Part shown: positions 1 to 64,000 of the stretch, in pieces | Layout: each line of letters opens with the position of its first letter | Position numbering within the stretch: the first letter of the stretch is position 1 | Assembly: GCA_965197465.1 (NCBI GenBank) | Contig: OZ240209.1 | Span: 3,965,174 to 4,029,173, forward strand | Length of the DNA: 64,000 bases | Source: Candidatus Poribacteria bacterium | GTDB taxonomy: Bacteria; Poribacteria; WGA-4E; JAJDTR01 | Direction of reading: 5' to 3' | Position numbers and translations under genes: made by a program | Notes under the pieces: generated by a model | Database searches by the model: none | Told to the model about the DNA's origin: nothing | The model's input: only the letters and a program-made list of their open reading frames with translations

Positions 1-2
1 AG

Positions 3-251
3 ACTATAGAGTGGCTTGAACGGAAGCGCAAGGATTTTATTGAGTTTCTGCGAGAAAGGTACGCCGATGGTACGGCGCTCACTGCAGCGTGGGGGGAGAA
101 CCGATTGAACTTTGATGACGTTCGTTTTCCCTCTCGGAACAATCGGACGTTTAAGCAGGCAAACGATGTAAAGAAGGGAGATATTACCAGTTTCTGGGAA
201 TCTACCGACACTGAACCCATCATTGAAGCAGAGGAGGACGACAATGAGTAG
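3..251 (+). CDS. C-terminal 82-codon fragment of a gene that begins upstream of the window; by position probably a cas gene such as the large subunit
   Basis: Frame 3 is open from the window edge to TAG at 249-251. It overlaps the downstream Cas7 ATG (244) by 8 nt, which is typical operon coupling. No recognisable motif in the fragment. Confidence 0.35.
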   Translation, partial: TIEWLERKRKDFIEFLRERYADGTALTAAWGENRLNFDDVRFPSRNNRTFKQANDVKKGDITSFWESTDTEPIIEAEEDDNE

Positions 252-1176
252 CTTAGACCTTTTGAAACCTTTCACTATTGAGAAACCGCAACCTCTCATC
301 GGTGCAAAGACGATACAAATTGTTTTGATGCGTGAGATTTTAGATTACACAGTCCTCCGCACAGAAGACACTCGTGAACTCAACACCGTCGCCACACCGT
401 TGTCACTCAGTCAATACGATACCACCATGCGCGTTGCATTTCTGGCAACAAAGCAGAAGGCGGCGGAATCACGACAGTTGGAGCAACTCCTGCGGACAGG
501 AACAGCTGAAGTAGAGATGTCAGTAACGGAATGCTACTTGAAAGACAAGCTCTGTCTCGAATGCCCGCGCTGTACCTTATTTGGCGCGACAAGCACAGAA
601 TCTGGGCGTGCAGATCGAGCCAACATCAAGCACCGCATTGAGTATTCAACAGCGTTTTCCTTGCTTCCATTTGAGGACATTGAATCCACAACGACGTTCA
701 ACGCAATTAACGACCTCAACCAAACGACCGGACAAGCATTAGGTAGCCGCTACGCTGTCGCACCTGCAAACGTATTTCCAAGTATCGTCAGCTTGCGGAG
801 CGCGACGCTCGCCGAGGTGATTTTGACCATTAAAACATTGTTGGCAAGCAAAAGTTACGGCGCAGAATCCCGAATCGGCGGAGATGTCCGTAACTCTGTT
901 TTCGGTATCATTGGTGGTTGGGAGGAAATTATCACGCCGCTTGAACTCACCCTTGAACTCTATGACCAACGCGACAACTTGGATGGAGATACCTGCAAGA
1001 CGATTGCTGAGAAATATGAACCGTTGACAGGTAATCCTGACCGTGTGGCTATTTTCTCACCCGATGAGGTGGATGCAATCGTCAAAGCTGCCGCGGACAC
1101 ACCGCTCGATAAATCGTTATTGACAACAGCTTACAACGATGCTAAAGCCTACGTTGAAGCCCAACAGAAGAAATGA
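244..1176 (+). CDS. cas7: Cas7-family backbone subunit (Csc2/Csa2-like) with a C-x6-C-x2-C-x2-C zinc-finger insertion
   Basis: 311 aa, first gene of a cas7-cas5-cas3' block. The cysteine cluster CYLKDKLCLECPRC is followed by a G-rich loop LFGATSTESG typical of Cas7 RRM proteins. It is translationally coupled to its neighbours. The ATG at 244 is preferred over the TTG at 223 given in the ORF track. Confidence 0.6.
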   Translation: MSSLDLLKPFTIEKPQPLIGAKTIQIVLMREILDYTVLRTEDTRELNTVATPLSLSQYDTTMRVAFLATKQKAAESRQLEQLLRTGTAEVEMSVTECYLKDKLCLECPRCTLFGATSTESGRADRANIKHRIEYSTAFSLLPFEDIESTTTFNAINDLNQTTGQALGSRYAVAPANVFPSIVSLRSATLAEVILTIKTLLASKSYGAESRIGGDVRNSVFGIIGGWEEIITPLELTLELYDQRDNLDGDTCKTIAEKYEPLTGNPDRVAIFSPDEVDAIVKAAADTPLDKSLLTTAYNDAKAYVEAQQKK

Positions 1177-1184
1177 GCGTCCAA

Positions 1185-1215
1185 GAAACCGAGTTTCTTA
1201 AAAAACTCGGTTTCT
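1185..1215 (+). promoter_or_regulatory. Perfect 11-bp-arm palindrome GAAACCGAGTT-N8-AACTCGGTTTC between cas7 and cas5. A second copy lies at 4527-4558 just upstream of the cas1 RBS.
   Basis: Both arms are identical at the two sites. No U-tract follows, so it looks more like a dimeric-regulator operator or RNA processing hairpin than an intrinsic terminator. A half-site recurs at 28054-28064. Confidence 0.4.
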
Positions 1216-1242
1216 CCACATATCACCAAGCGAGGTGACAAC

Positions 1243-1998
1243 ATGGCAAACACAATTCGGCTTTATGAACATGGTGTGCGCGTGTTCGCGGGACGACTGT
1301 ACAACCACGATTACCTTTGGTTCTCATCCAACGAAATCAGCAAGGTTTCGATAACCCAACCCGTCCTGCACAATTACGCACTCTGTTATGCAATCTCGCA
1401 GCGCTCCTACGGGGCTTATCTCGGTTCAACGCCAAAGTATGTTGAAGATCCGGATGGTGAATTCAATGCGATGCCGCTCTACGCAACGCCGGCGCACGCG
1501 GACCATCCCGAGCACATATCGCGCACGACCATCACTTTCAATGCCGTTGATTCACGTACACTGACAACGGGTGATAGCAAAACAATGAATACCCCGAATT
1601 TGGGTAAACGAGTCTACATTGATCCTGTGTGGGAACCAATGGCGATAGAACGTCCGGAAAAAGGCTATCAATTCTACGTTTTCACATTCGACAGCTATCG
1701 CCCACTAGGGGTAACACGGCTTGGTAAGAAAGGGGCTTCAATGCGCATTCGGTGGGAAGAAGTACCTCAACCTATTGCGTTCTTCCGTGAAGGCGAACAA
1801 AGCCCAACACACCCAATTAACCCTTTGGATATCAACGGACATCTCGTCAGCTACGATCCCGTGATGATTCCGCCACATCTATTGTTTCGGACAGCAACGC
1901 TTACCGAAGATTGGTGGCTATTCTTTAGTGCCGGCAGAGCCCGGCATACCATACACCTCCCCAAACGTGTTTTGAACCGAATTGGAGGGGTATCATGA
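1243..1998 (+). CDS. cas5: Cas5-family subunit (Csc1/Cas5-like)
   Basis: 251 aa, directly after cas7, with GAGGTGA RBS at 1231-1237. Its stop overlaps the cas3' start (ATGA at 1995-1998). Size and position match Cas5. Sequence is only weakly diagnostic by eye. Confidence 0.5.
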   Translation: MANTIRLYEHGVRVFAGRLYNHDYLWFSSNEISKVSITQPVLHNYALCYAISQRSYGAYLGSTPKYVEDPDGEFNAMPLYATPAHADHPEHISRTTITFNAVDSRTLTTGDSKTMNTPNLGKRVYIDPVWEPMAIERPEKGYQFYVFTFDSYRPLGVTRLGKKGASMRIRWEEVPQPIAFFREGEQSPTHPINPLDINGHLVSYDPVMIPPHLLFRTATLTEDWWLFFSAGRARHTIHLPKRVLNRIGGVS

Positions 1999-4019
1999 GA
2001 ATCCAGGGCTACTCTTATGAACAAGTCACTGTAGAAGATGTGCAAACCCATCTTTATCCACATCAAGCCGCCATGTACAACGAATGGTCCAATCACACCG
2101 GATTCCTACTCGTGACCAAAACAGGGAGTGGCAAAACACGGGCGACAGCGTTACCCGTACTGAAAAACCATGAATCTGCTGTTTTTGTCTACCCCACAAA
2201 CGCGCTGATTCAAAATCAATCACGGGCTATTCAGCAATTGATGGATGACGAGGGAATAACATATCGGGCGCGGACGCCGGAAACAGCAAACGAAAGGGTG
2301 GGAACTGAAGAATATGAAATCGTTCAAATTAGCTCCCTGACGCTCGCAGCATTTGCAAAGGCGTGGAGAATGGGTGAAAAGCAAAAAGGGGACGCATTGA
2401 TAAAACTAATTGGTCAAGAGAAACGTAAAATTGTATTGATTAACCCCGATATTCTTTATCTTCTGTACTCTTTGCGCTACCGTGGCAGTCCAGAAGTTTT
2501 GTCACATTTTCAAGCATATAAGACCATTGTATTTGACGAATTTCATCTCTACAACGGAGTTGAACTAGCCCACGCGCTTTTCCTCATTTTTTGGGCACAA
2601 CGTATGGGTGCATTCCAACGGGTTGTGTTGCTCTCTGCCACTCCGAATGAAGAGGTCAAAACCTATCTAGATCGACTGCTCAGCCCACTTGTCATTGATG
2701 CTGATGTAACAGTCCCACAACCTATCTGTGGCGAGCGCACGGTCGCCCATGATGTAGAACTCAATGCCTTGCCGGTTGCTCGGGATGTCGTCGAAACAGC
2801 ACAATCAAAGGTCCTTGAACTTCAGAGCAAACTATACCAACTCCAAGCAGAAAACCAAGAAGCAAGCAACACAGAAGATTATGTGCCTTGTGTCGTTATC
2901 CTCAATTCGGTCGTCAACGCCATCGCGCTGGAAGACGCTCTCGTTGAGGCGGGGATACCACGTACAGAAATCGCACCAATTCGCGGGCTTTCAGCACGGA
3001 GTAGTCGAGACGTGAGAGGCAGGATGCTTGTCATCGGTACCGCGGCAATCGAAGTTGGAATCGACTTCAAAACTGACTATCTGATTTTTGAGGCGGGCAA
3101 CCACGCATCGTTCATACAGCGATTTGGACGGCTTGGAAGACATAGCATCGGACAGGCGTTCCTACTCGCTACTCCGCGTGAATGTGAAGCGGTAAAATCA
3201 CTTGGAAATGATATTTCCCGGGACGCTCTAGAGGAGGGTGTCAAAACCATCTATCCCGGACAGGATGCGAAGGGATGGTTTGTTGATACGCTTTGCGGGG
3301 CGTTTACGATACTCGCCCAAGCCGAGAACTTTCGCAGTAGGATTATCGACGATTGGTCTGCTGATGAAACGGTGAAAACTGAAATTGAAACATGGCTAGA
3401 TGCTGCTCTGACAGACTATGCAACAAAGATGCGTCTAACTCAGATGAAACGTGCTCGCTTGAAACTTCGACGTAATCCCACGTGGTTTGAACATTACAAA
3501 GCATTGGACTCATTTCGGACATCGTTACCAAGCATTGAAGTTTGGGATGCACGCGAAAAATTTGAACGCGGGCGAGAACCGTACTACACCGTAGATTTGA
3601 AAACACTTTTAACACGTACGACGGTTCACTGGTCCGAAAAGTATCAGCGAATGGAAGTGAAAAAAGGCTACGATAAATGGCATCAGGTTAATCTGCTAAA
3701 GTCGTTTGATGATGAACATGAGGATGAATGTTGTGGCATGTTTCGGACAACTGCTGATTATCCGAACGGAGAGATGCAATTCATGCAAGAAGGTCATTTG
3801 ACATCGGTCTCACATGTGATGGCAAAACAGAAGTACAAAGAACGTGTTACCGGCCATCTGTTTGTTCTCGCACCGGAAGATTTACGCTACTACTTGGACT
3901 GGCGACTAGCGTGGTTTAGATGCGGATCGCGTGGGAAATTCATCATTGCATTTGATGGGGACGCGCTTTTACTGAAAGCAATCTACGATCGAACAGTGAA
4001 AATGAGAGACGGTACGTAA
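1995..4019 (+). CDS. cas3: Cas3' superfamily-2 helicase, helicase-only with no HD nuclease domain
   Basis: Walker A TKTGSGKTRA sits near the N-terminus, so there is no room for an N-terminal HD. DExH box is VFDEFH. Motif VI is QRFGRLGR. 674 aa. Confidence 0.85.
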   Translation: MRIQGYSYEQVTVEDVQTHLYPHQAAMYNEWSNHTGFLLVTKTGSGKTRATALPVLKNHESAVFVYPTNALIQNQSRAIQQLMDDEGITYRARTPETANERVGTEEYEIVQISSLTLAAFAKAWRMGEKQKGDALIKLIGQEKRKIVLINPDILYLLYSLRYRGSPEVLSHFQAYKTIVFDEFHLYNGVELAHALFLIFWAQRMGAFQRVVLLSATPNEEVKTYLDRLLSPLVIDADVTVPQPICGERTVAHDVELNALPVARDVVETAQSKVLELQSKLYQLQAENQEASNTEDYVPCVVILNSVVNAIALEDALVEAGIPRTEIAPIRGLSARSSRDVRGRMLVIGTAAIEVGIDFKTDYLIFEAGNHASFIQRFGRLGRHSIGQAFLLATPRECEAVKSLGNDISRDALEEGVKTIYPGQDAKGWFVDTLCGAFTILAQAENFRSRIIDDWSADETVKTEIETWLDAALTDYATKMRLTQMKRARLKLRRNPTWFEHYKALDSFRTSLPSIEVWDAREKFERGREPYYTVDLKTLLTRTTVHWSEKYQRMEVKKGYDKWHQVNLLKSFDDEHEDECCGMFRTTADYPNGEMQFMQEGHLTSVSHVMAKQKYKERVTGHLFVLAPEDLRYYLDWRLAWFRCGSRGKFIIAFDGDALLLKAIYDRTVKMRDGT

Positions 4020-4049
4020 ACGTCCAATGAACTTTGACTGATTCACCTC

Positions 4050-4373
4050 CTAACGCTGCGCTTCCATATACGCACGCAAAACGGCGTTCATGCCGGTCTC
4101 GTCGCCTTGGCCGTGGGAGTTGAACCACACGAGCACGTAGCTATCGACGCGAAGCGAGATGGCGTGTTTGGGTTGGGGTATCACGACGTGGGCATCTTTC
4201 CAGAATGCTTCATCGGTGGGTTGGGCGTCGGGGTCCGCTGCCGCTGCCGCATCAATCTCTGCCTCGGTCATAGTCGCGACCTGCTCCCAATCTGTTTGTG
4301 TGTCTTTCGGGAGGTTATCAAGCGAAAATCTCACGGTATGTTCTTCCTTCACGGCGGTTTGCCTTGTCGCCAA
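4050..4373 (-). CDS. BrnA-family (COG3514) type II antitoxin-like protein with no cognate BrnT, encoded antisense inside the cas operon
   Basis: The C-terminal half matches the BrnA signature: TDWEQVATMTEAEIDAAAAADPDAQPTDEAFW...ISLRVDSYVLVWFNSHGQGDETGMNAVLRAYMEA. Start is TTG. No RelE/BrnT-like ORF is found in any frame within the 150 nt upstream. Confidence 0.6.
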   Translation of the reverse strand: MATRQTAVKEEHTVRFSLDNLPKDTQTDWEQVATMTEAEIDAAAAADPDAQPTDEAFWKDAHVVIPQPKHAISLRVDSYVLVWFNSHGQGDETGMNAVLRAYMEAQR

Positions 4374-4526
4374 GGTAGATTATTTGGGGGTCCTCTGAAT
4401 CAACCTTTATCTCGGAGAGGACTTCACTGTAGGAGCGATCTCCAGGTCGCGATTCCCTACTAAAGTATACCTGAAATTCAAGGCTCACGCAAGAATTTAG
4501 ACTACCCCGTATAGTTATCTCTTAAA

Positions 4527-4558
4527 GAAACCGAGTTTTGGGGAAAAAACTCGGTTTC
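4527..4558 (+). promoter_or_regulatory. Second copy of the GAAACCGAGTT/AACTCGGTTTC palindrome, between the brnA-like gene and cas1
   Basis: Same arms as at 1185-1215. The spacer is TTGGGGAAAA. It ends 23 nt before the cas1 RBS. Confidence 0.4.
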
Positions 4559-4592
4559 GTTGAACGTCCGTTACTCTTGCAGGAGGAAGAAA

Positions 4593-5696
4593 ATGAACCA
4601 ACTCACCATCTCCGACTACGGCACATCTCTCGGCAAACGCTCGGAGCGCGTCAGCGTGCGATACCGCGGGGTGGAGCGGGAGAAGGAGGAGCACGCCCTC
4701 ATGGATCTGGATCAGATTGTCATCGCTTCGCGCGGGGTTAGTCTGTCGTCGGATTTGATTGAGGCGTGCACCGAACGCGGGATCGAAATCTCGTTTCTCA
4801 GCTTCAGCGGCAAACCGTATGCGAAACTCAACAGCCCTTCGTTGACGGCGACGGTCATTTCTCGGCGCGAGCAACTCGCCGCGTACCACGATGAGCGCGG
4901 GGTAGAGATTGCCAAACGGTTCGCGGCGGGTAAGTTACGGAATCAGATAAACCTGGTACGCTATTTCGGCAAGTACCGCAAGAAAAGCGCACCCAAGAGA
5001 TACGATGAACTGACGGAGCGGGTTACCAAGATTGAGGGACTGATGGACGATATTCAGGCTCTCCAAGCGCCAAACGTTGAATGGAACGGAGAATCGCCGA
5101 TTGATGCCGTCCGTACCACCTTGCTCAACTTAGAGGGCCGCGCCGGGGCGCTCTACTGGGAGTGCGTGCAACGGCTGCTGCCCGCCGGGCGATTCACGAC
5201 GCGGAATCATCAGGGCGCGACGGATGATGTCAACGCACTGCTCAACTACGGCTACGGGATGCTCTACTCTCAGGTCTGGAGCGCGCTCGGGCTGGCTGGA
5301 CTGGAACCGTTTGCGGGTTTTCTGCACGTCGATCGCCCGGGCAAACCGTCGCTGGTGTTGGATTTTATCGAGGAGTTCCGTCAGCCGATTGTTGACCGGG
5401 TCGTGTTTGCGATGATTAACAAGAAATTCAAGGTCGAGTGGGAGGAGCCGGATGACGACGCCGCCAAATCCGCGCACCAGTCCGCAAACGCGGAGGCAGA
5501 CGTGGGTACGCAACGCTATCTGAGCAAAAGCACGCGGCGCGCGTTTGCCGATCGGGTGCTGGAGCGCCTTCAGGAGACGGAGCGGTTCGAACGCAAAGAC
5601 CAGAAGTTGTGCAACATCATCCAGATTCAAGCGCGTCATCTGGCGATGTTCCTGCGCCGCGAACGGGATTATCAGCCATTTGTCTCTAGTTGGTGA
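4593..5696 (+). CDS. cas1: Cas1 integrase
   Basis: Cas1 hallmark NALLNYGYGMLYSQVWSALGLAGLEPFAGFLH...SLVLDFIEEFRQPIVD. AGGAGGA RBS at 4581-4587. The ATG at 4593 is preferred over the upstream start in the track. Confidence 0.9.
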   Translation: MNQLTISDYGTSLGKRSERVSVRYRGVEREKEEHALMDLDQIVIASRGVSLSSDLIEACTERGIEISFLSFSGKPYAKLNSPSLTATVISRREQLAAYHDERGVEIAKRFAAGKLRNQINLVRYFGKYRKKSAPKRYDELTERVTKIEGLMDDIQALQAPNVEWNGESPIDAVRTTLLNLEGRAGALYWECVQRLLPAGRFTTRNHQGATDDVNALLNYGYGMLYSQVWSALGLAGLEPFAGFLHVDRPGKPSLVLDFIEEFRQPIVDRVVFAMINKKFKVEWEEPDDDAAKSAHQSANAEADVGTQRYLSKSTRRAFADRVLERLQETERFERKDQKLCNIIQIQARHLAMFLRRERDYQPFVSSW

Positions 5697-5773
5697 ATTG
5701 ACATGCACACCTACGTCATTTACCTTCAAACGCCCGTAGGAGGGGCATCTTGCCCCGAGTTTCCACAATTGAC

Positions 5774-6025
5774 ATGCACACATACGTGATTTACGACATC
5801 GTCGAAGACCGAATCCGCAAGAAGATCGCCGATGTCTGCCTCGACTACGGCTTGAAGCGCATCCAATACAGCGCCTACTTGGGGGATATCAACACCACGC
5901 GGCGGCGGGCGTTGGATGCAAAACTAACGCAGGAATTTGGCGAAGCGGAGGGAAAGATTGAAGTCCTCTCCGTGTGTGCGAAAGATTTCGACCAACGCAC
6001 CATTATCGGGGATGCTGAAAGATGA
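5774..6025 (+). CDS. cas2: Cas2
   Basis: 83 aa. MHTYVIYDIVEDRIRKKIADVCLDYGLKRIQYSAYL matches the Cas2 N-terminal beta1-alpha1 pattern. Its stop overlaps the cas4 ATG (ATGA). Confidence 0.75.
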   Translation: MHTYVIYDIVEDRIRKKIADVCLDYGLKRIQYSAYLGDINTTRRRALDAKLTQEFGEAEGKIEVLSVCAKDFDQRTIIGDAER

Positions 6026-6594
6026 ATATACGGGTCAGCGACATCAAACAGTACTTCTACTGTCCGCGGGTGGTCTACCACACCTACTTCACGCCGGTGC
6101 ACCGTCCGACGACGCACCCGATGCAGCTCGGCGCTGTTGAACACGAAGTGTTAAGTGTCCTTGAACGCCGTCGAACCCTTGCCCGCTACGGACTTGAGGC
6201 TGGCAGTCGCAAGTTCCATGTCTCACTCCACGCCCCGGATCTCGGATTAACTGGCGTGCTCGACCTGCTTATTGAAACCGAAACTGGCGCGTTTCCCGTC
6301 GAGTTCAAGAGCACGAGACAACGGCTGGACCTGAACGCAAAGTGCCAGTTGACAGCATACGCGATGATGGTGGAGGAGTGCCTGGGTGTCGCCGTGACTC
6401 AAGGGTTTATCTACCGGATTCCCACGGAACGAATCACGCCGGTAACGATTTCAGAGTCGCTCCGCGAGAAAACGCGGAACGCTCTCCGGGACATCCGACG
6501 AATGTTGTCGGACGAGTGGATGCCTCCGCCGACTCCGCAGCGCGGGAAATGCGTCGAATGCGAATTTCGGCGATTCTGCGCGGATGTGTTGTGA
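6022..6594 (+). CDS. cas4: Cas4 RecB-like nuclease with a 4-Cys Fe-S cluster
   Basis: N-terminal YCPRVVYH Cys plus C-terminal C-x2-C-x5-C (CVECEFRRFC). Nuclease motif LDLLIETETGAFPVEFKST (D-x-E-x-K). It is adjacent to the array leader. Confidence 0.85.
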   Translation: MNIRVSDIKQYFYCPRVVYHTYFTPVHRPTTHPMQLGAVEHEVLSVLERRRTLARYGLEAGSRKFHVSLHAPDLGLTGVLDLLIETETGAFPVEFKSTRQRLDLNAKCQLTAYAMMVEECLGVAVTQGFIYRIPTERITPVTISESLREKTRNALRDIRRMLSDEWMPPPTPQRGKCVECEFRRFCADVL

Positions 6595-7011
6595 GGCAGC
6601 CAACTAAAATCGTTGCGTTTCGCAAATCCGTTTTCTGCGGAAAAAGTGGGTCAATTTGCGAAATCTTTGTAAAAAGCCTGAAACGCTGGTGAGACGCGGG
6701 ATGCGCCTCTCTGCCCGTGGACAATCGTGGACTTTACAGAAGGGACGGCGTCGCATTTCAGATGGATCTCAACCCGATTTGCGATAGGCTAGGTCGAGGT
6801 TCCGTGTGCCCCGAGCGATGTTCGGGGACAAACTAACGATTTTCGAATATCCACACGTAAATCCCCCAAACACTGATGAACACTGAATATGTGGCGCCCG
6901 CTCCGTTTGAAATTGACAGGGCAACGCCGATGTGTCAAAATTATAAACATGGCGTACAAACGCAGGTTTCTACTATGTTTAGACCCGTTTCGGCTACTGA
7001 TTAGGAGGTCG
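6595..7011 (+). promoter_or_regulatory. CRISPR leader
   Basis: 417-bp non-coding stretch between the cas4 stop and the first repeat. The array's degenerate repeat is at the opposite end, so this is the leader side. Confidence 0.5.
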
Positions 7012-10000
7012 GTAGCAGTGAGTGCCGCGATGAAAAGCGGACTGAAAGCGCTCCACTGTCTCACCCCTCCGAAACCTCAACCAGTAGCAGTGAGTGCCGC
7101 GATGAAAAGCGGACTGAAAGCCTATGTACCCACCGCCACATAACGTAGTCCTCGCGTAGCAGTGAGTGCCGCGATGAAAAGCGGACTGAAAGCCGTCTCT
7201 CGGTTCATTAAATCTTCGGCATGGGTCAGTAGCAGTGAGTGCCGCGATGAAAAGCGGACTGAAAGTCACTAACAAGTCTTCGTTGAAACAACCGTTGAGA
7301 GTAGCAGTGAGTGCCGCGATGAAAAGCGGACTGAAAGAACTCACCGAAACACGGGACATCTATGTTGAAGTTGTAGCAGTGAGTGCCGCGATGAAAAGCG
7401 GACTGAAAGAGATGTCACGTCTGGTATGGACGTGGGAATGATATAGTAGCAGTGAGTGCCGCGATGAAAAGCGGACTGAAAGCGGACGCATTTCGTGCAT
7501 TCGTACAACAACGTCATGTAGCAGTGAGTGCCGCGATGAAAAGCGGACTGAAAGACGCCCACCGACCTCGCCGTTGAGATTAGCCAGAAAGTAGCAGTGA
7601 GTGCCGCGATGAAAAGCGGACTGAAAGTTAACCAGAACCGCCTAGGCGACGCCCGCGCAGAGTAGCAGTGAGTGCCGCGATGAAAAGCGGACTGAAAGTC
7701 CGAGCAACGACACACCGGACACTCAAATCCTATTGTAGCAGTGAGTGCCGCGATGAAAAGCGGACTGAAAGAGAAAACGATAATCATTACAACATCGCCG
7801 TTTTTAGTAGCAGTGAGTGCCGCGATGAAAAGCGGACTGAAAGAGTTTTCAAAAGCAATTAACTCCACATCCAGCGGCCTAGTAGCAGTGAGTGCCGCGA
7901 TGAAAAGCGGACTGAAAGTCTGACCGAACCGCAGCGCAACCTGTTTCGGACTGTAGCAGTGAGTGCCGCGATGAAAAGCGGACTGAAAGTGGCGCATGTT
8001 GAAAGCCGGCTACCGAACACGATTACGTAGCAGTGAGTGCCGCGATGAAAAGCGGACTGAAAGGTTGGCGTCCATACCGCCCATAATAGCCCCAATCTAA
8101 GTAGCAGTGAGTGCCGCGATGAAAAGCGGACTGAAAGCGCCCAGCGCTTCGGCGTCCACACCGGTTTGCAGTAGTAGCAGTGAGTGCCGCGATGAAAAGC
8201 GGACTGAAAGTCCGTGCCCCCGGCTGACCATGACACACCGGCGGCGTAGCAGTGAGTGCCGCGATGAAAAGCGGACTGAAAGGAGGATAAATCGAAACTG
8301 GAGGATAAGGCATATAAAGTAGCAGTGAGTGCCGCGATGAAAAGCGGACTGAAAGGCGCGCGCCGCCAAAACAGTGCCGCTGCGTTAATGTAGCAGTGAG
8401 TGCCGCGATGAAAAGCGGACTGAAAGGCTATACCAACTGATCCGCAGTTGGTTGAATCAGGGTAGCAGTGAGTGCCGCGATGAAAAGCGGACTGAAAGCG
8501 TCTACATGGATATCGGCAAGGATTACACGGGTTGTAGCAGTGAGTGCCGCGATGAAAAGCGGACTGAAAGCTAGGCTGTTGAACCCGTTCTTTTCCTCTC
8601 CACCGTAGCAGTGAGTGCCGCGATGAAAAGCGGACTGAAAGATCAACCAATCGACACTGACCGCCATCTACAGCGCGGGTAGCAGTGAGTGCCGCGATGA
8701 AAAGCGGACTGAAAGATTTCCGCGCGAGACGCCTTCATCTCTTTCAGCACTGTAGCAGTGAGTGCCGCGATGAAAAGCGGACTGAAAGCTTCTATGCTTG
8801 TCGTATAACCGTTTCCGTAGCTATGGTAGCAGTGAGTGCCGCGATGAAAAGCGGACTGAAAGCCCTCCGGGTCGTCCGGGTCGGCAATGCCGCCGTAGTA
8901 GCAGTGAGTGCCGCGATGAAAAGCGGACTGAAAGACTCGCCAGTGTGTTCATGCGGCAATCCAAGGCATGGTAGCAGTGAGTGCCGCGATGAAAAGCGGA
9001 CTGAAAGCCGTCTATAGATTAGCGAGCAGCTCCTCGAGGAAACGACCGGTAGCAGTGAGTGCCGCGATGAAAAGCGGACTGAAAGTTCTACAACACGAGT
9101 CCTGACACTTCGCTGATTTGCGTAGCAGTGAGTGCCGCGATGAAAAGCGGACTGAAAGACCCCGTCGGGGGGATTCACCGAGACGCGTTACGCGGAGTAG
9201 CAGTGAGTGCCGCGATGAAAAGCGGACTGAAAGGCGGTCACGCGCATTCAGATATGTTCTCACTTCGGTGTAGCAGTGAGTGCCGCGATGAAAAGCGGAC
9301 TGAAAGGCGTGTTGAATCCACTGTCAATCCCGATGCCGGAGTAGCAGTGAGTGCCGCGATGAAAAGCGGACTGAAAGATGCAGCTTGGGCATGTGCAGAC
9401 CCAGGAGTTCAGGTAGCAGTGAGTGCCGCGATGAAAAGCGGACTGAAAGACGAATACAGTATACAGGAGAGGGGCTTCAAGCACGTGTAGCAGTGAGTGC
9501 CGCGATGAAAAGCGGACTGAAAGCCGAGCTAGTTACAGTTGCCGATCAGATGAGTGCCATGTAGCAGTGAGTGCCGCGATGAAAAGCGGACTGAAAGCCT
9601 AAATGTCACACCCTCAGAAGTTTGTCTTGGTAGGTAGCAGTGAGTGCCGCGATGAAAAGCGGACTGAAAGTCCATCATCGTAGCCTTTAACCGATACTAC
9701 CCCGCTGTAGCAGTGAGTGCCGCGATGAAAAGCGGACTGAAAGTAATTCCTGTATGTCTTGATTCATTCTATCTCCCTAGTAGCAGTGAGTGCCGCGATG
9801 AAAAGCGGACTGAAAGTGCTACGAATATCATGTGCTATTCCTTTGGCATTTAGTAGCAGTGAGTGCCGCGATGAAAAGCGGACTGAAAGTAAAGTATATG
9901 TGAACATACCGCCTACATACATTGTAGCAGTGAGTGCCGCGATGAAAAGCGGACTGAAAGGTCGAAGTGCGCTGGGGAGTCATCGCCAAGTTTACCGTAG

Positions 10001-10844
10001 CAGTGAGTGCCGCGATGAAAAGCGGACTGAAAGGTAGGCAAAGTACCTGTGGTAACAGTGTAAGCCGAAGTAGCAGTGAGTGCCGCGATGAAAAGCGGAC
10101 TGAAAGCACGCCCATTCCTTGCTTGAAGCGCACTTGTCTTGGGTAGCAGTGAGTGCCGCGATGAAAAGCGGACTGAAAGAGTTATGACGCCGCTTGAAAC
10201 GGACACTGGCATGGTGTAGCAGTGAGTGCCGCGATGAAAAGCGGACTGAAAGTTTGTTACAAACTTACTAGACGATTTATGATGGTCTATGTAGCAGTGA
10301 GTGCCGCGATGAAAAGCGGACTGAAAGACAATCGCACGAAGTAACACGGCTTTAGTTTGTCGTAGCAGTGAGTGCCGCGATGAAAAGCGGACTGAAAGGT
10401 TTTCTTGTAATGAGAATTGGGGTAGATTTCAGAGTAGCAGTGAGTGCCGCGATGAAAAGCGGACTGAAAGATGTGGCACGAGTTTATATTCATGCAGACC
10501 GGACGGATGGTAGCAGTGAGTGCCGCGATGAAAAGCGGACTGAAAGATGTGGCACGAGTTTATATTCATGCAGACCGGACGGATGGTAGCAGTGAGTGCC
10601 GCGATGAAAAGCGGACTGAAAGTCTATGTACAAAATCTGGGCACGAGTGCATAACCAGTAGCAGTGAGTGCCGCGATGAAAAGCGGACTGAAAGATGTGG
10701 CACGAGTTTATATTCATGCAGACCGGACGGATGGTAGCAGTGAGTGCCGCGATGAAAAGCGGACTGAAAGGATAAGCGGCAAAACGGTGAACATCAATGA
10801 GGGCAGGGTAGCAACCATTGCCCCGATGAAAAGGATCAAGGGAG
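7012..10844 (+). CRISPR. CRISPR array of 52 identical 37-nt repeats plus one degenerate terminal repeat at 10808-10844. Spacers are 34-41 nt.
   Basis: All repeat starts were enumerated by hand, from the first at 7012 to the last at 10734. The repeat contains a CCGC/GCGG stem with GATGAAAA loop and an ACTGAAAG 3' handle, like Cas6-processed I-D/III-type repeats. Spacers at 10471-10509, 10547-10585 and 10695-10733 are identical. Confidence 0.97.
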
Positions 10845-10959
10845 CGGATAGCGACTGCGATAGCTAGTACAGCGGCGTTGTTTAGGGGCTTGGCATGTAA
10901 CGCTCATACCACTGGCCAAAAGCATCAAGCGAAACGGCAGTCGCCAGCTGGAGGACTCT

Positions 10960-11024
10960 CTATGGGAACTCTATCGCACTCCCTATCCGTTCGTTTGATC
11001 CCCGATGAAAAGGGGACTGAAATC
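10960..11024 (+). repeat. Orphan degenerate CRISPR repeat CCCGATGAAAAGGGGACTGAAATC fused to an inverted GATCAA/GCGATAG-type module
   Basis: 11001-11024 matches the 3' two-thirds of the array repeat with a few substitutions. It is preceded by CTATCGCACTCCCTATCCGTTCGTTTGATC. Confidence 0.6.
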
Positions 11025-11215
11025 TCAAACACAGTTGGGCATCGATAAGCGCGGTGGGTATGTTACCGCCTATAAAAAGGACGCAACACTCGGTGTTTTC
11101 ATGTATATTGATGAACATGGCGGGGATATCGGCGCCTTTGCCAATGACCAAGAACGTGTGAAATAACGACTGACTGTCACACTTGTGACAGTCAGACTAC
11201 CCATAAGGAGATTGC

Positions 11216-14020
11216 ATGCGAACAATACGAATACTACTCACCATATTCCTTCTTGCCCCCCTCCCCGTCTTCGCCGCTATCACAGTCGTCGACGACCAGT
11301 TGCACGTCGACACGGCAGCCTACACCGTTCTATTCGACCGCGGCACCATCACTCAACTCCATAACAAGCGCACCGGCGAAACCCACACTCTCGCCCCCGG
11401 CGCCAACCCGAATCCGGGGTTTAGTAAGCAGACTGCCATCGTAGGCCGGGGTAATATCAAAGATTGGTCGCCCCGTTGGGATGCCGACATACAGATAAAC
11501 AAAATTACTGACCACCACGCTGACATTGTATTTCGAAAGGGCGGGAACGCGATAACACTGTCAATCGGCATCGACCCCGCCAACAACGACCTGCTTATCG
11601 GAGGACAGGCTGTATCCGCGATACCCGGCGTTATTGGTATCCAATGGTCTGTCGAAAACCTTGATCTCCATAACCTTAGCCTCATCATCCCATCTCAAGG
11701 GATACAACAAATCGACGCCTCCTCCGCTATCGAACACCGCAACTTTCCATATCCCGACACATTCCGCTGGGAAGCGCAGCTTGCTATTATAGAATCCCAA
11801 CTCGGCGGGTTCTACGTCCGAGGCACCGATACAACCTTCCGATTCAAAGAACTAAATTATCAGCGCGACGATACCAGTTTCGGGCTCGTGTTCAAAACCA
11901 TAAATCAAGCGCCGTGGGATAGCCTCACATCAGCCAAGTCCGTCACCTGGCGCCTCAATACCTACGTTGGAGAGTGGTGCGTTCCCGCTCAAATACACCG
12001 CGACTGGATGGAACAGGCGTTTAACCCCTGGCGTCTTAGCGACGTACCGGCGTGGGTCAGTGATATCGGCTTGGTCGTTTTCCTCACGAAACTGGATACG
12101 GAACAGCTGAACGCGGTGGAAGCCTTGGCACAGCACGTTGAACCGACGCAAACGCTTTTCTATCTGACAGATTGGCGCAAATACGAGAACGATATCATGC
12201 ACCCGGATTTTACCGCCATTCACCATAATTTTGAAACGTTTCTCGAGGTCGCTCGGCGGTACGGATACCGGATTATGCTGCACGTTAACCTTCATAACTG
12301 CTCGCCGACCCATCCGCTCTATGCGGAATTCAAGCAATACCAAATACGACATCCCAACGGCGAACTGTCCGGCTGGAGATGGGACGATATTGATCATCCG
12401 GACCGGAATGCGCACATCAGTCTCGGCAGTTCGCGTTGGCGCAACCTGCTTATCCGACAATTCAAGGCGCTAAGGGACAAATACGCCATAGACGCCTTTC
12501 ATCTTGATGTGAGCCACTACATCGTCAACGACGGCAACGGTTTGGTCGAAGGTCTTACCAGCGCCGAAGCGAGCGTGCTGATGCACCGGCAGTTGATGGA
12601 AGCCATGCCGGGCGTGGTGCTTGCCGGTGAACACCTCCACGAAGTCACGTTTTTCCGCGAAAGTATCGCACAACGCAATTTATCGGAGCATGCCACACAC
12701 CCGCTCAGCGCCTTCCTCTTTGCCCCGTACACCCGGTTTATGGGGCATCTTGGATTTCCGCGTGAACACAATCCCCAGCGCCTCCGATACGCGATCCAAT
12801 TTTACGAACGTCAAGGTACTCTACCGACCGCGCGAATATCGAACGAAAGCCTATTACACCAACCGATCACCCGGGACATACTCGCTGTTGCACGCCAGTG
12901 GCAAGCGTTGAAGTTGACGCCTGATATCCACTGCCATTGGTGCGAAAATACCCTATTCCAATATACCACGGACAACGGCGAGAGTGTGACCTACCAAAAG
13001 GTCGACGGCGTATATTCACTCAATATACCCGACGGTAACGGATACCGGCGAGTGCATGGCGTCACCCAAGCCGCTACCCGGTGGAGCCTCCCCGAATGGC
13101 GCGCGTACAATGAAGAGATGCTTCTCGGTCTGGATCCGAACAAATACTATTCGCTCCGCAATGCGCCGCGCGATGTCTCCCAATTACACATTAACGCGCT
13201 TTCCCCGGGTGTTTACGTGGCAGAGACCCGCGTAACACCGCAAGCCGCCGTCTTTCGACTCGAGTCGACCTCCGGGGTTAGAGACACCTCTGTAGATATG
13301 TTCCTTCCAATGCCGCCGCTTGCAAGTGTTCCAAAGACACTTGTCTCCGTAGCCGGCAATCACTACCGTATCGACACAAATCTATCCCGACCTATCGTAA
13401 TCATACTCGCCGCGCCGCGCATTCGCCTGCCCTATAATTTAAGAGACTATCCGTTTATCGCCGGATTGCAACAGAGCGGTATCTTCCGAGTCGGAAGCCA
13501 CCACGGATCCGGCGAACGTATGACAGCGACCCTTGATGGTATCCATAAAGAGACCATCTTTGCCCACCCGCCTAAAACTGACAAAACAATTCTCCAATTC
13601 GTGTTTACGCTGCCCGAATCGCCGTCAACCCTTTCATACTCGATGGGGTTAGCCGGAGAACACAGCAAGGGCGTTCTGTTTGAAATCCGCCTTAACGGCC
13701 AGACGCACGTTAACTTCTTGAAGGATACCTTCGACTGGACGGACGGCAGTATCTCGCTTGACGAATTTGCGGGCGAACCCGTACTATTGGAATTTGTGAC
13801 AGACCCTGGGGACAGCTCGGACTACGATTGGGCGCATTGGGGGGATTTGATCATTACCGCTGACACGAATCCAGCCGATGTAAACGGGGACGGCATTGTC
13901 AACATCCTCGATTTGACGCTTGTGGCTCAAGCGTTCGGAATGAGTAGTGCGGCGGCTGACGTGAACGGTGACGGCGTCGTGAACGTTTTCGATTTGGTTT
14001 TTGTGGCGAACGCTTTTTAG
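11216..14020 (+). CDS. Secreted 934-aa putative glycoside-hydrolase-like protein with a C-terminal type-I dockerin
   Basis: Signal peptide ILLTIFLLAPLPVFAA. The C-terminus has two dockerin repeats DVNGDGIVNILDLTLVAQAFG / DVNGDGVVNVFDLVFVANAF. AAGGAGA RBS. Confidence 0.7.
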   Translation: MRTIRILLTIFLLAPLPVFAAITVVDDQLHVDTAAYTVLFDRGTITQLHNKRTGETHTLAPGANPNPGFSKQTAIVGRGNIKDWSPRWDADIQINKITDHHADIVFRKGGNAITLSIGIDPANNDLLIGGQAVSAIPGVIGIQWSVENLDLHNLSLIIPSQGIQQIDASSAIEHRNFPYPDTFRWEAQLAIIESQLGGFYVRGTDTTFRFKELNYQRDDTSFGLVFKTINQAPWDSLTSAKSVTWRLNTYVGEWCVPAQIHRDWMEQAFNPWRLSDVPAWVSDIGLVVFLTKLDTEQLNAVEALAQHVEPTQTLFYLTDWRKYENDIMHPDFTAIHHNFETFLEVARRYGYRIMLHVNLHNCSPTHPLYAEFKQYQIRHPNGELSGWRWDDIDHPDRNAHISLGSSRWRNLLIRQFKALRDKYAIDAFHLDVSHYIVNDGNGLVEGLTSAEASVLMHRQLMEAMPGVVLAGEHLHEVTFFRESIAQRNLSEHATHPLSAFLFAPYTRFMGHLGFPREHNPQRLRYAIQFYERQGTLPTARISNESLLHQPITRDILAVARQWQALKLTPDIHCHWCENTLFQYTTDNGESVTYQKVDGVYSLNIPDGNGYRRVHGVTQAATRWSLPEWRAYNEEMLLGLDPNKYYSLRNAPRDVSQLHINALSPGVYVAETRVTPQAAVFRLESTSGVRDTSVDMFLPMPPLASVPKTLVSVAGNHYRIDTNLSRPIVIILAAPRIRLPYNLRDYPFIAGLQQSGIFRVGSHHGSGERMTATLDGIHKETIFAHPPKTDKTILQFVFTLPESPSTLSYSMGLAGEHSKGVLFEIRLNGQTHVNFLKDTFDWTDGSISLDEFAGEPVLLEFVTDPGDSSDYDWAHWGDLIITADTNPADVNGDGIVNILDLTLVAQAFGMSSAAADVNGDGVVNVFDLVFVANAF

Positions 14021-14078
14021 CTTTCCGTTTGGCTATGTCTAGCGGGCCTTCGTGTATGAAGAACATGATGATAACAAA

Positions 14079-14166
14079 GTAGCAACCGACGCCGCGATGA
14101 AAAGCGATCAACTGAGATCAAATGAGCGAATAACGATCAGGCGAATGAAAAATGAGCGCGATAGCA
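14079..14166 (+). repeat. Orphan degenerate CRISPR repeat GTAGCAACCGACGCCGCGATGAAAAGCG followed by GATCAA/GCGATAG modules
   Basis: It shares GTAGCAACC with the array's terminal degenerate repeat (10808) and GCCGCGATGAAAAGCG with the consensus repeat. Confidence 0.6.
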
Positions 14167-14223
14167 TGCCTTCCGCCAATAAAACAGGAACCGAATCCTA
14201 TGCAAAATTTGCGGTAATTTTGA

Positions 14224-14252
14224 TTGACAACTTCACGCATGTATAGTATGAT
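14224..14252 (+). promoter_or_regulatory. Sigma70-like promoter TTGACA-N17-TATGAT with no annotated gene downstream
   Basis: -35 at 14224-14229 and -10 at 14247-14252. The next credible gene (gdhA) is 1.3 kb away. The only ORFs in between look non-coding. Confidence 0.3.
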
Positions 14253-14825
14253 AATGCCGATGCCGCGAAGCCGATTGGTAACAGCCGCGCACTTGTTCCT
14301 TCTCGCATTCAACCGCCGAGAGGGAAATCCCATGTTACGTGTACATTGCGTTCACCCGCGAAACCTCTAAATCTCTGCTGCCAATGGCTTCCACGGTTAC
14401 TGGAGAAGTCAATACGCCTTCAGAGCGTTGCGCTGGGACCCCAATCCGGTCACCCTTGCATGCAGTTATTTGGCGTGTAAATAGGAAAAAAACACGGAGT
14501 AAAATGCCGAATCAGTTTCTAATTCGTCTGCCCTGTTTAACTGTTCTTGCGCCTTTTCGGCGCCGGTTTTGTCTGCAAATGAGTGAATCTCGGCGGCGTC
14601 TGGTCGGTGCGCCCGCCGCGTTTTTGGCAGTAGTTTCAGCGTTGCGGAGAAGGGGGTCAGCGTTATATTCGCAGAAAATCGCAGTGTTTCGCTCGCTCAA
14701 TCACGAGCCGAAATCATGCACGGAGCCAAGCTGTGACACGCTTCCACGCTATTTTTGACTCGCAGCGCATTGACTGCGATTCGAATTCACCAGACCGCTG
14801 TAGGATCAAGCGGCCGTTCTAAGAA

Positions 14826-15114
14826 ATTAAGTAACTGTTTAGTTCAATTTATGAAGGTGCTAAAAGGGCGTCCCATCAGGACAATTGCACATAATTCTAA
14901 AGATGTAGAGATTTTCTCTGCGATTACCAGATTACCAATTTTCCCTCTTCTCTTTGCACGATTATCAAAAGCCCCAGCGGGGCGGCAGGTGTATAGAAAC
15001 GTGAATTCACTACACAGCAAAGCCCCAGAGGGGCGACAGGTGCATATAACTTCACATGACCGAAAGTGCCTTTCCCTCCTATTATTCAAACAGGCTCTAA
15101 ACAGTTACGAAATT
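14826..15114. mobile_element. 289-bp MITE-like element bounded by 18-bp imperfect terminal inverted repeats AATTAAGTAACTGTTTAG / CTAAACAGTTACGAAATT
   Basis: 16 of 18 bases match between the TIRs. The interior holds two copies, 51 bp apart, of AAAGCCCCAG(C/A)GGGGCG(G/A)CAGGTG(T/C)ATA, each a GCCCC-loop-GGGGC hairpin. No clear target-site duplication. Confidence 0.3.
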
Positions 15115-15581
15115 AACAATAATCAACTGACTGGAAAAGGAAGGAGCAACTGACCAATCAATCAAGTGAACAGCGAGCAGGATAAACTATCGCCTTGGGA
15201 TTTCTATCGCACTCACTATCCGCTCATTTGATCGATAGAGATTCTATGGAGTTCATTACGCGTCGGAAATTCGAATTTCTCTTACATGCGGTACACGCTA
15301 ACTTATCCCGAATCCTGGCATTCGCCTCTACCAACACCGAGGCAGCGAACACACCACGGTGAGCCCCACATATGATGCGCGAAGAAAAGCGAACTTTTTC
15401 GGAACTCGCCGATACATGCTTGAGGGCGCGTCAATACACGCTTCGACCTCAATTTTCGGCTTTACAAGCAAACTCCGCTCATTTGATCGACAGAGAATCG
15501 AGGGCGAATGAGTTCCTACAGTAGTCCAACTGCGATATACATCTTGTACCACTCCAATCAGCGATGTAAGGGAGAATCGAT

Positions 15582-16997
15582 ATGGCGCCGATGGTTCCGT
15601 TTTTTCAACAGGTCAACCTTAACTTCGATGCAGCCGCTCGGTTCACCGATCACCCGCGCGGGCTGCTTGAACAGATCAAAATGTGCAATACGGTCTGTCA
15701 CATGACATTCCCTGTCAAGAGAGCTGATGGGGCTATTGAAGTCATTCACGCGTGGCGTGCGGAACACAGTCATCACAAACTGCCGACAAAAGGGGGAATC
15801 CGTTACAGTACATTGGTCAATGAGGACGAAGTGACGGCGCTCGCCGCCCTGATGACATACAAATGCGCCATCGTCGATGTGCCGTTCGGCGGGGCGAAAG
15901 GTGGCGTCCAGGTCGACATCAGGAAGTATTCCACCGACGAATTGGAACGCATCACTCGACGCTACACGTATGAATTGGTGCAGAAGAGTTTCATTGGTCC
16001 GGGGATAGATGTTCCCGCCCCCGACTACGGTACCGGGGAACGTGAAATGGCATGGATTGCCGGCACCTATACCTCATTGAATCCGGGCAAGTTGGACGCC
16101 TTAGCGTGTGTGACCGGAAAACCGCTTGAGCAGAGCGGGATTCGCGGACGGAGAGCGGCAACCGGCAGAGGCGTGTATTTCGGCATCCGCGAAGCGTGCA
16201 GTTTCTCGGAAGATATGAAAACGCTTGGGCTTACGCCGGGTCTGCAGGGAAAACGGGTGGCGGTTCAAGGATTTGGCGACGTCGGGTACCACGCCGCCAA
16301 ATTCTTGAGTGAAGGCGGGGCGGTGATTGTGGGATTGGCAGACATTGGCGGCGCAATCTACAATCCGAAAGGGTTGGATGTCGAGGAGGTTTTTCAGCAT
16401 CGAGGCGAAAATGGTGCCCTTCTCAATCTTCCGGGCGCGACCAATCTCCCAAACCCCGCCCATGTCCTCGAACTGGAATGTGACATCCTCGTACCGGCGG
16501 CGCTTGAAAATCAAATCACCCGCGAGAACGCCTCCCGAATCAAAGCCAAGATTATTGCGGAAGCCGCAAATGGCCCAACGACCCCCCAAGCTGACGACAT
16601 CCTCAAGGCAAAAGGGGTGATGGTTATTCCCGATGTGTATCTGAATGCCGGCGGCGTTACGCTCTCCTATTTTGAATGGTTAAAGAACCTCTCGCATGTG
16701 CGATTCGGCCGGCTGGAAAGTCGATTTGAGGAAAATACGCACAGAAATCTTTTGGAGGCAATGGAAAGCGTGTCGGGGGTGCGGTTCTCAGAATCAGAAC
16801 AGGAACGATTGGCGCATGGCGCCACTGAGGAAGATTTGGTGGATGCGGCGCTTGAGGAAACCATGGTGACCGCATACCACGAAATTAGAACGGAATCAAA
16901 AGCGCTCGGACAAAAAGCCCGATTAAGAACCGCAGCGTTCGTCATCGCTATCAATAAGGTGGCTCGGTCTTATATGCAATCCGGAATCTTCCCGTAA
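15582..16997 (+). CDS. gdhA: Glutamate dehydrogenase (Glu/Leu/Phe/Val dehydrogenase family)
   Basis: KGGIRYSTLVNEDEVTALAALMTYKCAIVDVPFGGAKGG and a Rossmann GFGDVG motif. AAGGGAGA RBS. Confidence 0.85.
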   Translation: MAPMVPFFQQVNLNFDAAARFTDHPRGLLEQIKMCNTVCHMTFPVKRADGAIEVIHAWRAEHSHHKLPTKGGIRYSTLVNEDEVTALAALMTYKCAIVDVPFGGAKGGVQVDIRKYSTDELERITRRYTYELVQKSFIGPGIDVPAPDYGTGEREMAWIAGTYTSLNPGKLDALACVTGKPLEQSGIRGRRAATGRGVYFGIREACSFSEDMKTLGLTPGLQGKRVAVQGFGDVGYHAAKFLSEGGAVIVGLADIGGAIYNPKGLDVEEVFQHRGENGALLNLPGATNLPNPAHVLELECDILVPAALENQITRENASRIKAKIIAEAANGPTTPQADDILKAKGVMVIPDVYLNAGGVTLSYFEWLKNLSHVRFGRLESRFEENTHRNLLEAMESVSGVRFSESEQERLAHGATEEDLVDAALEETMVTAYHEIRTESKALGQKARLRTAAFVIAINKVARSYMQSGIFP

Positions 16998-17063
16998 GAA
17001 GGTCGCCCCGATTTCATCGTAGTAGCTTCTCTATTCGGTTTTCACAAGGAAAGGTTTATCGCT

Positions 17064-17798
17064 GTGCGAGATTATGGTGATTTTGTCCGAAGATTACAGG
17101 GGTTGAGTTTGCCCAATTTACAGCAAGATACGCTTGGCGAGGTCGATGGCTACACTATCTATCGTCTGCAGTTCGGGGCCGCCTCTCGTGTGAAGCGGCA
17201 GGTCTTGATAACCGCCGGCCTCCATGGAGATGAGCCGGCCGGGCCCGAAGCGGTTCTGCGGTTCTTGCACGAATACGACGCAACACGCTATGACGACTTC
17301 AGATTTCTCGTCCTTCCTTGCATCAATCCGTACGGCTATGTCCACAATACGCGCGAAAACAGGACGGAAATAGACCTCAACCGTGTGTTTGAAGCCGACA
17401 ATCCGCCAGAGGAAGCTCGTCTCGTCAAAACTGCGGTCGAGGGCAAACGATTCGATTTCGCAATAGATTTTCACGAGGATTGGGAAGCCGCCGGATTTTA
17501 CTTCTATGAGGGACGCAAAAGTGAGAACTGGATTGGGCCGGAGATCATCCGGAACGTCGAAAGCGTTGGCCCAATCGACCGGGAGAACGATGAAAACGAC
17601 TTGCCGATTGCCGATGGTGTGTTTAAGGTCGATCCCGGCTGGGGGCGACAAGGGTTTACCCCCTACCTGCTCGCTTTTCACTCCCACCACGTGATGATTT
17701 GCGAGACACCTATGAGTTGGCCCATGCACCAGCGCACCGCGGCTCACCTGAAGGCACTGGAGACGGTGTTGGCTCATTACGATCAACTGAGCGGATAG
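17064..17798 (+). CDS. Succinylglutamate desuccinylase/aspartoacylase (M14-like zinc hydrolase) family protein
   Basis: ITAGLHGDEPAGPEAVLRFL zinc-ligand region typical of the AstE/AspA family. Confidence 0.55.
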   Translation: MRDYGDFVRRLQGLSLPNLQQDTLGEVDGYTIYRLQFGAASRVKRQVLITAGLHGDEPAGPEAVLRFLHEYDATRYDDFRFLVLPCINPYGYVHNTRENRTEIDLNRVFEADNPPEEARLVKTAVEGKRFDFAIDFHEDWEAAGFYFYEGRKSENWIGPEIIRNVESVGPIDRENDENDLPIADGVFKVDPGWGRQGFTPYLLAFHSHHVMICETPMSWPMHQRTAAHLKALETVLAHYDQLSG

Positions 17799-17977
17799 CG
17801 AAGGCGATAGCTAATCCCGATAGAAAATTCTTCTCACTATTCTTTCGCTTGATCGCTCGATCTATTCAGTCGTTTAATCTTTTCCAGAGGTGTTGGGTTT
17901 CACTCAAATGTCCGTACTTTCGGGCGAAATGAAATCTCGACAATCATCTTCTGTGTGTGGTTTTTCCCAGTTTTCCG

Positions 17978-18041
17978 TTCAACCCAACCTACGTGCTTGA
18001 CTGGTTTCTGCGTAGTGCGGGGCAAGATGCCCCGCACTACG
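17978..18041. repeat. Copy of the dispersed 16-mer TTCAACCCAACCTACG followed by a 13-bp-stem hairpin (CGTAGTGCGGGGC-AAGAT-GCCCCGCACTACG)
   Basis: The 16-mer recurs at 32905 (rc), 53835, 57480 (rc) and 58005. The hairpin is seen directly at 18011-18041. Confidence 0.6.
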
Positions 18042-18059
18042 AGAACAGGGAGCAGTTCG

Positions 18060-18117
18060 TGTCCCGATGAAAATGATCAAGGGAGGGAATAGCGACCAGG
18101 AATTTCTATCGGTTGAG
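18060..18117 (+). repeat. Orphan copy of the CRISPR trailer junction: CCCGATGAAAATGATCAAGGGAGGGAATAGCGAC...
   Basis: Near-identical to 10820-10866 at the array end (CCCGATGAAAAGGATCAAGGGAGCGGATAGCGAC). Confidence 0.6.
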
Positions 18118-18262
18118 ATTACAAATCGCTGGACACGATCACGGATTTATAATAAAATACAATCCCCGCTTTGCCTCATGATTTATGCGGGCAAGGACGG
18201 GCGGGAAAAATCTGCCGTTGTAATTTTAGCATTCATTGATATATCAATTGTTGAGGAGAAAT

Positions 18263-21200
18263 ATGGCGACATCCGCATTCGTGCATCTTCATAATCATAG
18301 TGAATACAGCTTGCTTGACGGCGCATGTCACATTGATGGCATCGTTGATTGGGCTGCTGAACAGAGCGTGCCTGCCGTGGCGCTGACGGATCACGGTAAC
18401 ATGTTCGGCGCGTGGGAGTTCTACAAGAAGGCGAAGGATAAAGGGGTCAATCCCATCGTGGGTTGCGAGGCTTACGTTGCCCCGCAGAGCCGACACGAGC
18501 GCGGACGAGAACAGGGGAGCGCCTATCACCTGACGCTGCTTGCGGAAGATGCCACCGGCTATCGCAACCTTATGAAGTTGGTTTCAATCGGTTATCTGGA
18601 AGGGTTTTATTCTAAACCTCGAATCGATATGGAAATCCTACGCGAACACCGTGATGGCATCATCGCATTGACAGGGTGCATCCAGGGGTATGTCCCGGCG
18701 CTATTGGCATCTAACCAGCGCGAAGCGGCAATGAAGAACTTTCAACTGCTGCAAGACGTTATGGGGCGTGATAATCTGTACGTCGAGGTTCAGAATCACG
18801 GCATTGCTGAGGAGAAAAGCGCTTACAAAGTGATGATGCAACTTGCTCAAGAGCACGGTCTGCCGATCGTTGGGACGAACGACTGCCACTACCTTAACAG
18901 GTCGGATCACAGGATGCACGATGTGTTGCTTTGTATTCAGATGAAACGCACGGTGGATGAGGAAAATCGCATGCGCTTCCTCAACGAATTCTATTTTAAG
19001 AATATTGATGAGATGCACGAAGCACTAAAGGATTTTCCGCCCGAAGCAATTACGAATACGCTCGAAATTGCCAATCGTTGCCAGCTAGAGCTCGACTACG
19101 GCGAACATATCATGCCGAAATACGAAGTTCCCGAGGGTTTCACGGCGGATTCGTATCTCGCCAAGCTCTGCGCGGAGGCGCTCCGGGAGAAGTATGGTGA
19201 AATCTCGACGGAGATGAGTAAACGACTCGACACTGAGCTTGAAGTCATACAGAAGACAGGGTACGCCGGTTATTTGCTGATTGTGTGGGATTATGTCAAC
19301 TTTGCCCGAAGGCAGAAAATTCCCTTCGTTGGTCGTGGATCGGCAGGTGGAAGTTTGGCGATGTTCGCGCTTGGCGTGACGACCTTCAATCCGTTAGACT
19401 ATGATTGCCTGTTTGAGCGATTCCTAAACCTTGAACGAGTCACCATGCCTGATATTGACATCGACTTCGGAGATGAACACAGGAAAATTGTTATCGACTA
19501 TCTAACGGAGAGATACGGTTCGGAGTGCGTCGGGCAGGTGGCAACCTTCAGCACCTTCGCTGCAAAAGCCGCCGTTACCGATGTCGGACGCGCGCTCAGT
19601 ATGGAGATGCAAGACGTGCGCCGAGTGACACAGCAAATTCCAGTCGTTCCGGGCGTCACGTTAGACGAGTCATTGGCGGACGTTCCGCGATTCCGAGAGC
19701 TTGCTGAAGCGCCGGAAAACCGGGATATGATGGCGGTTGCCAAATCGATCGAGGGAATGAAGCGGCATGTCTCCATTCACGCCTGCGGGATTGTATTGGC
19801 AAACGGTCCGCTTACCGACTATGTTCCACTTTTCAAAGACAAGAACGACCGTGTTGCAACACAGTACAATCTCAAGACTCTTGAAGATGTTGGCATGGTG
19901 AAATTTGACTTCCTCGGCCTGCGAACCCTAAGTGAAGTCCACCACTGTCTCGCGCAGGTTAAGGAGCGGCACGGGGGTGAGCTTACGCTTGAAACCATTC
20001 CACTTGATGACGAAAAGACGTATCAGGTCATCAGTGCAGGTTTGGTCGCCGGGCTCTTCCAGTTAGAAACCTCGCCGGGCATGCGGCGCGTCACGATGCA
20101 AATCAAACCCAACAACTTCGAGGATTTCGTCCCCATTTCTGCGCTTTACCGTCCGGGGCCCCTTGATAGCGGCATGATGGACAAGTTCATTCGCCGAAAG
20201 CTTAAGGTTGAAGCCGTGACTTATCTTCACCCGACACTGGAAGATGCCCTGAAAAACACCTACGGCGTCTGTATTTACCAAGAGCAGGTAATGCAAATTG
20301 CGCGGGATATGGCGGGCTTTACGCTTGGGGAAGCGGACGTTCTGCGCGATGCGATGGGCAAGAAGAAAATGGACGTGCTCAAAATGCAGCGCCAGAAATT
20401 CATTGAAGGCGCCCGAAATAATGGAATTGACAAGCAAAAGGCGGGCGAGGTTTTCGACTATCTCGAACCGTTCGGCCGATACGCCTTTAACCGCTCGCAC
20501 ACCGTTGCTTATGCGATTATGTCTTATCAGACGGCATATCTCAAAACGCACTATCCGCGTGAATTCATGGCGTCGATGATGAGCGGGGAGTCGGGTTCCA
20601 GTGAGAAGATTGTGAAATATATCGCCGAGTGCCGACAGCTATCGGAATTTCTGGACATAAAAATGGACGTTCTTCCGCCAGACGTGAATAGCAGCGGTTG
20701 GGACTTTACCGTTGATGGAGAAGACATCCGATTCGGATTGGCTGCTGTCAAGAATGTCAACGAAGGGGCGATTGAGTCTATAGTCAAGACTCGTGAAAAA
20801 GATGGCTCATTCACATCGCTGCAAGATTTCTGCGAGCGCGTCGATGCGAAGGCGGTCAGTAAACGGGTGATTGAAAGCCTTATAATGGCGGGAGCATTTG
20901 ATTCATTTGAAGAAGGACACCGAGCGCAGCACTTTGCCAACTTGGAACAGGTGATGCAGGTGGCGCAGTCTGCGCAAGCGGATCGTGAGAAGGGGCAGAT
21001 GAATCTTTTTGGCGCCGCGGAGCAGGAACTGCCGGTTACCGAGCCTGTTCTTGATGAAGTATCGGAGTGGGAACATAATGAGGTGCTCAAGAACGAGAAG
21101 GAGCAGCTCGGTTTTTATCTTTCGGGGCATCCGTTGGAAGCGTACGATGATGTCCTTGACAATTTTACAACCGCAACGTCGCAAACCCTTGCCGAGAATC

Positions 21201-21799
21201 CTAACGGAGCAGAGGTATACGTAGCCGGTCAAATATCTTCGTTTCGCCTCACGAAAACGAAAAAATCCGGTGAATCAATGGCTATCTTGGTGGTTGAAGA
21301 TTTAGAGGGTGTTATTGATGTGGTCGTGTTTCCGGAGGCGTACAAAATTTCTCAACACGCCATTGAGGAGGGGAACTTCGTGTGGATACGCGGGACGGTG
21401 AGCTTAAATCGGCAGCAGACCAGATCCGATGAAGGGGAGATCGAAGAGGATGTGCGCCAGATCCAAGCGTCCGAGATTCTGCCTATTGGCCAGGTCGAAA
21501 GCCGGATATCGGCGGTTGAAGTCACGATTCCTGAAGCAGATATCGCAAATCAAGAAAAGATGGAAAGGCTACGGGCAATCTGTAACAAACACGGTGGGGA
21601 CAACGACCTCATATTACGGCTTGCGTACCCACGTTACGGCGAGGTCATAGCCCAATGCAGCCCAAAGTACAATGTTTCCTACGAATCCACACTCGTGGCG
21701 GAAGTTGAGGCGCTTTTCGGACATGACAGCATAAAGCCTAGCAATCGCACCACGCGAGTCGGAGAGCGCACAAACGGTTCTTCGGTCAGTTATGTTTAG
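18263..21799 (+). CDS. dnaE: DNA polymerase III alpha subunit
   Basis: N-terminal PHP domain FVHLHNHSEYSLLDG. 1178 aa. GAGGAG RBS. The ATG at 18263 is preferred. Confidence 0.95.
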   Translation: MATSAFVHLHNHSEYSLLDGACHIDGIVDWAAEQSVPAVALTDHGNMFGAWEFYKKAKDKGVNPIVGCEAYVAPQSRHERGREQGSAYHLTLLAEDATGYRNLMKLVSIGYLEGFYSKPRIDMEILREHRDGIIALTGCIQGYVPALLASNQREAAMKNFQLLQDVMGRDNLYVEVQNHGIAEEKSAYKVMMQLAQEHGLPIVGTNDCHYLNRSDHRMHDVLLCIQMKRTVDEENRMRFLNEFYFKNIDEMHEALKDFPPEAITNTLEIANRCQLELDYGEHIMPKYEVPEGFTADSYLAKLCAEALREKYGEISTEMSKRLDTELEVIQKTGYAGYLLIVWDYVNFARRQKIPFVGRGSAGGSLAMFALGVTTFNPLDYDCLFERFLNLERVTMPDIDIDFGDEHRKIVIDYLTERYGSECVGQVATFSTFAAKAAVTDVGRALSMEMQDVRRVTQQIPVVPGVTLDESLADVPRFRELAEAPENRDMMAVAKSIEGMKRHVSIHACGIVLANGPLTDYVPLFKDKNDRVATQYNLKTLEDVGMVKFDFLGLRTLSEVHHCLAQVKERHGGELTLETIPLDDEKTYQVISAGLVAGLFQLETSPGMRRVTMQIKPNNFEDFVPISALYRPGPLDSGMMDKFIRRKLKVEAVTYLHPTLEDALKNTYGVCIYQEQVMQIARDMAGFTLGEADVLRDAMGKKKMDVLKMQRQKFIEGARNNGIDKQKAGEVFDYLEPFGRYAFNRSHTVAYAIMSYQTAYLKTHYPREFMASMMSGESGSSEKIVKYIAECRQLSEFLDIKMDVLPPDVNSSGWDFTVDGEDIRFGLAAVKNVNEGAIESIVKTREKDGSFTSLQDFCERVDAKAVSKRVIESLIMAGAFDSFEEGHRAQHFANLEQVMQVAQSAQADREKGQMNLFGAAEQELPVTEPVLDEVSEWEHNEVLKNEKEQLGFYLSGHPLEAYDDVLDNFTTATSQTLAENPNGAEVYVAGQISSFRLTKTKKSGESMAILVVEDLEGVIDVVVFPEAYKISQHAIEEGNFVWIRGTVSLNRQQTRSDEGEIEEDVRQIQASEILPIGQVESRISAVEVTIPEADIANQEKMERLRAICNKHGGDNDLILRLAYPRYGEVIAQCSPKYNVSYESTLVAEVEALFGHDSIKPSNRTTRVGERTNGSSVSYV

Positions 21800-21834
21800 T
21801 GCCTGTTTGAATAATAGGGGTAAGTCCGAACAAC

Positions 21835-22095
21835 AACGATCAACTGAGCGGATAATGAAGGCGATAGAAAATTACGTGCGATAGAGATCTTCCCCTCCCC
21901 CGTTTCCCAGCGCGGATCGGGAGACCCAACCCCTAGGTTGGCACTGTCAAATGTCAACGCAACCTAGTACAGCTTGGCGTAATTGCCGTATGAGTTGACG
22001 GTAGGTGCGATCAAGTGACCGATCAACCGAGTGAACAACGAGGGCGATAGTAGATCCCATAGGGAACGCGATAGAGATCCCTTTCCTAATCGCAC
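21835..22095. repeat. Composite intergenic repeat block (GATCAA/GCGATAG mosaic elements G and H)
   Basis: 22000-22095 is CGGTAGGTGCGATCAAGTGACCGATCAAC...GCGATAGTAGATCCC..GCGATAGAGATCCC...TCGCACCG, with short inverted termini. It is a near-duplicate of 38249-38348. Confidence 0.6.
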
Positions 22096-22197
22096 CGTCA
22101 GTTAAGGTACAGTTTAAGTGCACGTACAAAGGGCACCCGTTAACCGTTTAATTCACTTAACTATTTCCGCCAACGTGTACTGGCAACTTGGGTGACA

Positions 22198-23745
22198 TTA
22201 CTTGAACTGAAAAGAGTAGAGCTTGGCATTCTTGAAGTAGAAACGCAGCTTTATCGGCTGGCTAGCCAGCGCGCTCACGTCGGAACTGCCATTCCACGAG
22301 ACAACTTGGGAAATACCGGATTCCGAAATCGGGTCGGCATCGATGACGCTAAACCCGGGCAATTTCTTATGATTTGCCCTTAAAATTTCAACCCGTACCT
22401 CGCCGGGACCCGGTCCGGCGGCGATTGGTGCCATGCTTGTATTCAGGTACAGGCGAGACCCGGAGAACCCAAACGGGCGGGTCGTCATCTGACCGAAAGA
22501 CTCAGGCTCTTGAAAAATTTGCCCCTCGGTATAGATGTGTTGCAGTTCCTCCTCGGATCTGTTCTTGGTAACCCAGCCCTTCCCGCTGTCGAGAGAGACA
22601 AATCCGTCTAGACGTGAGACCGCCAACCCAATCCCTTCCACAGACTTGTCGCCTAACTCCAAGGCAATTTCAGGCGATCGACTGTTTGTGCCGATATAAT
22701 AGGTGAGAATGCGCTCCCCGTGAACGATGATGTTTTGAGCGTACACGCTGCTTGAGTCAAAATCCGATAGCGAACCGCCGCGGGGAATGAAGGGATCCCG
22801 GTAGTTCCGCTGAAAGTGGAATCCATCTCGACTGAAGATGACTTCCGGATGATGGGTCACGTTGGTGGTGCGGAAGATCCACAGCAGCCCAACGTAGACA
22901 CCCTCGTAGGCGATGACCGGCAGGCTATAGAACTCGGTGTCGGGATAGTCGTGCTCGTCCGGCACAAGGATAATCTCCGGCTCACTCCAGTGTATCATGT
23001 CCGGGCTCTCTGCCCTGCCGACAAGCCGTTTGCCGTAAGGTCCCCGCCAGTGGTGGCTGGCTTCCATGGTGACGTAGTATGTCTCGCGTATCGGATCCCA
23101 GCCCTGGAAACGACCTGCCCAACGTCCCAATTCCCCCTCGGTATCAATGACGGGGTTATTTTCGTAGGGACTCCAGTTGAGCGCATCCGGAGAATAGAAG
23201 AGATTGTATTGCATCCCTCGTGTATGCGTGCTGCCGATCATGAGCAGTGCCTTGTACCGTTTGGCGGGATCGCTCTCGTGCAAATCTAAGAAGCCCGGTG
23301 CTGTCGGTAGATTCTCTTTTTCGGGGAGGATGTTATTGTCCGTCGAACCGTCGAATTCAGCGAGTCCCAACGATGGTCGCTCCCAGTGGATCCCATCCTC
23401 GGAGGTCGCCAGACACATCACTTCGCCTGTGGTGTCCCAGATAAGGCCCGAGGCACCACCGGGAACCGGTTTCCCGTTTTCGAGGCGTACGGTGGTGGTT
23501 GCGGCGGAGTACCACATCTTGAAGATTTGACCGGTTGGGTCAAAAATCACCGTGATGGGCCGCATGAAGTTTCCTTCCCACGAACGCTCCGGCCGGAGGA
23601 TGGGGTTGTCATCCACCTTTACTGCGGGGTTCAGTCCCTGTTTTGCGTTGGTCAAACTTTCAATCAGGAAATCATCAAAGAAGAGTTGCTTGGTGGATCC
23701 AATCTCAATCATCGCCATTGTATTCTCCTCTACCGGTTTCGACAA
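22198..23745 (-). CDS. Beta-propeller glycoside-hydrolase-like protein (GH43/32/130 furanosidase-superfamily-like)
   Basis: 515 aa. Repeated W/Y-rich blade motifs (MWYSAATT, NLFYSPD, YYVTMEA). Family assignment is uncertain. Confidence 0.45.
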   Translation of the reverse strand: MSKPVEENTMAMIEIGSTKQLFFDDFLIESLTNAKQGLNPAVKVDDNPILRPERSWEGNFMRPITVIFDPTGQIFKMWYSAATTTVRLENGKPVPGGASGLIWDTTGEVMCLATSEDGIHWERPSLGLAEFDGSTDNNILPEKENLPTAPGFLDLHESDPAKRYKALLMIGSTHTRGMQYNLFYSPDALNWSPYENNPVIDTEGELGRWAGRFQGWDPIRETYYVTMEASHHWRGPYGKRLVGRAESPDMIHWSEPEIILVPDEHDYPDTEFYSLPVIAYEGVYVGLLWIFRTTNVTHHPEVIFSRDGFHFQRNYRDPFIPRGGSLSDFDSSSVYAQNIIVHGERILTYYIGTNSRSPEIALELGDKSVEGIGLAVSRLDGFVSLDSGKGWVTKNRSEEELQHIYTEGQIFQEPESFGQMTTRPFGFSGSRLYLNTSMAPIAAGPGPGEVRVEILRANHKKLPGFSVIDADPISESGISQVVSWNGSSDVSALASQPIKLRFYFKNAKLYSFQFK

Positions 23746-23763
23746 GTGTGCGGCGTACGGAAC

Positions 23764-24093
23764 TTACTCCGCTGAATCACATAATGATGATTTCATCTTC
23801 ATGAAGAGGCGTTGTTGTTCAACCAATCCGCTATTCAATCGCACCTTTCGATGTTCAAAAGCCCAATGCAACATCCCGTCCACAACGGCTTGGTTTTTCG
23901 CATAATCATAGGTGCGGAGTTCGTGTCGTTTTACAGCTTTCAAAGCAACCGATGCACGTTTCCAGCTTTCAATCCACTGTTGAGCGTTCTCTTGAGGTGA
24001 AGTCTCCATAAGAATTTGCCCTATTATAACGCAAGTTGCCGCATGTCGTTCCACTGAGGCGTGCGGTCTTTCGGTCATTAGTATGCTATACAT
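23764..24093 (-). CDS. Hypothetical 109-aa protein
   Basis: An ORF with coding-like composition sitting between repeats. No recognisable motif. Confidence 0.3.
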   Translation of the reverse strand: MYSILMTERPHASVERHAATCVIIGQILMETSPQENAQQWIESWKRASVALKAVKRHELRTYDYAKNQAVVDGMLHWAFEHRKVRLNSGLVEQQRLFMKMKSSLCDSAE

Positions 24094-24144
24094 TTGCGGA
24101 GCGAGCGGCGATTTCCCGCGTCTCCCTGCACCAGCCTCTTCTTC

Positions 24145-24172
24145 GTAGGGAATAACAATCGTTACTCCCTAC
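24145..24172. repeat. Imperfect copy of the 28-bp palindrome GTAGGGAATAAC(G/A)ATCGTTA(T/C)TCCCTAC
   Basis: The perfect copy is at 60616-60643. A partial copy lies near 63905. Confidence 0.5.
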
Positions 24173-24180
24173 AGTTTTCG

Positions 24181-26244
24181 TCAAAATGCATTGGCTACGA
24201 ACACAAGGTCAAACACATTGACAACCCCATCCCCATTCATGTCCGCCTCCAAACTATCCGTCCCAAACCCCTGCGCCACCAGCGTCAAATCCAAAATATT
24301 CACCACTCCATCGCCGTTGACATCGGCGGGATTCTTCGGCTTTACCCGCAGATACATCTCCCCGTCGAGGTTCGGTAGCGCGTGCTCCGTGTCCACCGAG
24401 CCACTGGCTACGCCCTGCACCTCCTCCGGCAGCGTTATTACCTGTGCCTCTCCACTGTGATTGTACACCGCCCACCCATTCGTAAACTCGCGGATATAGA
24501 GACCGGGGATGTCTTCGTCGTAGAGCTGGGCTTTGGGACCAACGGAGCGGCCGAGGTTGGCGTCCCAGAAGTCGTACCAGTAGTGACCATGGTATTGCTC
24601 CGCCCGAAAAAGTACGTAGCCGTCGGAATGTGTTAGGCTGAGAGCTGTGGCGGCGCGCATCCAGCGCAGGCTTGATGGGCTGTCAGGGGTCTCCGAAGGT
24701 TGAATATGCGCTTGAAGTCCGTTTATTCTGGGTTCGCGCAGATTGTTTTCGAGCCAAAGCAGAGCCTTTTCAACTCTGTTGACTGTCTCTTCAAGTTCGT
24801 CGCCTGTTCGGTCAAAAGGCATACCGGTTTCCATAAACCCGCCGTTGACGTAGGCTCCTGTTCGCGGGAGTATCCGCTCATTGGTATTGCCCATTATTAG
24901 AAAGTCGGGGCGTGTGGAGGCACGGATGCGGCGAATAATGTTGAGACGTGCGGCTTGCTCGGCTTCATTCCCGCGAAACTTATGCGACCAGTCGCCATCA
25001 AAATCTGCCAAAATAGCGTCATCATCAGTTCACCAATCGAAAAAAATACCGTCATATAACCCGCACTTCGCAACGGCTATAGCTTCCTCGACGATGATGT
25101 CTTGAACGTCAGGGTGGGTAAAATCCCATAATTAGGTGCTTCCTTGAGAAACCGGTTGGCCGTTCGCGTCCTTTACCCAATAGTGAGAATCGTCGGGAAA
25201 CTCGCCTTGTGTGCGGGTCCGCAACGCCAGTTGCAAAAGAAAAACCATATTGGGATTTATGGCGATGAAATCGTCGCGTGTTTGCACTCCGCGGTCGAGC
25301 TCACCTTGAACAGACCATCCTTTAGCAGTGGGTACGAGGTGAACATGGAATAGTGACGGCCTCCCAACATGTAAATCGTGTTGCGCCAACTGTTCCAGAT
25401 CGGACAGATGCGGCTGGTTAAGAACCGTGCTGTGGCCGATGCTGCCCCAGGCCGTAAAAACCGAGGGGAAGGTTCTGTTTTCCAGGTGAGGCCGAAGCGG
25501 GAGCGGCGGAAGGTCGCATTGCTGATCATAGATAAAATGATCAAGGGATATTCCATCAAGTGGAGAATGGTCAGCGATTCGGTTGCCGTGGAGTTCCAAA
25601 CGCTCAAGCGAAGTGAGTTCCGAAAGAGGGCTGACGTCAGTAATCAAATTGTTAGTCAGAAGTAATTCAGTTAGCCGTGAAAGCCCGGCAAGTCGGCTGA
25701 TGTCGACGATTACATTGAATCGCAGATCGAGTGAGGTAAGTTTGGTTAGTGAGGCAAGCGGTGTGATGTCGTCGATGTCGCACGCGCCGAGGTATAGGAG
25801 TTCTAGTCCGGTTAGATTGGATAAAGGCATCAGGTCTGATATTGGATTCGACCACAACTCGAGAAGCTTCAACTTCGCCAGTCCAGCGATAGGTCGGAGG
25901 TCGGTGATTCCATTATTGGCAAGTCGGAGTTTTCGTAGATTCACGGCGTATTCAATGCCAGTGAGTTCTTGTATCTAGCGGTTTGAAGCGACGATGGCGG
26001 TTAGATCCTGCATGGCGTCCTGTGTAACCGGAACGGCGCCGGGTAGAGCCAGAGTTTCGCGAATTGCAGCGTGGAGGTTCAGGTCGGGTATCTCGACGAC
26101 TTGTGCGAATGCGACGCTGCACTGAACAATATAAAGCAAAAAACTGAGTGCAATTGTCCGTCTGAATTTCACCAATCTTTCCCTCAAATCATGAATGGTC
26201 TCCCGACCCAACAAAACAGAACAACCGCTCCATATACTAGGCAC
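24181..26244 (-). pseudogene. Signal peptide-LRR-glycoside-hydrolase-like-dockerin gene with three in-frame stops. Its C-terminal two-thirds is paralogous to the 11216-14020 product.
   Basis: ORFs 25975..26244, 25132..25944 and 24181..25011 are all in one frame. Across the stops the translation reads ...AIVASNR-TAG-IQELTGIEYAVNLRKLRLANNGITDL... (LRR continuity), then ...QGST-TAA-LWDFTHPDVQDIIVEEAIAVAKCGLYDGIFFDW-TGA-TDDDAILADFDGDW... LAQH and W.D..HPD motifs are shared with the 934-aa protein. It ends in dockerin repeats. Confidence 0.55.
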
Positions 26245-26295
26245 AAAACTCTCGTATCAGAAGTTGTTCAGGGCAGCCTTCAAATCCGCCCGTTT

Positions 26296-26889
26296 TCAGG
26301 CAAGCGCATTCCGGCAGGAGTAGTCGAGAAGGAGTTTTATCTCCTCGACTTGCACCGTTTGAAGGAACTCAACGACCTCGCCATCGGCATGCCCGGCGGC
26401 ATCTTGGCACCAATCGATAAATTGGGGCGCATCCCAGTTGTTGTTTTGCTCGATTACCTCCATGTGACGAGCAAGTTGCGTCGATTGGCGTGGCTCAGCC
26501 TTGAGGGAATCGAGAACGCGCACCCGCAGCATAGGGAAGATCGGATGGCTTCCCACTCGCGCAAACCAGTATTTCGAATTGCTATAGTCCGGTTCGCGCC
26601 GGTGCATAATACCGTGCCAATAACTTCCTGTTTTGGAGCCAATACTCTGAGAGATGTTGTGAGAGTCGTCCAACGCATCATTCCAGAGCAGCAGTCCGGA
26701 TTTTACGGCATTTGCCAGAGATGAATCTTTGAGTGCCCGACCGTCAAAGAGATCCGTTGCCGAGGTTGCTCGAATCTGATTCGTCAACTCGGAATCCCAC
26801 TCCTTCTCCGGCGCAAGTGGTGGTAATGGGTGACGCGCATCAAGTTTCTGAACGATTTCGTCGATTTGGGGCGGGTATTCTATGCTCAT
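26296..26889 (-). CDS. Hypothetical protein
   Basis: 197-aa ORF of ordinary composition. No motif recognised. Confidence 0.45.
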   Translation of the reverse strand: MSIEYPPQIDEIVQKLDARHPLPPLAPEKEWDSELTNQIRATSATDLFDGRALKDSSLANAVKSGLLLWNDALDDSHNISQSIGSKTGSYWHGIMHRREPDYSNSKYWFARVGSHPIFPMLRVRVLDSLKAEPRQSTQLARHMEVIEQNNNWDAPQFIDWCQDAAGHADGEVVEFLQTVQVEEIKLLLDYSCRNALA

Positions 26890-27029
26890 AATCTTCTCCT
26901 TGATACCATCGCGATTCGGAGATCGCTCCTATGGATAGATGATGGTAGCATTATTTTGATGGGTCGTCAAGACTACACCGTACCAGTCGTGGTGTGAATG
27001 AGGTCGCGATTCGGAGAGGGATCGAGCAA

Positions 27030-27100
27030 ACGATCAACTGAGTGAATAGCGAAGGCGATAGTATATCTCGTGCGATAGAAGATCCTACCCGTTATCCACT
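27030..27100. repeat. GATCAA/GCGATAG mosaic element (GATCAACTGAGTGAATAGCGAAGGCGATAGTATATCTCGTGCGATAGAAGATCC)
   Basis: Same module set as 17790-17885 and 21835-21900. Confidence 0.55.
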
Positions 27101-27113
27101 CGCTTGATTGCGC

Positions 27114-27833
27114 CTACCGGCAGGCATCCGTATCAAGGCGCAATCGACCTAGCTTATCAACAGGGGCTTGGATAAGGCATGGACTTTTTACAGGCTTCAA
27201 CCATCGAATCAGCGATATGAGGTCGTTCTTCGCCATTGCCGTACATCCGGCTGTTGGTTCACCTCTCGCTTTCCACACGTGGAGGAAAATCGCGCTGCCC
27301 TTGCCTTTTATGACTGGTGCGGCGTTGTGTTGGACGACTGCTCCCAACTCATAAAGATGATCGGGGCGTTTCATCTCTTCCCATGAATTCCATATTCGCT
27401 GTGGCGTCCTCGTGTTCCCGTCGAGCGTCACCCATTGATTGTAATCCTCTGATTCCACGTCGTCGACATAATAATCATTATCTGTGATACGTCGATATGG
27501 AAGTGATGTGCCTGCTGGCGGCTTTGAATCATAGCCAAACGCAGTCCCAAGTCGAAACACCCCCGCCGGTGCCTTAAAATCCCCTTCTGCTTTTTGGGGT
27601 GGAGCACTAATTGTGTTGTGAATTCCGTTTCCCCATCCTAGTCCGCTTTTGCCTAGCATTACGGAGACATCCCTTCCATCCAAGCACCATCGGTCATGTA
27701 TTTTCGAGAATAGATGCAGTCTACCCGTATCACTCGTCCACGACGTTGCTGTAACTAGCACGACTTGTTGAATAGGCAAAGAGCCGGCTACAATCGAGGA
27801 AACCGCATCTTTGTATGAGTTAAGGTGTGCCAA
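27114..27833 (-). CDS. L,D-transpeptidase (YkuD)-like protein
   Basis: C-terminal SAIFLHVW...TAGCTAM resembles the YkuD His...(S/T)xGC catalytic motif. Confidence 0.45.
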   Translation of the reverse strand: MAHLNSYKDAVSSIVAGSLPIQQVVLVTATSWTSDTGRLHLFSKIHDRWCLDGRDVSVMLGKSGLGWGNGIHNTISAPPQKAEGDFKAPAGVFRLGTAFGYDSKPPAGTSLPYRRITDNDYYVDDVESEDYNQWVTLDGNTRTPQRIWNSWEEMKRPDHLYELGAVVQHNAAPVIKGKGSAIFLHVWKARGEPTAGCTAMAKNDLISLIRWLKPVKSPCLIQAPVDKLGRLRLDTDACR

Positions 27834-28344
27834 AATTTTTACCTTTCCCGTTTCTTGTCTTCATCATGCGCCTGTTTGCCGCATAATCGCTCATGATTAC
27901 CATTCGTCTAAGAGCCTGTTTGAATGATAGGTGGCAAAGTCATGTTTGGTCATTTGGGAAGTGGATTTTTCGTGTATTTGTTATTGCCTGCTATATACCT
28001 TGAAGATCTCATCTTCGATTTGATGATTTAAGAAAAATCCCTTTTCAAGAAAAAACTCGGTTTCAGGGCAAACGGGGTTACTACTAATCGGTTTTCAATC
28101 AGGCTCTAAATGGTAGTTGCCCTTATCTCGTTTGGCTCGATACGCCCCATAGCCAAAGGTGTCGATTCTCTGGATCTTTATCTTTGAATCTTTCGACCTC
28201 AATATGTCGTTCTTATCCCAAGGATACTTGGTAAAGAAATCTTGCCTAGCCCCACAGCGAGTAATGGGGTAGAATGAGTTAAGAAAATGATAATTCAGCC
28301 ACACACGATTAGCTGCACGAAGATATTGCAGAGGGAGGGGGAAT

Positions 28345-29340
28345 ATGCCGACGGGGCGAATCAAATACTATAATGCTGAAAAGGGGTTCGGATTCATTGC
28401 ACAGGACAATGGAGATGCGGATGTTTTTTTACACAACTCTGTAGTAAAACACTGGGAAGACGATGAGCTTCGGATCGGACAACGCGTGGAATATAGCATT
28501 GTTGAAGGAAAAAGAGGACTGGTTGCTCAAGATGTCGAGGTCTTGCTCTCTCCAATCGAACGGAAATGGCTTCGTCAAGGCAAAGCGGTCATCCCACGCG
28601 ATTATCTGGGCACCCTGTCGCAGCAACCGGAAAAGAGTTTGAATCTAAATCAATCCTTCCGGTCTACCAAGGTCCCGCCCACTACAGCGCCTGCCTCAGC
28701 CTCGGGAACGTCTTCACGCCCTCAAGAGGATGGTGCACAAGTAGATGCTACACCTCTTGGGTCGGAGACGCTTGAAGATGTTGAATCCCGAATCAATAAG
28801 GGCTCAAAGAAAGATGCTACGAGTTCTGATACTCCGAGACCAAGGCGCGAGAATCGACCAACCTTCGGCCATCTCTACATTCAGAAGCAGATTGAATTTC
28901 AAACCGATATGATCTTTGGCTTGTACGACCATCAATACATCTCGGTAACTATTCAAGGATTCAATAAATACGGATTCATACTCCGAATTGATAGCGAGGA
29001 TCTAGAAATTTCAAGGAGGAGTGCCAAATTCTGCTATAAAGTCCAAGATGCCGAGAAATTACAAGCAATCCTTCGCTACAACGAGACGATTCGAGACCGA
29101 CAATTGGGCCCTGTAGAGTCGCCTGAGGAGGGGTTCCAAATTGACACACAACAACTTGTGGCTGCCCGTGAAAACCGAGTCCCTATCGAAGTGACAATGC
29201 GTGAAGGCGAGGTTTTCCGAGGTTGCGTGGACTGGGAAAGTCTGAATGAGATTAAGCTGGTTTTGGAAAACGGTTCGAAGATCGTCCTGTTTCGCTCGTC
29301 AGTCCAGGATTTTAAGGTGTGCTCAAGGGAAGGAATTTGA
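28345..29340 (+). CDS. Cold-shock domain protein fused to two putative Sm/Hfq-like domains
   Basis: N-terminus is MPTGRIKYYNAEKGFGFIAQDNGDADVFLH, a CspA RNP1-type domain. The C-terminus RENRVPIEVTMREGEVFRGCVDWESLNEIKLVLENGSKIVLFRSSVQDF follows the Hfq pattern (VP.SIyL.NG..L.G.i..fD.f.ilL.n...q.VyKHAIS). A weaker upstream copy is GFNKYGFILRIDSEDLEISRRSAKFCYKV. A 500-bp 5' region precedes the gene. Confidence 0.65.
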   Translation: MPTGRIKYYNAEKGFGFIAQDNGDADVFLHNSVVKHWEDDELRIGQRVEYSIVEGKRGLVAQDVEVLLSPIERKWLRQGKAVIPRDYLGTLSQQPEKSLNLNQSFRSTKVPPTTAPASASGTSSRPQEDGAQVDATPLGSETLEDVESRINKGSKKDATSSDTPRPRRENRPTFGHLYIQKQIEFQTDMIFGLYDHQYISVTIQGFNKYGFILRIDSEDLEISRRSAKFCYKVQDAEKLQAILRYNETIRDRQLGPVESPEEGFQIDTQQLVAARENRVPIEVTMREGEVFRGCVDWESLNEIKLVLENGSKIVLFRSSVQDFKVCSREGI

Positions 29341-29713
29341 GGAGAAAAATACACGAGTCTTGGTTGCTGACACTACCAAGAGTCTGTGATTGTTGCCTTA
29401 CGGAGGATGGGAAATCATACACACGGCGCCATAGCATTCTCTTGTTTCTTGTCATCCCGGAATAAGATTAATGGAGACAAGAGGACAATAGAGAAAGCAT
29501 ATCAACACTTGCGCAAAGATCCGGTTACAGTCAAGAGACAAAGCATAATCGGAAATTCCTACCTGAGGTCGGCCGAAAACCCACCATCGACAGATTGCGC
29601 CAGCCATCGTGTTGGTTCATGCTAATTTCATCAACGAGATCGCACCAACTCCCGGAAGGGTATTCATCCGTGTTTCGCAGTCATCGGTCAAACTCGGCGC
29701 GCGCTTGAGATCC

Positions 29714-29980
29714 CTAGGAAGATTCTTGGAAATAGTCCGCGTTCAGTTGTGTAAAGTGAGCCCATTCCTCCGGAACATCCTCTTCCATAAAAATCGCCTC
29801 AACCGGACATTCAGGTTCGCACACTCCGCAGTCAATGCATTCTTCAGGTTCTATGTAGAGCTGGTTGACGTTCTCAAAATCGTCTGCCGATGCCGTGGGG
29901 TGGATGCAGTCCACAGGACACACATCAACACAAGCAGTATCCTTAACATCAATACACGGTTCTGTAATCACGTAGGTCAT
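29714..29980 (-). CDS. fdx: 2x[4Fe-4S] ferredoxin
   Basis: CIDCGVCEPECP and CVDVCPVDC cluster motifs. 88 aa. Confidence 0.8.
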   Translation of the reverse strand: MTYVITEPCIDVKDTACVDVCPVDCIHPTASADDFENVNQLYIEPEECIDCGVCEPECPVEAIFMEEDVPEEWAHFTQLNADYFQESS

Positions 29981-30205
29981 TTCAAAAACACTCCGTAGTC
30001 AATTTATTGCCAAGGCAAATCAGCCTTTTACGCCAAGATGAGTTCGCGAATGTCTTGGTTTATATTGCCCATCCAAACAATCTAATCATATCACATCCGC
30101 AAGATATTGTCAAATGGATTCACGGGTTTTTGCAGGACAATCGCATCTAATTTTTGATTGCAAAGGCGTCCTCTACATCGCCTCTCCGCCCTCTGTCAAA
30201 TCACC

Positions 30206-30234
30206 TTGACACTATCCCCGCTCGTCTATATAAT
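30206..30234 (+). promoter_or_regulatory. Consensus sigma70 promoter TTGACA-N17-TATAAT upstream of lpdA
   Basis: Exact -35 at 30206-30211 and exact -10 at 30229-30234, 46 nt upstream of the lpdA ATG. Confidence 0.6.
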
Positions 30235-30279
30235 AGCCCGCGTGCATTCTACTAGGAATCTAATTTCACGGAGGCGGAG

Positions 30280-31662
30280 ATGTCCACATTTGACGTTGCT
30301 ATTATTGGAGGTGGGCCAGGAGGCTACGTTGCAGCGATAAAAGCCGCGCAATTGGGCGGCAGAGTTTGCTTGATTGAACAGGGGGAATGGGGAGGCACTT
30401 GCCTGAATCGTGGGTGTATTCCGACTAAAACGCTCTATGCTGTCGCAAATCTGATGACCCAGGTTCATGATGCGGCAGGGTTTGGTATCAACATTCAGGG
30501 CGCCGAAATTGACTATCCTCAAGTTTTGGCTCACAAGAATGGGACCGTCAAGAAACTGACGAGGGGCATCGGACAACTGCTGAAAGGGAATGGAGTTCAC
30601 ACAATCAACGGTTTTGGCAGATTAATTGGCGTCAACACAATTGAAGTGAACAAAACCGATGGCTCGGTGGATCAAATTAGTGCGCCGAAAGTCATTCTTG
30701 CCACCGGATCCGAGCCGGCGAATATTCCGATTTTCGAGATTGACGAGCAGCAGGTGTTGACTACGACCGGCATCTTAGAATTGCCTGAATTACCAGAAAG
30801 TCTAATCATAGTCGGCGGTGGCGTTTCGGGGTGTGAGTTTGCTTCAATTTACAATGGCTTAGGCTGCCAAATCACCGTCCTTGAACTTCTGCCGACCATC
30901 CTTGCAACCGAAGACGCTCAAGTCGTCAGGCATGTTCATCAGTCAATGAGACGAAAAGGCATCGCAATCAAGACGAAAGCCAATGTAACGCATGTTGCGA
31001 AATCGGAAACGAGTATTAAGGCTACACTGGAATCCGGTGAAGAATTTTCGGCTGAAAAGATGCTAATTTCCATAGGACGACGTTTGAACTCCGAGAACAT
31101 TGGGTTAGACCACGCAGGGGTTCGTACGGAAAAAGGGAAAATTCTTGTCAACGAGCGGATGGAAACTAACGTGCCTGGAATCTACGCTGTCGGCGATGTC
31201 TCAAGTCGATACGCACTAGCACATGTGGCGTCAGCCGAAGGGATTGTGGCAGCCCGAAACTGCATGGGGGAAGATGCGGAAATGGATTACGGTACTGTTC
31301 CATGGTGCGTTTTCACAATTCCTGAGATTGCGAGAGTGGGTATGACGGAAGACGAAGCAACCTCGGAAGGGTACGTAATCAAGGTAGGACGATTCCCTTA
31401 TGCCGCAAGCGGTAAAGCGATTGGCATGCGCGAGACAGACGGATTTGTTAAAATCATCTCCGACTCCGATTCCGGAGATATCCTTGGTGTGCACATTGTC
31501 GGGGCACACGCATCAGATCTTATCCATGAAGCGGTTGTGGCGATCGGCCTAGGGGCATCTGTTGAAGAACTTGCTCACACAATTCATGCTCACCCGACCC
31601 TAGGTGAGGCAGTCATGGAGTCGGCTGAAGCGGCTTATAATCGCGCGATTCATATCATGTAG
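30280..31662 (+). CDS. lpdA: Dihydrolipoyl dehydrogenase
   Basis: FAD-binding GGGPGGY, redox-active disulfide GGTCLNRGCIPTK, and C-terminal HAHPTLGE dimerisation motif. Confidence 0.9.
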   Translation: MSTFDVAIIGGGPGGYVAAIKAAQLGGRVCLIEQGEWGGTCLNRGCIPTKTLYAVANLMTQVHDAAGFGINIQGAEIDYPQVLAHKNGTVKKLTRGIGQLLKGNGVHTINGFGRLIGVNTIEVNKTDGSVDQISAPKVILATGSEPANIPIFEIDEQQVLTTTGILELPELPESLIIVGGGVSGCEFASIYNGLGCQITVLELLPTILATEDAQVVRHVHQSMRRKGIAIKTKANVTHVAKSETSIKATLESGEEFSAEKMLISIGRRLNSENIGLDHAGVRTEKGKILVNERMETNVPGIYAVGDVSSRYALAHVASAEGIVAARNCMGEDAEMDYGTVPWCVFTIPEIARVGMTEDEATSEGYVIKVGRFPYAASGKAIGMRETDGFVKIISDSDSGDILGVHIVGAHASDLIHEAVVAIGLGASVEELAHTIHAHPTLGEAVMESAEAAYNRAIHIM

Positions 31663-31909
31663 GATCAAGCGAGTGGATAACGAGCGCGATAGGGATCCCT
31701 CTGCGACCATCAAATCGCAGATGTGCCCTCCCCTGTGCTGTCCCAAGATTGTAGTGGGCATTCACGCTTGTCCCGACTGAACAACGTACAATCTTCGAAT
31801 ATTGTCTGGAGCGGTATCTGTTATAACAGGGTGAACACGGGGGAAGATTCCATCTAAGAAAAGAAATCGGTAATTTGACGATTTGGTAGGTTGAAATCCT
31901 TGCGGGACT

Positions 31910-32815
31910 TCAATACCGTATCGACTTCCGTAGTTCTTGGTAGCGACGATCGATTTCCGCGCGTTTCAGGGTACGCTGGCGATTCAGACTAAAATCTTCG
32001 ACATTAAATGACGCGACTATTGTGCCGTAGATGATAGCTTGTCTGATTGTTTCCTCAGAGGTATCGCCAATCGAAGCCACATAACCAAGGAAGCCGCCGG
32101 CAAAGCTATCGCCTGCCCCGGTTGGGTCGCACACCGATTCAAGTGGATGAGCTGGGGCAGAAAAAAAGGTCGTCGCAGTGAGGGATATAGCGCCATGCTC
32201 GCCCTTCTTGACAATCACTCGACTTGGTCCATAAGTAAGAATCTTCTTGGCAGCCAAAATTAGGTTGCTTTCTCCAGTCAATAGTCGTGCCTCGGCGTCG
32301 TTTAGGATCAATATGTCTACCTTCCCAAGGGTTTGCATCAGCGCCGCACGACTGATATCAATCCAGAGGTTCATCGTATCGCAAACAACTAACTTCGGAC
32401 GATTGACCTGTTCGAGAACGTTGAGTTGTAGCTCCGGATTTATGTTGGCCAAAAAAACGTATGGCGTGCCACGATAAGACTCGGGCAATTTTGGCTGAAA
32501 GTCTCCGTACACATTGAGATCTGTAAAAAGTGTAGATGCGGAGTTAAGATCGTCGGTGTAGCGTCCCCCCCAACGAAAAGTTTGCCCACCTTCCACTCGT
32601 TCCAACCCCTCAATGTTGATGTGTCGCGACTCAAGGAATGCAACATGCTCCTGTGGAAAGTCGTCGCCGACGACAGCGACCATCCGGATGGAATTCGAAA
32701 AGAAACTCGCGGCTGTGGAAAAGTAGATTGCAGATCCGCCGAGGGCGTCTTCGACTCGACCGGCGGGTGTCTCAACCGAATCGAGTCCCACAGATCCGAC
32801 AACTAAGATACTCAT
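31910..32815 (-). CDS. PfkB-family carbohydrate/nucleoside kinase, probably adenosine kinase given its linkage to ahcY-metK
   Basis: DPTGAGDSFAGGFLG PfkB signature. Same strand as ahcY and metK. Confidence 0.7.
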   Translation of the reverse strand: MSILVVGSVGLDSVETPAGRVEDALGGSAIYFSTAASFFSNSIRMVAVVGDDFPQEHVAFLESRHINIEGLERVEGGQTFRWGGRYTDDLNSASTLFTDLNVYGDFQPKLPESYRGTPYVFLANINPELQLNVLEQVNRPKLVVCDTMNLWIDISRAALMQTLGKVDILILNDAEARLLTGESNLILAAKKILTYGPSRVIVKKGEHGAISLTATTFFSAPAHPLESVCDPTGAGDSFAGGFLGYVASIGDTSEETIRQAIIYGTIVASFNVEDFSLNRQRTLKRAEIDRRYQELRKSIRY

Positions 32816-33497
32816 CTGGACGAAGCCTCAAGAAAAGAATAATGAAAGAGCGCGGTGCGTTTAGGGTAGGCTATTAGGGATGATGTATATTGTTTAGTTT
32901 AGTTCGTAGGTTGGGTTTCGCTACATCTGTGTGCACGAGCGAGTCATGGGAAAACTGAATTCTTTTCGGAAACTTGATAGAACTTGGTTGTTGAAGGGAT
33001 TTCTATCGCACTCGCTATCGCACTCGCTATCCAATCGCTTGATCTCAGCGATTTCTGCTTTCGCGGAATGCCGCCACCATCCTCCGAACACGCCGTATCA
33101 GAATTGTAACAAGTACAACGAGCACGACAAATTGCAATACCCGAAGCAGGCTAAGTACCCCGCTGGGCATGTCAACCTCTCTTGATTGCGCCAACCAGAT
33201 TGGAAGAAGCGCGACAGCCGACACGAGCAGTATCCAATTTTCCCAACGATCCCACGTTTTCATGAGAGCAAACCCTCCAAATCAATCTCTATAGTCATTG
33301 CAATTAAGAATTACACATGTGTTTATAACATACCCAATTTCCCACCCATTCCCGTAGGTCGGGCTTCCAGCCCGACCCGCTCAATGGGAAACGTCGTAAA
33401 CCGGGAGATTGTGAGCTAAGTCGAGTCAATCAACGCTCATATGGGTAAATATAAATGCACATGACTATAACTGCTAACGCTTAAACTCGCCATCGGA

Positions 33498-34760
33498 TCA
33501 GGTACCCATAGTCCAAGAACTCAGATAGGTATGTTGTTCTTCCGTAAGTTCGTCAATCTCAACGCCAAGCGCATGAAGTTTCATCTCGGCAATCGATGTA
33601 TCAATTCCTTCCGGAACAATATACACGCTTTTCTCCAGGTTTTCGTGGTTTTTTACAATATACTCAGCAGACAGAGCCTGATTCGCAAAACTCATGTCCA
33701 TGACACTCGCCGGGTGGCCCTCCGCCGAAGTGAGGTTAATGAGTCGTCCTTCGCCCAGAAGATGGAGTTTGCGCCCATCCCCCAACGTGTACTCTTCGAC
33801 ATATTTCCGCACAACCTTCTTTTCTACGCTTAGTTCCTCAAGATCGTCAATGTTGATTTCGACATTAAAGTGACCCGAATTGCAAATGACTGCGCCATCC
33901 TTCATCACTTCAAAATGTTCGCGTCGAAGAACGTGTATGTCTCCCGTGATGGTCACTACAACGTCCGCCTCGGTCACGGCTTTGGTCATCGGTAGAACGC
34001 GGAAACCGTCCATTACCGCCTCAAGCGCGTTAAGGGCATCGACTTCGGTGACGATGACATTTGCGCCCAAGCCGCGCGCTCTGTTGGCGAATCCTCGGCC
34101 GCACCAGCCATAGCCGGCTACGACAACCGTTGCACCCGCGATTAACAGATTCGTTGCGCGAATGATGCCGTCCAGCGTGCTCTGACCCGTACCGTACCGA
34201 TTGTCGAAAAAGTGCTTCGTTTTGGCGTCATTCACCGCGATGATGGGATACTTCAAAACGCCTTCGTTCGCCATGCTTTTCAGGCGAATCACTCCCGTTG
34301 TTGTTTCCTCGGTCCCCGCAAACACATTTTCGACAAAGCCGGGGTTCATATCTTCGGCATGAAGTCGAGAGACAAGATCCGCGCCGTCGTCCATGGTGAT
34401 CATCGGTCCCGAATTGATAGCGGCATCAATATGCTGATAGTAGGTTTCGGTGTCTTCGCCGTTGATGGCAAACACCGGTATTCCATCGTGCACGACCAGT
34501 GATGCCGCCACATCATCCTGCGTGCTCAATGGATTCGAGGCGCACAAAATCACCTCCGCTCCGCCCGCTTTCAGTGCTCGCATAAGGTTCGCGGTTTCGG
34601 TTGTAACGTGCAAACACGCAGCCGCCCTTATCCCCTCAAGCGGACGATCTTTCTTAAAACGCTCGCGGATTGAACGGAGTACAGGCATAAAGCGATCCGC
34701 CCAGTCAATACGTAGTTTTCCTTCTGCTGCCAAGTTGCGACTCTTAATATCGCAGTCCAT
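33498..34760 (-). CDS. ahcY: Adenosylhomocysteinase
   Basis: 420 aa. NAD-binding GYGWCGRG. Typical SAHH length and motifs. Confidence 0.95.
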
Positions 34761-34770
34761 TTCTTCTCCT

Positions 34771-35919
34771 TCAGAGTCCAGCTTCTGATCTAAGCAGATC
34801 GGTGTAATCAGTTAATTCCCAAGTAAAACCTGGTTCATTACGTCCAAAATGTCCATAACTTGCTGTATTTTGATAGATTGGCTTTCGCAAATCAAGTCGC
34901 TTGATGATTCCATACGGTGTCAAATCGAATTGCTTCTGAACAAGTGTTGTAAGCTGTTCATCCGCAATTTTGCCGGTACCAAAGGTCTCAACCATGATTG
35001 AGATAGGCTCCTCCACTCCGATAGCGTAGGAGATCTCAACTTCACATCGATCTGCGAGTCCCGCGGCAACAATGTTCTTTGCCATATGTCGAGCAGCGTA
35101 GCATGCGCTTCGATCTACCTTTGTCGGATCTTTGCCGGAAAACGCTCCCCCACCGTGTCTGCCCATCCCGCCGTACGTATCGGCAATGATCTTTCTCCCG
35201 GTTAAGCCCGAATCGCCCTGCGGTCCCCCTACGACAAACCTGCCGGTCGGATTGATATGATATTTGATGTTTGCACCTCGCAGGTTGTCGGGGATGACAT
35301 GTTTAATGATTTCTTCAACCACGCCCTCTTTCAACACCCCGTCAGGCACGTCTGGATGGTGTTGTGTAGAGATGACGACCGTATCCACATTAACAGGTTC
35401 ACCATTTAGGTATTCAACCGTCACCTGAGATTTTCCATCCGGGCGAAGAAACTCAAGTATGCCTTCTTTCCGTGCTTCCGCGAGACGTCGTGTGAGTTTG
35501 TGTGCCAAAGTAATGGGCATCGGCATTAATTCCGGCGTTTCGTTACACGCGTAGCCGAACATCATACCTTGATCGCCTGCACCACGGCGATCAACTCCCA
35601 TTGCAATATCGGGAGATTGTTCGTCAATCGCCGTCAACAAGGCGCAATGATCGCAGTCAAATCCATAACTAGCATCAATATAGCCAATGTCTCGTATTAC
35701 GTTCCGAGCAAGTGACGAAATATCAACATGATTTGCGCGCGTAGTAATCTCACCGGTGACAAGTGCAAGCCCGGTTGTCACGAGTGTCTCACAGGCAACA
35801 CGGCCCATCGGATCTTCCGACATAATTGCATCAAGTACAGCATCAGAAATCTGATCCGCAACCTTATCAGGGTGCCCTTCAGTTATCGATTCTGATGTGA
35901 ACAGATAGTTTCGGCTCAA
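34771..35919 (-). CDS. metK: S-adenosylmethionine synthetase
   Basis: [25 protein letters not shown] at the N-terminus and the [16 protein letters not shown] signature. Confidence 0.95.
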
Positions 35920-35970
35920 TTGGTGTCTCCTCCTATACCATACGGCTAAAGTAGGGCAAGCAAATTGGCT

Positions 35971-38119
35971 TTACTTCCTTATCAGCATTTTCCGTGTCGC
36001 CGTGAACTCGCCGGCCCTCAGCGTGTAAAAATAGAGACCACTGGCGATAGACTCACCACGCTGATTACGACCATCCCAATAGGCAGCGCGGTTGCGGCTC
36101 TGATACAGCCCCGCCGCTTGATGCCCCACCGCCAAACGCCGAACCATCTGCCCAATCATATCATAGATTGTCAGCGCCACCTCCGCGGGGGCTGCCAACT
36201 GATACGGTATCCAGGTTTCCGGATTAAACGGATTCGGATAGTTGGGGTGCAACGCCGTCTCTTTGGGAATAATCAGCGAGGCTAACAGGTTTTCCAAATT
36301 CGCAATGCCCTGTCGAAAAGCAATCGAACCGTCATCTTCGAGGCGTGCCTGTGCAATCCATGCCTCTATCACCGCTGCATCGGCGCGCCCCATCGCAACC
36401 GCGGGTGCAGTGGCTGAGGTAGTTTTGCCAATCCCCTGCGCTACAAGGGTGAGATCAAAAATGTTGACAACGCCGTCGCCATTGACATCGACGGACGAGC
36501 CAGCAGCCACGGTTCTCCCCAACTGCCGTGCAACCAGAATCAGGTCCAGAATATTGACAACCTCGTCACGATTCACATCCCCGGTCAGCAGTCGTTCCTT
36601 CACAGTGATGTGAGTTTCATGCGGTCCCGCCGGGATGTTTTCCCCAGTGAAAGAGCCGAATAGGAAGTTCTCCAGTACTAAACTCGTTTCGCCATCCGAC
36701 TTCGCATTGAACCTCACCTGAAGGATGGTGCCGCTGCCATTCACCCCGCGGTTGGAGAGCAGTGCAGACTTGAGTTCTGTGATTTTACCTGCTGCATTGT
36801 CAATGCGCCCACTCTGGAAGAAAGTCGCTCCGCCGTCAGCCTTCAGGAAGTCGCCTTCGCTCAGGTCAATTGCTTCGAGTATAGCAGGGTCGAACGCTAT
36901 ATCAAACTGCCACCCCGCCAAGTCGGAGACGTTTTTTGCACGGACATCTAAGGTAAAGGTATCGCCGATGTGAATTGGCAGCTTGGAAAAGGCGTATCCG
37001 ACACCACTTGTCACCGTATATTCGGTGCCGGGCTCAAACCCAAAAAAGCCGTTAGCAAAGGTTTGAACCGCGACTAACAAAACATTTCTTCCTTGCTGCA
37101 GCGTGACTGAGTAAAAATCAGTGTAATCCTCACTACCCTCCCTATCCCAGTGGCCGTGCTGGTGAATCTAAGCCCCGTTGAGCCAAACCTTCAGCTCGTG
37201 ATCGCTGCCGACGTACATGGTTGTGTCCTGCTGGCGTGGTGAATAGAGGGACACAGAGCCGTAAATGACGGCGTCAGGGATGGAGCGTTTCAGCATATCT
37301 TCAATGTTATTCTTGCCCGTAGGTGGGGGTATGTGGAATTTCCACATACTACTGCCTACCGAGCGTCCTGCAGTTGCACCGTCGGTAGCCACCCCCACTT
37401 CTGTCGCCGTGCCACCACTTGCTTCTGATAGCAAATCCGTGCCACTATCTAGTCTTGTATTCGGCAATACGACCCATAACCATGGTCCCTCTATTTTCGG
37501 ACCTCCTTTTGGGAAACCCGGGTTGCCGTGCCAAATGAACCTTCCGAGATTTTTGCGAAACTCTGTTATCTGTTAAAGGGGAAAAATCAGATATTTTGTT
37601 GTATTGGAGTTCCAACCTTTCTAGATTTGTTAACCCGGTTAAAGGAGATATATCTGATATTTCGTTGTATTCGAGTCGCAATTCTCCTAGTTTTGCTAAT
37701 CCCGCCAAAGGAGACACATCTGATATTTTATTTATTGCAATGCTTAGAACGTTAAGGTTTGTTGACATTTAAAGGGGCACAATGTCAGCTACCTAATTGT
37801 GGACAAGATCTATGACCTTTAATTTCGTTAACTGGCTAATAGGTTCAAGGTTAGATTCCTTATTGTCGTGAAGTTTAAGGACTTCTAAGTTGGATAACTT
37901 GACAAGGGGCGAGAGGTCTGTGACTTCGTGATGTCGAAACTCAATACTTATTAGTGTTGTCATGTCGGCTACAGCTGAAATTTCTGATATACCTTCACCA
38001 TAAAAACGCAGTCTTTTCAAATTCGTTAGACCGGCTATCGGTGAAATGTCTGTTATGTTGCCGCGGAATTCTAGTTGTTCCAGTTGTGTTAAGTTTGCCA
38101 AGGGAGATGAATCTCGCAC
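35971..38119 (-). pseudogene. Decayed multidomain gene: LRR repeats, LamG-like beta-sandwich, cohesin, dockerin, T9SS-type C-terminal sorting domain. It has three in-frame stops and one 7-bp tandem duplication that shifts the frame.
   Basis: ORFs 37793..38119 and 37445..37768 share a frame, interrupted by TAG (37793-95) and TAA (37769-71) inside conserved LRR positions. The duplicated TCTGTTA at 37562-37575 shifts into the frame of 37168..37467 (...WHGNPGFPKGGP...SDHELKVWLNGA). That frame runs through TAG (37168-70) into 35971..37080, which carries the cohesin (DVRAKNVSDLAGWQFDIAFDPAILEAIDL), the dockerin (DVNRDEVVNILDLILVARQLG, DVNGDGVVNIFDLTLVAQGIG) and the CTD (NYPNPFNPETWIPYQL...GLYFYTLRAGEFTATRKMLIRK). 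Confidence 0.5.
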
Positions 38120-38248
38120 GCGCGTATCCCAACCTCCAAAAAAATCAGTTTTGCACAGCTGGCAAGCGGAGACAGGTCCTTGAAATGCCTCATGGAAACG
38201 TGAAATCGGTTCACCTCTGCCGATGTCACAAACCTAAATAGGTACTAA

Positions 38249-38348
38249 CGGTAGGTGCGATCAAGTGACCGAATAGGATCAAACGACCGAATAGGGAGTG
38301 CGATAGTAGATCCCACGCGATAGAGATCCCTCTAACCGCACCGATGAC
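38249..38348. repeat. GATCAA/GCGATAG mosaic element, near-duplicate of 22000-22095
   Basis: CGGTAGGTGCGATCAAGTGACCGAATAGGATCAAACGACC...GCGATAGTAGATCCCACGCGATAGAGATCCCTCTAACCGCACCG. It has inverted termini CGGTAGGTGCG / CGCACCG and four GATC sites. Confidence 0.65.
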
Positions 38349-39245
38349 ACAACCCCCGCGAGGCACAGTTAGAAACAGCGCCTACCACAAGAGAAGCAAT
38401 CCGAGCAAGTTGCATAGCATCAGGAATCTCTGAGACTTTTTCAATGGTCAACCAAAAACACCAGATAATCACAATCTCTCCCGCTTTTCTTCAACGCTTG
38501 ATTGGCACCGTCTGTTATACTGCTTAAATGTACAAAGTCGAGATAAGAGGATGTCTCCTTATTGATAACCATTGGTGCTATCTTGAAATTTGGAGGTCAA
38601 TTGGCGTTGCATAACCCTCTGCCTGCGTTTTTTTGTGCGTTGAATGATGGTCATGAGACCATTTCCTTGATTCCACCGTCAATCTGAGTGCCAAACAATT
38701 CTCAAGAGTATTTTCCTATAGATAGATTTGGGAGATAATTTCGCTAACTAGGAAAAGGGTAGCAAACTGGATTTATTGCGGTATGCTTTGACAGACATCT
38801 GCAAATGCTCTGTCTTTCAGCAGATGGCTTTGTCTATCTTTACACGAATACTCTCTCTAAGAATATGGGGACTAAAATAAGATAGGCCGATTTGTCGTTA
38901 TCTGAGGGAAGGGATTCCATCGACTAATATTAGGTGAGGTTTGAAAAACAGAATGGAGGCGGGGCAACATACATGAAACTCGAATTACATCCTTGCCAAG
39001 GCAATTATTGCGATGACAAGGGTACGGTCATAGACGATAGCCGGACACTCCAATGACATACTGCGCCATTAAAATCTTATCGAAGACTAAATCTGACGCA
39101 TCCGTCAGACGCCAAACTCCACGGTTTATTCAATCTAAGCGGCACCACACCCATTTGGACGCGCCATAGCTCAAGTGGAATTGACTTTGAAGAATTCGTA
39201 ATTTTGGTTTTTAAAATCCGTTATCAACCCGGTGTGCCTAGGGTA

Positions 39246-41267
39246 TTAACCATCTGAGCTTGGCTTATCAAATTCTTCTTTGAGCAAAGCACCTAATGTT
39301 GCTGGTTCTTCATCCCTACTGTCAGACTGTTTCTCTTGATATTGGACCGTTGTTGCCCGTTCTTGTTCAGCTAGCGCAGCTTTCAAACTTAGACCAATCC
39401 GACGCTCGTTTACATCTAGATGAATTACTTTTAGGTCCAATTGATCGCCAATGGAGACAATTTCCTCTGGCTTTTCAATTCTTCGCTCAGCTAGTTCCGA
39501 TATATGTATAAGACCTTCAACGGCATCTTCTAACTTGGCAAATGCACCGAAGCTCGTTAAGTTCATGATCTCGCCGCTCACCACGGCGCCAATCTTATAT
39601 TTTTCCGGGACTTGCAACCAAGGGTCTGGTTCGACTTGTTTCAATCCAAGTGATACGCGTTGGTCGGCGGGATCAATCTGTAACACCACCACTTCAACCT
39701 CGCCGCCTTCCTTCAAAATCTCGCGAGGGTGAACATCACGCTTGACCCAAGAGAGATCCGAGATATGGATTAGTCCGTCAATTCCCTCTTCAATTTCGAC
39801 AAAAGCGCCAAAATCTGTGAGATTGCGTACGCGCCCAGAAATTTTCGTACCAATTGGATATTTGTGTTCGAGTTGTTCCCACGGATTTGGATCTAACTGC
39901 TTAAGACCAAGAGAGACTCTTTTCGAAGATTTAGTAATATCAAGAACAAGTGCCTCGATCACATCACCTTTTGTGACAAACTTGGAAGGTGCAACATTTC
40001 GCCGCGTCCATGCCATTTCCGAGACGTGAATAAGCCCTTCAACGCCCTCTTCCAGCTCTAAGAATGCGCCGTAATTGACAATGTTGACCACGGTTCCACT
40101 GACGGTGGAACCTACGGGATATCGATCCTCAATACCATCCCAAGGATTTGGCGTCTTCTGTTTTAACCCTAATGACACTTTCTCCTTTTCGACATCAATA
40201 CCAATGATGAGGATTTCAATCTCGTCACCGATAGAAACGATCTCAGAGGGTTGATTTACCTTCTTCCACGACATATCGGTTTTATGGAGAAGACCATCAA
40301 TACCACCCAAATCAACAAAGGCGCCGAAAGAAGTGATATTCTTGACAACTCCAACACGGGTTTGTCCAACTTCAAGACCGCCAAGGAGTTCAGTTTTGCG
40401 TGCCGTGAGTTCGTCCTCTAGTAACGCCCGCCGGGACAACACAATGTTATGGCGCCGCTTGTTAAGTTTGACTACCTTTAGTTCGAGTGTCATCCCAACG
40501 TATTTATCAAGATTTGGAATTGGGCGTAACTCTATCTGTGACGCTGGGAGGAATGCCCGTAAAGATCCGATATCAACTCGAAGCCCGCCTTTGATTCTCT
40601 CTACGACCTTGCCCTCAACCGTCTGTCCTTGTTCACATGCTGTGGCGATTACATCCCAAATACGAGTCTGGTCTGCAAGCCTCTTTGAAAGCACAAGTTG
40701 CCCATCAGAATCTTCCCTACGGACAATATAAACATCAATCTCATCGCCCACCTGCACTCCGGGTAGCCCTTCCTCAGTCGCCTCAAACTCGGAAGACGGA
40801 ATGTATCCCTCAGATTTGAACCCAATGTCAATCATGACCTCCTCACGACTGACTTCGACAACGGCGCCTTTTACGATCTGGCCCTCGGCGAACGCTTTGA
40901 TAGAATTGTCGTACGCTTTTTCGAGGGACTCGTTGCTTAATAGCGATGTGCCGGTATCAGAGTTTTCTTTGTCCGCAGATGGTGTATCAGAAAGCGGCGG
41001 CTGAGAATCTTCTGGAATCTCGCTAGGCGCGGCCACCTCCGAGGAAATGGAAGAATTTCCCCCCGAATTTTCAGAACTGGCGGTATCTTCTGCGCAATCT
41101 ATTGAAATTTCGTTCTCAACGGCGTTCTGCAGGTTCTCGCTAATGCCCTCTCCTCGGTCACTTAGAGACTCTTCCGGTTGGCTTTCCGTGGTATCGGTTT
41201 CTGCTTCCATCGCAGTATTAGCTTGATCTATAGCTGCCCTTTCATTGTGTGAATCCTCGTTCATCAA
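39246..41267 (-). CDS. rpsA: 30S ribosomal protein S1 with an acidic N-terminal extension
   Basis: Six S1 repeats (GxV motif blocks such as KGAVVEV, EGKVVERIKGG, GTVVNIVNYGAF) preceded by a ~130-aa E/S/D-rich tail. Confidence 0.9.
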   Translation of the reverse strand: MMNEDSHNERAAIDQANTAMEAETDTTESQPEESLSDRGEGISENLQNAVENEISIDCAEDTASSENSGGNSSISSEVAAPSEIPEDSQPPLSDTPSADKENSDTGTSLLSNESLEKAYDNSIKAFAEGQIVKGAVVEVSREEVMIDIGFKSEGYIPSSEFEATEEGLPGVQVGDEIDVYIVRREDSDGQLVLSKRLADQTRIWDVIATACEQGQTVEGKVVERIKGGLRVDIGSLRAFLPASQIELRPIPNLDKYVGMTLELKVVKLNKRRHNIVLSRRALLEDELTARKTELLGGLEVGQTRVGVVKNITSFGAFVDLGGIDGLLHKTDMSWKKVNQPSEIVSIGDEIEILIIGIDVEKEKVSLGLKQKTPNPWDGIEDRYPVGSTVSGTVVNIVNYGAFLELEEGVEGLIHVSEMAWTRRNVAPSKFVTKGDVIEALVLDITKSSKRVSLGLKQLDPNPWEQLEHKYPIGTKISGRVRNLTDFGAFVEIEEGIDGLIHISDLSWVKRDVHPREILKEGGEVEVVVLQIDPADQRVSLGLKQVEPDPWLQVPEKYKIGAVVSGEIMNLTSFGAFAKLEDAVEGLIHISELAERRIEKPEEIVSIGDQLDLKVIHLDVNERRIGLSLKAALAEQERATTVQYQEKQSDSRDEEPATLGALLKEEFDKPSSDG

Positions 41268-41589
41268 CTTATCTGGCTTTATCCGAAAACGTAAAATAGT
41301 GTTAAATTAACTCAACCAGATTCCTCCTTTGTCAAGGTTCCTATCCTACAAAATAGGTCGTTTACCGCCCACAATCGATTAAAACTTATATAGTATAGCA
41401 CAAGCGAATAGCGACATGCAACTTCAATCTTGTGTTCGATAGTAAAGATATTCCTGTGGATATTAAATGCAGGGAATCGCATCTAATTTTTGGTTGTAGA
41501 GATGTCTCTTGTGGTTGTCTCGCTCTAGACCGGACATGCAATGGAAAGAAAAGAGGGAAAGTCGGTGATTTGATGATGGTCTATTCCAC

Positions 41590-41740
41590 AAGAAATCGCA
41601 ACCGGGAAGGGAACTCTATCGCACTGGGAACTCTATGCGATTTCTATCGTGCTCGTTATTTACTCGCTTGATTCCTCGCTATCTGCTCGGTTGATCTATT
41701 CGGTCGCTTGATCGCTCCTACAGGTACCTACACCTGTAGG
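41590..41740. repeat. GATCAA/GCGATAG mosaic element in reverse orientation, plus the palindrome CCTACAGGTACCTACACCTGTAGG
   Basis: GGGAACTCTATCGCACTGGGAACTCTATGCGATTTCTATCGTGCTCG...CGCTTGATCGCTCC. A 9-bp-arm inverted repeat lies at 41712-41735. Confidence 0.55.
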
Positions 41741-41941
41741 ATTTCATCTTCGATTTGATGATTGTCGATTGTCTAGAATCAGGTGCGATTGCACTGGTGC
41801 AGGGCATGATTGGACTTGCACACTTCGAAGGTTGCGAATTTGATTTGCCTTTGACTTTAGTGTTTCTCATCTGCTACAATAAATGAATAATATCTGGTTG
41901 AGATACATCACGAAATTTAGTGAAATGAGAGGAAAATTGAA

Positions 41942-42283
41942 ATGGCAAACGGATCCATGACCACCCGGGAAAGTTCCGATGTGACGATTATTGATGTTAA
42001 AGAAGACCTTGGAAGCTACGTAGCTTCAGATTTGCGAGAAACTCTTGAGGATCTTCTTGGAAGTAAAACTCAGAAAATTATAGTGAACCTTGGAAATGTG
42101 AAACATATCAACAGCACGGGCGTCGGGGCGATAGTTGGTGTAGCAAAGCGAATACGCCAACGGGGCGGTGACGTAAAGGTGTGTGGGCTTTCAGATAACA
42201 TTAAACGAACGTTCGATCTCACCGGCGCTTCTAGTGTCGTTGAAATCTATGAGTCGGAAAGCAGTGCGATGGCCGCTTTTTGA
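41942..42283 (+). CDS. STAS-domain anti-sigma-factor antagonist (RsbV/SpoIIAA-like)
   Basis: NLGNVKHINSTGVGAIVGV carries the conserved phospho-Ser. 113 aa. Confidence 0.8.
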   Translation: MANGSMTTRESSDVTIIDVKEDLGSYVASDLRETLEDLLGSKTQKIIVNLGNVKHINSTGVGAIVGVAKRIRQRGGDVKVCGLSDNIKRTFDLTGASSVVEIYESESSAMAAF

Positions 42284-42508
42284 CGCCGAGTCACAAAGCC
42301 TTAGATAGCGTTTACGCACCGCAGCATTTCGATCTTGATATGTGCTCAACGGCACGAAGCCGATTCAAGGTTGAGCCAAAGGGATTCTTCATGATATCAA
42401 GGAATTAATGCCCTAAGCAGTTGATTCGAACTTGCCTCCGTGGCAGCAGTTTATGCGTTGCAATCAGAGCATTAACCCCTCTTCAGCCCAACAATTCGCG
42501 GTAAAAAT

Positions 42509-42943
42509 ATGCAACAAGAGCGTATTGAAATCCAGTTGCCTAGCCGTTTGTGGTATATTGAGCCAGTTCTCTCCCTTCTCAAGCAATTGGCTCAACAACT
42601 CGGATTCTGTCAACAACGCGTTGCGGATATTCAGCTTGCGATTGATGAAATCTGTGGGAACGCAATTGAACACGGATCAGCAGGTGATGACACGGGAATC
42701 GCTATCAGTTTTGTTTTGAACGAACATCAACTCGATATTCTTGTGAGGGACAAAGGAACGGACAACAAAGGCAATTGGTTAACAGCGGAAAAACTCAATG
42801 AAATATACCAAAAGCGTGCACCTGATCGAGAACGGGGACATGGAATCTACATGGTAGAACAACTATCGGACGAACTGAAAATGGAACCCAACTCATTTGG
42901 GGGAACGGATGTTCGAGTTATCTTCAGCCTTTCAAACGATTAA
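42509..42943 (+). CDS. Anti-sigma regulatory factor with GHKL Ser/Thr kinase domain (RsbW/SpoIIAB-like)
   Basis: AIDEICGNAIEHG (N-box) and ERGHGIYMV (G-box). 144 aa. Confidence 0.75.
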   Translation: MQQERIEIQLPSRLWYIEPVLSLLKQLAQQLGFCQQRVADIQLAIDEICGNAIEHGSAGDDTGIAISFVLNEHQLDILVRDKGTDNKGNWLTAEKLNEIYQKRAPDRERGHGIYMVEQLSDELKMEPNSFGGTDVRVIFSLSND

Positions 42944-43056
42944 CTGCGTTCGCGGAACACAGATCCTTCCAACACATCATCCCGTTAGAATCCAACTGTT
43001 ATCAATCCCTTCATAGAACTGCTGCCGTGCTGGGCCTATCAACGCGCTACCATAGT

Positions 43057-44247
43057 TTATTGGGTTGGAACGGCTAGACCTTCGGACTCGGCGACATCAA
43101 CAGCGACGAATGTCAAATCGTCATCCGTCGGATTCCCGTTTTTGAATCTTTCGATGCTACCTAGAAGGCGATTGACAAGGGCTAACCCAGATTCGCCCGT
43201 TTCTTGAACAATAGTTTCCTCGAGTCGCTGTGTACCAAATTCCTCTCTGTGTGGATTTTTTACCTCGTATGTGCCATCTGTGTAGAGAAGCATCCTACTG
43301 CTACGGTTGAAGTCGTAATCGGCGGTTTCATAGATAGAGTCTGGTAACAGCCCCAGCCCCTTTCCGGCGATTGTCTCACTGAGGAATTCGCAAGTGCCGT
43401 GGTATCGGTGGATGAGGAATGGATACGGGTGACCGGCATTTGCGCAGGAAATCGTTTCGTTCGGCAAATCTATCACTGCATAAAACGCAGTTGCGAACAT
43501 GAACATTTGTGAACTAATTGTATTGTTAAATCGAGCATTTAGTGTTGTAAGCAGTAGTCCGGGATTATTTCCTATCCGATCTCTAATCTCGCCAACAACT
43601 GTCTTCATGAACACGGCAACGAGCGCAGCTGAAACGCCATGCCCCATCACGTCGGAAATGAATATACCCAAACGGCCGTGGTCTATTTCCCAGAAGTCAA
43701 AGAAATCGCCGCCCACCTCTATCTCCGGAGTGGAGTGCGACACAATCTGAAATCCTGCTAAATCAGCAAGCCCATTCTGTGGAATCAAGATTTCTTGGAC
43801 TTGCCGCGCCATCTCTAACTCGCCTTTCAAACGTGCGTTATGCTCTTCCAGCTTGTCACGGTATTCTTTAATGCGCAACAGTGAACTGACGCGTGCGACG
43901 ATTTCGTGTCCATCGAACGGTTTAGAGATAAAATCGTCTGCTCCCGCTTGAATCGCGTGGATACGATCGGCTGTGTCTTTTAGGGCAGTAACCATCACTA
44001 CAGGAACGAACTGTGTAGATACCTCGGCGCGAATTCGCTGGCAAACCTCAAACCCGTCCATTCTTGGCATCTGAATATCTAACAGAATCAAGTCTGGAGG
44101 GTTTGATTCTACCAGTTCTAGGGCTGCGATCCCGCTGGTGGCAGTAAGGACGACGTAACCCTTTGCTTCAAGTTGAATTTGAAGTATCTTGATGTTTATC
44201 TCATCATCATCAACAACGAGAATCTGGGGTGTCGCGCGCGCGCTCAT
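43057..44247 (-). CDS. Response-regulator receiver fused to a PP2C (SpoIIE) phosphatase (RsbU-like)
   Basis: ILVVDDDEINIKIL...LLDIQMPRMDGFEV receiver domain, followed by GDFFDFWEI...FISDVMGHGVSAAL PP2C metal-binding motifs. Confidence 0.8.
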   Translation of the reverse strand: MSARATPQILVVDDDEINIKILQIQLEAKGYVVLTATSGIAALELVESNPPDLILLDIQMPRMDGFEVCQRIRAEVSTQFVPVVMVTALKDTADRIHAIQAGADDFISKPFDGHEIVARVSSLLRIKEYRDKLEEHNARLKGELEMARQVQEILIPQNGLADLAGFQIVSHSTPEIEVGGDFFDFWEIDHGRLGIFISDVMGHGVSAALVAVFMKTVVGEIRDRIGNNPGLLLTTLNARFNNTISSQMFMFATAFYAVIDLPNETISCANAGHPYPFLIHRYHGTCEFLSETIAGKGLGLLPDSIYETADYDFNRSSRMLLYTDGTYEVKNPHREEFGTQRLEETIVQETGESGLALVNRLLGSIERFKNGNPTDDDLTFVAVDVAESEGLAVPTQ

Positions 44248-44627
44248 TCCGCACCTTCTCCTGCATATTTACCCACGAGATCGACAAGAACGCGGGTGTC
44301 AATAGGTTTACTAATATAATCGTCGCATCCGGCGCGAAGTATTCGTTCGCGGTCGCCTTTCATTGCCGCCGCCGTTAAGGCAAGGATTGGAACATGACAC
44401 CATCGGGGGTCCGTTTTAATCTGTTGAGTCAATTCCTCACCGTCCATTCCGCCGGGAAGGGCAATATCCATCAAAATCAAATCTGGCGTTTCTGCATGTA
44501 GCACCTGAAGAGTTTCTTCTGCAGTGGTTGCCTCAAGTATTTCATATCCCTCCGCTTCAAGCACAATCCGGACGACCTTTCGATTTAATTCCTTGTCCTC
44601 AACGACTAAAACGCTCTTGGTACTCAT
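44244..44627 (-). CDS. Single-domain CheY-like response regulator
   Basis: VLVVEDKELNRKVV...ILMDIALPGGMDGEEL. 4-nt overlap with the downstream gene. Confidence 0.8.
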   Translation of the reverse strand: MSTKSVLVVEDKELNRKVVRIVLEAEGYEILEATTAEETLQVLHAETPDLILMDIALPGGMDGEELTQQIKTDPRWCHVPILALTAAAMKGDRERILRAGCDDYISKPIDTRVLVDLVGKYAGEGAE

Positions 44628-45013
44628 GAGCCAATCTCCTTTTGCTGAATATCGGCTACTTTCCTCATCGGAATTCCGAAGTGCGCTGTCCGTTCGACTA
44701 TTGCCAATTTGGCCCGCTACCTAGCTTTCGGGTGCGAAGATAATACTACATGCAACCGTGACAGTTGAGCAACCTCTCATGCTCCGTGTCGCCTTGATTC
44801 AATGCACGACTAAGCCCGGTTAGCGTCAGGAGGTCGCGACCGGGAGATCGTTGCTACAGTAGGTTTGTAGTTGCGATCTTCAATCCTCAAATCGAAGATG
44901 GGACCTTCACAGGTATATAGAAGGCGACCACAAAAACATGAAAAAGTCTATCTTCAAATGACCAACAATGGCTTTGCAACCCATTTTTCAAGCAGGCTCT
45001 TAACATGCGCTAT

Positions 45014-47308
45014 CTATTCATTGGCGGAAGGGGTGCTCGGTGCTCGAAAACGCTCAATTCGCTTGATTGCCTCCAATAATTTCTGTCTGACATCTCCCGT
45101 TTTTTCAATCACAGACTGGATTTGGCCGTTGAGGCGGTTCTTTTCCTCGTCGGTGAGGTCCATCGCCGTGCAAATCACAATTGGAATCTCGCGTGCTACC
45201 GGATCTTCTGTCAAGCGCTTTACCACTTGAAATCCATCGACTTCAGGCATTGCCAAATCCAGTATAATGAGAGCCGGTAGCTGGGCAATAGCCAAGTCAA
45301 TTCCTTCTTGACCACCATAGGCTTTTAGCACGTCGTATCCCTCGCTCTCCAAAACGGTGGATAACAGTCGGACTGTCTGTGGATCGTCATCAATTATGAG
45401 GATGCGAACGCTGCCATTCTGTTCTGGAAGGCGCAATGACCGCAATGAGGCAAGAAGGGTTGTTTTATCAATGGGTTTTACAAGATGGTCAACTGCTCCC
45501 AACCCAAATCCCAATTGACGTTCTTCAGTAATTGAGACGATTATGACCGGTATCGACTGAAGATTAGGATTCGCCTTCAGCGCCTTCAGAACTTGCCAGC
45601 CATCTTTCTTTGGGAGCATGATATCGAGGGTTATTGCAAACGGCTCGATTTCTGCTGCTTTGGCAATAGCCTGATCGCCATCTGTCGCGTATTCAACGCG
45701 ATAACCTGCCTCCATCAAATATATTCCCAAGAGATGGGCAGCCTGCTCGTTATCTTCAGCAACCAAGATAGTTCGGTTATCAGCAGAGGAGGGAAGATTC
45801 GCGGGCATCGGAATTGGGCTTGAAGCTATATGCTGCTGCAAGGGCAGCGTGAACGAAAAGGTACTTCCTTTGCCGACCACACTCTCAACCCAAATCTCTC
45901 CACCGTGTAATTCAATCAATCGCTTTGTCAAGGCGAGTCCTAGACCAGTGCCTTCGTGCGCACGCGCTTTTGATGTGTCAACTTGGGTAAAAGCTTGAAA
46001 TAACATCTCCTGATGCTCTGGTGAAATGCCCACGCCGGTGTCAATCACGCGAATTAGCAACGAGCTGTTCGAAACCTCGAACTTGGTAATCACCTGACCA
46101 CCTTCATTCGTGAACTTGACGCCATTGGATAGTAGGTTGTAAAGAATCTGCTTGAATTTCGTCTTGTCCGCTGTTACCGTAATATCTTGGTCGAATTCTC
46201 GGGTAAGTTGAATCCGTTTCTTGCTGGCTAAAGCATTAATAATCGTATTGACTTCCTCCATAGTTTCTACAATGGAGAAGGTCTCAAAGTCTAAATCCAT
46301 CGTCCCTGCCTCAATCTTAGACAAGTCGAGGATGTCGTTGATCATGTCGAGGAGATGACGCCCGCTGGTGTGGATATCGGTCGCAAGTTCCTTCTGCTCT
46401 GGCTTTATTGGCGCGATAATCTCATCCCGTAAGATTTCTGCGAACCCAATAATAGCGTTTAACGGTGTACGAAGTTCATGGCTCATGTTGGCGAGAAACT
46501 CACTTTTGGCACGGTCCGCATATTCAGCTGCCTCTTTCGCCGCCTGCAATTCTGCTTCCGCACGCACACGCTCAGTAATGTCTCTGGAAATGCCGAATGT
46601 ACCTATGATTTGCCCGGACTTGTCAAATAATGGCGCTTTAGTCGTTGATACCCAAGTTTCCTCCCCGCTAGGCCAGGTCTCCTTCTCTTCCTTCGCTTGC
46701 ATCGGTTTACCGGATCTAATCACCTCTTGCTCATCTTCGTACGCTTGTTGCGCATGTTCTTCCGTGAAAAATTCAGCATCTGTCTTTCCAATGGCTTCTT
46801 GGTCATCGGAGAGATGGAAAAGATTAGTCACTGCTTTGTTAATTCGGATAAACCGACTTGCCCCATCCTTAAAATAAATGTGATCCGGCGTATTGTCCAT
46901 GAACGCCCTCAACAGGCTCTGTTCTTGTTCCAATGCGTCTTCCGTCTGCTTGCGCCGCGTGATGTCTCTCCCAACGGCATAGTACAGACGTTTTTCGAGA
47001 GATATCGTGGCACTCCATAGTATCCACTTATATCCCTCGTCCTTGCACCGGTAACGATTTTCAAAGGAAACGACATCTTTACCTGTTGCCATAATCGTCT
47101 CAGCTTCGGCAATAGTCGATTCTCGATCGTCAGGGTGCACAAAGTCGGTAAATGGCTTGGCTTTGAGTTCCTCAATTGTGAAACCGAGTGTTTGCTCCCA
47201 TGCTGGATTCAAATCAACGAAATAGCCGTCAAAATTGGCGATACACAGCATGTCTAGCGAGAGGGAGAAAAAGCGTTCACGCTCGGAGATGTCGCCAGGA
47301 CGGTTCAT
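45014..47308 (-). CDS. Hybrid sensor histidine kinase (PAS x2-3, HisKA, HATPase, two receivers)
   Basis: H-box FLANMSHELRTPLNAI, G-box GTGLGLAL, and two C-terminal receiver domains. Confidence 0.85.
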   Translation of the reverse strand: MNRPGDISERERFFSLSLDMLCIANFDGYFVDLNPAWEQTLGFTIEELKAKPFTDFVHPDDRESTIAEAETIMATGKDVVSFENRYRCKDEGYKWILWSATISLEKRLYYAVGRDITRRKQTEDALEQEQSLLRAFMDNTPDHIYFKDGASRFIRINKAVTNLFHLSDDQEAIGKTDAEFFTEEHAQQAYEDEQEVIRSGKPMQAKEEKETWPSGEETWVSTTKAPLFDKSGQIIGTFGISRDITERVRAEAELQAAKEAAEYADRAKSEFLANMSHELRTPLNAIIGFAEILRDEIIAPIKPEQKELATDIHTSGRHLLDMINDILDLSKIEAGTMDLDFETFSIVETMEEVNTIINALASKKRIQLTREFDQDITVTADKTKFKQILYNLLSNGVKFTNEGGQVITKFEVSNSSLLIRVIDTGVGISPEHQEMLFQAFTQVDTSKARAHEGTGLGLALTKRLIELHGGEIWVESVVGKGSTFSFTLPLQQHIASSPIPMPANLPSSADNRTILVAEDNEQAAHLLGIYLMEAGYRVEYATDGDQAIAKAAEIEPFAITLDIMLPKKDGWQVLKALKANPNLQSIPVIIVSITEERQLGFGLGAVDHLVKPIDKTTLLASLRSLRLPEQNGSVRILIIDDDPQTVRLLSTVLESEGYDVLKAYGGQEGIDLAIAQLPALIILDLAMPEVDGFQVVKRLTEDPVAREIPIVICTAMDLTDEEKNRLNGQIQSVIEKTGDVRQKLLEAIKRIERFRAPSTPSANE

Positions 47309-47323
47309 AATTGCTTCCTCTCT

Positions 47324-49141
47324 TCACTTTCTTTTCAAAACCAATAACGTCAAATCGTCAAACTGCTGAGTGTCTCCCTGAAATTCCGCCACGGCGTCAC
47401 GAATCGTGGTACATATTTCGTCCGCATTTGCATGTCGTATTCGCCTCGCAAGGTTGTACAGACGTTGCTCTTCATACGGCTCGCCATTGGGGTTCAATGC
47501 GTCAGTCACGCCATCGGTGTAAAACAAAAGAGCATCTCCGCTATGAAGCTGAATTGTTTCCTGCTGATATTCTGCAATGTCGATAAGAACATCAGCGGGG
47601 AACATTCCGATAACGGATCCACCTTTTTCGAGTGTTGTCACACTACCATCGCGCCGTATGACTATTGGAAAGTTGTGCCCTGCGTTTATTGATGTCAGCA
47701 TGCCTGTTTCCATATTTAATCGGGCGTAGACTAGGGTTGCGTAGGCATGTCTAGTGCTTCCCTCATATAAAAGCGCATTTAGCCGCGTTGTCATGGCTAG
47801 TAAGTCGCTCTGTCTTGTAACCTCTGACCGTAAGGATGTGCGAAGCATTACCATTAGCAGCGCAGCTTGCATCCCCTTGCCCGAAGCGTCAGCAATTACA
47901 AATCCCCACGTCCCATCTGGCTCCTGAATATAATCGAAGTAGTCCCCACCGACACCATCGTGATGTGGAATACTCAGTCCGGCGACCTCGTAGCCCGGAA
48001 TGTCAGGCTGTGCTTTGGGCAGCAGGTTCGCTTGGATCCTTGCCGCTTCTTCCATCTCCGCTTGTAATCGGCGTTTTTCAAGAGCTTCGTGGTAAAGTCG
48101 AGCGTTTTCAATCGAAACACCTATTTGATGGGCGAAGGCTTCAAGTAGAATGCGATCCTCGTCGACAAAATCAAGCGAGCCGTTGTCCTGTCCTGCTTTA
48201 TCACAAACCACTAACACGCCCAAAATTTCTCGCCTAAAAATTGGAACGGCAATAAGATTCGTTCTGCCGAACGGCGAGACTTGATTTGCATCGTTGCAAA
48301 CCTGCGAGATGCCAGAAATGGCCACTTCTCGAAGTATAGAAACTGCAGGCGATCCGTCCTGTTTAGCTTCCAAATCAATAACAATACCTTCTAAATTGGT
48401 TGGGAATTCTGAATCAAGTAGGACATGGCTTCTCACCTCAAGTCTTTTCGTATTGGGACCAATAAGCATAAGATATCCCGTCCCGCTGTCCAAGAGGGTG
48501 ACAACATGATTCATCGCCGCCTTCTCAATGCTTTCCACATCCAGAAGTTTACTAATCTGAGCCGTGACATCGGACAGCAAGAGAAGGCGCAATTTGGCGG
48601 TACGCATTTCTTTCAACGAGCGTGAATGTGCCATTGCAGTCGCAATACGATTGGCTATTGTATACAGCAATACATCAATCCATGCTTGTTTTTCGATCTT
48701 GCTAGAAGGGGTTCCGAGGGCAATAACACCTATCAATTCCCCATCGGACTGCAATGGTACCCACATCTCTGAACCAAGACCTTGAAGTTGCTGCGTCATG
48801 CGGTCGCGAAGCGCCTTCAGGGATTCCGGTAGATTTGCGCGATTAGTTGGTGACGATTGACGGATAGCGCCGATTTCCTCTGGCATTACTGGAATGACAG
48901 CCGATTTCGGGCGAGTAGTGATTGACGATTCGACGTAGAAATGGCTCTTGGTCGAGTCAAGGCATAGAATTGCTCCCTCGCTCACTTCTAGTGTATCCAG
49001 AGTTAGTTGCAGATATGCCTCACCCAAGGACTCAAATCGATCCTGTCTTGTACCGACGGTATTAGTAATTTTTTCAAGTTCAGACAGGAATGAAATCAGT
49101 TGATTCATGCTTTCCTCGGGGGAAACATACTTCATCTGCAC
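47324..49141 (-). CDS. GAF-GAF-PP2C (SpoIIE-type) serine phosphatase
   Basis: C-terminal GGDYFDYIQ...FVIADASGKGMQAAL PP2C motifs. N-terminal GAF-like segments. Confidence 0.8.
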   Translation of the reverse strand: MQMKYVSPEESMNQLISFLSELEKITNTVGTRQDRFESLGEAYLQLTLDTLEVSEGAILCLDSTKSHFYVESSITTRPKSAVIPVMPEEIGAIRQSSPTNRANLPESLKALRDRMTQQLQGLGSEMWVPLQSDGELIGVIALGTPSSKIEKQAWIDVLLYTIANRIATAMAHSRSLKEMRTAKLRLLLLSDVTAQISKLLDVESIEKAAMNHVVTLLDSGTGYLMLIGPNTKRLEVRSHVLLDSEFPTNLEGIVIDLEAKQDGSPAVSILREVAISGISQVCNDANQVSPFGRTNLIAVPIFRREILGVLVVCDKAGQDNGSLDFVDEDRILLEAFAHQIGVSIENARLYHEALEKRRLQAEMEEAARIQANLLPKAQPDIPGYEVAGLSIPHHDGVGGDYFDYIQEPDGTWGFVIADASGKGMQAALLMVMLRTSLRSEVTRQSDLLAMTTRLNALLYEGSTRHAYATLVYARLNMETGMLTSINAGHNFPIVIRRDGSVTTLEKGGSVIGMFPADVLIDIAEYQQETIQLHSGDALLFYTDGVTDALNPNGEPYEEQRLYNLARRIRHANADEICTTIRDAVAEFQGDTQQFDDLTLLVLKRK

Positions 49142-49259
49142 ACCTTGTATTGGATTGCCGAGACATTAGCGCTAAACTTGCTTCATCTATTGCGTCTCTA
49201 CGGAGTTAGCAACTTTAGGTGGTCCGTCTCTCAGCGACGCACACCATCAAAAGAACCAT

Positions 49260-49613
49260 TCACTCGGATTGGGATGCGAGCGCCGTAACCGCAGCCTTCT
49301 CGCTATCGAAATGTTCGAAAGTGCTAATTAAGCGACTTCTGATAATCAGGTTTTTGATATTTGTGCCGACGTGGATGATACCGATTCGTCCCCCCTGTTT
49401 TGCGATTGATACGTGGGTTGCCATCAACGTTCCGAGTCCCGAACTGTCCATCATTGTCACATCGGCGAAATCGATCAACAGCCTTGGGTTTTCCCCGCTG
49501 TCGGGGAGCTCGTTGTCAATTGTCTGTCTGAGTTCGGTAACGGCCCTTCCAATCAGCTTGCCGCTGGGCTTCAAAATAATTACGCCATTCTCTTGAGCAA
49601 CGTCAATTGCCAT
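49260..49613 (-). CDS. Second STAS-domain anti-sigma-factor antagonist
   Basis: FADVTMMDSSGLGTLM phospho-Ser motif. AGGAGGG RBS before the ATG at 49613. The shorter internal start is preferred over the ORF-track start. Confidence 0.7.
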   Translation of the reverse strand: MAIDVAQENGVIILKPSGKLIGRAVTELRQTIDNELPDSGENPRLLIDFADVTMMDSSGLGTLMATHVSIAKQGGRIGIIHVGTNIKNLIIRSRLISTFEHFDSEKAAVTALASQSE

Positions 49614-49984
49614 TTTTTGCCCTCCTGAAAAAGTTGCCAAGTCGATAAATTTATTGCGTTGAAGTTTGAAATGTAACAAAGACAGACACACAGGTTTGTG
49701 CGATTGCCTTTCCGTAATACGGCGGGTTCTTCGCTTGTCCAAGTCTTTCGAAAGCAGCGCGTCTCTAATCTATCAGGCGTTATTGCCTGCAAACACTAAA
49801 CCCGCGGTATTTGTTCCATCGCTGATTCTAAAGGATATATGACCTTTTGTCAAGCCTTCAACACAGAGAATCGTATCCGGTCACACCTGCAAAATCGGTT
49901 GACCCCTGTTTGGCGTTGTGTTAAAATTTAGATTGTCCTTACAACACACCAACCAAGTAGGTTTGAGGAGATTGTGACGAGATC

Positions 49985-51244
49985 GTGCAGTTCCCGGGCT
50001 TTAATCACAATGCAATAATCCCATACATCATTGTCCTGGCGTATTTTTCTCTCATCGTAGAATTCTCCTTGGTCACCCACTCCTTTTTATATACACGCCG
50101 AGAGCGAAAAACGAAACGTCCACACTATGCGCCGAAAGCCGCAATTATTGCCCCCCACTACGGCTGGGATGCCCAAACCGGGGAGAGCGTCAAACCGTTG
50201 CTAAGTCAAGATTATGCGGGCGAATATGAGGTGTTCTTTGTGACTCACGCCGTTGGCGAGTCGGATTGCGACCCTTCATATTCGCATCTCGGCAGACTCG
50301 CTGAAGAACACCTCCATGTACGCGCACTCTTGGCGCCTAATGTTATCGACAATGCTCTTCCCCGCTCCCAAAAGGTGCAGAACCTCATAACCGCAATCAC
50401 GGAATTGCCCGATGATGTTGAGGTTATCGCTTTTGTTGATGCAGACGTGACCGTTCGGAAAGATTGGCTGAGGCTGTTGGTCGAACCCCTCCAAGACCCG
50501 CGAATCGGCGCGACGGTAGGGGCAAGGTTCTACTACCCACACACTCTCAGTCTCCCGTCACTCGTGGAAGCTATCTGGGTCAACTTTCAGATTGCGGCGC
50601 AAGGCGACCACCATTTTACCATGGTATGGGGTGGCTCCAATGCGATTCGCCGTAATTTAATTAGGGACGCAAACGTCCTGCAGCGCTGGGAAAACGCCGC
50701 CATCGAAGATCACAACCTAACTCATGCCGTGAGAGATTCAAAACTCAAGGTGCATTTTGTTCCGGACTGCGTCGTAATAACACATACGATGAATCGCACA
50801 TGGAGGCAAGTTCTGGAATTTACAAACCGCCAGATGATCATGACATACAGAATGGGGTTACGTGCACAGTGGGGTTTGAGTTTGGCTGCCTTGCTCCCCA
50901 AGGCGCTTATCGTGCTTGCATCTATTGCGCTCCTGCCGTTTTACTTCCATCAGCGGTACCTATTGCTCGTTCTTCTTATACCATTCATTGAAATCCAGAC
51001 CTATCGCATTTTCGCATTGAACCTACCCAAAGTACTCAGAGATGTAGAGGGAATTCGCGACAATGTCAGAATGACCTCCTTCGTCACGCCAATCGCAATG
51101 TTTGTAGCAGGGCTAAATGCGCTCTACACACTATTTCAGGACAAGATTATTTGGGGCGGGGTGCAGTACAAAATACTCTCCGCAACCACGTGCCAGGTTT
51201 TGGGCCGTGTCTCCGACATTACGGATAAGACAAAAGAGGAGTAA
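49985..51244 (+). CDS. Family-2 glycosyltransferase, membrane-embedded (ceramide-glucosyltransferase/HpnI-like fold)
   Basis: DxD region AFVDADVTV, multiple predicted TM segments, and a QxxRW-like WGGSNAIRR motif. Confidence 0.65.
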   Translation: MQFPGFNHNAIIPYIIVLAYFSLIVEFSLVTHSFLYTRRERKTKRPHYAPKAAIIAPHYGWDAQTGESVKPLLSQDYAGEYEVFFVTHAVGESDCDPSYSHLGRLAEEHLHVRALLAPNVIDNALPRSQKVQNLITAITELPDDVEVIAFVDADVTVRKDWLRLLVEPLQDPRIGATVGARFYYPHTLSLPSLVEAIWVNFQIAAQGDHHFTMVWGGSNAIRRNLIRDANVLQRWENAAIEDHNLTHAVRDSKLKVHFVPDCVVITHTMNRTWRQVLEFTNRQMIMTYRMGLRAQWGLSLAALLPKALIVLASIALLPFYFHQRYLLLVLLIPFIEIQTYRIFALNLPKVLRDVEGIRDNVRMTSFVTPIAMFVAGLNALYTLFQDKIIWGGVQYKILSATTCQVLGRVSDITDKTKEE

Positions 51245-51389
51245 TGGTCGTTAAGCATATATTGGCAATCAGTGGTTAGTATAACGTGTGCGACCAAGTA
51301 CGTAGAGAACGCAGATCTGCGTTCCCTACTATCTCAGGTGCATGGGTCCATAAATTTTAGCAATTTCCGGCTTCTAGAAAGGAAAAATA

Positions 51390-52610
51390 ATGCCATCACG
51401 GAGTCGAATTTCACCGCGTTTCTTCGTCAACCAACTCGCAACCGCCCTAACCGATGATTGGCAAACCGCCTACTCGCTCGCCAAGTATCAGGTTGCCAAA
51501 GAAAGTTTCAACTTGAGACACCCCTTCGGTGGCAAACACGGAAAGGGAGACAGCGTGCAACTGGTCAGTTTGCGAATCACGGATATGTGCAACCTCAGGT
51601 GCCATTCCTGCGGACAGTGGGGAGATAACGGCTACCTGCTCGGTGAATCTCTTAAAGATCTGAAACAGCGCGAAGTCCCTGTCGAGGTGTATAAGCAGCT
51701 GGTCGATCAGATTGTTGACGCCGGCTGGTCGCCTGTATGGTACATCTGGGGCGGCGAGCCGATGCTTTATCCCGGATTGATTGAACTGTTGCACTACATC
51801 TCCGAACGCGGCATGACAATTTCGCTCGTGAGCAATGCCACCAACATTGCTAGACGCGCCGATGATATCCTGGAGACCTGCAAAATCATCTATTTGAGCG
51901 TTGACGGGCCAAACGAGGAAATCCACAACATGCAACGCCCCGGAGTTACCGAGAATTACGACAACTTTACGGACGTAAAAGCGGCGCTGGAGACCTTGAG
52001 CGCCGAGAAGGAACGTCGGAATGTGGCGTTTCCCTATATCGTTCCGTTGAGTTGTATCACCATGTACAATATCGACGATGTCGTGGATCTGTATAAATTT
52101 ACAAGTCAATTTGCCGATGCGCAAATCTTCTATCTTACATGGTGGATGGATTCGCATTCCGCTCAGGCGCATACGGAGGATTTTGAACGGCGCTTCGGCT
52201 TCAAGCCGCAAACCCATTACGGCTGGATCGGTACATGGAAAGATTTCGATCACGGCGCGATTTTTGATCGATTTGAGGAAATGGAGAAACTATCGGAGAC
52301 GCAACAGCGTTGTCCCCCCTTGATGATGCCGCACCTTAATACGCGCGAAGAAATTCAGACCTACTATGCGGATCACAACGAAACCTTCAACTACAATCAA
52401 TGCGTCAGCATCTATATGACGATGGAGATTGACAGCAACGGCGATGTCAGCCTCTGCCGCGACTACCACGACTACATCATCGGCAACATCAAGACCGACA
52501 CCGTGATGGACATGTGGAACAACGAAAAAGCGCGGAAGTTCAGGACCTCAATCAGTTCGGACGGGATTATGCCCGTATGCCGCCGCTGTTGCGGACTCAT
52601 GGGATATTGA
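51390..52610 (+). CDS. Radical SAM protein with C-terminal SPASM/twitch Cys cluster
   Basis: CNLRCHSCGQW (CxxxCxxC) and C-terminal C...C...CRRCCG cysteines. 406 aa. No obvious precursor-peptide ORF adjacent. Confidence 0.75.
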   Translation: MPSRSRISPRFFVNQLATALTDDWQTAYSLAKYQVAKESFNLRHPFGGKHGKGDSVQLVSLRITDMCNLRCHSCGQWGDNGYLLGESLKDLKQREVPVEVYKQLVDQIVDAGWSPVWYIWGGEPMLYPGLIELLHYISERGMTISLVSNATNIARRADDILETCKIIYLSVDGPNEEIHNMQRPGVTENYDNFTDVKAALETLSAEKERRNVAFPYIVPLSCITMYNIDDVVDLYKFTSQFADAQIFYLTWWMDSHSAQAHTEDFERRFGFKPQTHYGWIGTWKDFDHGAIFDRFEEMEKLSETQQRCPPLMMPHLNTREEIQTYYADHNETFNYNQCVSIYMTMEIDSNGDVSLCRDYHDYIIGNIKTDTVMDMWNNEKARKFRTSISSDGIMPVCRRCCGLMGY

Positions 52611-52790
52611 ACGAGTGAGTTTTCGGCGCTTTGCTTTGAATGTTCGCGCAGGAACTAAATGCGCGGCGGTGCCCGTCTGATCGCGAGCGGTCTTTTCCCT
52701 TCACACCCAATTCCACTCGGTGGAACCAGCGGACCCTGTCACCACTTCTTATGTCACCAATCATCTTCTAGTACACGTAGCGCTTCTTTC

Positions 52791-53696
52791 ATGTACACAT
52801 TCTTCGCCATCTTTCTGGCTTCCATTTGCTCAATAGAACCTGCGGTAGATTTATCGCCGGATGAGCGTCAGCCTACAGAAAAACAGTTGCTCTATGCCGA
52901 GCAACTCTTCGACGCGCGTATTTACAATTCCTCAATTCTTGAGTACAAGCGTTTCCTTTTTTACCAACCGCACACGGAATTGGCGGATTTTGCCCGTTAT
53001 CGTATTGCCCAAGGGAATTACTATCAAGGTAACCGGGGATATTCCCAGCAGCTTTTCAGGGAATTCATGGAAAGTTTTCCTGAGTCTCCGCTATATCATC
53101 GCGCGCAGCTAATGCTGGGAACAACTCACCTAGACGACCAAGAATACGCTACAGCTAGATCGATTTTCTTTCAAGTCTTGCAAACAAATGATGATGAACG
53201 TCTGTTGGTGCAAGCGCAATACCTGCGCGGCTGGTGCTATGTACATGACCGAAATTGGTTTAAGGCGATAGCGGAATTCCGCAACGTGGATCATCTGCGC
53301 GTAGAAAATCGTGATACGGGACTTTTTGACTCCCGTCTTGAACACGTCGCTACCAAACTTGCAGACACTACCCTCGCTAGTACGCCGTTACCGCTAAAGT
53401 CACCGAAATTTGCCCAGTTATTGTCCACGGTTGTTCCCGGGAGTGGGCAAATCTATGCTGGAAAGCCCCGCAACGGTCTGATTTCTCTAGCAATCAATGC
53501 CACATTTTTCTACTTGCTGGCAGATTCATTTGTCGATAGGCGTTATGTTGATGCGGTGGGAATCTATCTGGTGGGTTCTCGGTTCTATTGGGGCAATCGT
53601 CACAATGCGAAGAAATGGGCGATGGAGCATAACCGAGATCTTGAGATGGGGCTTATTGAACAGCTAAGAAGCATTGAGCGTGAAATCATTGATTAG
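52791..53696 (+). CDS. TPR-like exported/membrane protein of unknown function
   Basis: Signal-like MYTFFAIFLASICS. TPR-like helices. A hydrophobic C-terminal segment. Start chosen at internal M45. Confidence 0.45.
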   Translation: MYTFFAIFLASICSIEPAVDLSPDERQPTEKQLLYAEQLFDARIYNSSILEYKRFLFYQPHTELADFARYRIAQGNYYQGNRGYSQQLFREFMESFPESPLYHRAQLMLGTTHLDDQEYATARSIFFQVLQTNDDERLLVQAQYLRGWCYVHDRNWFKAIAEFRNVDHLRVENRDTGLFDSRLEHVATKLADTTLASTPLPLKSPKFAQLLSTVVPGSGQIYAGKPRNGLISLAINATFFYLLADSFVDRRYVDAVGIYLVGSRFYWGNRHNAKKWAMEHNRDLEMGLIEQLRSIEREIID

Positions 53697-53919
53697 GTGG
53701 ATAATTATTCACTGCGATTTTATAAATGCGGACCGCGCGATGAAGTGTTGGATTTCACTTGGATTTCGGCACTTTTGATTGAAATCAAATCTCGAAATTC
53801 CTTCTTCTGCATGTGATTTCTCATGATTTTCCATTCAACCCAACCTACATGATGCGATTTGATGATCGAGGTCAGTTTCACGGCAAATGAGGCTACCCAA
53901 ATCGAATTTCAAACAGGCA

Positions 53920-55035
53920 CTAGCATTCTTGCAAGTGCCGAGTCAGCAGGCATTTACCGGCAGTGACCGATAGTTCAATCGCGAGAATCAAAATAGGGGG
54001 ATAGTCAAGAGCCGTGGCATTATCGCCTTCATTCGTGCAAAAAGGGGCTAATTTGAGTTCATCCTTGCGAGTCGTTGCGATAAAGTCTGCCCCTGTTTGT
54101 TTCGCCTCACGTTGAATCCTAACGAAGTCCGTCCGGGAGTATTGATGATGGTCGGGGAATGGCAGTAAATCAACTTTCTGCGGCTCATAGCGGCGCAGCG
54201 TTTTCGCAAACGCCCCCGGATTGCCAATCCCGCAGACAGCCAATAGGTTCTTCCCCTTCAAAACGCCGAAATCAACGTCCTCGCCTTTTCCTAGCCGGTA
54301 GAGCCGCGTCGGCTCATGGCGGCTCTCTACAATCGGCGTACCCCCTGCCAACGTGGTGATGTTCTCGCGTATTTCATCCGCGGATTCCACCATGTCAACT
54401 CGTGTTAGGGTAATCAGATCCGCCCGTCGTAACGCCGATACCGGTTCGCGTAATGTCCCCGCTGGAAGCAACTTTTTCGTTCCAAACGGCTGCGTTGCGT
54501 CCACGGTAACGATATCCAGATCTCGCTCCAATTTTCGGTGTTGAAATCCGTCATCCAAAATCAGCACGTCGGGCTTCAATCCTCGCAAGGCGTGGCAACC
54601 AGTTTCATAACGATCTTTCCCGATAAGCACCGGGACACTTGGTAGTTCCCGCACGATCATTGCGGCTTCATCGCCGCTCGTCTCAACCGACGCCAAAATC
54701 TCTCGACCATCCGATACGATGTGCGTCGCCAGTGTCTTTTCTTGGCGGTGATAGCCGCGCAGCAGGATGGCTGGACAGCGACCCGCTTCTTGCAACGCCT
54801 TTGCAATCCAAATGACTACCGGCGTTTTGCCCGTACCGCCAGATACAATGTTGCCGACGCTAATCACGGTGGGCGGCAGTCGCTTCGATTTGAGGAGGCG
54901 ACAATCGTAGAGCCAATTGCGGATGTTAACAATCGCCGCATAGACATAACTCAGCGGCGTTAGCAGGGTTAGTAGGAGGGTGGGAAGGGGACCCGTTTCT
55001 TTCCGCGTGATAACGAAATAAAGATAGCTTTTCAT
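53920..55035 (-). CDS. lpxK: Tetraacyldisaccharide 4'-kinase
   Basis: P-loop VGNIVSGGTGKTP. 4-nt overlap with lpxB. Confidence 0.85.
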   Translation of the reverse strand: MKSYLYFVITRKETGPLPTLLLTLLTPLSYVYAAIVNIRNWLYDCRLLKSKRLPPTVISVGNIVSGGTGKTPVVIWIAKALQEAGRCPAILLRGYHRQEKTLATHIVSDGREILASVETSGDEAAMIVRELPSVPVLIGKDRYETGCHALRGLKPDVLILDDGFQHRKLERDLDIVTVDATQPFGTKKLLPAGTLREPVSALRRADLITLTRVDMVESADEIRENITTLAGGTPIVESRHEPTRLYRLGKGEDVDFGVLKGKNLLAVCGIGNPGAFAKTLRRYEPQKVDLLPFPDHHQYSRTDFVRIQREAKQTGADFIATTRKDELKLAPFCTNEGDNATALDYPPILILAIELSVTAGKCLLTRHLQEC

Positions 55036-56150
55036 GATTCGACGTAACCCAACACCAACTGCGCGGTTCGTTCTGCCGCCCCGGAGTCTCCAAGTTGTTC
55101 ACATACGCTGCGAAGTGCCTTACGCTGGTCTTCCCGTTTTTCCGAATCTTGTAGTAAATCGAGCGCGATTGAAGTTATCCGCTCAACCTCTACATCATCT
55201 TGCAAAAGTTCGGGAACGATGTGGCGCCCCGCGATAATATTCGGCAACGCGCTTGAATCAAGCCTGACAAATCGCTTTGCCGTCCACCAACTGAGTCGAG
55301 ACAACTTATAGAGCACGACCATCGGCGTCAGGAGACATGCCGCTTCAAGCGTGGCTGTGCCCGATGCCACCAACAGCAGATCGGAGGCGCGCATGGCTTC
55401 GTACGTCACGTCCTTGACAATTTTGACCGTTGGTGCTTCGGGTAAGGTCTCCGGAGGGATGCTTGGTGCGAGAGGTAGAATCAACTGGCAATCGGGAATC
55501 GTTCGGCGAACCCCTTCGGCGGCGTCTAACATCACCGGATACAAGGCTTCCACTTCCCGGCGCCGACTGCCCGGCATTAAACCGAGGACGGGGGCATCTG
55601 TCCCCAAGCCAAGTTTTTCACGGGCTTGGCCTACGCTTAACTCTGAGTTGGCGTAGTCCAACAATGGGTGACCGACGAAATTAGCGTTCGCTCCCGCACA
55701 CCGGTAGAATTCGGTCTCAAAAGGAAAGATTGAGGCAACCGCGCTTGTTCGCTTGGCAATCTTCCTCGCGCGATAACCGCGCCATGCCCACGCTTTCGGA
55801 GGGATGTAGTAGACGACGGGGATATGCAGTCGATGCGCGCACGTAGCAAGCCCCATGTTGAATTCTGCGAAATCGACGAGCACGACCGCGTCTGGACGCT
55901 TTTCGCGAATGAGCCGATTTAAGCGCCGCTGCTTTTTCAGGAACGCCGGAATCGCCGAAAGCACCTCTCCGATGCCCATCACCGCCGAATCGCGAATGTG
56001 ATAAACGAGTGAAACCCCTGCGGCTTCCATGCGGTCGCCGCCCATTCCGAAGAGCTCGATCTCGGGACGGAGGGTTTTGAGTTGAGCTGCAACCCGAGAT
56101 GCCTGCAAGTCGCCGGACGGCTCGCCGGCAACAATCAGAATCGCTGGCAT
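55032..56150 (-). CDS. lpxB: Lipid-A-disaccharide synthase
   Basis: N-terminus ILIVAGEPSGDLQASRV. GT19 family length. Confidence 0.9.
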   Translation of the reverse strand: MPAILIVAGEPSGDLQASRVAAQLKTLRPEIELFGMGGDRMEAAGVSLVYHIRDSAVMGIGEVLSAIPAFLKKQRRLNRLIREKRPDAVVLVDFAEFNMGLATCAHRLHIPVVYYIPPKAWAWRGYRARKIAKRTSAVASIFPFETEFYRCAGANANFVGHPLLDYANSELSVGQAREKLGLGTDAPVLGLMPGSRRREVEALYPVMLDAAEGVRRTIPDCQLILPLAPSIPPETLPEAPTVKIVKDVTYEAMRASDLLLVASGTATLEAACLLTPMVVLYKLSRLSWWTAKRFVRLDSSALPNIIAGRHIVPELLQDDVEVERITSIALDLLQDSEKREDQRKALRSVCEQLGDSGAAERTAQLVLGYVES

Positions 56151-56261
56151 TTTCTCATTCTCACATTTCGCCTGGGAATTAGAAGGAGATACGGCACCGT
56201 ATTCGTTAAGACGGTTGGGAGAGGGGAATATTCGTTCTGATTATTGATGCTTGCCGCATCG

Positions 56262-57305
56262 CTACGGCATCATACCCGGAATGAGTAACCCTGCGGTTTC
56301 GTCTAAGCCAAACATCACATTCAGGTTCTGCACAACCGCACTCGACGCGCCCTTGCCGAGGTTGTCAATCGCAGACAACACGACGACTCGATTTGTGCGC
56401 ACGTCGACTTCAAGTCCGATATCACAGTAGTTGGTTCCGGCAACCGCTTTTGTCTGCGGGTACTCCCCCTGATCGAGAACACGGACAAAAGGCTCTTTTT
56501 CATAGTATTTTGAATAAATCGCCAACAACGACTCAGTTGAAATATCTGCTTTGAGTTGGAAGTAGAGTGTGCTCAGAATTCCCCGCGTCATCGGAACAAT
56601 GTGGGGCGTAAAGATCGCGCGGATAGTCTCGCCAGCGATCTTGCTCAACTCCTGCTCAATCTCCGGGGTGTGGCGATGCGTGCCGATGTTGTATGCGATA
56701 AAATTCGATTCTCGATTGGGAAAATGTGTCGTTGCGCTGGGGGTGCGCCCCGCGCCGGAGATTCCGGACTTCGAGTCGATTATGATTGAGTCTAATTCAA
56801 CCAAATCTCTGGCAAGCAGCGGCAGCGCGGGGAGAATGGCGCTTGTCGGATAGCACCCGGGATTTGCCACTAGCTCTGCCGTGCGAATCTCGCTTCGATA
56901 AAGTTCCGGCAAACCGTAAACTGCGCGCTCCATCCACTCGGGGTCCGAGTGCTTCACATGATACCATCCCTGATACGTTTCAGGATCGTCCAAACGATAA
57001 TCTGCACTGAAATCAATAACGCGAAGACCCTGTTTTAGAATCTTCGGTACATACGACATGGCAACTTTGTGAGGAACGGAAAGAACAACGACATCTACCC
57101 GATCTCTGAGCGTCTCAATCTCCAACGGCTCGAATTCAAGGTCGATTAAGTCACGAAGGTTCGGCATTATCCGGTCTACCCGCTGGCCAGGATACGTTTC
57201 CGATGTGACCATCTCGATTTTTAACTCGCCCGGATGGCTAATCAGGAAACGCAACAATTCACTGCTCGTATAGCCTGATGCCCCCACAATGCCAACCTTT
57301 ACCAT
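56262..57305 (-). CDS. argC: N-acetyl-gamma-glutamyl-phosphate reductase
   Basis: VGIVGASGYTSSELLR and catalytic Cys region PGCYPTS. GAGGAG RBS. The ATG at 57305 is preferred. Confidence 0.9.
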   Translation of the reverse strand: MVKVGIVGASGYTSSELLRFLISHPGELKIEMVTSETYPGQRVDRIMPNLRDLIDLEFEPLEIETLRDRVDVVVLSVPHKVAMSYVPKILKQGLRVIDFSADYRLDDPETYQGWYHVKHSDPEWMERAVYGLPELYRSEIRTAELVANPGCYPTSAILPALPLLARDLVELDSIIIDSKSGISGAGRTPSATTHFPNRESNFIAYNIGTHRHTPEIEQELSKIAGETIRAIFTPHIVPMTRGILSTLYFQLKADISTESLLAIYSKYYEKEPFVRVLDQGEYPQTKAVAGTNYCDIGLEVDVRTNRVVVLSAIDNLGKGASSAVVQNLNVMFGLDETAGLLIPGMMP

Positions 57306-57479
57306 TGGGATTAGCGCTCCTCGTGTTGTACCTAATTTTAGAATACCGGTGGGACTGAACCTTCTGTGACCGGTGAAGAATTGTAGCATTCAGAATTTCG
57401 GATGTCAAGACCAATGCCAAATGCCGGCGGCGAAGTAGAAAACATTGCCATTTATGGAGAGTTTATCGCGCCTTTAGCG

Positions 57480-58020
57480 CGTAGGTTGGGTTGAACGGGA
57501 CTAACCAACAAAACCGGAATGACACATAGCGGTAGGAGCGATCAAGCGAACGATCAACTGAGATCAACCGAACGGACAGTGAAGGAGCAAACGAGTGGAC
57601 AATGAGTGCGATAGTAGATCCTGATAGAGATATTTCAGTGAATGCGATAGAGATCCCTCTCCGAATCGCGACTCGTACGTGCGCTACATCAGGAATCGGA
57701 ATTCCCTCCTACAGCCGTAGACCGTTTCTCCTGCCTCTTTCTACTGGCAAAAGAAGACCTGAACGTATCTATAGGCGAACACTCTTTGACTCTGTTGGGT
57801 TGAACGACATTAACCAATATAACCCGGCATTACGCGCGGCTTAAAGAGTTTAATTCCGCTTGAACTCTAACACATCTAGTGAAACCCAACTGGATAATCA
57901 ACACGCGGGTTGGATTGAGGTGTTGGGTTTCGTTCAATTCCGGTTCAAGTCCGCCCCATTGAAAAACAGAACTTGATTGTGCTATAGCGATTCGCATTTT
58001 ACCACTCAACCCAACCTACG
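57480..58020. mobile_element. 541-bp non-coding element bounded by perfect 15-16-bp inverted repeats CGTAGGTTGGGTTGA(A) / (T)TCAACCCAACCTACG. MITE-like. Contains GATC-rich mosaic modules and nested hairpins.
   Basis: TIRs at 57480-57495 and 58005-58020. The interior 57529-57672 is a GATCAA/GCGATAG element. 57889-57940 holds the nested inverted repeats GAAACCCAAC...GTTGGGTTTC. Confidence 0.35.
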
Positions 58021-58179
58021 GACTGTTGGTATTACCCTCGACTACATATAAAGGTTCAATCCCGGGGGGAATATGTGGTAAAATCAGGGGAGGCACCATG
58101 CTACGGACGAGCGGTGTCAAGTTTCGCGATTATATTATCGAATTTCCTTGACGATGGCAAGGGAACGTTATTGTAGGGA

Positions 58180-58370
58180 TCAATCTACCGACTGATTAAG
58201 GAGGGATCAAGCGAATGAATTATGAGTGCGATAGAACTCCCATAGCAAATCCCTCAACTGACCGAAAAAGGTTCAAGCAAGCGATTAGCGAGTGTGATAG
58301 CAAATCCCGTGCGACAGAGTTCCCGTAGCGAATGCAATAGAAATCCCTCGCAATTCCCTAGAAGAGTCCT
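58180..58370. repeat. Tandem ~20-bp units of the GCGATAGnnnATCCC module (five units) upstream of the ARH gene
   Basis: GAGTGCGATAGAACTCCC / ATAGCAAATCCC / GTGTGATAGCAAATCCC / GTGCGACAGAGTTCCC / GCAATAGAAATCCC. Confidence 0.55.
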
Positions 58371-58454
58371 GCAATATCAGATTATCGCAGAATATCATCA
58401 TTTCTGCGTTTTGCGAAAGTTCTGATCATCTTACAATACGGGAGGTATTTACTT

Positions 58455-60572
58455 TTGATGATACCCAATGACTATGAGGAGCGCCTATACGCCGGCGTTC
58501 TTGGCAAGATAATCGGCGTCTACTTGGGACGCCCCTTTGAAAACTGGACGTACGACCAAATCATGGCTAATCTCGGAGAAATCAACTACTATGTCCACGA
58601 ACGGCTGAACAAGCCGCTGATTGTCACGGACGACGACATCTCCGGCACCTTTACTTTTTTCCGGGCGTTGGAAGATTATGGTGACAACCGCGAACTCACG
58701 GCGGAACAGATTGGCCAGTCTTGGCTCAATTACATTATCGAAGGGCGGACTATCCTCTGGTGGGGCGGCATGGGCAATTCAACGGAGCATACCGCCTTTT
58801 TGCGCCTCAAGGCAGGCACACCCGCGCCTCAAAGCGGCTCAATCGAGTTGAACAGTCAAGTCGTCGCCGAGCAGATTGGCTCACAGATATTTATCGACGC
58901 TTGGGGGATGGCGTGTCCCGGCAACCCCGAACTTGCCGCTGAATTTGCGCGCAGAGCCGCGAGCGTTAGCCATGACGGCGAAGCCATTTACGGTGCACAA
59001 GTAGTCGCCGCGATTGAGGCACAGGCATTCGCGGAATCCAACATTGACAACCTGTTGGATACGGCGGTCGGTTTCATTCCCAAAGATTCGGTTATATACC
59101 GACTGATTGATGATCTTCGCGACTGGCATCAGCGGGACGGCGATTGGCGTCTGACGCGGGAGCGTATTGTAGCCTCTTACGGCTATGACAAGTACGGTGG
59201 CAACGTGCACATGGTGCCGAATCACGCCTTGATTGTGCTCGCTCTGCTCTACAGCGAGGACGACTTCCAGCGCGCCCTGACCATTGTGAACACGGCGGGG
59301 TGGGATACCGACTGCAATTCCGGAAACGTTGGATGCATTATGGGAATCAAGAACGGATTGGCTGGAATTGACGCCGGTCCCGATTGGCGCCGCCCTGTTG
59401 CGGACCGGCTTTATATTTCTGCCGCCGACGGAGGGCGTGCGGTCACGGATGCGGTGCGCGAGACATATATAATCAGTAAGGCAGCGCGGACGCTGGCGAA
59501 TCAACCGATTGAATCCCCCAAGAACGGAGCGCGATTCCACTTTGAGCTTCCGGGGTCGGTGCAAGGGTTCACGCTTGAGGAAAGCCCGGAAAGCGACGGA
59601 ACCGCGGTGATTGAAAACGTCGTTGGCAATAGCGTCAACGGCACCCGAAGCTTGGCTATCCGATACAATCAACTGGCGGTCGGCAGAATGGCGCGCGTGG
59701 CAACGCCGACCTTCATTCCGCCCGAAGCCATTGATATGCCGGGGTATCAGTTGATGGCGTCGCCCACACTCTATTCGGGGCAAACCGTTCAAGCGCGCCT
59801 AACCGCAGACAAGGAAAACTGCCAGACGGTGACGTGTACGCTTTACATTCAGGTCTACGGAGCGGATGACGCTTTGGTCATGCGGCGAGGTGAGACGCGT
59901 GAGGTTTCACCGGGAGGCGAGGCGTTGTTCAACTGGAATGTGGATCTGACGGATGGCGCCCCGATTGCGGCTGTGGGAATCGAGCTGAGTTCGGACGCCG
60001 GAGCGTCCGGCGTGGTATACCTTGATTACCTGACTTGGAAGGGCACGCCGGAACTTTCGCTAATCAAACCGTCTTCTGGCGGCACGATGTGGAAACGGGC
60101 ATGGATCGACGCTGTCGACAACGCGATTACCAGCAGAGCAGACGTAGCGGCCTATCGAATCATGCAAAATCACGACACGGGTTTATTTATTCAGGGAACT
60201 CGCGAGTGGGAGAACTATTCCTTTTCCGCTTTAGTCAATCCGCATCTTGCTAGCGAGGCTGGAATCGCGGTGTGTGTTCAAGGCCTCAAGCGATATTACG
60301 CCCTCCTGCTTTGCGATGACGGGAAGCTGCGCCTAATTAAGGAACTTGACGGACGGACAGAGCTTGCGGCGAAAAACTTCGCTTGGGATTGGGATACGGA
60401 CTACGAACTGCGCTTGGAGGCGGCGGGCGCAAACTTGGTTGCCTTCATTGACGGCGATGTTGTCTTCGAGTATTCGGATACAAATCATCCGCTGTTAACC
60501 GGCAGTGTCGCTCTGGTTTGCACCGAAGGCAGGGTTGACTTTCGGGATGTCTCCGTTGGCGGGAGGGGGTAG
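58455..60572 (+). CDS. ADP-ribosylglycohydrolase-family domain fused to a C-terminal beta-sandwich (LamG/DUF1080-like) domain
   Basis: N-terminal GVLGKIIGVYLGRPFE matches ARH-family start motifs. 705 aa. Confidence 0.65.
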   Translation: MMIPNDYEERLYAGVLGKIIGVYLGRPFENWTYDQIMANLGEINYYVHERLNKPLIVTDDDISGTFTFFRALEDYGDNRELTAEQIGQSWLNYIIEGRTILWWGGMGNSTEHTAFLRLKAGTPAPQSGSIELNSQVVAEQIGSQIFIDAWGMACPGNPELAAEFARRAASVSHDGEAIYGAQVVAAIEAQAFAESNIDNLLDTAVGFIPKDSVIYRLIDDLRDWHQRDGDWRLTRERIVASYGYDKYGGNVHMVPNHALIVLALLYSEDDFQRALTIVNTAGWDTDCNSGNVGCIMGIKNGLAGIDAGPDWRRPVADRLYISAADGGRAVTDAVRETYIISKAARTLANQPIESPKNGARFHFELPGSVQGFTLEESPESDGTAVIENVVGNSVNGTRSLAIRYNQLAVGRMARVATPTFIPPEAIDMPGYQLMASPTLYSGQTVQARLTADKENCQTVTCTLYIQVYGADDALVMRRGETREVSPGGEALFNWNVDLTDGAPIAAVGIELSSDAGASGVVYLDYLTWKGTPELSLIKPSSGGTMWKRAWIDAVDNAITSRADVAAYRIMQNHDTGLFIQGTREWENYSFSALVNPHLASEAGIAVCVQGLKRYYALLLCDDGKLRLIKELDGRTELAAKNFAWDWDTDYELRLEAAGANLVAFIDGDVVFEYSDTNHPLLTGSVALVCTEGRVDFRDVSVGGRG

Positions 60573-60615
60573 GTCGTTTGCGGGCAGGTTTGAATAATAG
60601 CAAATTCCCGTTGAA

Positions 60616-60643
60616 GTAGGGAATAACGATCGTTATTCCCTAC
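60616..60643. repeat. Perfect 28-bp palindrome GTAGGGAATAACGATCGTTATTCCCTAC centred on GATC
   Basis: The reverse complement is identical. It lies 44 nt after the ARH stop. An imperfect copy is at 24145-24172. Confidence 0.7.
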
Positions 60644-60796
60644 AAGCACCTTGCAACATCAAATCATCACAGAACATCATTATTTCTGAATTTGGCGTAA
60701 ATTCACCTTCAATAATTTGAGCGTATCTTTCAAAGGCTGGTGCGCAGTGCGCACCCTACAAGAGCATGAGTTAGATGATTTGAGCCGTTGGTCCGC

Positions 60797-61411
60797 TTAT
60801 TCTAACCTTCTTACGCTGACTTCAATCTCTTTCCCGATAGGAACACTGACAGTTTCCATTAGGGGGTGATCCGCCAATGCGTGTATATACTCGTCCGACC
60901 CCTCTCTTCCGGGAATAACGTTGTCCGCGACTAGCAGCCCGCCGGGACGCAATTTGGAAGCGATAAGGTCGAGAAGTTCCACATACAGCGGCTCCCAACA
61001 ATCTAGCAGCACGAAGTCTAAGGGGCCTTCCACAGACACTAATGTCTCACGCGCATCTCCCGAGATGTGTATGGCGTTATCCGTCAACCCGGCTTCCGCC
61101 ACGTTCCGCTTGGCGATTTCAATCAACTTTGGATTAACCTCCAGGGAGGTAAACTGCCCTCCGGTGATACGCGCGGCATGAGCCAGCCAGACGGTGGAGT
61201 AACCGTATGAGCCGCCAATTTCCACCAATATCTTCGCACCGATGGATTGAATCATGATGTGACACAGCCGTGCAGTGTCAGGATGGAGGGTTAGCATCGG
61301 TTCTTGGCTTTTCTCTTTGCCTTGTTGGCTGCGTATGCGCCGATCCTCGGTGTCTTCCTCTTCCATTCGATGAATCACACTTAAAATATTCTCTTCTTGT
61401 ATAGCGACCAT
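60797..61411 (-). CDS. Class I SAM-dependent O-methyltransferase (family 3, catechol-OMT-like)
   Basis: VLVEIGGSYGYSTVWLA SAM-binding motif I. LVADNV motif. Confidence 0.8.
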   Translation of the reverse strand: MVAIQEENILSVIHRMEEEDTEDRRIRSQQGKEKSQEPMLTLHPDTARLCHIMIQSIGAKILVEIGGSYGYSTVWLAHAARITGGQFTSLEVNPKLIEIAKRNVAEAGLTDNAIHISGDARETLVSVEGPLDFVLLDCWEPLYVELLDLIASKLRPGGLLVADNVIPGREGSDEYIHALADHPLMETVSVPIGKEIEVSVRRLE

Positions 61412-61592
61412 AAATTTCGTTGCGACGTTCCTGATACCTAATCCTACGATTGGGGAATGCCGGCTCTCCTTTGTGTGGATATGAATTGTTTTAGAGAAAT
61501 GTTATCATAGCTGAAATGGCAAAACCTAGCTTCTGAAACTGTCTAACCGATCGTATGCTCCTGTACTTTGAATCTACAAACACCATAAACGA

Positions 61593-62615
61593 CTAAATTT
61601 CAACTTGCACCGGTCTTCCCGACGCTCCCGAATTGATGAGAGCATTCAGAATAGCCAAGACATGCAGGTTGTTCCTGCCGCTGGTCTCCGGTTCGGGACC
61701 TCCGTTCACCCAATCGGCAAATGTCACGGCAACGTGTTGATCAAGTTGATCGTCGGATAGCCCGGAATCGATTTCCAGCGGCTGCAATCCAACGCTGCGG
61801 TCTGTCCCGACGAGCAAGGTTTCCTCTCCACCAAAAGCGCCCGTAGAGTGCAAAACCACGGCGCCGCGTTCGCATTCGGCGCGGAACTCGTTGCCCTCGG
61901 CGCGCGCATCGGACGTGGACACAATGACAAAACGTGCGCCGCTCTCGAAGGTGATCTCGGCTGTGGCGGTCGATTCGCGCCGCCACGTGGTCGCCGGTGG
62001 ACGGTAGGAATGTCCGTACACTTCCGCGACATTCTGATTCACCATTGCGACTAGCGCGTCAATCTCATGGACGGTCATCTGCCAAAGCTGCGAGTGCTCG
62101 GAATCCGGATATTCGCCGCCACGGGCTTTGTAGGTCACCATGTGTCCGGTTTGGAGTTCGCCGTAAGCCTTCTCCGTCATCAGGCGGCGAATCATGCGTC
62201 TTCCGGGCATGTAACGCCACTGTTGGGTGACAACGATTTTTAGATTGCGCGCCTCCGCCATCTCGGTCAATCGTCGGGCTGGGGCGACCTCGAGCGTGAA
62301 CGGTTTTTCCACCATGATGTGTTTGCCGGCTTCGATCGCCTCTTCAACCAGTGGGTCATGGCTGCGCGCCCAAGTAGCAACCACGACGCCGTCACACTCG
62401 GACTTCTCCAACGCCTCTGCGAATGAGGTGTAGGCAAGGTCGGCTGGCAGTCCGAGATTGTCGATTGCGGTTTTGAGCCGCTTCTCGTCCATGTCCACCA
62501 ATCCAACCAATTCAAACTCGTCGGATAGCGCCAGCATACTACGCGCATGTGATTGTCCGCGGCCGCATCCGACGACAACCATTCGGAGGCGGTTTGTCGT
62601 GTTATTTGTGTTCAT
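61593..62615 (-). CDS. Gfo/Idh/MocA-family NAD(P)-dependent oxidoreductase
   Basis: RMVVVGCGRGQSHARS Rossmann N-terminus. The ATG at 62615 is preferred. Confidence 0.8.
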   Translation of the reverse strand: MNTNNTTNRLRMVVVGCGRGQSHARSMLALSDEFELVGLVDMDEKRLKTAIDNLGLPADLAYTSFAEALEKSECDGVVVATWARSHDPLVEEAIEAGKHIMVEKPFTLEVAPARRLTEMAEARNLKIVVTQQWRYMPGRRMIRRLMTEKAYGELQTGHMVTYKARGGEYPDSEHSQLWQMTVHEIDALVAMVNQNVAEVYGHSYRPPATTWRRESTATAEITFESGARFVIVSTSDARAEGNEFRAECERGAVVLHSTGAFGGEETLLVGTDRSVGLQPLEIDSGLSDDQLDQHVAVTFADWVNGGPEPETSGRNNLHVLAILNALINSGASGRPVQVEI

Positions 62616-62706
62616 AGGGTTTTTCCAGTAAAGGCTGGTGGGATTTCTATCGCACTTCCTAGTCGGTCGCTTGATCGCATTGCACACCCTACAGGAGTTT
62701 CACCGC

Positions 62707-63816
62707 TTATTCGGAAGTTTGTGCGTCCGACAACCATTCTAGCGAGAATCGCGCAAATGTAATCTTCTCGCTGGAATGCTCCTCCCCACGCTCGTAGAAA
62801 CATCCGATACTGTTGTCCGGCAATACCGTTAGACAGGAGTAGGCGGACGGACCGGGATGCAGCATTTTGGAGGCATGCCACGTCTTCCCTTCGTCGTAAC
62901 TCGCGCGGACGGTCATGCGGTCGCGAGCGGTATTCGCCGGGTTGGAAAAGAGTACCGCATTCCCACTCGTGTGTCGGAATACACTCGCTTGGCAGCGCGG
63001 GTCGATAAGCGCTCGATCTTTGCGCACATCGCCCCATGTCTCGCCGCTGTCGCGGCTAAATGCGACAGTTCGATAGTGCGGATCTTCTGCTTGATTTACC
63101 CAAGCATGGTACCGGATACTGAGCAGCAACGTGCCGTCAGCCAACTCGACCACCTGACACTCGCTCGTGGTGTTGTCGGGCACACTGCCGCCGAGTTTCC
63201 ATGTTTCGCCGTGGTCGTCGCTGTAGAAGACGTGGGAATGGTAATCCCAGCCTCCGGCAACGCCATGGTCGCACGGAATAACCAAACGCCCCTTGTGGTC
63301 GCCGTATTGTAACTGAATGCCGCTCCCCGGACCGGTTGCATACCACGACCAGTTCGGCGCCTTCGTCGTCGAGGTGATTTCAACCGGCGAGGACCACGAT
63401 GCGCCCGAATCGTCGCTCTTGATAGCCCAGATTGTTCGAGTGCTCTTGCTTTCCCCTTTCCAGATTGTCGTCTCGTGGTCTTCAACCAGGTTGTGGCACG
63501 CCAAGAGCCAAACCGTGCCTGTCTCCTGATCGACCACGGCACACGGGTTGCCGCAGGTGTTGGGACCGTCATCCCAAATGACTTGCATTTCACCCCATGT
63601 GGCGCCGCTGTCCGCGCTGCGCTTCAGGACAAGGTCGATATCGTCGGTATCGGAACCGGTCATCCTTCGCGCCTCGCAAAACGCAAGCAACTCCCCATTG
63701 GGCGCGACGACGACCGACGGTATGCGATAGGTATGCGAACCGTCTTGTCCGCTGATGAAAACATCTGTCTGTTTCAGTTGGGATGAATCACTTGGAGGAG
63801 TGGAATCTGTAGGCAC
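62707..63816 (-). CDS. BNR/Asp-box repeat exo-alpha-sialidase-like glycoside hydrolase
   Basis: Five Asp-box motifs: SADSGATW, SDDSGASW, SDDHGETW, SRDSGETW, YDEGKTW. Confidence 0.8.
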   Translation of the reverse strand: MPTDSTPPSDSSQLKQTDVFISGQDGSHTYRIPSVVVAPNGELLAFCEARRMTGSDTDDIDLVLKRSADSGATWGEMQVIWDDGPNTCGNPCAVVDQETGTVWLLACHNLVEDHETTIWKGESKSTRTIWAIKSDDSGASWSSPVEITSTTKAPNWSWYATGPGSGIQLQYGDHKGRLVIPCDHGVAGGWDYHSHVFYSDDHGETWKLGGSVPDNTTSECQVVELADGTLLLSIRYHAWVNQAEDPHYRTVAFSRDSGETWGDVRKDRALIDPRCQASVFRHTSGNAVLFSNPANTARDRMTVRASYDEGKTWHASKMLHPGPSAYSCLTVLPDNSIGCFYERGEEHSSEKITFARFSLEWLSDAQTSE

Positions 63817-63899
63817 TGGTGTATGATTAATCTTTTTTGGGTAGTGTTATCATGTCGTAATGATGCCGGTTTGAGTTTCTATTCTTCTACGAACGGTGA

Positions 63900-64000
63900 A
63901 TAATCTTGGGGACGAATTGTGATGCCATAGGGAATAACGAGGGATCTCTTTCGGACGGGAATTGCTATCGCCCTGTGGGATCTCTATCGGGATCTACTAT
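63900..64000. repeat. Reverse-orientation GCGATAG/GATCCC mosaic element running off the window end
   Basis: GGGATCTCTATCGGGATCTACTAT is the reverse complement of ATAGTAGATCCCGATAGAGATCCC. Preceded by a partial CATAGGGAATAACGAGGGATC palindrome fragment. Confidence 0.5.

Follow-up and report, generated by a model that had tools for sequence, protein, structure and literature searches.

The genes and repeat array at the start of the window (the whole 64-kb stretch of DNA analysed here) are real. They very likely make up two-thirds of a chromosomal type I-D CRISPR-Cas locus, namely its downstream part, with upstream genes as in sibling strains; the host is most probably a Candidatus Poribacteria bacterium. 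As read in near-identical siblings, the full operon would comprise a WYL regulator, cas6, cas10d (892 aa, with an HD nuclease at the N terminus), a distinct cas11d gene (212 aa), cas7d, cas5d, cas3', an antisense brnA, cas1, cas2, cas4, the leader and the array. Because the window contains no cas6, cas10d or WYL gene, we infer the upstream genes of this particular genome from its siblings. The locus is an ordinary type I-D immune system that is probably active.

The first-pass annotation had viewed this region as a class 1 locus of unresolved, possibly undescribed, subtype with no evident source of nuclease activity. Both the upstream genes of the siblings and the matches to I-D profiles contradict this view. 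As first flagged, the locus therefore matters little: it is a complete-looking I-D system, whose apparent oddities arise from the window boundary and from a gene order that is normal in its lineage.

Gene Content of the Locus

ORF calls and profile matches recovered every gene of the order initially proposed, cas7-cas5-cas3'-(antisense brnA)-cas1-cas2-cas4. The 82-aa C-terminal fragment noticed upstream is also real and corresponds to the end of a 212-aa stand-alone Cas11d. The features are as follows.

3..251, + strand: 3' end of cas11d, 82 codons plus TAG; gene truncated by the window start
244..1176, + strand: cas7d (csc2), 310 aa; PF18320 Csc2 and TIGR03157 matches; ATG within an 8-bp overlap with the end of cas11d
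1243..1998, + strand: cas5d (csc1), 251 aa; TIGR03159 match
1995..4019, + strand: cas3' helicase, 674 aa, without HD domain; 4-bp overlap with the end of cas5d
4050..4373, - strand: brnA-like antitoxin gene, 107-aa ORF; PF14384 match
4374..4488, - strand: probable brnT remnant, 56-aa ORF; from its position and the intact BrnT of sibling L028
4593..5696, + strand: cas1, 367 aa; PF01867 and TIGR00287 matches
5774..6025, + strand: cas2, 83 aa; PF09827 and TIGR01573 matches
6022..6594, + strand: cas4, 190 aa; TIGR00372 and PF01930 matches; start overlaps the cas2 stop
6595..7011, + strand: leader, 417 bp from cas4 to the first repeat, assigned by position
7012..10844, + strand: CRISPR array, 52 identical repeats (7012-10770) with 51 spacers, followed by a further spacer and a degenerate last repeat
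10987..11023, + strand: isolated degenerate repeat (CCGTTCGTTTGATCCCCGATGAAAAGGGGACTGAAAT), probably left over from an earlier end of the array

The likely starts of cas7d (ATG 244), cas1 (ATG 4593, preceded by GGAGGA; longest ORF from 4560) and cas2 (ATG 5774; longest ORF from 5750) give the lengths called in the siblings. The exact Cas5d protein is also encoded on five sibling contigs; the exact Cas3' and BrnA proteins have no database record.

Subtype Assignment of the Interference Genes

The resemblance to type I-D initially seen in a zinc-finger Cas7 and a stand-alone Cas3' is borne out, Cas7, Cas5 and Cas3' all scoring above curated I-D cut-offs. Cas7 is a type I-D Cas7 according to TIGR03157 Csc2 (99.7 bits, cut-off 38) and PF18320 Csc2 (140.5 bits, cut-off 25.5), and it aligns with Synechocystis Cas7d (PDB 7SBA_A, E 5e-18). 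Its Cys cluster, once taken as unusual, is real, but it is canonical for I-D since it aligns with the CxnCxxCPxC cluster of 7SBA_A. Likewise, Cas5 is a type I-D Cas5, matching TIGR03159 Csc1 (79.1 bits, cut-off 41.4) and Cas5d of the same structure (7SBA_H, E 5e-10). Cas3' matches TIGR03158 "type I-D Cas3'" (163.6 bits, cut-off 69.1) and contains DEAD, ResIII and Cas3-like_C_2 domains, the motifs GSGKT, DEFH and SAT being visible in the translation. No HD family of Pfam, NCBIfam or PADLOC matches it, so that it is a stand-alone helicase, as in type I-D. PADLOC I-D models agree with these assignments, and Cas7 and Cas5, for which a profile search had been suggested as a check, are thereby placed firmly in I-D.

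The cas7-cas5-cas3' order had also been likened to type I-A. This likeness is limited to gene order, which is superficially I-A-like. In sibling strains, an I-A-like cassette does occupy this same site. The window Cas7 and Cas5 match only the Csc2 and Csc1 models, and none of the Csa2, Cas5a and Cas8a profiles. More generally, searching the window proteins for the I-A set (Csa2-family Cas7, Cas8a, Cas5a, Csa5) gave no I-A profile match. Moreover, the I-A-like cassette of the siblings has no detectable DNA similarity to positions 1-4047 of the window. The probability that the locus belongs to type I-A is thus negligible.

Upstream Nuclease, Large Subunit and Cas6

It had been noted that no HD nuclease, Cas6 or large-subunit gene lies nearby. 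This holds for the window, since tblastn across its 64 kb found no cas6, cas10d, large subunit, WYL, HD nuclease or type III genes. It does not hold for the locus. Positions 1-4146 are 98.0-99.8% identical to five sibling metagenome contigs, and in all four siblings that reach far enough upstream (L001-L004) cas6, an 892-aa gene and a 212-aa gene precede cas7d. The upstream genes of the siblings are a WYL regulator, cas6, an HD-bearing cas10d and cas11d. The block of cas10d(HD) and cas6 that was believed absent is therefore present in close relatives. Altogether, an HD-bearing cas10d and cas11d lie immediately upstream of cas7d in six siblings and 14 related loci, with cas6 in most of the fetched sequences. 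The large subunit of the siblings is, as expected for I-D, a Cas10d whose N terminus carries a type I-like HD (Cas3'') domain. It reaches 28.6 bits against NCBIfam TIGR03174, below the cut-off of 60, a shortfall that, like that of Cas1 described below, weighs against the assignment. Their Cas6 matches PF10040 (59.5 bits) and the PADLOC Cas6 profile (368 bits). Because the window begins inside the operon and siblings carry these genes upstream, their absence is a window-edge artefact.

An undescribed class 1 subtype truly devoid of HD nuclease, Cas6 and large subunit would account for a 64-kb window without any of these genes. This is most improbable, given that the window starts within cas11d, that an HD-bearing cas10d immediately precedes cas11d wherever upstream sequence is available for a sibling or related locus (in most cases along with cas6), and that Cas7, Cas5 and Cas3' exceed I-D equivalog cut-offs. 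Nor does the gene order argue for novelty: cas10d-cas11d-cas7d-cas5d-cas3', usually followed by cas1-cas2-cas4, is shared throughout an entire I-D lineage.

Alternatively, the locus could be an orphaned or inactive remnant that lost cas10d and cas6 through a rearrangement and kept its other interference genes. The upstream sequence of this genome is unseen, and the site is a hot spot of recombination, marked by swapped cassettes, insertions of IS200/605 and remnants of toxin-antitoxin genes. Nevertheless, all visible ORFs are intact, the 52 repeats are all identical, and the 3' end of cas11d is intact and translationally coupled to cas7d. In addition, the complete locus of L002 is 99.8% identical to the window right up to position 1. 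Such a loss is therefore very unlikely, and a type I-D locus cut by the window edge is the preferred reading.

A Separate cas11d Gene

In canonical I-D systems, Cas11d is encoded inside cas10d (McBride 2020 preprint), and its internal translation is said to be conserved across all I-D lineages (PMC10212523; McBride 2020 preprint). Here, internal translation of cas10d is not the source of Cas11d; the 212-aa protein has its own gene, whose start abuts the end of cas10d and, in L002, L006 and L007, overlaps it by 4 bp in another reading frame. PADLOC lists this form under I-D (PDLC01194), so that the separate gene marks a variant of I-D, not an exclusion from it. The PADLOC-DB I-D profiles match both lineage proteins over their full length, PDLC01192 (Cas10d, effector_LS) with 1089 bits and PDLC01194 (Cas11d, effector_SS) with 215 bits; the locus is therefore a catalogued I-D variant and not a new subtype. 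It is a member of the PDLC01192/PDLC01194 lineage, without substantive difference; what is new in the window is the host lineage, the strain and the brnA at the junction.

The canonical layout raises the question of whether the 892-aa and 212-aa genes are the halves of a frameshifted cas10d in a decaying system, all the more as cas10d is fragmented in one low-coverage sibling (L009, a 3x assembly). Against this, 14 loci spread over three phyla, Candidatus Poribacteria, Chloroflexota and Armatimonadota (Fimbriimonadia), keep the interference gene order and an unfused cas11d that starts where cas10d ends. A profile search retrieved 107 cluster representatives (50% identity), almost all of which are stand-alone proteins 145-220 aa long; 42 columns of the family are invariant, and Cas11d has a profile of its own. 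A broken cas10d is thus very unlikely, and a genuine two-gene arrangement is retained. As a second and weaker reading, the unfused cas11d of this I-D lineage may represent an ancestral, type III-like cas10-cas11 arrangement that was kept, rather than a secondary fission.

Neither NCBIfam nor Pfam recognises the Cas10d and Cas11d of this lineage, which public annotations call "hypothetical" or "HD domain-containing". This is an annotation gap. A widespread lineage with a separate cas11d, alongside a fused relative (the P0302 clade), bears on the origin of the large-small subunit fusion between type III and type I; in other loci, such as L022, Cas11d measures 147 aa. The stand-alone cas11d was also considered as an undescribed variant; this was rejected, full-length I-D profiles for both proteins being available in PADLOC-DB.

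Comparison With Known Systems

The I-D Cascade of Synechocystis sp. PCC 6803 (PDB 7SBA/7SBB) is encoded in the order cas3'-cas10d-cas7d-cas5d-cas6-cas4-cas1-cas2. In the present lineage, cas3' comes after cas5d rather than before cas10d, cas6 is located upstream, and the adaptation genes are ordered cas1-cas2-cas4. Moreover, Cas11d, an internal in-frame product of cas10d in Synechocystis, is here encoded by a separate, coupled gene and carries a C-terminal extension of ~70 aa, and Cas10d is too divergent for TIGR03174. In Saccharolobus islandicus LAL14/1, unlike here, Cas10d carries a Cas11-like domain in the same polypeptide (6THH); its I-D system has a Csa3 regulator instead of a WYL one and was reported to be without cas2 (PMC10212523).

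Some likeness to type III is also apparent. The type III-A (Csm) order is cas6-cas10-csm2/cas11-csm3/cas7-csm4/cas5. The present lineage appears to share the succession of cas6, large subunit, separate small subunit, cas7 and cas5. However, it has no type III Cas10 profile match and no cOA signalling partners, it possesses a Cas3' helicase, and its Cas7 and Cas5 belong to the Csc2 and Csc1 families.

Array, Adaptation Module and Proposed Mechanism

The array contains 52 perfect copies of the 37-nt repeat GTAGCAGTGAGTGCCGCGATGAAAAGCGGACTGAAAG at 7012-10770, separated by 51 spacers of 34-41 nt, with a period of 71-78 nt. A degenerate 53rd repeat lies at 10808-10844, where the first-pass annotation also ended the locus. 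As previously described, the repeat combines a stem-loop and a handle: it forms a 4-bp stem (CCGC/GCGG), after which comes the 8-nt tail ACUGAAAG. Repeat variants of the siblings show compensatory stem changes (CCGC/GCGG versus CCCC/GGGG). The I-D crRNA is ~72 nt long with handles of 8 and 29 nt (PMC10212523); repeat length and period fit these values and were counted in favour of type I-D. Because degenerate repeats sit at the far end of the array, the leader side is the acquisition end. The leader region is 92-97% identical to those of the siblings. No protospacers were found for two spacers in IMG/VR or for the whole array in GenBank phages, and no spacer matches the rest of the window; for I-D, a GTN PAM would be expected.

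Cas1 (PF01867, 241 bits; TIGR00287, 230 bits), Cas2 (PF09827, 55.7 bits; TIGR01573, 49.3 bits) and Cas4 (TIGR00372, 129 bits; PF01930, 68.3 bits) are clearly recognised. Against the I-D-specific TIGR04093 cas1_CYANO, Cas1 scores 175.8 bits, below the cut-off of 385, only the generic TIGR00287 being passed, and thus it does not qualify as Cas1d. The adaptation module is not subtype-specific, since in siblings it serves I-A-like and I-B cassettes too.

By analogy with the established I-D pathway (review PMC10212523), it can be proposed that the array is transcribed from the leader and that Cas6 would cleave each 37-nt repeat after the hairpin, releasing ~72-nt crRNAs with the 8-nt ACUGAAAG 5' handle. 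Cas10d, Cas11d, several Cas7d and Cas5d would then assemble on the crRNA to form Cascade. Recognition of PAM and protospacer would lead to recruitment of the Cas3' helicase, and the HD domain of Cas10d would cut the DNA. Cas1, Cas2 and Cas4 would insert new spacers at the leader end.

Proposed Exchange of Interference Cassettes and the Junctional brnA

An identical Cas4 protein is encoded on nine sibling contigs. In sibling strains, this Cas4, near-identical cas1 and cas2 genes, the same repeat family and, where on the contig, the same cas6 adjoin I-A-like or I-B cassettes. An I-D cassette occupies the site in the window and in L001-L005, an I-A-like one in L024-L027 and in L029, and a I-B one in L028. 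Shared adaptation genes beside different cassettes indicate recent cassette exchange. There is about an even chance that, at one chromosomal site of a Poribacteria-like population, whole interference cassettes of different subtypes are swapped by homologous recombination onto a fixed "chassis", which would consist of the adaptation genes, the leader, the repeat family and, where the fetched sequence includes them, the WYL regulator and cas6. If so, a single Cas6 and a single ACUGAAAG-handle repeat would load crRNAs into three types of Cascade, and the brnTA module at the junction would sit on the seam left by recombination. I-D, I-A-like and I-B cassettes sharing a site, an adaptation module and an array (and the same cas6 where visible) offer a natural experiment; this polymorphism bears on cross-subtype compatibility of crRNA handles and on the exchange of effector modules.

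The brnA gene lies at the junction of the interference and adaptation modules, and its product matches PF14384 BrnA_antitoxin (35.7 bits, cut-off 26.1). In the 56-aa ORF upstream of it, no BrnT match was obtained with Pfam or NCBIfam profiles, so that a BrnTA pair is not recognised in the window. Siblings carry BrnA at the same position, and L028, the only one with an intact BrnT, has the complete BrnT and BrnA pair. Its location upstream of brnA and the intact BrnT of L028 suggest that the 56-aa ORF (4374..4488, - strand) is probably a brnT remnant.

Gene content of the locus

The gene series named in the first-pass annotation was borne out by ORF listing and profile searches. The features are the following.

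Features of the CRISPR-Cas locus in the window
244-1176, cas7 (Csc2 family); PF18320, 140.5 bits; TIGR03157, 99.7 bits against a cut-off of 38
1243-1998, cas5 (Csc1 family); TIGR03159, 79.1 bits against a cut-off of 41.4
1995-4019, cas3' helicase, 674 aa; I-D-specific model TIGR03158, 163.6 bits against a cut-off of 69.1
4050-4373, minus strand, BrnA-like antitoxin; PF14384
4593-5696, cas1
5774-6025, cas2
6022-6594, cas4
between cas4 and the array, leader of 417 bp
7012-10770, array of 52 identical copies of GTAGCAGTGAGTGCCGCGATGAAAAGCGGACTGAAAG, with 51 spacers of 34-41 nt
10808-10844, degenerate repeat at the array end, preceded by one further spacer
10987-11023, orphan repeat remnant

The zinc-finger character of Cas7, earlier listed among the unusual traits of the locus, was confirmed insofar as the Cys cluster is present. 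However, this cluster matches that of Synechocystis Cas7d residue for residue (7SBA_A, E 5e-18) and is thus a normal I-D feature. No HD domain was found in the window Cas3' with any library searched (Pfam, NCBIfam, PADLOC). The remainder of the window corresponds to chromosomal housekeeping genes (DnaE, ribosomal protein S1, glutamate dehydrogenase, SAH hydrolase). Directly 3' of the array, a secreted-looking 934-aa protein (11216-14020) combines DUF6259 with a C-terminal dockerin domain; in sibling contigs, this position is occupied by LRR-dockerin proteins instead.

Cas10d and a stand-alone Cas11d of the siblings, probably also upstream of the window

The window opens, over its first 251 bases, with the final 82 codons of a gene; the stop of this gene overlaps the start of cas7d. 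An exact look-up of the Cas5d protein retrieved five metagenome contigs (L001-L005), 98.0-99.8% identical to window positions 1-4146. The four that extend far enough (L001-L004) carry upstream a WYL/WCX regulator, Cas6 (PF10040; about 282-316 aa), a protein of 892-914 aa and a 212-aa protein, the C-terminus of which is the 82-residue fragment of the window. Elsewhere within the 64-kb window, no cas6, cas10d, WYL or type III genes were found. The HD nuclease, Cas6 and large subunit, previously taken to be missing from the locus, therefore most likely sit just upstream of the window start.

By its sequence, the 892-aa protein is assigned as an HD-bearing Cas10d. Its full-length match to the PADLOC profile PDLC01192 (Cas10d, CAS-I-D large subunit) scores 1089 bits, and 31 homologues show no variation at H36, H74-D75, H128 and D163 or in a cluster of four Cys. 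The NCBIfam Csc3 model covers the N-terminus only and, at 28.6 bits, falls under its cut-off of 60, which is why public records label the protein hypothetical. More generally, neither NCBIfam nor Pfam has a passing model for the Cas10d or Cas11d of this lineage, whereas PADLOC profiles recognise both. In NCBI/JGI records, the two are named "hypothetical protein" or "HD domain-containing protein" (sibling L002, 5695-8373 and 8370-9008; records behind proteins P0091, P0098, P0205, P0211 and P0215). It may also be noted that Cas10d has a nearly invariant GGEG motif (FEGGEG, L002 residues 797-802) close to its C-terminal beta-alpha region, possibly a degenerate relic of the GGDD cyclase motif of Cas10.

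Searches of the 212-aa protein against Pfam, NCBIfam and PDB sequences gave nothing. Its profile, run against 1.84 billion representatives, retrieved 107 cluster representatives, of which almost all are unfused proteins of 145-220 aa. One protein of 1119 aa (P0302) is a natural fusion, in which residues 13-885 resemble the 892-aa Cas10d and residues 908-1115 the 212-aa profile; fusions of this type occur on five contigs, adjoining csc2-csc1-cas3'-cas6. Finally, the 212-aa protein matches PADLOC-DB PDLC01194 (Cas11d, CAS-I-D, effector small subunit) end to end (E 3e-64). These comparisons identify the gene as a predicted stand-alone cas11d.

That the two-gene arrangement might be a frameshift artefact was ruled out by the way the genes abut and by the gene order in 14 loci. 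cas11d begins where cas10d ends (in L002 and the related loci L006 and L007 the two overlap by 4 bp, in different frames), and the order cas10d-cas11d-cas7d-cas5d-cas3' is kept in all 14 (eight from Candidatus Poribacteria, four from Chloroflexota, and one Fimbriimonadia contig entered twice). In most of them cas1-cas2-cas4 come next, with a WYL regulator and/or cas6 nearby.

In this lineage, a conserved stretch of about 70 aa extends the C-terminus of Cas11d (L002 8370-9008, residues about 140-212; window 3-251); it has an acidic tail, and its W160, P173, D190 and F194 are invariant. In contrast, relatives of 145-150 aa (e.g., 7110-7553 of the related locus L022) and Synechocystis Cas11d (146 aa) lack it. 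Weak matches of the RY..L..AW motif of this extension to a 764-aa membrane protein (P0335) and to a beta-galactosidase were considered spurious.

Assignment to type I-D

The locus shows every testable I-D signature except two, in that Cas11d has a gene of its own and Cas1 does not belong to the cyanobacterial I-D type. According to the literature (McBride et al. preprint; review PMC10212523), every I-D lineage has kept the internal translation of Cas11d, and the text of the 2025 classification update makes no mention of an unfused I-D variant. The interim idea that the variant is undescribed was nevertheless rejected, since PADLOC holds profiles for exactly this Cas10d and Cas11d, which were in curated CRISPR profile sets by 2023; the lineage is therefore catalogued, even if little discussed. 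[quoted passage not shown] For these reasons the locus is best assigned to a known type I-D lineage. The undescribed subtype envisaged in the first-pass annotation is set aside, as the siblings carry the I-D genes upstream and the Cas7 and Cas5 profiles are those of I-D, the two observations that count against it.

Array and proposed mode of action

The window repeat forms a hairpin with a 4-bp stem (CCGC/GCGG), after which comes an 8-nt tail, ACUGAAAG. I-D crRNAs have an 8-nt 5' handle and a 29-nt 3' handle, for about 72 nt in all (PMC10212523), which is compatible with the 37-nt repeat and the 71-78-nt period of the window. By analogy with the established I-D pathway, it can be proposed that Cas6 would process the pre-crRNA by cutting after the hairpin, and that the crRNA would be bound by Cas10d, Cas11d, the Cas7d filament and Cas5d. 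Cas10d would read the PAM, and Cas11d would stabilise the R-loop jointly with the Cas10d C-terminus. Then, Cas3' would be recruited and the HD domain of Cas10d would cut the DNA. New spacers would be added leader-proximally by Cas1-Cas2-Cas4. Several features argue that the system is probably functional: 52 repeats are identical, the ORFs are intact, and start and stop codons overlap at cas11d/cas7d, cas5d/cas3' and cas2/cas4.

No protospacers were found for the spacers tested (two spacers in IMG/VR, the whole array in GenBank phages, and the rest of the window). At the trailer end, spacers 48, 49 and 51 (10471-10509, 10547-10585 and 10695-10733) are one 39-mer, ATGTGGCACGAGTTTATATTCATGCAGACCGGACGGATG, without match in IMG/VR; this looks like a local repeat-spacer duplication. 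Sibling arrays contain other repeat variants, GTAGCAACCATTGCCCCGA[T/C]GAAAAGGGGACTGAAAG, in which the stem change is compensatory, from CCGC/GCGG to CCCC/GGGG. A variant-repeat array is found in L002 (16492-19534), and three variants, the window's among them, occur together in L005 (7426-11092). The degenerate terminal repeat and the orphan of the window are also of the CCCC/GGGG variant, unlike its own repeat. Such mixing suggests array turnover or recombination.

Spacer 16 (8138-8173) matches a spacer of the L002 array (17992-18026) at 33/35 positions, while the repeat variants of the two arrays differ; the two may have been acquired separately from one target, or the arrays may share an old spacer. 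A trailer segment of about 193 bp (10821-11013), single-copy in the window, is in tandem in L003 (twice, 19780-20151) and L027 (four times, 15807-16552).

Probable cassette exchange among siblings

The window Cas4 is found residue for residue on nine other contigs of the same sample series, six of which were fetched for comparison (L024-L029, e.g., L026 1-11026). All six represent the same chromosomal site, with glutamate dehydrogenase and dockerin/LRR genes in the visible flanks. The window (4048-7048) and the siblings share a block of cas1-cas2-cas4 and leader that is 92-99% identical in nucleotide sequence; the repeat GTAGCAACCATTGCCCCGATGAAAAGGGGACTGAAAG, or a close variant of it, is likewise common to the window and L024-L029. 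WYL and cas6 are both present in L026, at 93% identity to L002; the cas6 end is visible on the sequence fetched for L027.

The interference genes differ. L024-L027 and L029 carry Cas3 (helicase then HD), Cas8a, a Csa2/DevR-family Cas7 and Cas5a, a cassette that, from its profile matches, is assigned as I-A-like (PADLOC PDLC01417, 229 bits; PDLC01390, 206 bits). L028, on whose fetched sequence cas6 and WYL do not lie, has a third cassette, of type I-B (Cas8b1, Cas7b, Cas5b, Cas3). No DNA similarity was detectable between the I-D, I-A-like and I-B cassettes. The window I-D cassette is 99.8% identical to that of L002, yet the window cas1 shares 99.4% identity with the cas1 of the I-A-like L024 and only about 92-93% with those of the I-D siblings. 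This mosaic pattern indicates that cassettes were probably exchanged recently, by recombination in the conserved flanks. Such sharing implies, without proving it, that three Cascade types work with a single repeat family and, where Cas6 is present, with a single Cas6.

The right-hand seam of the cassettes holds a brnA/brnTA module and other toxin-antitoxin genes (DUF5615), and the toxin-antitoxin genes in the cas3'-cas1 gap vary from sibling to sibling. In the window, brnA is accompanied by an apparent brnT remnant (4050-4488, minus strand); the brnT-brnA pair is intact in L028 (7126-7666). A DUF5615 gene and its partner lie in this gap in L001 (14173-15103), L027 and L029, and L002 has a deletion derivative. 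Between cas1 and cas2, most siblings carry an IS200/IS605-type Y1 transposase gene (PF01797; L002 14447-15013; also L003, L005 and L025, among others), which is absent from the window (5697-5773) and L026. A type III-like module, of which there is none in the 64-kb window, directly follows the array in some siblings (L024 13486-20573; L025 15891-20573; L002 20009-20756); it comprises a Cas_NE0113-family gene, a 515-aa protein with a Cas10/Cmr2 palm domain and several RAMPs.

Follow-up and report, generated by a model that had tools for sequence, protein, structure and literature searches.

What is an antitoxin gene without a toxin doing between cas3' and cas1 of a CRISPR-Cas locus, antisense to both? 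The gene lies in DNA of a Candidatus Poribacteria bacterium, of which a stretch of 64 kb (hereafter the window) was analysed. The first-pass annotation, made from the letters of that stretch, had offered three explanations for it: an antitoxin co-opted as a regulator of cas expression, an addiction module that stabilises the locus, or a decayed insertion. On comparing the site with related loci, we consider it likely, though well short of certain, that the gene is an inherited toxin-antitoxin relic in decay. It is not a fresh insertion, and it is probably not a cas regulator.

A BrnA antitoxin gene lies within a type I-D cas locus

The first 10.8 kb of the window form a type I-D CRISPR-Cas locus on the + strand, identified with Pfam, NCBIfam equivalogs and TRF, with one gene on the opposite strand:

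223-1176, + strand: csc2/cas7d (TIGR03157, 99.7 bits, above cutoff)
1243-1998, + strand: csc1/cas5d (TIGR03159, 79.1 bits, above cutoff)
1995-4019, + strand: type I-D cas3', helicase only, without an HD nuclease domain (Pfam DEAD and Cas3-like_C_2; TIGR03158 cas3_cyano, 163.6 bits, cutoff 69.1)
4050-4373, - strand: brnA, maximal open reading frame (TTG start at 4373, 107 aa, PF14384 match)
4593-5696, + strand: cas1, 367 aa, ATG at 4593, divergent from brnA and first gene of the adaptation module
5750-6025, + strand: cas2
6022-6594, + strand: cas4
7012-10770: CRISPR array with 37-nt repeats (TRF)

The Csc2, Csc1 and Cas3' equivalogs, together with Cas1-Cas2-Cas4 and the array, assign the locus to type I-D, with Cas10d expected upstream of the window. 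The flanking cas genes are all on the + strand, and the antisense gene, whose TAG stop codon (4050-4052) lies 30 nt from the convergent stop of cas3', does interrupt an otherwise codirectional row, as first described. Its product matches the Pfam model PF14384 (BrnA_antitoxin) with 35.7 bits (E = 1.1e-8) against a gathering cutoff of 26.1, which places it in the family, and it has 471 database homologs with E-values down to 1e-45, named BrnA/DUF4415 at their source. The two motifs by which it had been recognised as BrnA-like, DPDAQPTDEAFW and NAVLRAYMEA, occupy columns that the family keeps invariant or nearly so. The identification of a BrnA-like antitoxin gene at this position therefore stands, and the proposed PF14384 search of the 107-aa product returns a significant match. 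None of the NCBIfam models matches the protein.

The likely start of brnA is a GTG at 4352 (100 aa), orthologous to the MKEE... start of its relatives; the public annotation of the gene, P0001, starts at 4334, codon 14 (94 aa). In an AF2 model of the protein (pLDDT 76), an extended segment (residues 70-76) precedes two helices (78-87 and 92-106) joined by a loop (88-91), a predicted C-terminal layout that is ribbon-helix-helix (RHH)-like. A sequence search of the PDB with a BrnA profile found no solved relative, and a Foldseek search of the PDB with the AF2 monomer gave no meaningful match.

The toxin gene is reduced to a 15-codon stub

The first-pass annotation had found no BrnT partner in the flank of brnA and had named a missed intact BrnT frame as the observation that would overturn this. 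None of the minus-strand frames of 4300-4600 is open for a protein of BrnT size. A tblastn search of the whole 64-kb window with the BrnT of an intact relative found no brnT gene; its sole match is a 15-residue stub at 4321-4365 (E = 0.009), in which KANRREGRTYREIFA aligns with RANRRERRTYREGFS. The toxin gene is thus absent, as claimed. The flank that had been described as lacking BrnT does not lack its traces: part of it derives from brnT, and the rest comes from a different toxin-antitoxin cassette. Between brnA and cas1 we distinguish the following:

4318-4365, - strand: 3' stub of brnT, last 15 codons plus stop (tblastn; DNA homology to L001, L085 and L089 ends at ~4361-4363)
4364-4378, - strand: junction that links the brnT stub to the X region, of uncertain origin
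4379-4523, - strand: X region, non-coding (82-88% identical to the sequence preceding a 93-aa DUF433-like gene in L094 and L096; ~99% to L095)
4524-4558: REP-like palindrome GAAACCGAGTTTT-6-AAAACTCGGTTTC, 35 nt upstream of the cas1 ATG (RNA fold -20.1 kcal/mol, z = -3.6)

The stub corresponds to the stretch of brnT that, in intact operons, overlaps the start of brnA or adjoins it, and everything 5' of about codon 76 of brnT has been deleted. In every comparison with brnT operons, DNA homology runs from the brnA stop codon to ~4361-4363 and then ends. Two features of a BrnTA module are accordingly missing: there is no cognate PF04365 gene upstream of brnA and overlapping it, and no own promoter with a palindromic operator of the kind that stands upstream of brnT. 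The palindrome of the brnT operons, TGTATATACA, is absent from the brnA region of the window, and the Shine-Dalgarno sequence of brnA, which falls in the junction, is weakened (GACAAGG vs AAGGAGG in L001). Because the toxin is absent, an addiction module is excluded in the window, and the suggestion that one stabilises this locus does not apply.

Homology to the sequence that precedes the DUF433-like gene in L094 and L096 spans window positions 4379-4548 at 82-88% identity; relative to L094 and L095, the X region carries a 34-nt deletion between 4440 and 4441. On the brnA strand it contains a promoter-like site, read by eye (TTGCGT at 4487-4492, 17 nt, TATACT at 4464-4469), that is conserved in L094, L095 and L096; its -35 element has 3 of 6 consensus matches, and its -10 element is TATAAT in L094. 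A scan of 3800-4800 for sigma-70 consensus promoters and terminators found nothing, and Rfam searches of the whole window and of 3900-4700 at E <= 1 found no RNA family. From the promoter-like site, brnA may be weakly transcribed.

The same flank holds a candidate for a toxin that has escaped recognition, a 56-aa open reading frame (4318-4488, - strand) that occupies the toxin position and overlaps the start of brnA. We rejected it. The frame has no Pfam match, the brnT stub accounts for its last 15 residues, and the remainder is, in L094, non-coding sequence upstream of another gene; moreover, the 34-nt indel in L094 and L095 breaks the frame, which is therefore not conserved. That brnA still belongs to a functional pair with a toxin of this sort is extremely improbable.

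Relatives carry the pair intact or with frameshifted, replaced or lost toxins

The closest homologs of the window brnA are found in Candidatus Poribacteria assemblies, some of them from reef-sponge metagenomes. In L001/L005 and L002-L004, an intact 91-aa brnT (97.8 bits to PF04365) overlaps brnA by 38 nt, and the pair is divergent from cas1-cas2-cas4; Cas1, Cas2 and Cas4 of these loci are 91-92%, 86-89% and 93% identical to those of the window. The synteny comparison that the first-pass annotation had proposed thus finds an intact brnT-brnA pair at the same place. Directly before the brnT ATG stands a TTGACA-17-TATACT promoter that holds the palindrome and is conserved in L001, L003, L006 and L086-L093. 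BrnTA is multi-copy in Poribacteria assemblies, and two loci of this clade, L006 and L007, lie away from cas genes. In L001 and L096, brnA is followed by a 259-260-aa open reading frame similar to a 261-aa one in L003.

Elsewhere in the group the toxin is damaged. Eight contigs from three samples (L086-L093) carry A6 instead of A5 about 20 nt after the brnT ATG (e.g. L089 ~5783), so that translation yields a 12-aa peptide (M-E-F-E-W-D-L-I-K-K-P-A-stop) while the remaining 84 codons stay open in another frame. These are long-read assemblies, and the frameshift could mean that the gene was inactivated recently, that the poly-A tract is a slippage-prone switch, or that it was misassembled. In L085, L094 and L096, brnT has been replaced. 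The 93-aa gene downstream of X in L094 and L096 has a weak resemblance to DUF433 (E = 0.04, short of the cutoff); this DUF433-like gene is paired in L003 and L085 with a DUF5615/PIN-like gene, and brnA follows directly. The regions with DUF433-like (93 aa) and DUF5615-PIN-like (122 aa) sequence beside brnA copies are:

L003, 5599-7434
L085, 5400-6336
L094/L096, 5717-6303

The second brnA of L003 is split into N- and C-terminal fragments by the 261-aa open reading frame, which has no Pfam match.

The nearest sister of the window is L095, whose Cas1, Cas2 and Cas4 are 99%, 95% and 100% identical to those of the window and whose X region, brnT stub and 5' part of brnA are almost identical. A 70-nt internal deletion in its brnA removes the RHH strand, helix 1 and the conserved motif, leaving a 64-aa stub that shares the N-terminal 58 residues with the window protein and is out of frame thereafter. 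Several database homologs of BrnA are likewise frameshifted or truncated. One orthologous site beside cas1 therefore presents, side by side, an intact pair, a frameshifted toxin, a replaced toxin, an orphan antitoxin with a damaged motif and a truncated antitoxin.

The window BrnA is damaged at its predicted DNA-contact end

The window protein scores ~35 bits against PF14384, compared with 66-69 bits for seven relatives that are ~75% identical to it. Four of its residues (D79Y, Y91D, Q92E and R94G) depart from columns in which at least 90% of 50 homologs agree, and K86N is a further change. The conserved motif G-x-G-Y-Q-T-R-[MI]-N and the conserved D79 are consequently missing; the window has GQGDETGMN and Y79. 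On the AF2 model, Y91D, Q92E and R94G map to the loop and to the N-terminal end of the final helix, and D79Y to the beginning of the helix before it. In RHH proteins the loop and that end of the final helix touch the DNA backbone; here, the three changes introduce two acidic residues and cost the protein an arginine. Because the substitutions lie at the predicted DNA-contact end of the RHH domain, we infer that DNA binding has probably been lost. The three motif changes are clustered within 15 nt and could reflect a single event rather than steady decay.

Codon comparisons point the same way. Across the core codons of the window and L094 genes, both of which lack brnT, 19 non-synonymous and 12 synonymous differences (31 in all, a small count) give a pN/pS of 0.45; by comparison, the similarly close pairs L001-L003 and L089-L006 have ratios of 5:18 (pN/pS 0.08, Fisher p = 0.006) and 5:25 (pN/pS 0.06, Fisher p = 0.0006), and the contrast with older, more divergent, saturated pairs is not significant (p = 0.06-0.18). 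A parsimony split of the changes between the window and L094 branches (8N:4S vs 15N:5S) is likewise not significant and uninformative. Selection on the window brnA appears to be relaxed. Several observations run counter to decay: the frame is still intact over 100-107 codons, the pN/pS between the window and L094 is 0.45 rather than 1, and the promoter-like site upstream is shared with L094, L095 and L096.

The N-terminal two-thirds of the protein, the presumed toxin contact, also speak against decay in that they keep all near-invariant residues (T27, D28, W29, D47, D49, F57, W58 and others). With the damage confined to the RHH domain and the frame open, with BrnTA present in several copies in Poribacteria assemblies, and with L006 and L007 away from cas genes, the protein might serve as a solitary antitoxin that neutralises BrnT in trans without binding DNA, the toxin coming from brnTA paralogs or incoming mobile elements in other parts of the 6.6-Mb genome (anti-addiction). 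We regard this as unlikely. Antitoxin stability normally depends on RHH dimerisation; the break in frame after residue 58 in L095 means that the full-length protein is not conserved in the lineage. Further, no BrnT is encoded in the 64-kb window, and 0 of the 120 closest BrnT clusters list the contig that bears P0001 as their longest contig, a weak heuristic.

Linkage to cas1 reflects a single ancestral event

In all sampled cas-linked loci (at least 12), brnA is divergent from cas1, whichever of three effector sets lies opposite:

L090, L092, L093: type I-D, as in the window
L091, L094-L096: cas3(HD)-cas8-like-DevR cas7-cas5
L001, L085-L089: a third set, with a 792-aa Cas3

Blocks of homology between the loci stop precisely at the brnA stop codon (window 4019-4052 vs L095 ~8240, L094 ~6305 and L092 ~6600). 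The I-D effector genes of the window are closest to those of L092 and L093, and its adaptation module is nearly identical to that of L095. The break in homology at the brnA stop codon identifies that point as a recombination seam. The 3' end of brnA thus marks the seam between adaptation and effector modules, which helps to reconstruct CRISPR module shuffling in sponge-associated bacteria.

So constant a position, immediately divergent from cas1 across three effector types and with the homology blocks closing at the brnA stop, is what one might expect if BrnA had been kept to repress or activate the adaptation module, the GDETG variant being a retuned DNA specificity. In L089, moreover, only ~40 nt separate the brnT promoter from the cas1 ATG, and autoregulation could there spill over to cas1. 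Were BrnA to regulate cas1-2-4, spacer acquisition would have gained a new accessory regulator; the evidence points the other way. All sampled cas-linked loci share one homologous cas1-2-4 block (Cas1 82-99% identical), and the linkage of brnA to cas1 therefore counts as a single ancestral event rather than a repeated independent association. L095 retains cas1-2-4 with a broken brnA, which argues against an essential role of brnA in cas regulation. The operator palindrome of the family is absent from the window, the changes at the predicted DNA-contact end replace a basic with acidic character where RHH proteins touch the backbone, and pN/pS is raised. Among BrnA loci outside the Poribacteria cas1-cas2-cas4 group, 1 of 149 has cas genes resembling those of the window at a distance of a few kb, and most have a BrnT partner. 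We therefore judge the co-opted regulator proposed by the first-pass annotation to be quite unlikely. A broader version, in which a brnT-brnA or brnA-only cassette is a functional accessory of the Poribacteria cas1-cas2-cas4 module, a divergent regulator or guardian that moves with it across type I-D, I-C-like and third type I effector sets, and in which the GDETG BrnA of the window is a toxin-independent regulator of altered DNA specificity, we hold to be very unlikely. Most likely, the window brnA does nothing essential for the cas operon.

The one exception outside the group, L113 7001-14302 (JGI contig Ga0073928_10000616), encodes a distant BrnA that is 48% identical, ~3 kb upstream of a csc2-like gene; a cas1 on the same strand, also 48% identical, is ~6.5 kb away. 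A genome scan brought up only three Poribacteria loci, a metagenome scan returned only distant BrnA (<=58% identity) and no further X-type loci, and a literature search found no paper describing brnTA inside cas loci.

A proposed order of events

Read as a relic, the antisense gene requires neither a cas regulator nor an addiction module. The following order of losses is inferred from comparison of the loci. The ancestor would have carried a brnT-brnA type II operon upstream of cas1 and divergent from it, where the effector genes meet cas1-cas2-cas4. In a first step, brnT would have been truncated and a DUF433-like/DUF5615 pair placed upstream of brnA, an arrangement that L085 and the second copy of L003 still show. 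The simplest arrangement before further loss would read cas1 <- | X -> DUF433-like -> DUF5615 -> (brnT stub) brnA. In a second step, the window lineage would have deleted the DUF433-like/DUF5615 pair, fusing X to the 15-codon brnT stub and brnA; in L094 and L096, DUF5615 and the first ~16 codons of brnA would have been deleted instead. In a third step, brnA, left with neither toxin nor operator of its own, would have come under relaxed selection and acquired the substitutions that reverse charge where the RHH domain is predicted to contact DNA. Of the original suggestion of a decayed insertion, the decay holds (brnT, promoter and family residues are lost); the insertion does not, since brnA was not inserted here and is an inherited neighbour of cas1-cas2-cas4.

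Relation to known toxin-antitoxin systems

Solitary antitoxins and decaying chromosomal toxin-antitoxin loci exist, and CreTA-type modules guard cas genes. Clustering of toxin-antitoxin systems with CRISPR loci is already known in general, an example being the CRISPR plasmid pSYSA of Synechocystis 6803, which carries nine toxin-antitoxin modules and also a type I-D system (PMC4963859). The window resembles pSYSA in having toxin-antitoxin genes in or beside a type I-D locus, and stabilisation of the locus is a plausible original role. Unlike modules that cluster with or guard CRISPR loci, the pair here is a protein type II system, is defunct in the window and gives no sign of a regulatory or guarding link to Cas.

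Stand-alone toxin-antitoxin components have been listed for Synechocystis (PMC4963859). As with solitary antitoxins, the loss began with the toxin, which was deleted, frameshifted or replaced according to lineage, and the antitoxin persists for a while and then accumulates damage; unlike other solitary antitoxins, several stages of decay lie side by side at one orthologous position beside cas1.

Autoregulation by the BrnT2-BrnA2 complex has been reported (2012, J Biol Chem, PMC3320955; summarised in PMC5086665). The window protein belongs to the same antitoxin Pfam family, PF14384. In the Poribacteria relatives the toxin gene comes first and overlaps the antitoxin gene, and a promoter that contains a palindrome stands just before the pair, an arrangement consistent with the reported autoregulation. 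The window departs from the system described there in having no BrnT, native promoter or operator; its GYQTR reads GDETG, and its Pfam score is half that of close relatives.

Palindromes, transposases and other features of the locus

The hairpin at 4524-4558 is a dispersed intergenic REP-like element and not part of brnA. Further copies of the ~35-nt perfect palindrome occur in the window (1183-1215 and ~28049-28064), in L085 (3363-3398 and 4000-4034), in L089 and in L092, and copies flank Y1_Tnp genes in L085, L089 and L092. Together, palindrome and Y1_Tnp look like a REP element with a RAYT-type (REP-associated tyrosine) transposase. In L085, the Y1_Tnp gene flanked by palindromes is IS200-like and has inserted between cas1 and cas2. 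In L086-L088 and L091-L093, cas1 is a 58-aa fragment beside a Y1_Tnp gene and cas2 was not called; the transposase disrupts the adaptation module itself in these relatives.

At the far end of the CRISPR array, the last 4-5 units (10434-10770) repeat the same ~39-nt spacer, ATGTGGCACGAGTTTATATTCATGCAGACCGGACGGATG, with a 76-nt period, and the repeated peptide is visible in the open reading frame translations too. Beyond the array, at 11216-14020 (+ strand), lies a 934-aa open reading frame with, as read from its translation only, a signal-peptide-like N-terminus and two terminal DVNGDG(I/V)VN..DL repeats that resemble dockerin repeats.

Follow-up and report, generated by a model that had tools for sequence, protein, structure and literature searches.

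Downstream of a type I-D CRISPR array in a Poribacteria contig lie four short fragments that resemble the array's repeat but stand apart from its 52 regular units. Are these orphan fragments decayed repeats, solitary regulators, or the product of some other process? Throughout, the window is the whole 64,000-nt stretch of DNA that was analyzed, and coordinates refer to it. The cas genes of the host locus, as identified by Pfam and NCBIfam matches, and the main array are as follows.

223-6594, + strand: type I-D cas genes
223-1176, + strand: csc2/cas7d
1243-1998, + strand: csc1/cas5d
1995-4019, + strand: cas3'
4560-5696, + strand: cas1
about 5780-6025, + strand: cas2
6022-6594, + strand: cas4
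7012-10770, + strand: CRISPR array, 52 identical 37-nt repeats GTAGCAGTGAGTGCCGCGATGAAAAGCGGACTGAAAG

Spacers of the array are 34-41 nt long, with one 39-nt spacer present three times near the trailer end. All four repeat-like fragments reported by a first-pass annotation were recovered at the positions it gave. Three of them (10808-10833, 14079-14104 and 18049-18074) match nt 1-26 of the repeat with five to six mismatches each and are followed within 0-1 nt by GATCAA; about 0.005 such 26-nt matches per window are expected by chance. The remaining one, 11000-11023, differs from the 3' 24 nt of the repeat at three positions. The fragments are genuine repeat derivatives joined to a dispersed GATC-rich family, as had been proposed, although the copy described as 11 nt from 18063, while real, is in fact the full 26-nt 5' part starting at 18049. 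An assembly artefact is contradicted by identical junctions in independent long-read assemblies, namely L051, L052 and L055 for the 10808 copy, L051 and L056 for the 14079 copy, and L001 and L056 for the 18049 copy.

A repeat split by a GATC-rich element at the array end

10808-10833, + strand: copy A, 5' half (nt 1-26) of a split repeat, separated from the last intact repeat by a 37-nt spacer
10834-11000, + strand: 167-bp GATC-rich element with terminal inverted repeats, inside the repeat (type-1 core)
11001-11012, + strand: duplicated nt 15-26, CCCGATGAAAAG, preceding the 3' part of the split repeat
11013-11023, + strand: 3' part of the split repeat, GGGACTGAAAT

A single repeat, interrupted after nt 26, accounts for both 10808-10833 and 11013-11023. 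Its halves, when joined, read GTAGCAACCATTGCCCCGATGAAAAGGGGACTGAAAT and match the main repeat found in sister strains at 36 of 37 positions; in the stem, the change from CCGC/GCGG to CCCC/GGGG is compensatory. The split repeat is in register with the array, separated from it by the 37-nt spacer at 10771-10807, and removing the insert together with one copy of the duplication restores a full 37-nt repeat with its hairpin at 10808-11023. The inserted element has 31-nt inverted arms that are 84% complementary, and is bounded on both sides by a perfect 14-nt direct repeat, CCCCGATGAAAAGG; this duplication of 12-14 nt corresponds to the hairpin loop of the repeat. On the right side, 11001-11023 plus the last C of the element rebuild the repeat hairpin and the 8-nt handle. 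Copies of the element that are 96-99% identical occupy the same place in L051, L052 and L055. The first-pass annotation had overlooked that 10808 and 11001 belong to one split repeat.

Besides 10834-11000, the window contains at least 12 further ends of the GATC-rich family, whose members span 74-230 bp with terminal inverted repeats of about 30 nt (consensus GATCAAnnGAnCGGATAGnGAnnGCGATAG). This consensus is identical in and out of arrays, being common to 28 array-embedded copies of 86-532 bp and the 12 or more other ends in the window. The family has the terminal inverted repeats, short length, lack of an ORF and multiple copies that characterize MITEs. The length of the target duplication varies: CRISPR-embedded copies have 12-14 nt, the cas2 insertion of sister strains about 33 nt and other insertion sites 28-33 nt, with none evident at the non-array elements at 17781-17854 and 27032. 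The former is a complete 74-bp member on the + strand that overlaps the stop codon of an M14-like gene; its counterpart in L001 carries about 130 bp of extra modules inside and a 20-bp outer end module, and the window and L001 differ by module-level indels flanked by short direct repeats. No autonomous transposase gene was found between element ends in about 0.3 Mb sampled. Genes of the window that are bracketed by element ends encode a PfkB kinase, ribosomal protein S1 and similar housekeeping functions, and the elements (74-230 bp) contain neither ORFs nor cas1 (casposase). Sister strains have a RAYT-like gene that scores 75.9 bits for NF047646, below the cut-off of 80; its flanks are GAAACCGAGTTTT...AAAACTCGGTTTC palindromes, not GATC elements. 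Beside this gene in L050, a half element sits in the loop of an unrelated palindrome.

The family is comparable to MITEs and REP/BIME/ERIC-type repeats in being 74-230 bp, non-coding and bounded by inverted repeats of about 30 nt, with dozens of copies between genes, frequently at their 3' ends, and short mosaic modules that vary by strain. It departs from them in that no cognate transposase or autonomous element was found for it, that target duplication of the kind described here occurs only at copies in CRISPR repeats, and that breakpoint and orientation in the CRISPR repeat are both fixed.

Half-repeats beyond the array and the 3-kb gene block

11024-14078, + strand: 3,055-bp block exactly in the place of a spacer
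up to about 11166: truncated ORF tail in the block
11170-11195: hairpin in the block
11216-14020: DUF6259/dockerin gene, 934 aa (domain matches)
14079-14105, + strand: copy B, the 5' part (nt 1-27) of the ancestral terminal repeat (positional orthologues)
14106-14165, + strand: left-end modules of a GATC element, adjoining copy B
15187-15233, - strand: inverted element end of the same GATC family, about 1.1 kb downstream of copy B
18049-18074, + strand: copy C, repeat-like 26-mer matching the array repeat at 20 of 26 positions
18075-18120, + strand: 46-bp mini-element adjoining copy C, with left end GATCAAGGGAGGGAATAGCGA and a degenerate right end

Positional orthologues of copy B occur in L050, L051, L052, L053, L054 and L056. 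In L056, a 34-nt spacer stands where the window has the 3,055-bp block, the terminal repeat follows the split repeat, and homology to the window picks up again exactly at 14079. In L050, the orthologue lies one spacer after an intact repeat, contiguous with the array, and the terminal repeat of L058, from a different species, is split in the same way. Judged by this positional orthology, 14079 is the true terminal repeat of the array, displaced by the dockerin-gene block, a relationship that had escaped the first-pass annotation. A full gene sits exactly in the place of a spacer, and other strains carry different genes there, a pattern suggesting that, in these sponge symbionts, the trailer of an array may be a hot spot of recombination. 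The degenerate terminal repeat is an established general feature of CRISPR arrays, and 14079 and 10808-11023 share its properties in being at the trailer end, in register, off-consensus and common to strains with otherwise different spacers. Unlike such units, they have not decayed by point mutation: an element cleanly truncates or splits them at nt 26/27, and a 3-kb gene block separates array and terminal repeat.

The 18049 junction, found only in close strains, is identical to 10822-10855 at 31 of 34 positions over the 12-mer and the element start. By this comparison it is a paralogous copy of the array-end junction, in keeping with the earlier suggestion that the array end had been copied.

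Recurrence of the junction across Poribacteria

The same interruption, with the same position and duplication, is present at 12 other Poribacteria loci, four GTDB species representatives included, with one to five tandem copies at each; the layout is common to many Poribacteria type I-D arrays. At every one of 43 left junctions from 13 loci the element begins 0-1 nt after G26, and in 14 right junctions the 12-mer runs into the 3' part of the repeat. Among 185,579 species genomes scanned, four, all from Poribacteria, had the junction, each at one locus only; three of these loci are CRISPR arrays and the fourth (L011) is a decayed array remnant beside cas1. Of 68 similar pairs of embedded cores, 67 have both members in the same orientation, and no embedded core was seen outside array context in all sequence sampled. 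L051-L055 have the same spacer downstream of the split repeat but differ in every spacer upstream of it.

The content of the site is variable. At least five non-homologous element cores occupy the identical repeat position; type-2 cores, which contain a degenerate repeat, are about 80% identical between species, a level that fits old co-inheritance of the sequences. Tandem runs with a 179-bp period are found in L052, and at one orthologous site, strains with identical Cas4 have tandem runs of different element types. A terminal repeat that contains an element in L050 has an empty orthologue in L049, and a nested junction remnant, AAAAGC followed by ATCAAGCGAAACGG, lies within the element of the window.

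Probable origin of the split repeat and fate of the half-repeats

We consider it probable that an old MITE-like insertion into trailer-end repeats was inherited and then reshuffled by recombination. From a small non-coding family scattered in Poribacteria intergenic DNA, one or a few members would have entered the trailer-end repeats of a type I-D array long ago, always between nt 26 and 27 of the 37-nt repeat, the boundary of loop and 3' arm in the Cas6 hairpin, with duplication of nt 15-26. Since renewal never reaches the trailer end of an array, the split repeat could persist across species. We infer that recombination between repeat halves, duplicated 12-mers and element ends followed, which would have amplified elements in tandem and swapped their cores, placed copies of the split repeat elsewhere in the array and allowed entire gene blocks to come to lie between its final repeats. 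The outcome in the window would be an old terminal repeat at 14079, now 3 kb off by way of the dockerin-gene block, and a stray copy of the left junction at 18049; the right junction would keep its Cas6 site, while the three left half-repeats, having none, would be inert. Given at least five unrelated cores at one site, a single insertion needs such core swapping, and the nested junction remnants are counter-evidence in that they suggest repeated insertions; the lack of a clear target duplication at elements outside arrays and the 28-33-nt duplications at other insertions also count against this reading. Persistence across species could alternatively reflect selection, for instance as an array-end terminator. 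What look like "orphan" or "degenerate" CRISPR repeats near an array can be half-repeats made by a small element, rather than regulators or decayed units, and array-finding and mini-array annotation should allow for them.

Repeated insertion is central to a rather unlikely alternative, in which the GATC element is non-autonomous and currently mobile, a putative trans-acting enzyme recognizes the hairpin of the repeat, insertion follows GATGAAAAG in a single orientation and duplicates 12-14 nt, and half-repeats are by-products of ongoing insertions. The invariant breakpoint at 43 junctions with at least five unrelated cores argues for it, as do the perfect duplication in the window, the differing element types in tandem at one orthologous site despite identical Cas4, and the nested remnants; the half element in the palindrome loop of L050 hints at a hairpin-loop preference. 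The filled and empty terminal repeats of L050 and L049 also agree with it, but are equally explicable as deletion via recombination between repeats. In the sequence sampled, no transposase gene is bounded by these ends, only housekeeping genes in the window, and a fixed orientation is unusual among inverted-repeat transposons; embedded cores keep to arrays, look old at their level of identity, and the non-array copies lack 12-nt duplications. More doubtful still is a fuller proposal: the non-autonomous element would be active and would home, in one orientation, to the hairpin loop of CRISPR repeats, its mover being a host enzyme, perhaps the RAYT-like transposase of sister cas operons, or else it would arise by hairpin-induced template switching, and the trailer would become a recombination landing pad that captures whole genes (dockerin or LRR proteins) in the 'spacer' position. 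If the fixed position reflected targeting rather than inheritance, mobile DNA would be linked to CRISPR arrays in a new way. Homing to repeated hairpin sites is known from the IS1111/IS110 group (REP or attC) and the Tn5053 'res hunters', and the GATC element is similarly orientation-specific for one position of a repeated hairpin-forming host sequence. Each of those brings its own recombinase gene and is not known to leave a 12-14-nt duplication, whereas no recombinase gene is linked to the GATC element. Casposons are Cas1-dependent, with inverted ends and a 14-15-bp target duplication; the inverted ends, the nearby cas1 and the duplication, which is 14 nt if the ambiguous C/G is counted, are reminiscent of them, but GATC elements are under 250 bp, have no cas1 or polymerase gene, and show 28-33-nt duplications at other insertion sites. 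No evidence of Cas1 involvement in element insertion was found.

It is improbable, in our judgment, that the arrangement has a selected function, whether the split terminal repeat and long element hairpin are kept to end or insulate array transcription, or the half-repeats or right junction give crRNA-like regulatory RNAs (CreA/CreR-like). The architecture is conserved in at least four species representatives and many strains, the element region folds at -102 kcal/mol (z = -3.0), stabler than shuffles, and the right junction retains a complete Cas6 hairpin and handle; yet the element has no U-tract terminator and no Rfam match, near-identical strains differ freely in how many elements, and of which type, occupy the site, and L049 is entirely without the element. 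L049 does have a solo repeat 3' part, 38 nt and a degenerate hairpin upstream of cas3, so repeat-like solos near cas promoters exist in this group. CreTA/CreA, CreR and solitary repeat units or mini-arrays likewise place repeat-like sequence off the regular array, near cas genes, but in those systems the 3' part of the repeat, which binds Cas6/Cascade, is retained, along with a pseudo-spacer that can pair in part with a promoter. Here the CreA-like role raised by the first-pass annotation is unlikely because the solo pieces retain only nt 1-26, lacking the 3' stem arm of the Cas6 hairpin and the 8-nt handle, before running into element sequence. Upon folding, the right junction re-forms the CCCC/GGGG hairpin and the left junctions do not: 10808, 14079 and 18049 end at nt 26/27 and fold no repeat hairpin, and among the fragments only 11001-11023 has the complete hairpin and handle. 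The predicted downstream complementarity did not materialize, as the 36 nt after 11023 (11024-11059) match nothing in the window above shuffled controls (best match 21/36, equal to or below shuffles). The sequences after 14105 and 18074 are element modules, and there is no pseudo-repeat/pseudo-spacer/pseudo-repeat arrangement. The orphan fragments, from their sequence, are most likely relics rather than regulators. A common origin of element end and CRISPR repeat, with either derived from the other and junctions formed by recombination between related sequences, is very improbable. By eye, GCGATCAAGCGACCGAATAG resembles GCGATGAAAAGCGGACTGAAAG, and some element ends start with GTAGG where the repeat starts with GTAGC, but the best local score for four repeat variants against six element ends was 15, below the mean of 16.7 for 300 shuffles. 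Element/repeat homology was not supported, 84% of those shuffles scoring at least as high as the real alignment. The related suggestion of a CRISPR-derived module carried by the family as a whole is not supported either, the flanks of 12 non-array ends in the window being unrelated.

Mobile DNA within a CRISPR array is also seen in sporadic IS and transposon interruptions, but these are one-off events at arbitrary points, whereas here one small family recurs at a single nucleotide position of the repeat across the phylum. No report of a small family recurring at one CRISPR-repeat position across species was found in the literature searched. Separately, an ISL3 transposase gene lies in or next to the array of L052, and an IS3-like ORF in or next to that of L028.

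Half-repeats and a split repeat at the trailer end of a type I-D array

The repeat-like fragments that the first-pass annotation had reported downstream of the CRISPR array were borne out, in coordinates and in sequence, by repeat matching in the window. One of them, copy C, is real but longer than first reported. The features are as follows.

5' of the array: type I-D cas operon (csc2, csc1, cas3', cas1, cas2, cas4); the window begins inside it
7012-10770, + strand: CRISPR array, 3' of the cas operon, with 52 identical 37-nt repeats of sequence GTAGCAGTGAGTGCCGCGATGAAAAGCGGACTGAAAG
10808-10833, + strand: half-repeat A
10834-11000: element of 167 bp between two repeat halves; its inverted ends are 31 nt long and 84% complementary
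11000-11023: 3' portion of the repeat (final 24 nt, 3 mismatches)
11024-14078: block of 3,055 bp, exactly at the spacer position between the last two repeats, where the related contig L056 has a normal 34-nt spacer
14079-14104, + strand: half-repeat B
18049-18074, + strand: half-repeat C
15233, 17781/17854, 21838, 22021, 27032, 31663, 33044, 38277, 41695, 57562, 58205: other ends of GATC-rich elements

The array repeat forms a hairpin with a 4-bp stem (CCGC/GCGG) and an 8-nt loop, and the usual 8-nt handle comes after it. A, B and C each differ from nucleotides 1-26 of the repeat at 5-6 positions; about 0.005 such matches per window would arise by chance. Each is followed after 0-1 nt by GATCAA. 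A and the fragment at 11001 are the two halves of one repeat. The 167-bp element carries on both sides a perfect 14-nt direct repeat, CCCCGATGAAAAGG, of which 12 nt (nucleotides 15-26 of the repeat, hereafter the 12-mer) are unambiguous and the outer C and G could be the element's own GATC ends. With the insert and one of the two duplicated stretches taken out, the halves join to GTAGCAACCATTGCCCCGATGAAAAGGGGACTGAAAT, which agrees with the main repeat of sister strains at 36/37 positions and carries a compensatory change in the stem.

In L056, only the single spacer separates the split repeat from the B sequence after it, and homology between L056 and the window begins exactly at 14079. Positional orthologues of B close the array region in L050-L054 as well as in L056. 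Together with the position of the 3,055-bp block, these observations indicate that B is the old terminal repeat of the array, which an element cut short at nt 27 and the gene block moved away. Within the block are the tail of a truncated ORF, a hairpin and a DUF6259/dockerin gene encoding 934 aa; its equivalents in L051-L055 hold different LRR/dockerin genes, and homology between the window and L051 begins within the dockerin-coding 3' end (window position 13867). Exact-protein look-ups of the 934-aa protein, GDH and DnaE found none on record. Downstream of B lies a near-consensus promoter-like site (TTGACA, 17 nt, TATGAT; 14224-14252) which, with the sequence that follows it (14166-14330), is conserved in L051, L053, L054 and L056; ORFs in this stretch have no Pfam match.

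Copy C and the mini-element that follows it (18075-18120) are identical to the A junction at 31/34 positions across the 12-mer and element start. C is kept in the close strains L001 and L056; in two more distant species a periplasmic-binding-protein gene lies between the M14-like gene and dnaE, and C is absent. C is a lineage-specific stray copy of the junction within a repeat-rich intergenic region.

A 39-nt spacer, ATGTGGCACGAGTTTATATTCATGCAGACCGGACGGATG, is present three times within the last five spacers (10471-10733), a sign of recombination inside the array, close to its trailer. Searched for self-targeting, the array spacers gave only weak, short matches outside the array (best 20/22 nt), none of them convincing.

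Recurrence of the junctions across Poribacteria

Related contigs and a genome scan assign the organism of the window to Candidatus Poribacteria. A junction scan of one genome per species returned 39 matches, which is about the chance number; four are in Poribacteria genomes, at one locus each, with three at a CRISPR array and the fourth (locus L011) at a decayed array remnant adjoining cas1. Nine long-read contigs (L049-L057) encode a Cas4 protein identical to that of the window, and two further species (L058 and L059) were reached through M14 homologues. In 13 loci there are 43 left junctions, at which an element begins after the 5' part of the repeat or after the 12-mer; all of them (43/43) place the element start 0-1 nt after G26. 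There are also 14 right junctions, at which the 12-mer and then the 3' part of the repeat come after the element end. Each site holds one to five elements in tandem, with the 12-mer between them. In nearly all cases the split repeat lies at the trailer end. L051-L055 have an identical spacer after the split repeat and differ in all spacers before it; the terminal repeat itself is split in L058, and beside the same trailer sequence it is intact in L049 and split in L050. A metagenome scan with the specific left-junction pattern gave six matches, all by chance in unrelated coding sequence, and viral contigs gave none with this pattern and two uninspected matches with the looser pattern of the genome scan.

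The arrays of L049-L056 differ in their repeat variants (GTAGCAGTGAGTGCC..., GTAGCAACCATTGCC..., GTAGCAACCGATGCC...; T or C at nt 20), and some arrays contain more than one variant. They have almost no common spacers, the sole one found being window 8789-8825, which equals L049 11101-11134. In L049 and L050, where the dockerin gene, GDH and M14 block would be, a type III module (Cas10 palm, RAMPs, Cas_NE0113) comes directly after the I-D array, which makes the array trailer a breakpoint of larger rearrangements.

The GATC-rich elements and the origin of the split repeats

The consensus of the inverted ends, GATCAAnnGAnCGGATAGnGAnnGCGATAG, also fits 12 or more further element ends in the window. 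The elements are intergenic, often directly at gene ends, and are built from short modules whose number varies between strains that are 98-99% identical; for instance, the element 3' of the M14-like gene has about 130 bp more modules in L001, bounded by short direct repeats. Genes bracketed by element ends, among which an autonomous element was sought, are ordinary housekeeping genes with no transposase. The elements resemble MITE/REP sequences, but without a demonstrated autonomous partner or a constant target duplication. Copies outside the array have no clear target duplication, and other small insertions in the cas operon have duplications of 28-33 nt, a pattern that would suit hairpin template switching as well as transposition.

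L050, L051, L055, L056 and L057 carry, within the 3' end of cas2, an inserted one-sided GATC element of ~110 bp that begins with CGGTAGGTGCGATCAAG (e.g. L055 9838-9957; window counterpart 5979-6000), with an imperfect direct duplication of ~33 nt and an altered Cas2 C-terminus; the site is empty in the window, L049 and L052. At the cas1/cas2 junction (window 5693-5790), a GTAG-headed palindrome, GTAGGAGGGGCATCTTGCCCC, lies between direct copies of the cas2 start (~28 nt, AATTGACATGCACAC.TACGT.AT.TAC), and a similar, perfect palindrome at 18010-18041 adjoins copy C.

A few core types account for the 28 complete embedded elements. Repeats at the trailer end of an array are never renewed, and the most likely origin of the split ones is one old insertion, or a few, into such repeats, followed by recombination: the inserted elements would have been inherited and amplified in tandem, their cores exchanged and the split repeats copied. 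Three observations fit this reading: similar cores are co-oriented relative to the repeat in 67/68 pairs, the cores are seen only in array context across all sequence sampled, and the type-2 core has about 80% identity from one species to another. In L052 there is tandem amplification with a 179-bp period. Other observations argue instead for repeated insertion at the same repeat position: at least five unrelated cores occupy the identical position, nested junction remnants occur inside elements, and element content varies freely at one orthologous site. As for the two explanations offered by the first-pass annotation, copying of the junction holds, and an element family carrying a CRISPR-derived module does not; local alignment of the element ends with the repeat against shuffles gave no signal of common origin.

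RNA features and known systems

The right junction restores the full hairpin and handle, with the last C of the element replacing C14, so that a predicted Cas6 site is retained at this junction. The repeat hairpin does not form in the left half-repeats, and we rate them as probable relics. The first-pass annotation had also considered the solo pieces as CreA-like regulators, which is unlikely: the 36 nt after 11023 have no match in the window better than shuffles, and the CreA-like reading was rejected on this lack of complementarity and on the hairpin and handle missing from the half-repeats. The element region folds stably (z = -3.0), and its hairpin may possibly play a role at the array end. 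No Rfam family reaches the gathering threshold in the window, nor E <= 1 in 10700-18300, where promoter and terminator scans gave counts equal to shuffles and no terminator-like feature.

Insertion sequences interrupting CRISPR arrays are known as sporadic events. In the literature, our searches turned up no case of a single small family occupying one set nucleotide of a CRISPR repeat across species, nor, in that on RAYT/CRISPR and Poribacteria/CRISPR, a prior description of such a fixed-position MITE or transposon insertion. Membership of the REPIN/RAYT or casposon-like systems was rejected, as each fails a defining feature. In six related loci (L049 9157-9492, L050 8763-9329, L052, L053, L054 and L058), though not in the window, cas1 and cas2 have between them a gene for a RAYT-like Y1 transposase (NF047646, 75.9 bits; cut-off 80). 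Palindromes of the form GAAACCGAGTTTT...AAAACTCGGTTTC flank this gene, and two such palindromes occur in cas intergenic regions of the window (1187, 4529); these palindromes are a different family, and RAYT was rejected as the mover of the GATC elements.

Upstream of cas3 in L049 (1296-1395; the equivalent region falls outside the window) is a solo 3' part of the repeat, GCCCCGATGAAAAGGGGACTGAAAG, with hairpin and handle intact, followed after 38 nt by a degenerate hairpin, CGCGACGAAAAGCGGATTG. This could be a mini-array or a regulatory crRNA-like unit.

Follow-up and report, generated by a model that had tools for sequence, protein, structure and literature searches.

The basic part of the intergenic repeat family in the window (the whole 64,000-nt stretch of Candidatus Poribacteria DNA analysed) is a 35–37-nt structured DNA module rather than a MITE of ~100 bp. 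We consider it probable, drawing on the structure and covariation of the unit, its filled and empty sites, the hairpin bias of its targets and indels between strains, that these repeats are tiny non-autonomous insertion modules, specific to Poribacteria, that target hairpins and become mosaic through nesting and slippage.

The family is real and not accounted for by chance: GCGATAGNNGATCCC, allowing at most one mismatch, has 5 matches against 0.07 expected, and the 28-nt A module has 2 against 0. The first-pass annotation had proposed at least 15 intergenic sites with common modules, and all 17 sites that it listed carry the family, none of them within a credible gene. A profile made from four copies recovered five full-length composites (57528–57673, +; 21997–22098, +; 27002–27121, −; 38247–38343, +; 41603–41724, −) and ~15 partial copies, and a structure-aware model found 16 units at E < 0.01. 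The sites at 18080 and 63900 are weak matches, the latter clipped by the window end, and positions 1–10800 and 42000–57500 of the window hold no family copies. An identity of ~90% had been claimed for the copies at 22000 and 38250; 21998–22097 and 38248–38345 indeed share 80 of ~90 aligned columns (~89%) and are three indels apart. Fold stability of most whole elements was unremarkable (z between −2.1 and +1.6). Copies confined to the window would, according to the annotation, have meant local duplication; instead the family is dispersed through the genomes of at least eight Poribacteria species (sponge symbionts), and it was absent from everything searched outside Poribacteria. Our census counted 355 unit matches in 232 arrays. 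The sites and related features of the window are as follows.

4429–4453, + strand: empty type-2 host hairpin (GTAGGAGCGATCTCCAGGTCGCGAT); its core, GTAGGAGCGATCTCCAGGTCGCGA, is identical to that of empty paralogues
4527–4558, + strand: unoccupied type-5 REP hairpin (GAAACCGAGTTTTGGGGAAAAAACTCGGTTTC); second copy at 1186–1213
10808–10833, + strand: degenerate terminal CRISPR repeat, its 5'-most 26 nt (GTAGCAACCATTGCCCCGATGAAAAG; 5 mismatches in 26 nt), cut short by a unit
10834–10870, + strand: left-arm unit of a two-unit cassette 167 bp long (CM R1 42.8 bits, E 5e-6)
10871–10963, no strand: cassette middle; the initial ~0.75 Mb of searched Poribacteria sequence has no second copy
10964–11000, − strand: unit, inverted right arm of the cassette (CM R1 52.0 bits)
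11001–11023, + strand: remaining 3' portion of the split terminal CRISPR repeat; CCCGATGAAAAG (11001–11012) duplicates 10822–10833
14079–14104, + strand: only the 5' part of an old trailer CRISPR repeat (6 mismatches in 26), units directly after
14105–14171, + strand: two partial heads and one unit (CM R1 match 14135–14171, 37.6 bits)
15124–15250, both strands: degenerate heads (+) opposite an intact unit (15197–15233, −; 52.5 bits)
17781–17880, both strands: unit (17781–17817, +; 54.8 bits) opposite degenerate heads (−)
18049–18112, + strand: old CRISPR repeat 5' part (18049–18074), then a degenerate unit (E 0.11)
21838–21885, + strand: unit and extra tail, 39 nt past the dnaE stop (41.6 bits)
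21998–22097, + strand: composite of type-1 host hairpin arms (CGGTAGGTGCG / CGCACCG), outer unit and nested inner unit 22023–22058 (profile, structure-aware model)
27002–27121, − strand: composite in a type-2 host hairpin; inner unit inverted (27032–27068, +) (profile, structure-aware model)
31663–31699, + strand: single unit right after the stop codon of a dihydrolipoamide dehydrogenase-like gene (CM R1 59.5 bits)
32996–33044, − strand: unit in which a 12-nt stretch is perfectly duplicated in tandem (CTATCGCACTCG twice); one 12-mer copy in strain L096
38248–38345, + strand: composite of type-1 host hairpin, outer unit and nested unit 38277–38313, the nested position differing from the 22000 copy
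41603–41726, − strand: composite in a type-2 host hairpin; relative to strains L095 and L096 it carries one additional 23-nt head (profile, strain comparison)
57527–57673, + strand: composite in a type-2 host hairpin, several heads and tails (profile, structure-aware model)
58176–58350, + strand: array of units (58205–58241, 58271–58307) and fragments (profile, structure-aware model)
62640–62676, − strand: single unit (51.7 bits) adjoining a type-3 host hairpin that may have decayed (GTAGGGTGTGC..)
63939–64000, − strand: degenerate tails and a unit, clipped by the window end (weak, E 0.34)

Structure of the unit

The unit consensus is GATCAA-NN-GA-NN-GRATA-NN-GA-NN-GCGATAG-nAGATCC(C). One strand forms a hairpin of two 2-bp stems with a conserved tandem G.A/A.G between them and a 5-nt loop, which is GGAUA in about half of units; an outer ATC:GAT stem, followed by the GATCC tail, probably completes it. 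Across 144 distinct units all four variable base pairs covary: 96.9% of cells are paired compared with 64.8% in shuffles (none of 500 got that far), 212 cells are changed on both sides compared with 50 in the control, and every pair occurs as 3–4 pair types, counts that are inflated by shared descent because the unit copies are paralogues. Slid controls were 25–62% paired. The G.T wobbles are strand-specific, with 81 wobble cells compatible with the GATCAA strand only. The hairpin is thermodynamically marginal. It is the minimum-energy fold under RNA energy parameters and not under DNA parameters, and its RNA-parameter stability does not exceed that of shuffles.

These properties raise the alternative that each unit is a functional RNA motif resident at its site, for instance a protein-binding UTR hairpin, that selection keeps in place and whose spread is secondary. 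The one-stranded G.U wobbles, the fold under RNA parameters only and the GGAUA loops point in that direction, as does the orientation of units between co-directional genes (96 sense versus 57 antisense). However, 37% of the latter are antisense to the flanking genes, units are also embedded in an IS3 gene, in other MITEs and in dead CRISPR repeats, many window copies have decayed, unit positions vary between close strains, and a search of Rfam returned no match. We regard this explanation as unlikely.

Filled and empty sites

For 65 arrays, representing 28 contexts, paralogous or orthologous copies without the unit exist, and several contexts have 9–12 empty copies. The type-1 host has only 1–3 empty copies, so that deletion is possible there. 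Targets include GC-rich hairpins, among them three families of GTAG-headed REP-like palindromes, as well as a REP associated with RAYT, other MITEs, an IS3 gene, further units and CRISPR repeat hairpins. One IS3 copy carries a unit 8 codons ahead of its stop and two others lack it; the REP upstream of a RAYT gene is filled in one strain and empty in another; and a 184-bp MITE is represented by one filled and one empty copy. The hairpin at 4429–4453 shows the sites at 57530, 41720 and 27120 in unoccupied form. CRISPR repeats were hit at an identical position in the window (3–4 times), L102, L105 and L108. Joining 10808–10833 to 11014–11023, with one duplicate stretch removed, yields exactly a 37-nt CRISPR repeat, an intact repeat of this CCCC..GGGG variant is present in L102, and in L108 the trailer repeat comes after the terminal CRISPR repeat with a 33-nt spacer between them. 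The region holding 18049–18112 aligns at 94% to the related strain L108, and L095 has a breakpoint exactly at the end of the unit of 32996–33044. Empty sites fold with a median of −4.9 kcal/mol, compared with −3.0 kcal/mol for random 44-mers (p = 3e-4), and host hairpins reach −10.9 and −8.8 kcal/mol (z −4.8 and −3.3), with clear hairpin tops in only about half of the 28 contexts.

Inserts measure 34–36 nt, lack inverted ends and overlap the target, or share microhomology with it, by only 0–2 nt; no target-site duplication was found at unit insertions. The target supplies G, GA or GATC at the left junction and C, CC or CCC at the right, and the junctions are not fixed on the unit but shift by a few bases, which fits microhomology-guided copying as well as a fixed-cleavage enzyme. 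Hairpins are break-prone sites, and units might be templated repair scars, with hairpin breaks mended by copying ~35 nt from existing units through 1–4 nt of microhomology and no dedicated enzyme. The sliding junctions with their target-derived bases and the hairpin targets suit such copying. We nevertheless find it doubtful, as 0–2 nt of microhomology cannot account for the unit being the sole donor every time, and both the constant insert length and the covariation of a strand-specific hairpin are left unexplained.

A classical MITE family is less probable still. It would consist of ~100–150-bp elements that end in the inverted repeats CGGTAGGTGCG/CGCACCG and depend on a DDE transposase encoded at another locus, the internal modules serving as subterminal binding sites; an IS with ends matching CGGTAGGTGCGATCAAG and composites with fixed-length target duplications would then be expected. 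Five window copies do have both termini in common, those at ~22000 and ~38250 included, genuine MITEs with target duplications occur in the Poribacteria genomes studied, and one 167-bp two-unit cassette in a CRISPR repeat is flanked by a direct repeat of 12 nt (14 nt counting one base of each unit end). In L104, four tandem copies with a period of 179 match the entire cassette at 96–98% identity. Against this reading, the termini occur alone as hairpins without the interior, including at 4429–4453, at most window sites the interior stands alone, lacking the termini, unit insertions show no target duplications, and the intervals between inverted unit pairs hold no IS with matching ends. Composite copies share flanks because they ride within larger repeats. 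The inverted termini reported for the two composites exist, but they belong to the host hairpin: they look MITE-like because the arms of REP-like palindromes, also found empty, flank the inserted unit. The earlier proposal of a non-autonomous mobile element holds for mobility and not for the size and ends of the element, and its REP/BIME-like alternative describes the host palindromes, the unit itself being no REP.

GATC content, nesting and slippage

Family elements make up 2.4% of the window yet contain 40 of its 221 GATC sites, a density ~7.5 times the window average. This richness arises because each unit holds two near-invariant GATC sites, spaced ~12, 23 or 30 nt apart. Both features would suit the earlier suggestion of dispersed double-stranded-DNA protein-binding arrays, whether GATC-reading (Dam/SeqA-like) or iteron-type, which we consider highly improbable: GATC is not enriched outside the elements or in the window as a whole (221 observed versus 250 expected), replication or partition genes are absent nearby, the conserved GA/GA pair breaks dyad symmetry, which like the strand-specific wobbles makes no sense for duplex DNA, and insertions in an IS gene and MITEs look parasitic.

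The tandem units, described previously as ~20 bp, have repeat periods of ~12, 23 and 36 nt instead. The window contains one clean case of nested insertion, in which excising the 36-nt inner unit at 22023–22058 restores a consensus unit with 4/4 pairs, and the inner unit is placed differently in the 22000 and 38250 copies. A wider healing test for nesting gave a modest excess (23 of 77 versus 16 of 77 controls). Strains that are 99.6% identical are distinguished by in-register indels of 12 and 23 nt. Arrays most often comprise a single unit (81), and multi-unit arrays are polar, heads first and then tails. We propose that nested insertion would pile GATCAA heads leftward and GCGATAG..GATCCC tails rightward, after which in-register slippage would gain or lose 12-nt and 23-nt pieces; together these processes may produce the apparent tandem units. 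Nested units, through their 3' tails, supply at least some of the stacked GCGATAG..GATCCC pieces. Growth as a pure minisatellite, with each site slipping independently of any mobility, accounts for the 12-nt duplication and 23-nt indel between near-identical strains, but is contradicted by the filled and empty sites, with near-identical 36-nt units in 28 unrelated contexts that each have empty counterparts, as well as by adjoining heads that are often only ~70% alike and the prevalence of single units; it is scarcely credible and survives only as a secondary process.

Candidate mechanism and related systems

Under the insertion-module reading, units would land mostly at or near the tops of GC-rich hairpins, or at the hairpin or head–tail junction of other units. 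Because the unit hairpin is strand-specific, it suggests spread via a single-stranded intermediate (DNA or RNA), which a putative trans-acting enzyme reading the hairpin would handle. IS200/IS605-type elements and their miniature derivatives transpose as single strands, and the unit resembles them in lacking inverted ends and target duplications and in its strand-specific hairpin, the kind that is recognised in that system. It differs in showing none of their two unlike hairpin ends, fixed target tetranucleotide or replication-linked orientation bias; along the one complete chromosome scanned, unit orientation shows no switch, which argues weakly against an IS608-style lagging-strand mechanism.

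Among the closest known parallels are the small dispersed repeats (SDR) of Nostoc and its relatives, reportedly described by Elhai and colleagues in 2008. They too are said to be far below MITE size, intergenic, dispersed in hundreds of copies and inserted into other repeats and each other, with a shared predicted hairpin in some families. As with the unit, no enzyme is known to move them. SDR differ in being 21–27 nt long, cyanobacterial only and unrelated in sequence, and they are not known to show a hairpin-top preference, a tandem G.A motif or CRISPR-repeat insertion. BOX elements of Streptococcus pneumoniae are listed in Table 1 of a review as MITE-like, 67–637 bp long, and are thought there to be IS-mobilised (PMC3184786). 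Their modular A-(B)n-C plan, in which the ends are conserved and the count of internal modules varies, their intergenic location and the RNA-level structure proposed for them are similar; sequence and host are unrelated, and the ends of the Poribacteria composites are a separate host hairpin, with the variable part coming from nested insertion.

Insertion sequences of the IS1397 type and others home to REP palindromes, according to references 41 and 42 of PMC3116915, including Tobes and Pareja 2006. The palindromic REP target is common to both systems, whereas those elements are full IS encoding a transposase and the Poribacteria insert is 35 nt of non-coding DNA. The host palindromes themselves resemble REP/BIME/REPIN systems with their RAYT (PMC3116915) in being GTAG-headed, GC-rich, strongly folding and present in many copies, and the Poribacteria genomes studied have mosaic intergenic clusters and a RAYT gene with its own flanking REP; the unit, by contrast, is not a GC-rich palindrome, does not flank RAYT and is inserted into REPs. 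No mobilising gene was found adjoining the units, and none lies within the window. Among enzyme classes, HUH/Y1 (RAYT-like) would be the most natural candidate to move them. A RAYT gene sits within related CRISPR-cas loci. Two RAYT loci are without units, and the REP that flanks RAYT in related strains is distinct from the unit and is the type-5 REP found in the window.

Repeat family and its unit

The first-pass annotation had claimed that intergenic sites across the window share one repeat family, and this was borne out by motif counts far above chance (five matches to GCGATAGNNGATCCC with at most one mismatch against 0.07 expected, and two to the 28-nt A module against 0 expected) and by a repeat finder, which placed the sites in several direct and inverted families. 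Searching the window with a profile made from four copies returned about 15 partial copies and five full-length composites, each lying in a host hairpin.

Full-length composites in the window (four-copy profile)
21997–22098, plus strand, full-length composite
27002–27121, minus strand, full-length composite
38247–38343, plus strand, full-length composite
41603–41724, minus strand, full-length composite
57528–57673, plus strand, full-length composite

A structure-aware model recovered 16 units in the window at E < 0.01. All family sites there are intergenic on a map of open reading frames and Pfam domains, with none in 1–10800 (the cas genes and CRISPR array) or in 42000–57500 (tightly packed operons). 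Rfam gave no gathering-score match anywhere in the window, 57450–58450 yielding chance-level matches only, and the HIP1 motif GCGATCGC, whose presence would have pointed to a cyanobacterium, had 0 occurrences, so that a cyanobacterial origin was discarded. The elements make up 2.4% of the window, yet hold 40 of its 221 GATC sites, a total slightly under expectation (250). The earlier suggestion of an iteron or Dam/SeqA-type array was not sustained, as the sites are scattered among housekeeping genes, with no association with a replicon origin or with replication or partition genes.

When one genome per species was scanned for GTAGGNGCGATCAAGYGA, at least 94 stretches of 8 kb were obtained, about 75 of which, among the matches listed, come from eight Candidatus Poribacteria assemblies (OZ244829.1, OZ246960.1, CBDBEE01, CBDCTK01, OZ242354.1, OZ242351.1, CAXXCS01 and JAJDTR01). 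A Planctomycetes origin, to which the dockerin and LRR proteins had seemed to point, was rejected on this result. A profile search found further family members in every Poribacteria stretch listed (178 matches) and 0 in the non-Poribacteria stretches among the matches listed; a viral contig collection contained 0 copies, and the four matches in a JGI metagenome collection were all at chance level. The copies are therefore not confined to the window, the family being spread over eight Poribacteria assemblies among the matches listed, and units are known only from Poribacteria among these matches and in the collections scanned. Window 38202–38389 is 96.8% identical to CBDCTK01, and 23.5–44.8 kb is 99.5–99.6% identical to two ENA contigs. 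Extrapolated from local density rather than counted genome-wide, a 6-Mb genome would carry on the order of a thousand units. A limited literature search found no description of Poribacteria repeats.

The unit is a 35–37-nt module with a GATCAA head and a GCGATAG..GATCC tail. Many copies outside the window are just 66 nt long, CGGTAGGTGC-GATCAAGCGAATGGATAATGAGTGCGATAGAGATCCC-TTTCCAACCGCACCGG. A model of the central 37 nt gave 355 matches in 232 arrays, of which 81, the largest class, consist of a lone unit. Arrays of several units have a polarity, their GATCAA heads preceding their GCGATAG..GATCC tails, and plain head–tail–head–tail tandems are rare. The variable dinucleotides of the unit pair with each other. 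Across 144 distinct units scored against the structure ......((..((.....))..)).............., 96.9% of cells were paired, compared with 64.8% in shuffles (a value reached by 0 of 500), and both sides had changed in 212 cells compared with 50; since the copies are paralogues, these counts exceed the number of independent events. Each of the four pairs showed 3–4 pair types, and slid controls were 25–62% paired. The GA and GA between the two 2-bp stems are both near-invariant, presumably forming a tandem G.A pair, and GRATA forms the loop.

In 81 cells the pair is a wobble, G.T when read on the GATCAA strand and a C.A mismatch on the other, indicating that the structure belongs to a single strand. 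RNA energy parameters give this hairpin as the minimum-energy fold of several variants, with an outer ATC:GAT stem added; DNA parameters do not. It never folds better than shuffles, and its predicted fold is marginal and would presumably need a protein. REP-like stable folding was not supported for whole elements.

Insertion into hairpins and into one another

The best-supported reading is that the family makes up a population of structured, non-autonomous insertion modules of very small size, against which we weighed a resident RNA motif, templated repair, pure slippage, a classical MITE and a GATC-reading array. Joining 45 nt from each side of every array and searching for flanks at least 80% identical, we found empty counterparts (the same context without the unit) for 65 arrays in 28 distinct contexts, several with 9–12 empty copies. 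Inserts measured 34–36 nt for single units, 23 nt for heads alone and 53–103 nt for stacks, and junctions overlapped by 0–2 nt in the 65 filled/empty comparisons. Among individual cases, one IS3 transposase copy has a 35-nt unit eight codons ahead of its stop, and two other copies lack it; a 184-bp MITE has the unit in L003 and is empty in L096 (L-numbers denote Poribacteria loci or strains compared with the window); and the REP hairpin upstream of a RAYT gene is filled in L105, with the junction GAACCCGA^TCAACC...GATCCC^TTTTTCC, and empty in L102 and L106. The left junction slides, with G, GA or GATC coming from the target, as does the right, with C, CC or CCC, so that unit ends are not sharply defined.

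The properties by which a classical MITE would be recognized were not found: the unit has no terminal inverted repeats, and no fixed-length target-site duplication accompanies it, the sole exception being a 12–14-bp duplication around a 167-bp two-unit cassette (10834–11000). The MITE-like inverted termini CGGTAGGTGCG...CGCACCG described earlier are real, but they do not belong to the repeat element: they also occur empty, and so represent the two halves of a type-1 host hairpin that the insert has separated.

Host hairpins holding units (^, insertion point)
Type 1: GTAGGTGCG^GTTTCCAACCGCACC, −10.9 kcal/mol, z −4.8
Type 2: GTAGGAGCGATC^TCCAGGTCGCGAC, −3.7 kcal/mol, z −1.05 (weak fold)
Type 3: GTAGGGTGCG^CCCTGCGCACC, −8.8 kcal/mol, z −3.3
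Type 5: GAAACCGAGTTTT..AAAACTCGGTTTC
Other recurrent host: GCCCCAGAGGGG^C
Other recurrent host: GCGCTCCAGAGGA^GCGC

In about half of the 28 contexts the insertion point lies in or beside the loop of a GC-rich hairpin, and empty sites fold at a median of −4.9 kcal/mol, compared with −3.0 kcal/mol for random 44-mers from the same loci (Mann–Whitney p = 3e-4). Host types 1 and 3 are GC-rich palindromes with 5′ GTAG and strong folds, as in REPs. The window also holds an empty type-2 host (4429–4453) and empty type-5 hairpins (1186–1213 and 4527–4558). Outside the window, many composites have longer flanks in common, since the hairpin they occupy is itself part of a larger repeat.

One such larger repeat, absent from the window, is a MITE of about 330 bp with the terminal inverted repeat CCCCATAGGGATCAAGTTAAGGG, a type-1 hairpin and a unit inside it, and unusually long target duplications of 14–20 bp that are often palindromic (for example, GGGACGCAGATCTGCGTCCC); it occurs at L006, L012, L026, L070, L075, L081, L084, L085, L090 and L091.

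Units also enter one another. Removing 36 nt (22023–22058, TCAACC...GATCCC) from 22009–22081 leaves a consensus unit, GATCAAGTGACCGAATAGGGAACGCGATAGAGATCCC, with all four pairs. In this copy the inner 36 nt interrupt the outer unit right after its loop GA; in the copy at 38250 an outer unit of the same kind holds its inner unit 6–7 nt further on, past the second GA. The two copies, previously described as 90% identical, match in 80 of about 90 aligned columns and are three indels apart; the different positions of their inner units show them to be two separate nested insertions. Similarly, where L081 has a single unit, L085, L091 and L086 have one extra 36-nt unit separating its head from its tail. 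A general healing test gave 23 of 77 compared with 16 of 77 controls (median scores 43 and 33), a modest gain that is not a clean measure because tandem arrangements heal too.

Between strains 99.6% identical, the aligned sequence contained only two indels longer than 7 nt, a perfect 12-nt duplication at window 33003 and a 23-nt head at 41652–41678, both in register inside elements. One breakpoint of a replacement of about 3 kb in L095 falls exactly at a unit end; there, window 32877–33044 corresponds to L095 11717–14698, with an IS3, an IS5-type element and further units. In L095 the IS3 separates the heads of a unit array from its tails and has a 3-bp GTG duplication; a PfkB-family gene of this strain is annotated as two fragments. 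Separately, the 184-bp MITE, flanked by a 9-bp target duplication (AATGCAGGG), is present at L096 1752–1936 and absent at window 41474 and from L095; in L096 it is a recent insertion polymorphism of a family distinct from the units.

Units would home to hairpins, nest in one another and later be reshaped by slippage. From the strand-specific, covarying hairpin we argue that the propagating form is single-stranded. We infer rather than observe the nature of this form, which may be DNA or RNA, and the enzyme that would handle it.

CRISPR repeats and a RAYT-like gene

A type I-D-like cas operon (Csc2, Cas3 helicase, Cas1, Cas2 and Cas4) occupies 223–6594 of the window, and 52 perfect 37-nt repeats, GTAGCAGTGAGTGCCGCGATGAAAAGCGGACTGAAAG, lie at 7012–10770, with spacers of 34–41 nt (mode 36). 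The repeat is itself REP-like, consisting of GTAG plus a hairpin, and a spacer, ATGTGGCACGAGTTTATATTCATGCAGACCGGACGGATG, is present three times near the trailer end (10433–10770) in 114-nt repeat–spacer–repeat duplications. The next, degenerate repeat is split: its positions 1–26 lie at 10808–10833, followed by the cassette and then by CCCGATGAAAAGGGGACTGAAAT. The cassette comprises a plus-strand unit, 93 nt and a minus-strand unit; taking it out with one copy of the 12–14-nt duplication leaves exactly 37 nt, and intact CCCC..GGGG variant repeats are present in L102. Two further 5′ halves of the repeat, at 14079 and 18049, also give way to a unit at this position in the repeat, and comparison with related strains identifies them as old trailer repeats. 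In L108 a normal 33-nt spacer separates the 14079-type repeat from the terminal repeat preceding it, and units occupy the same trailer-repeat position in L102 (twice), L105 (at least three times) and L108.

As a repeat family in its own right the cassette middle was rejected: the first ~0.75 Mb of Poribacteria sequence covered held no further copy. L104 (15807–16552) carries the cassette, together with 13 nt of CRISPR repeat, four times in tandem (period 179), an arrangement that superficially looks like a CRISPR array made of 13-nt ‘repeats’ and an unvarying ‘spacer’; this amplification may have arisen by unequal exchange between flanking duplications. Window 11024–14078, a dockerin/DUF6259 gene segment between two old trailer repeats, is matched in L108 by only the 33-nt spacer, a difference that reflects either the arrival of a segment the size of a gene in the trailer or the loss of sequence between the repeats.

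The unit has about the length of a spacer in the window array. That units are spacer-sized off-target integrations by Cas1–Cas2 is only remotely conceivable, as unit insertions come without a repeat-length duplication. No spacer of the window array matches a unit.

No transposase gene is present in the window, only ordinary genes (TolB-like, LamG, PQQ and short-chain dehydrogenase) lie between inverted unit pairs, and no parent insertion sequence with the same ends was found in about 0.7 Mb of Poribacteria sequence. An HUH-motif regular expression found nothing in about 1,000 open reading frames, being too strict a pattern that would miss the HYH motif of RAYT. Five related strains encode a 188-aa Y1_Tnp protein between cas1 and cas2, which matches the full NCBIfam profile NF047646 (‘REP-associated tyrosine transposase’) at 75.9 bits, against a cutoff of 80. 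Homologues 70–73% identical in two other genomes also lie within CRISPR–cas loci, and some homologues carry the JGI name RayT.

RAYT-like genes in Poribacteria CRISPR–cas loci (three different positions)
L101, L102, L104, L105 and L106, about 8760–9500: between cas1 and cas2
L109 1501–2067 and L110 1501–2067: one after cas1, one between a WYL gene and cas6

These genes are always flanked by type-5 hairpins, making type 5 their likely cognate REP. Units occur there only as insertions into the type-5 hairpin, not as flanking elements of the gene, and two RAYT loci have no units. The search for a cognate transposase thus revealed an HUH/Y1 enzyme in these genomes and units inserted into its REP, but nothing ties RAYT to the units themselves.

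The orthologous cas1–cas2 spot in the window has no RAYT-like gene. Type-5 copies lie between cas genes and elsewhere, with a further one at 28052–28063 of the window. In L105 and L101 the RAYT-like gene is shortened and looks decayed; in L102 and L106 the RAYT 3′ end is duplicated downstream of a REP that holds a unit.

Unit orientation along OZ244829.1 showed no two-domain, replication-linked pattern. Locally, units strongly share one orientation. Of those lying between co-directional genes, 96 run in the sense direction of their neighbours and 57 run antisense to them.

A more specific reading, which we think improbable, is that units are hairpin-loop-homing mini-elements whose single strands are moved by an HUH/Y1 or other structure-reading enzyme functionally tied to CRISPR–cas. 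Beside it stand the RAYT genes at three type I-D cas operon positions, the GTAG-plus-hairpin form of the CRISPR repeat and the one recurrent trailer-repeat position. A causal link to CRISPR, if true, would join REP/RAYT biology, CRISPR repeat decay and a 35-nt mobile module.

Known repeat classes and other repeats in the window

The unit does not qualify as a MITE or as a REP (it is not itself a 20–40-nt GC-rich palindrome with 5′ GTAG), and differs in size and host range from SDRs. The SDR families of Nostoc are its closest published analogue known to us: as in SDRs, there is insertion evidence from filled and empty sites together with nesting. SDR units, however, are reportedly 21–27 nt long and restricted to heterocyst-forming cyanobacteria, whereas the present units are 35–37 nt long and come from Poribacteria among the matches listed. 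The 2008 description of SDRs reportedly left open how such repeats spread. Next closest are REP/REPIN–RAYT systems (PMC3116915), insertion sequences that home to REPs and modular BOX elements (PMC3184786).

If the insertion-module reading is true, bacterial mobile DNA can be as small as about 35 nt, and what defines an element can be a very small covarying hairpin in place of inverted ends, with other hairpins as its landing sites. The family would then offer a concrete system for sub-MITE spread, one in which complete long-read genomes provide filled and empty sites by the hundred; nesting would explain mosaic intergenic repeat clusters and seemingly ‘tandem’ motifs, and a process inactivating old CRISPR repeats would be in view. 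The extrapolated copy density would affect assembly, small-ORF annotation and strain typing of sponge symbionts.

The window contains several other repeats. A GTAG-headed palindromic repeat, GTAGGGAATAACGATCGTTATTCCCTAC, has two copies at 93% identity (24145–24172 and 60616–60643). The motif AGAGCCTGTTTGAATAATAGG, common to 15053–15103, 21793–21818 and 27911–27956, precedes type-3 host hairpins elsewhere and probably belongs to a larger MITE. The listed open reading frame 14755–15153 contains GCCCCnnnGGGGC-type hairpins at 14971–14983 and 15022–15034 and may therefore not be a gene. A 49-nt repeat ending CAACCCAACCTAC, unrelated to the units, has three copies at 61–80% identity (17947–17995, 53803–53851 and 57974–58022), and a family containing ..ATCTTCGATTTGATGATT.. 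has inverted copies at 77–88% (27909–28033, 41729–41769 and 44876–45002). Dockerin, cohesin and LRR proteins are encoded at 11216–14020, 24181–25011, 25132–25944 and 35971–37080, two dockerin modules (13867–14018 and 24183–24334) being 71% alike in DNA.
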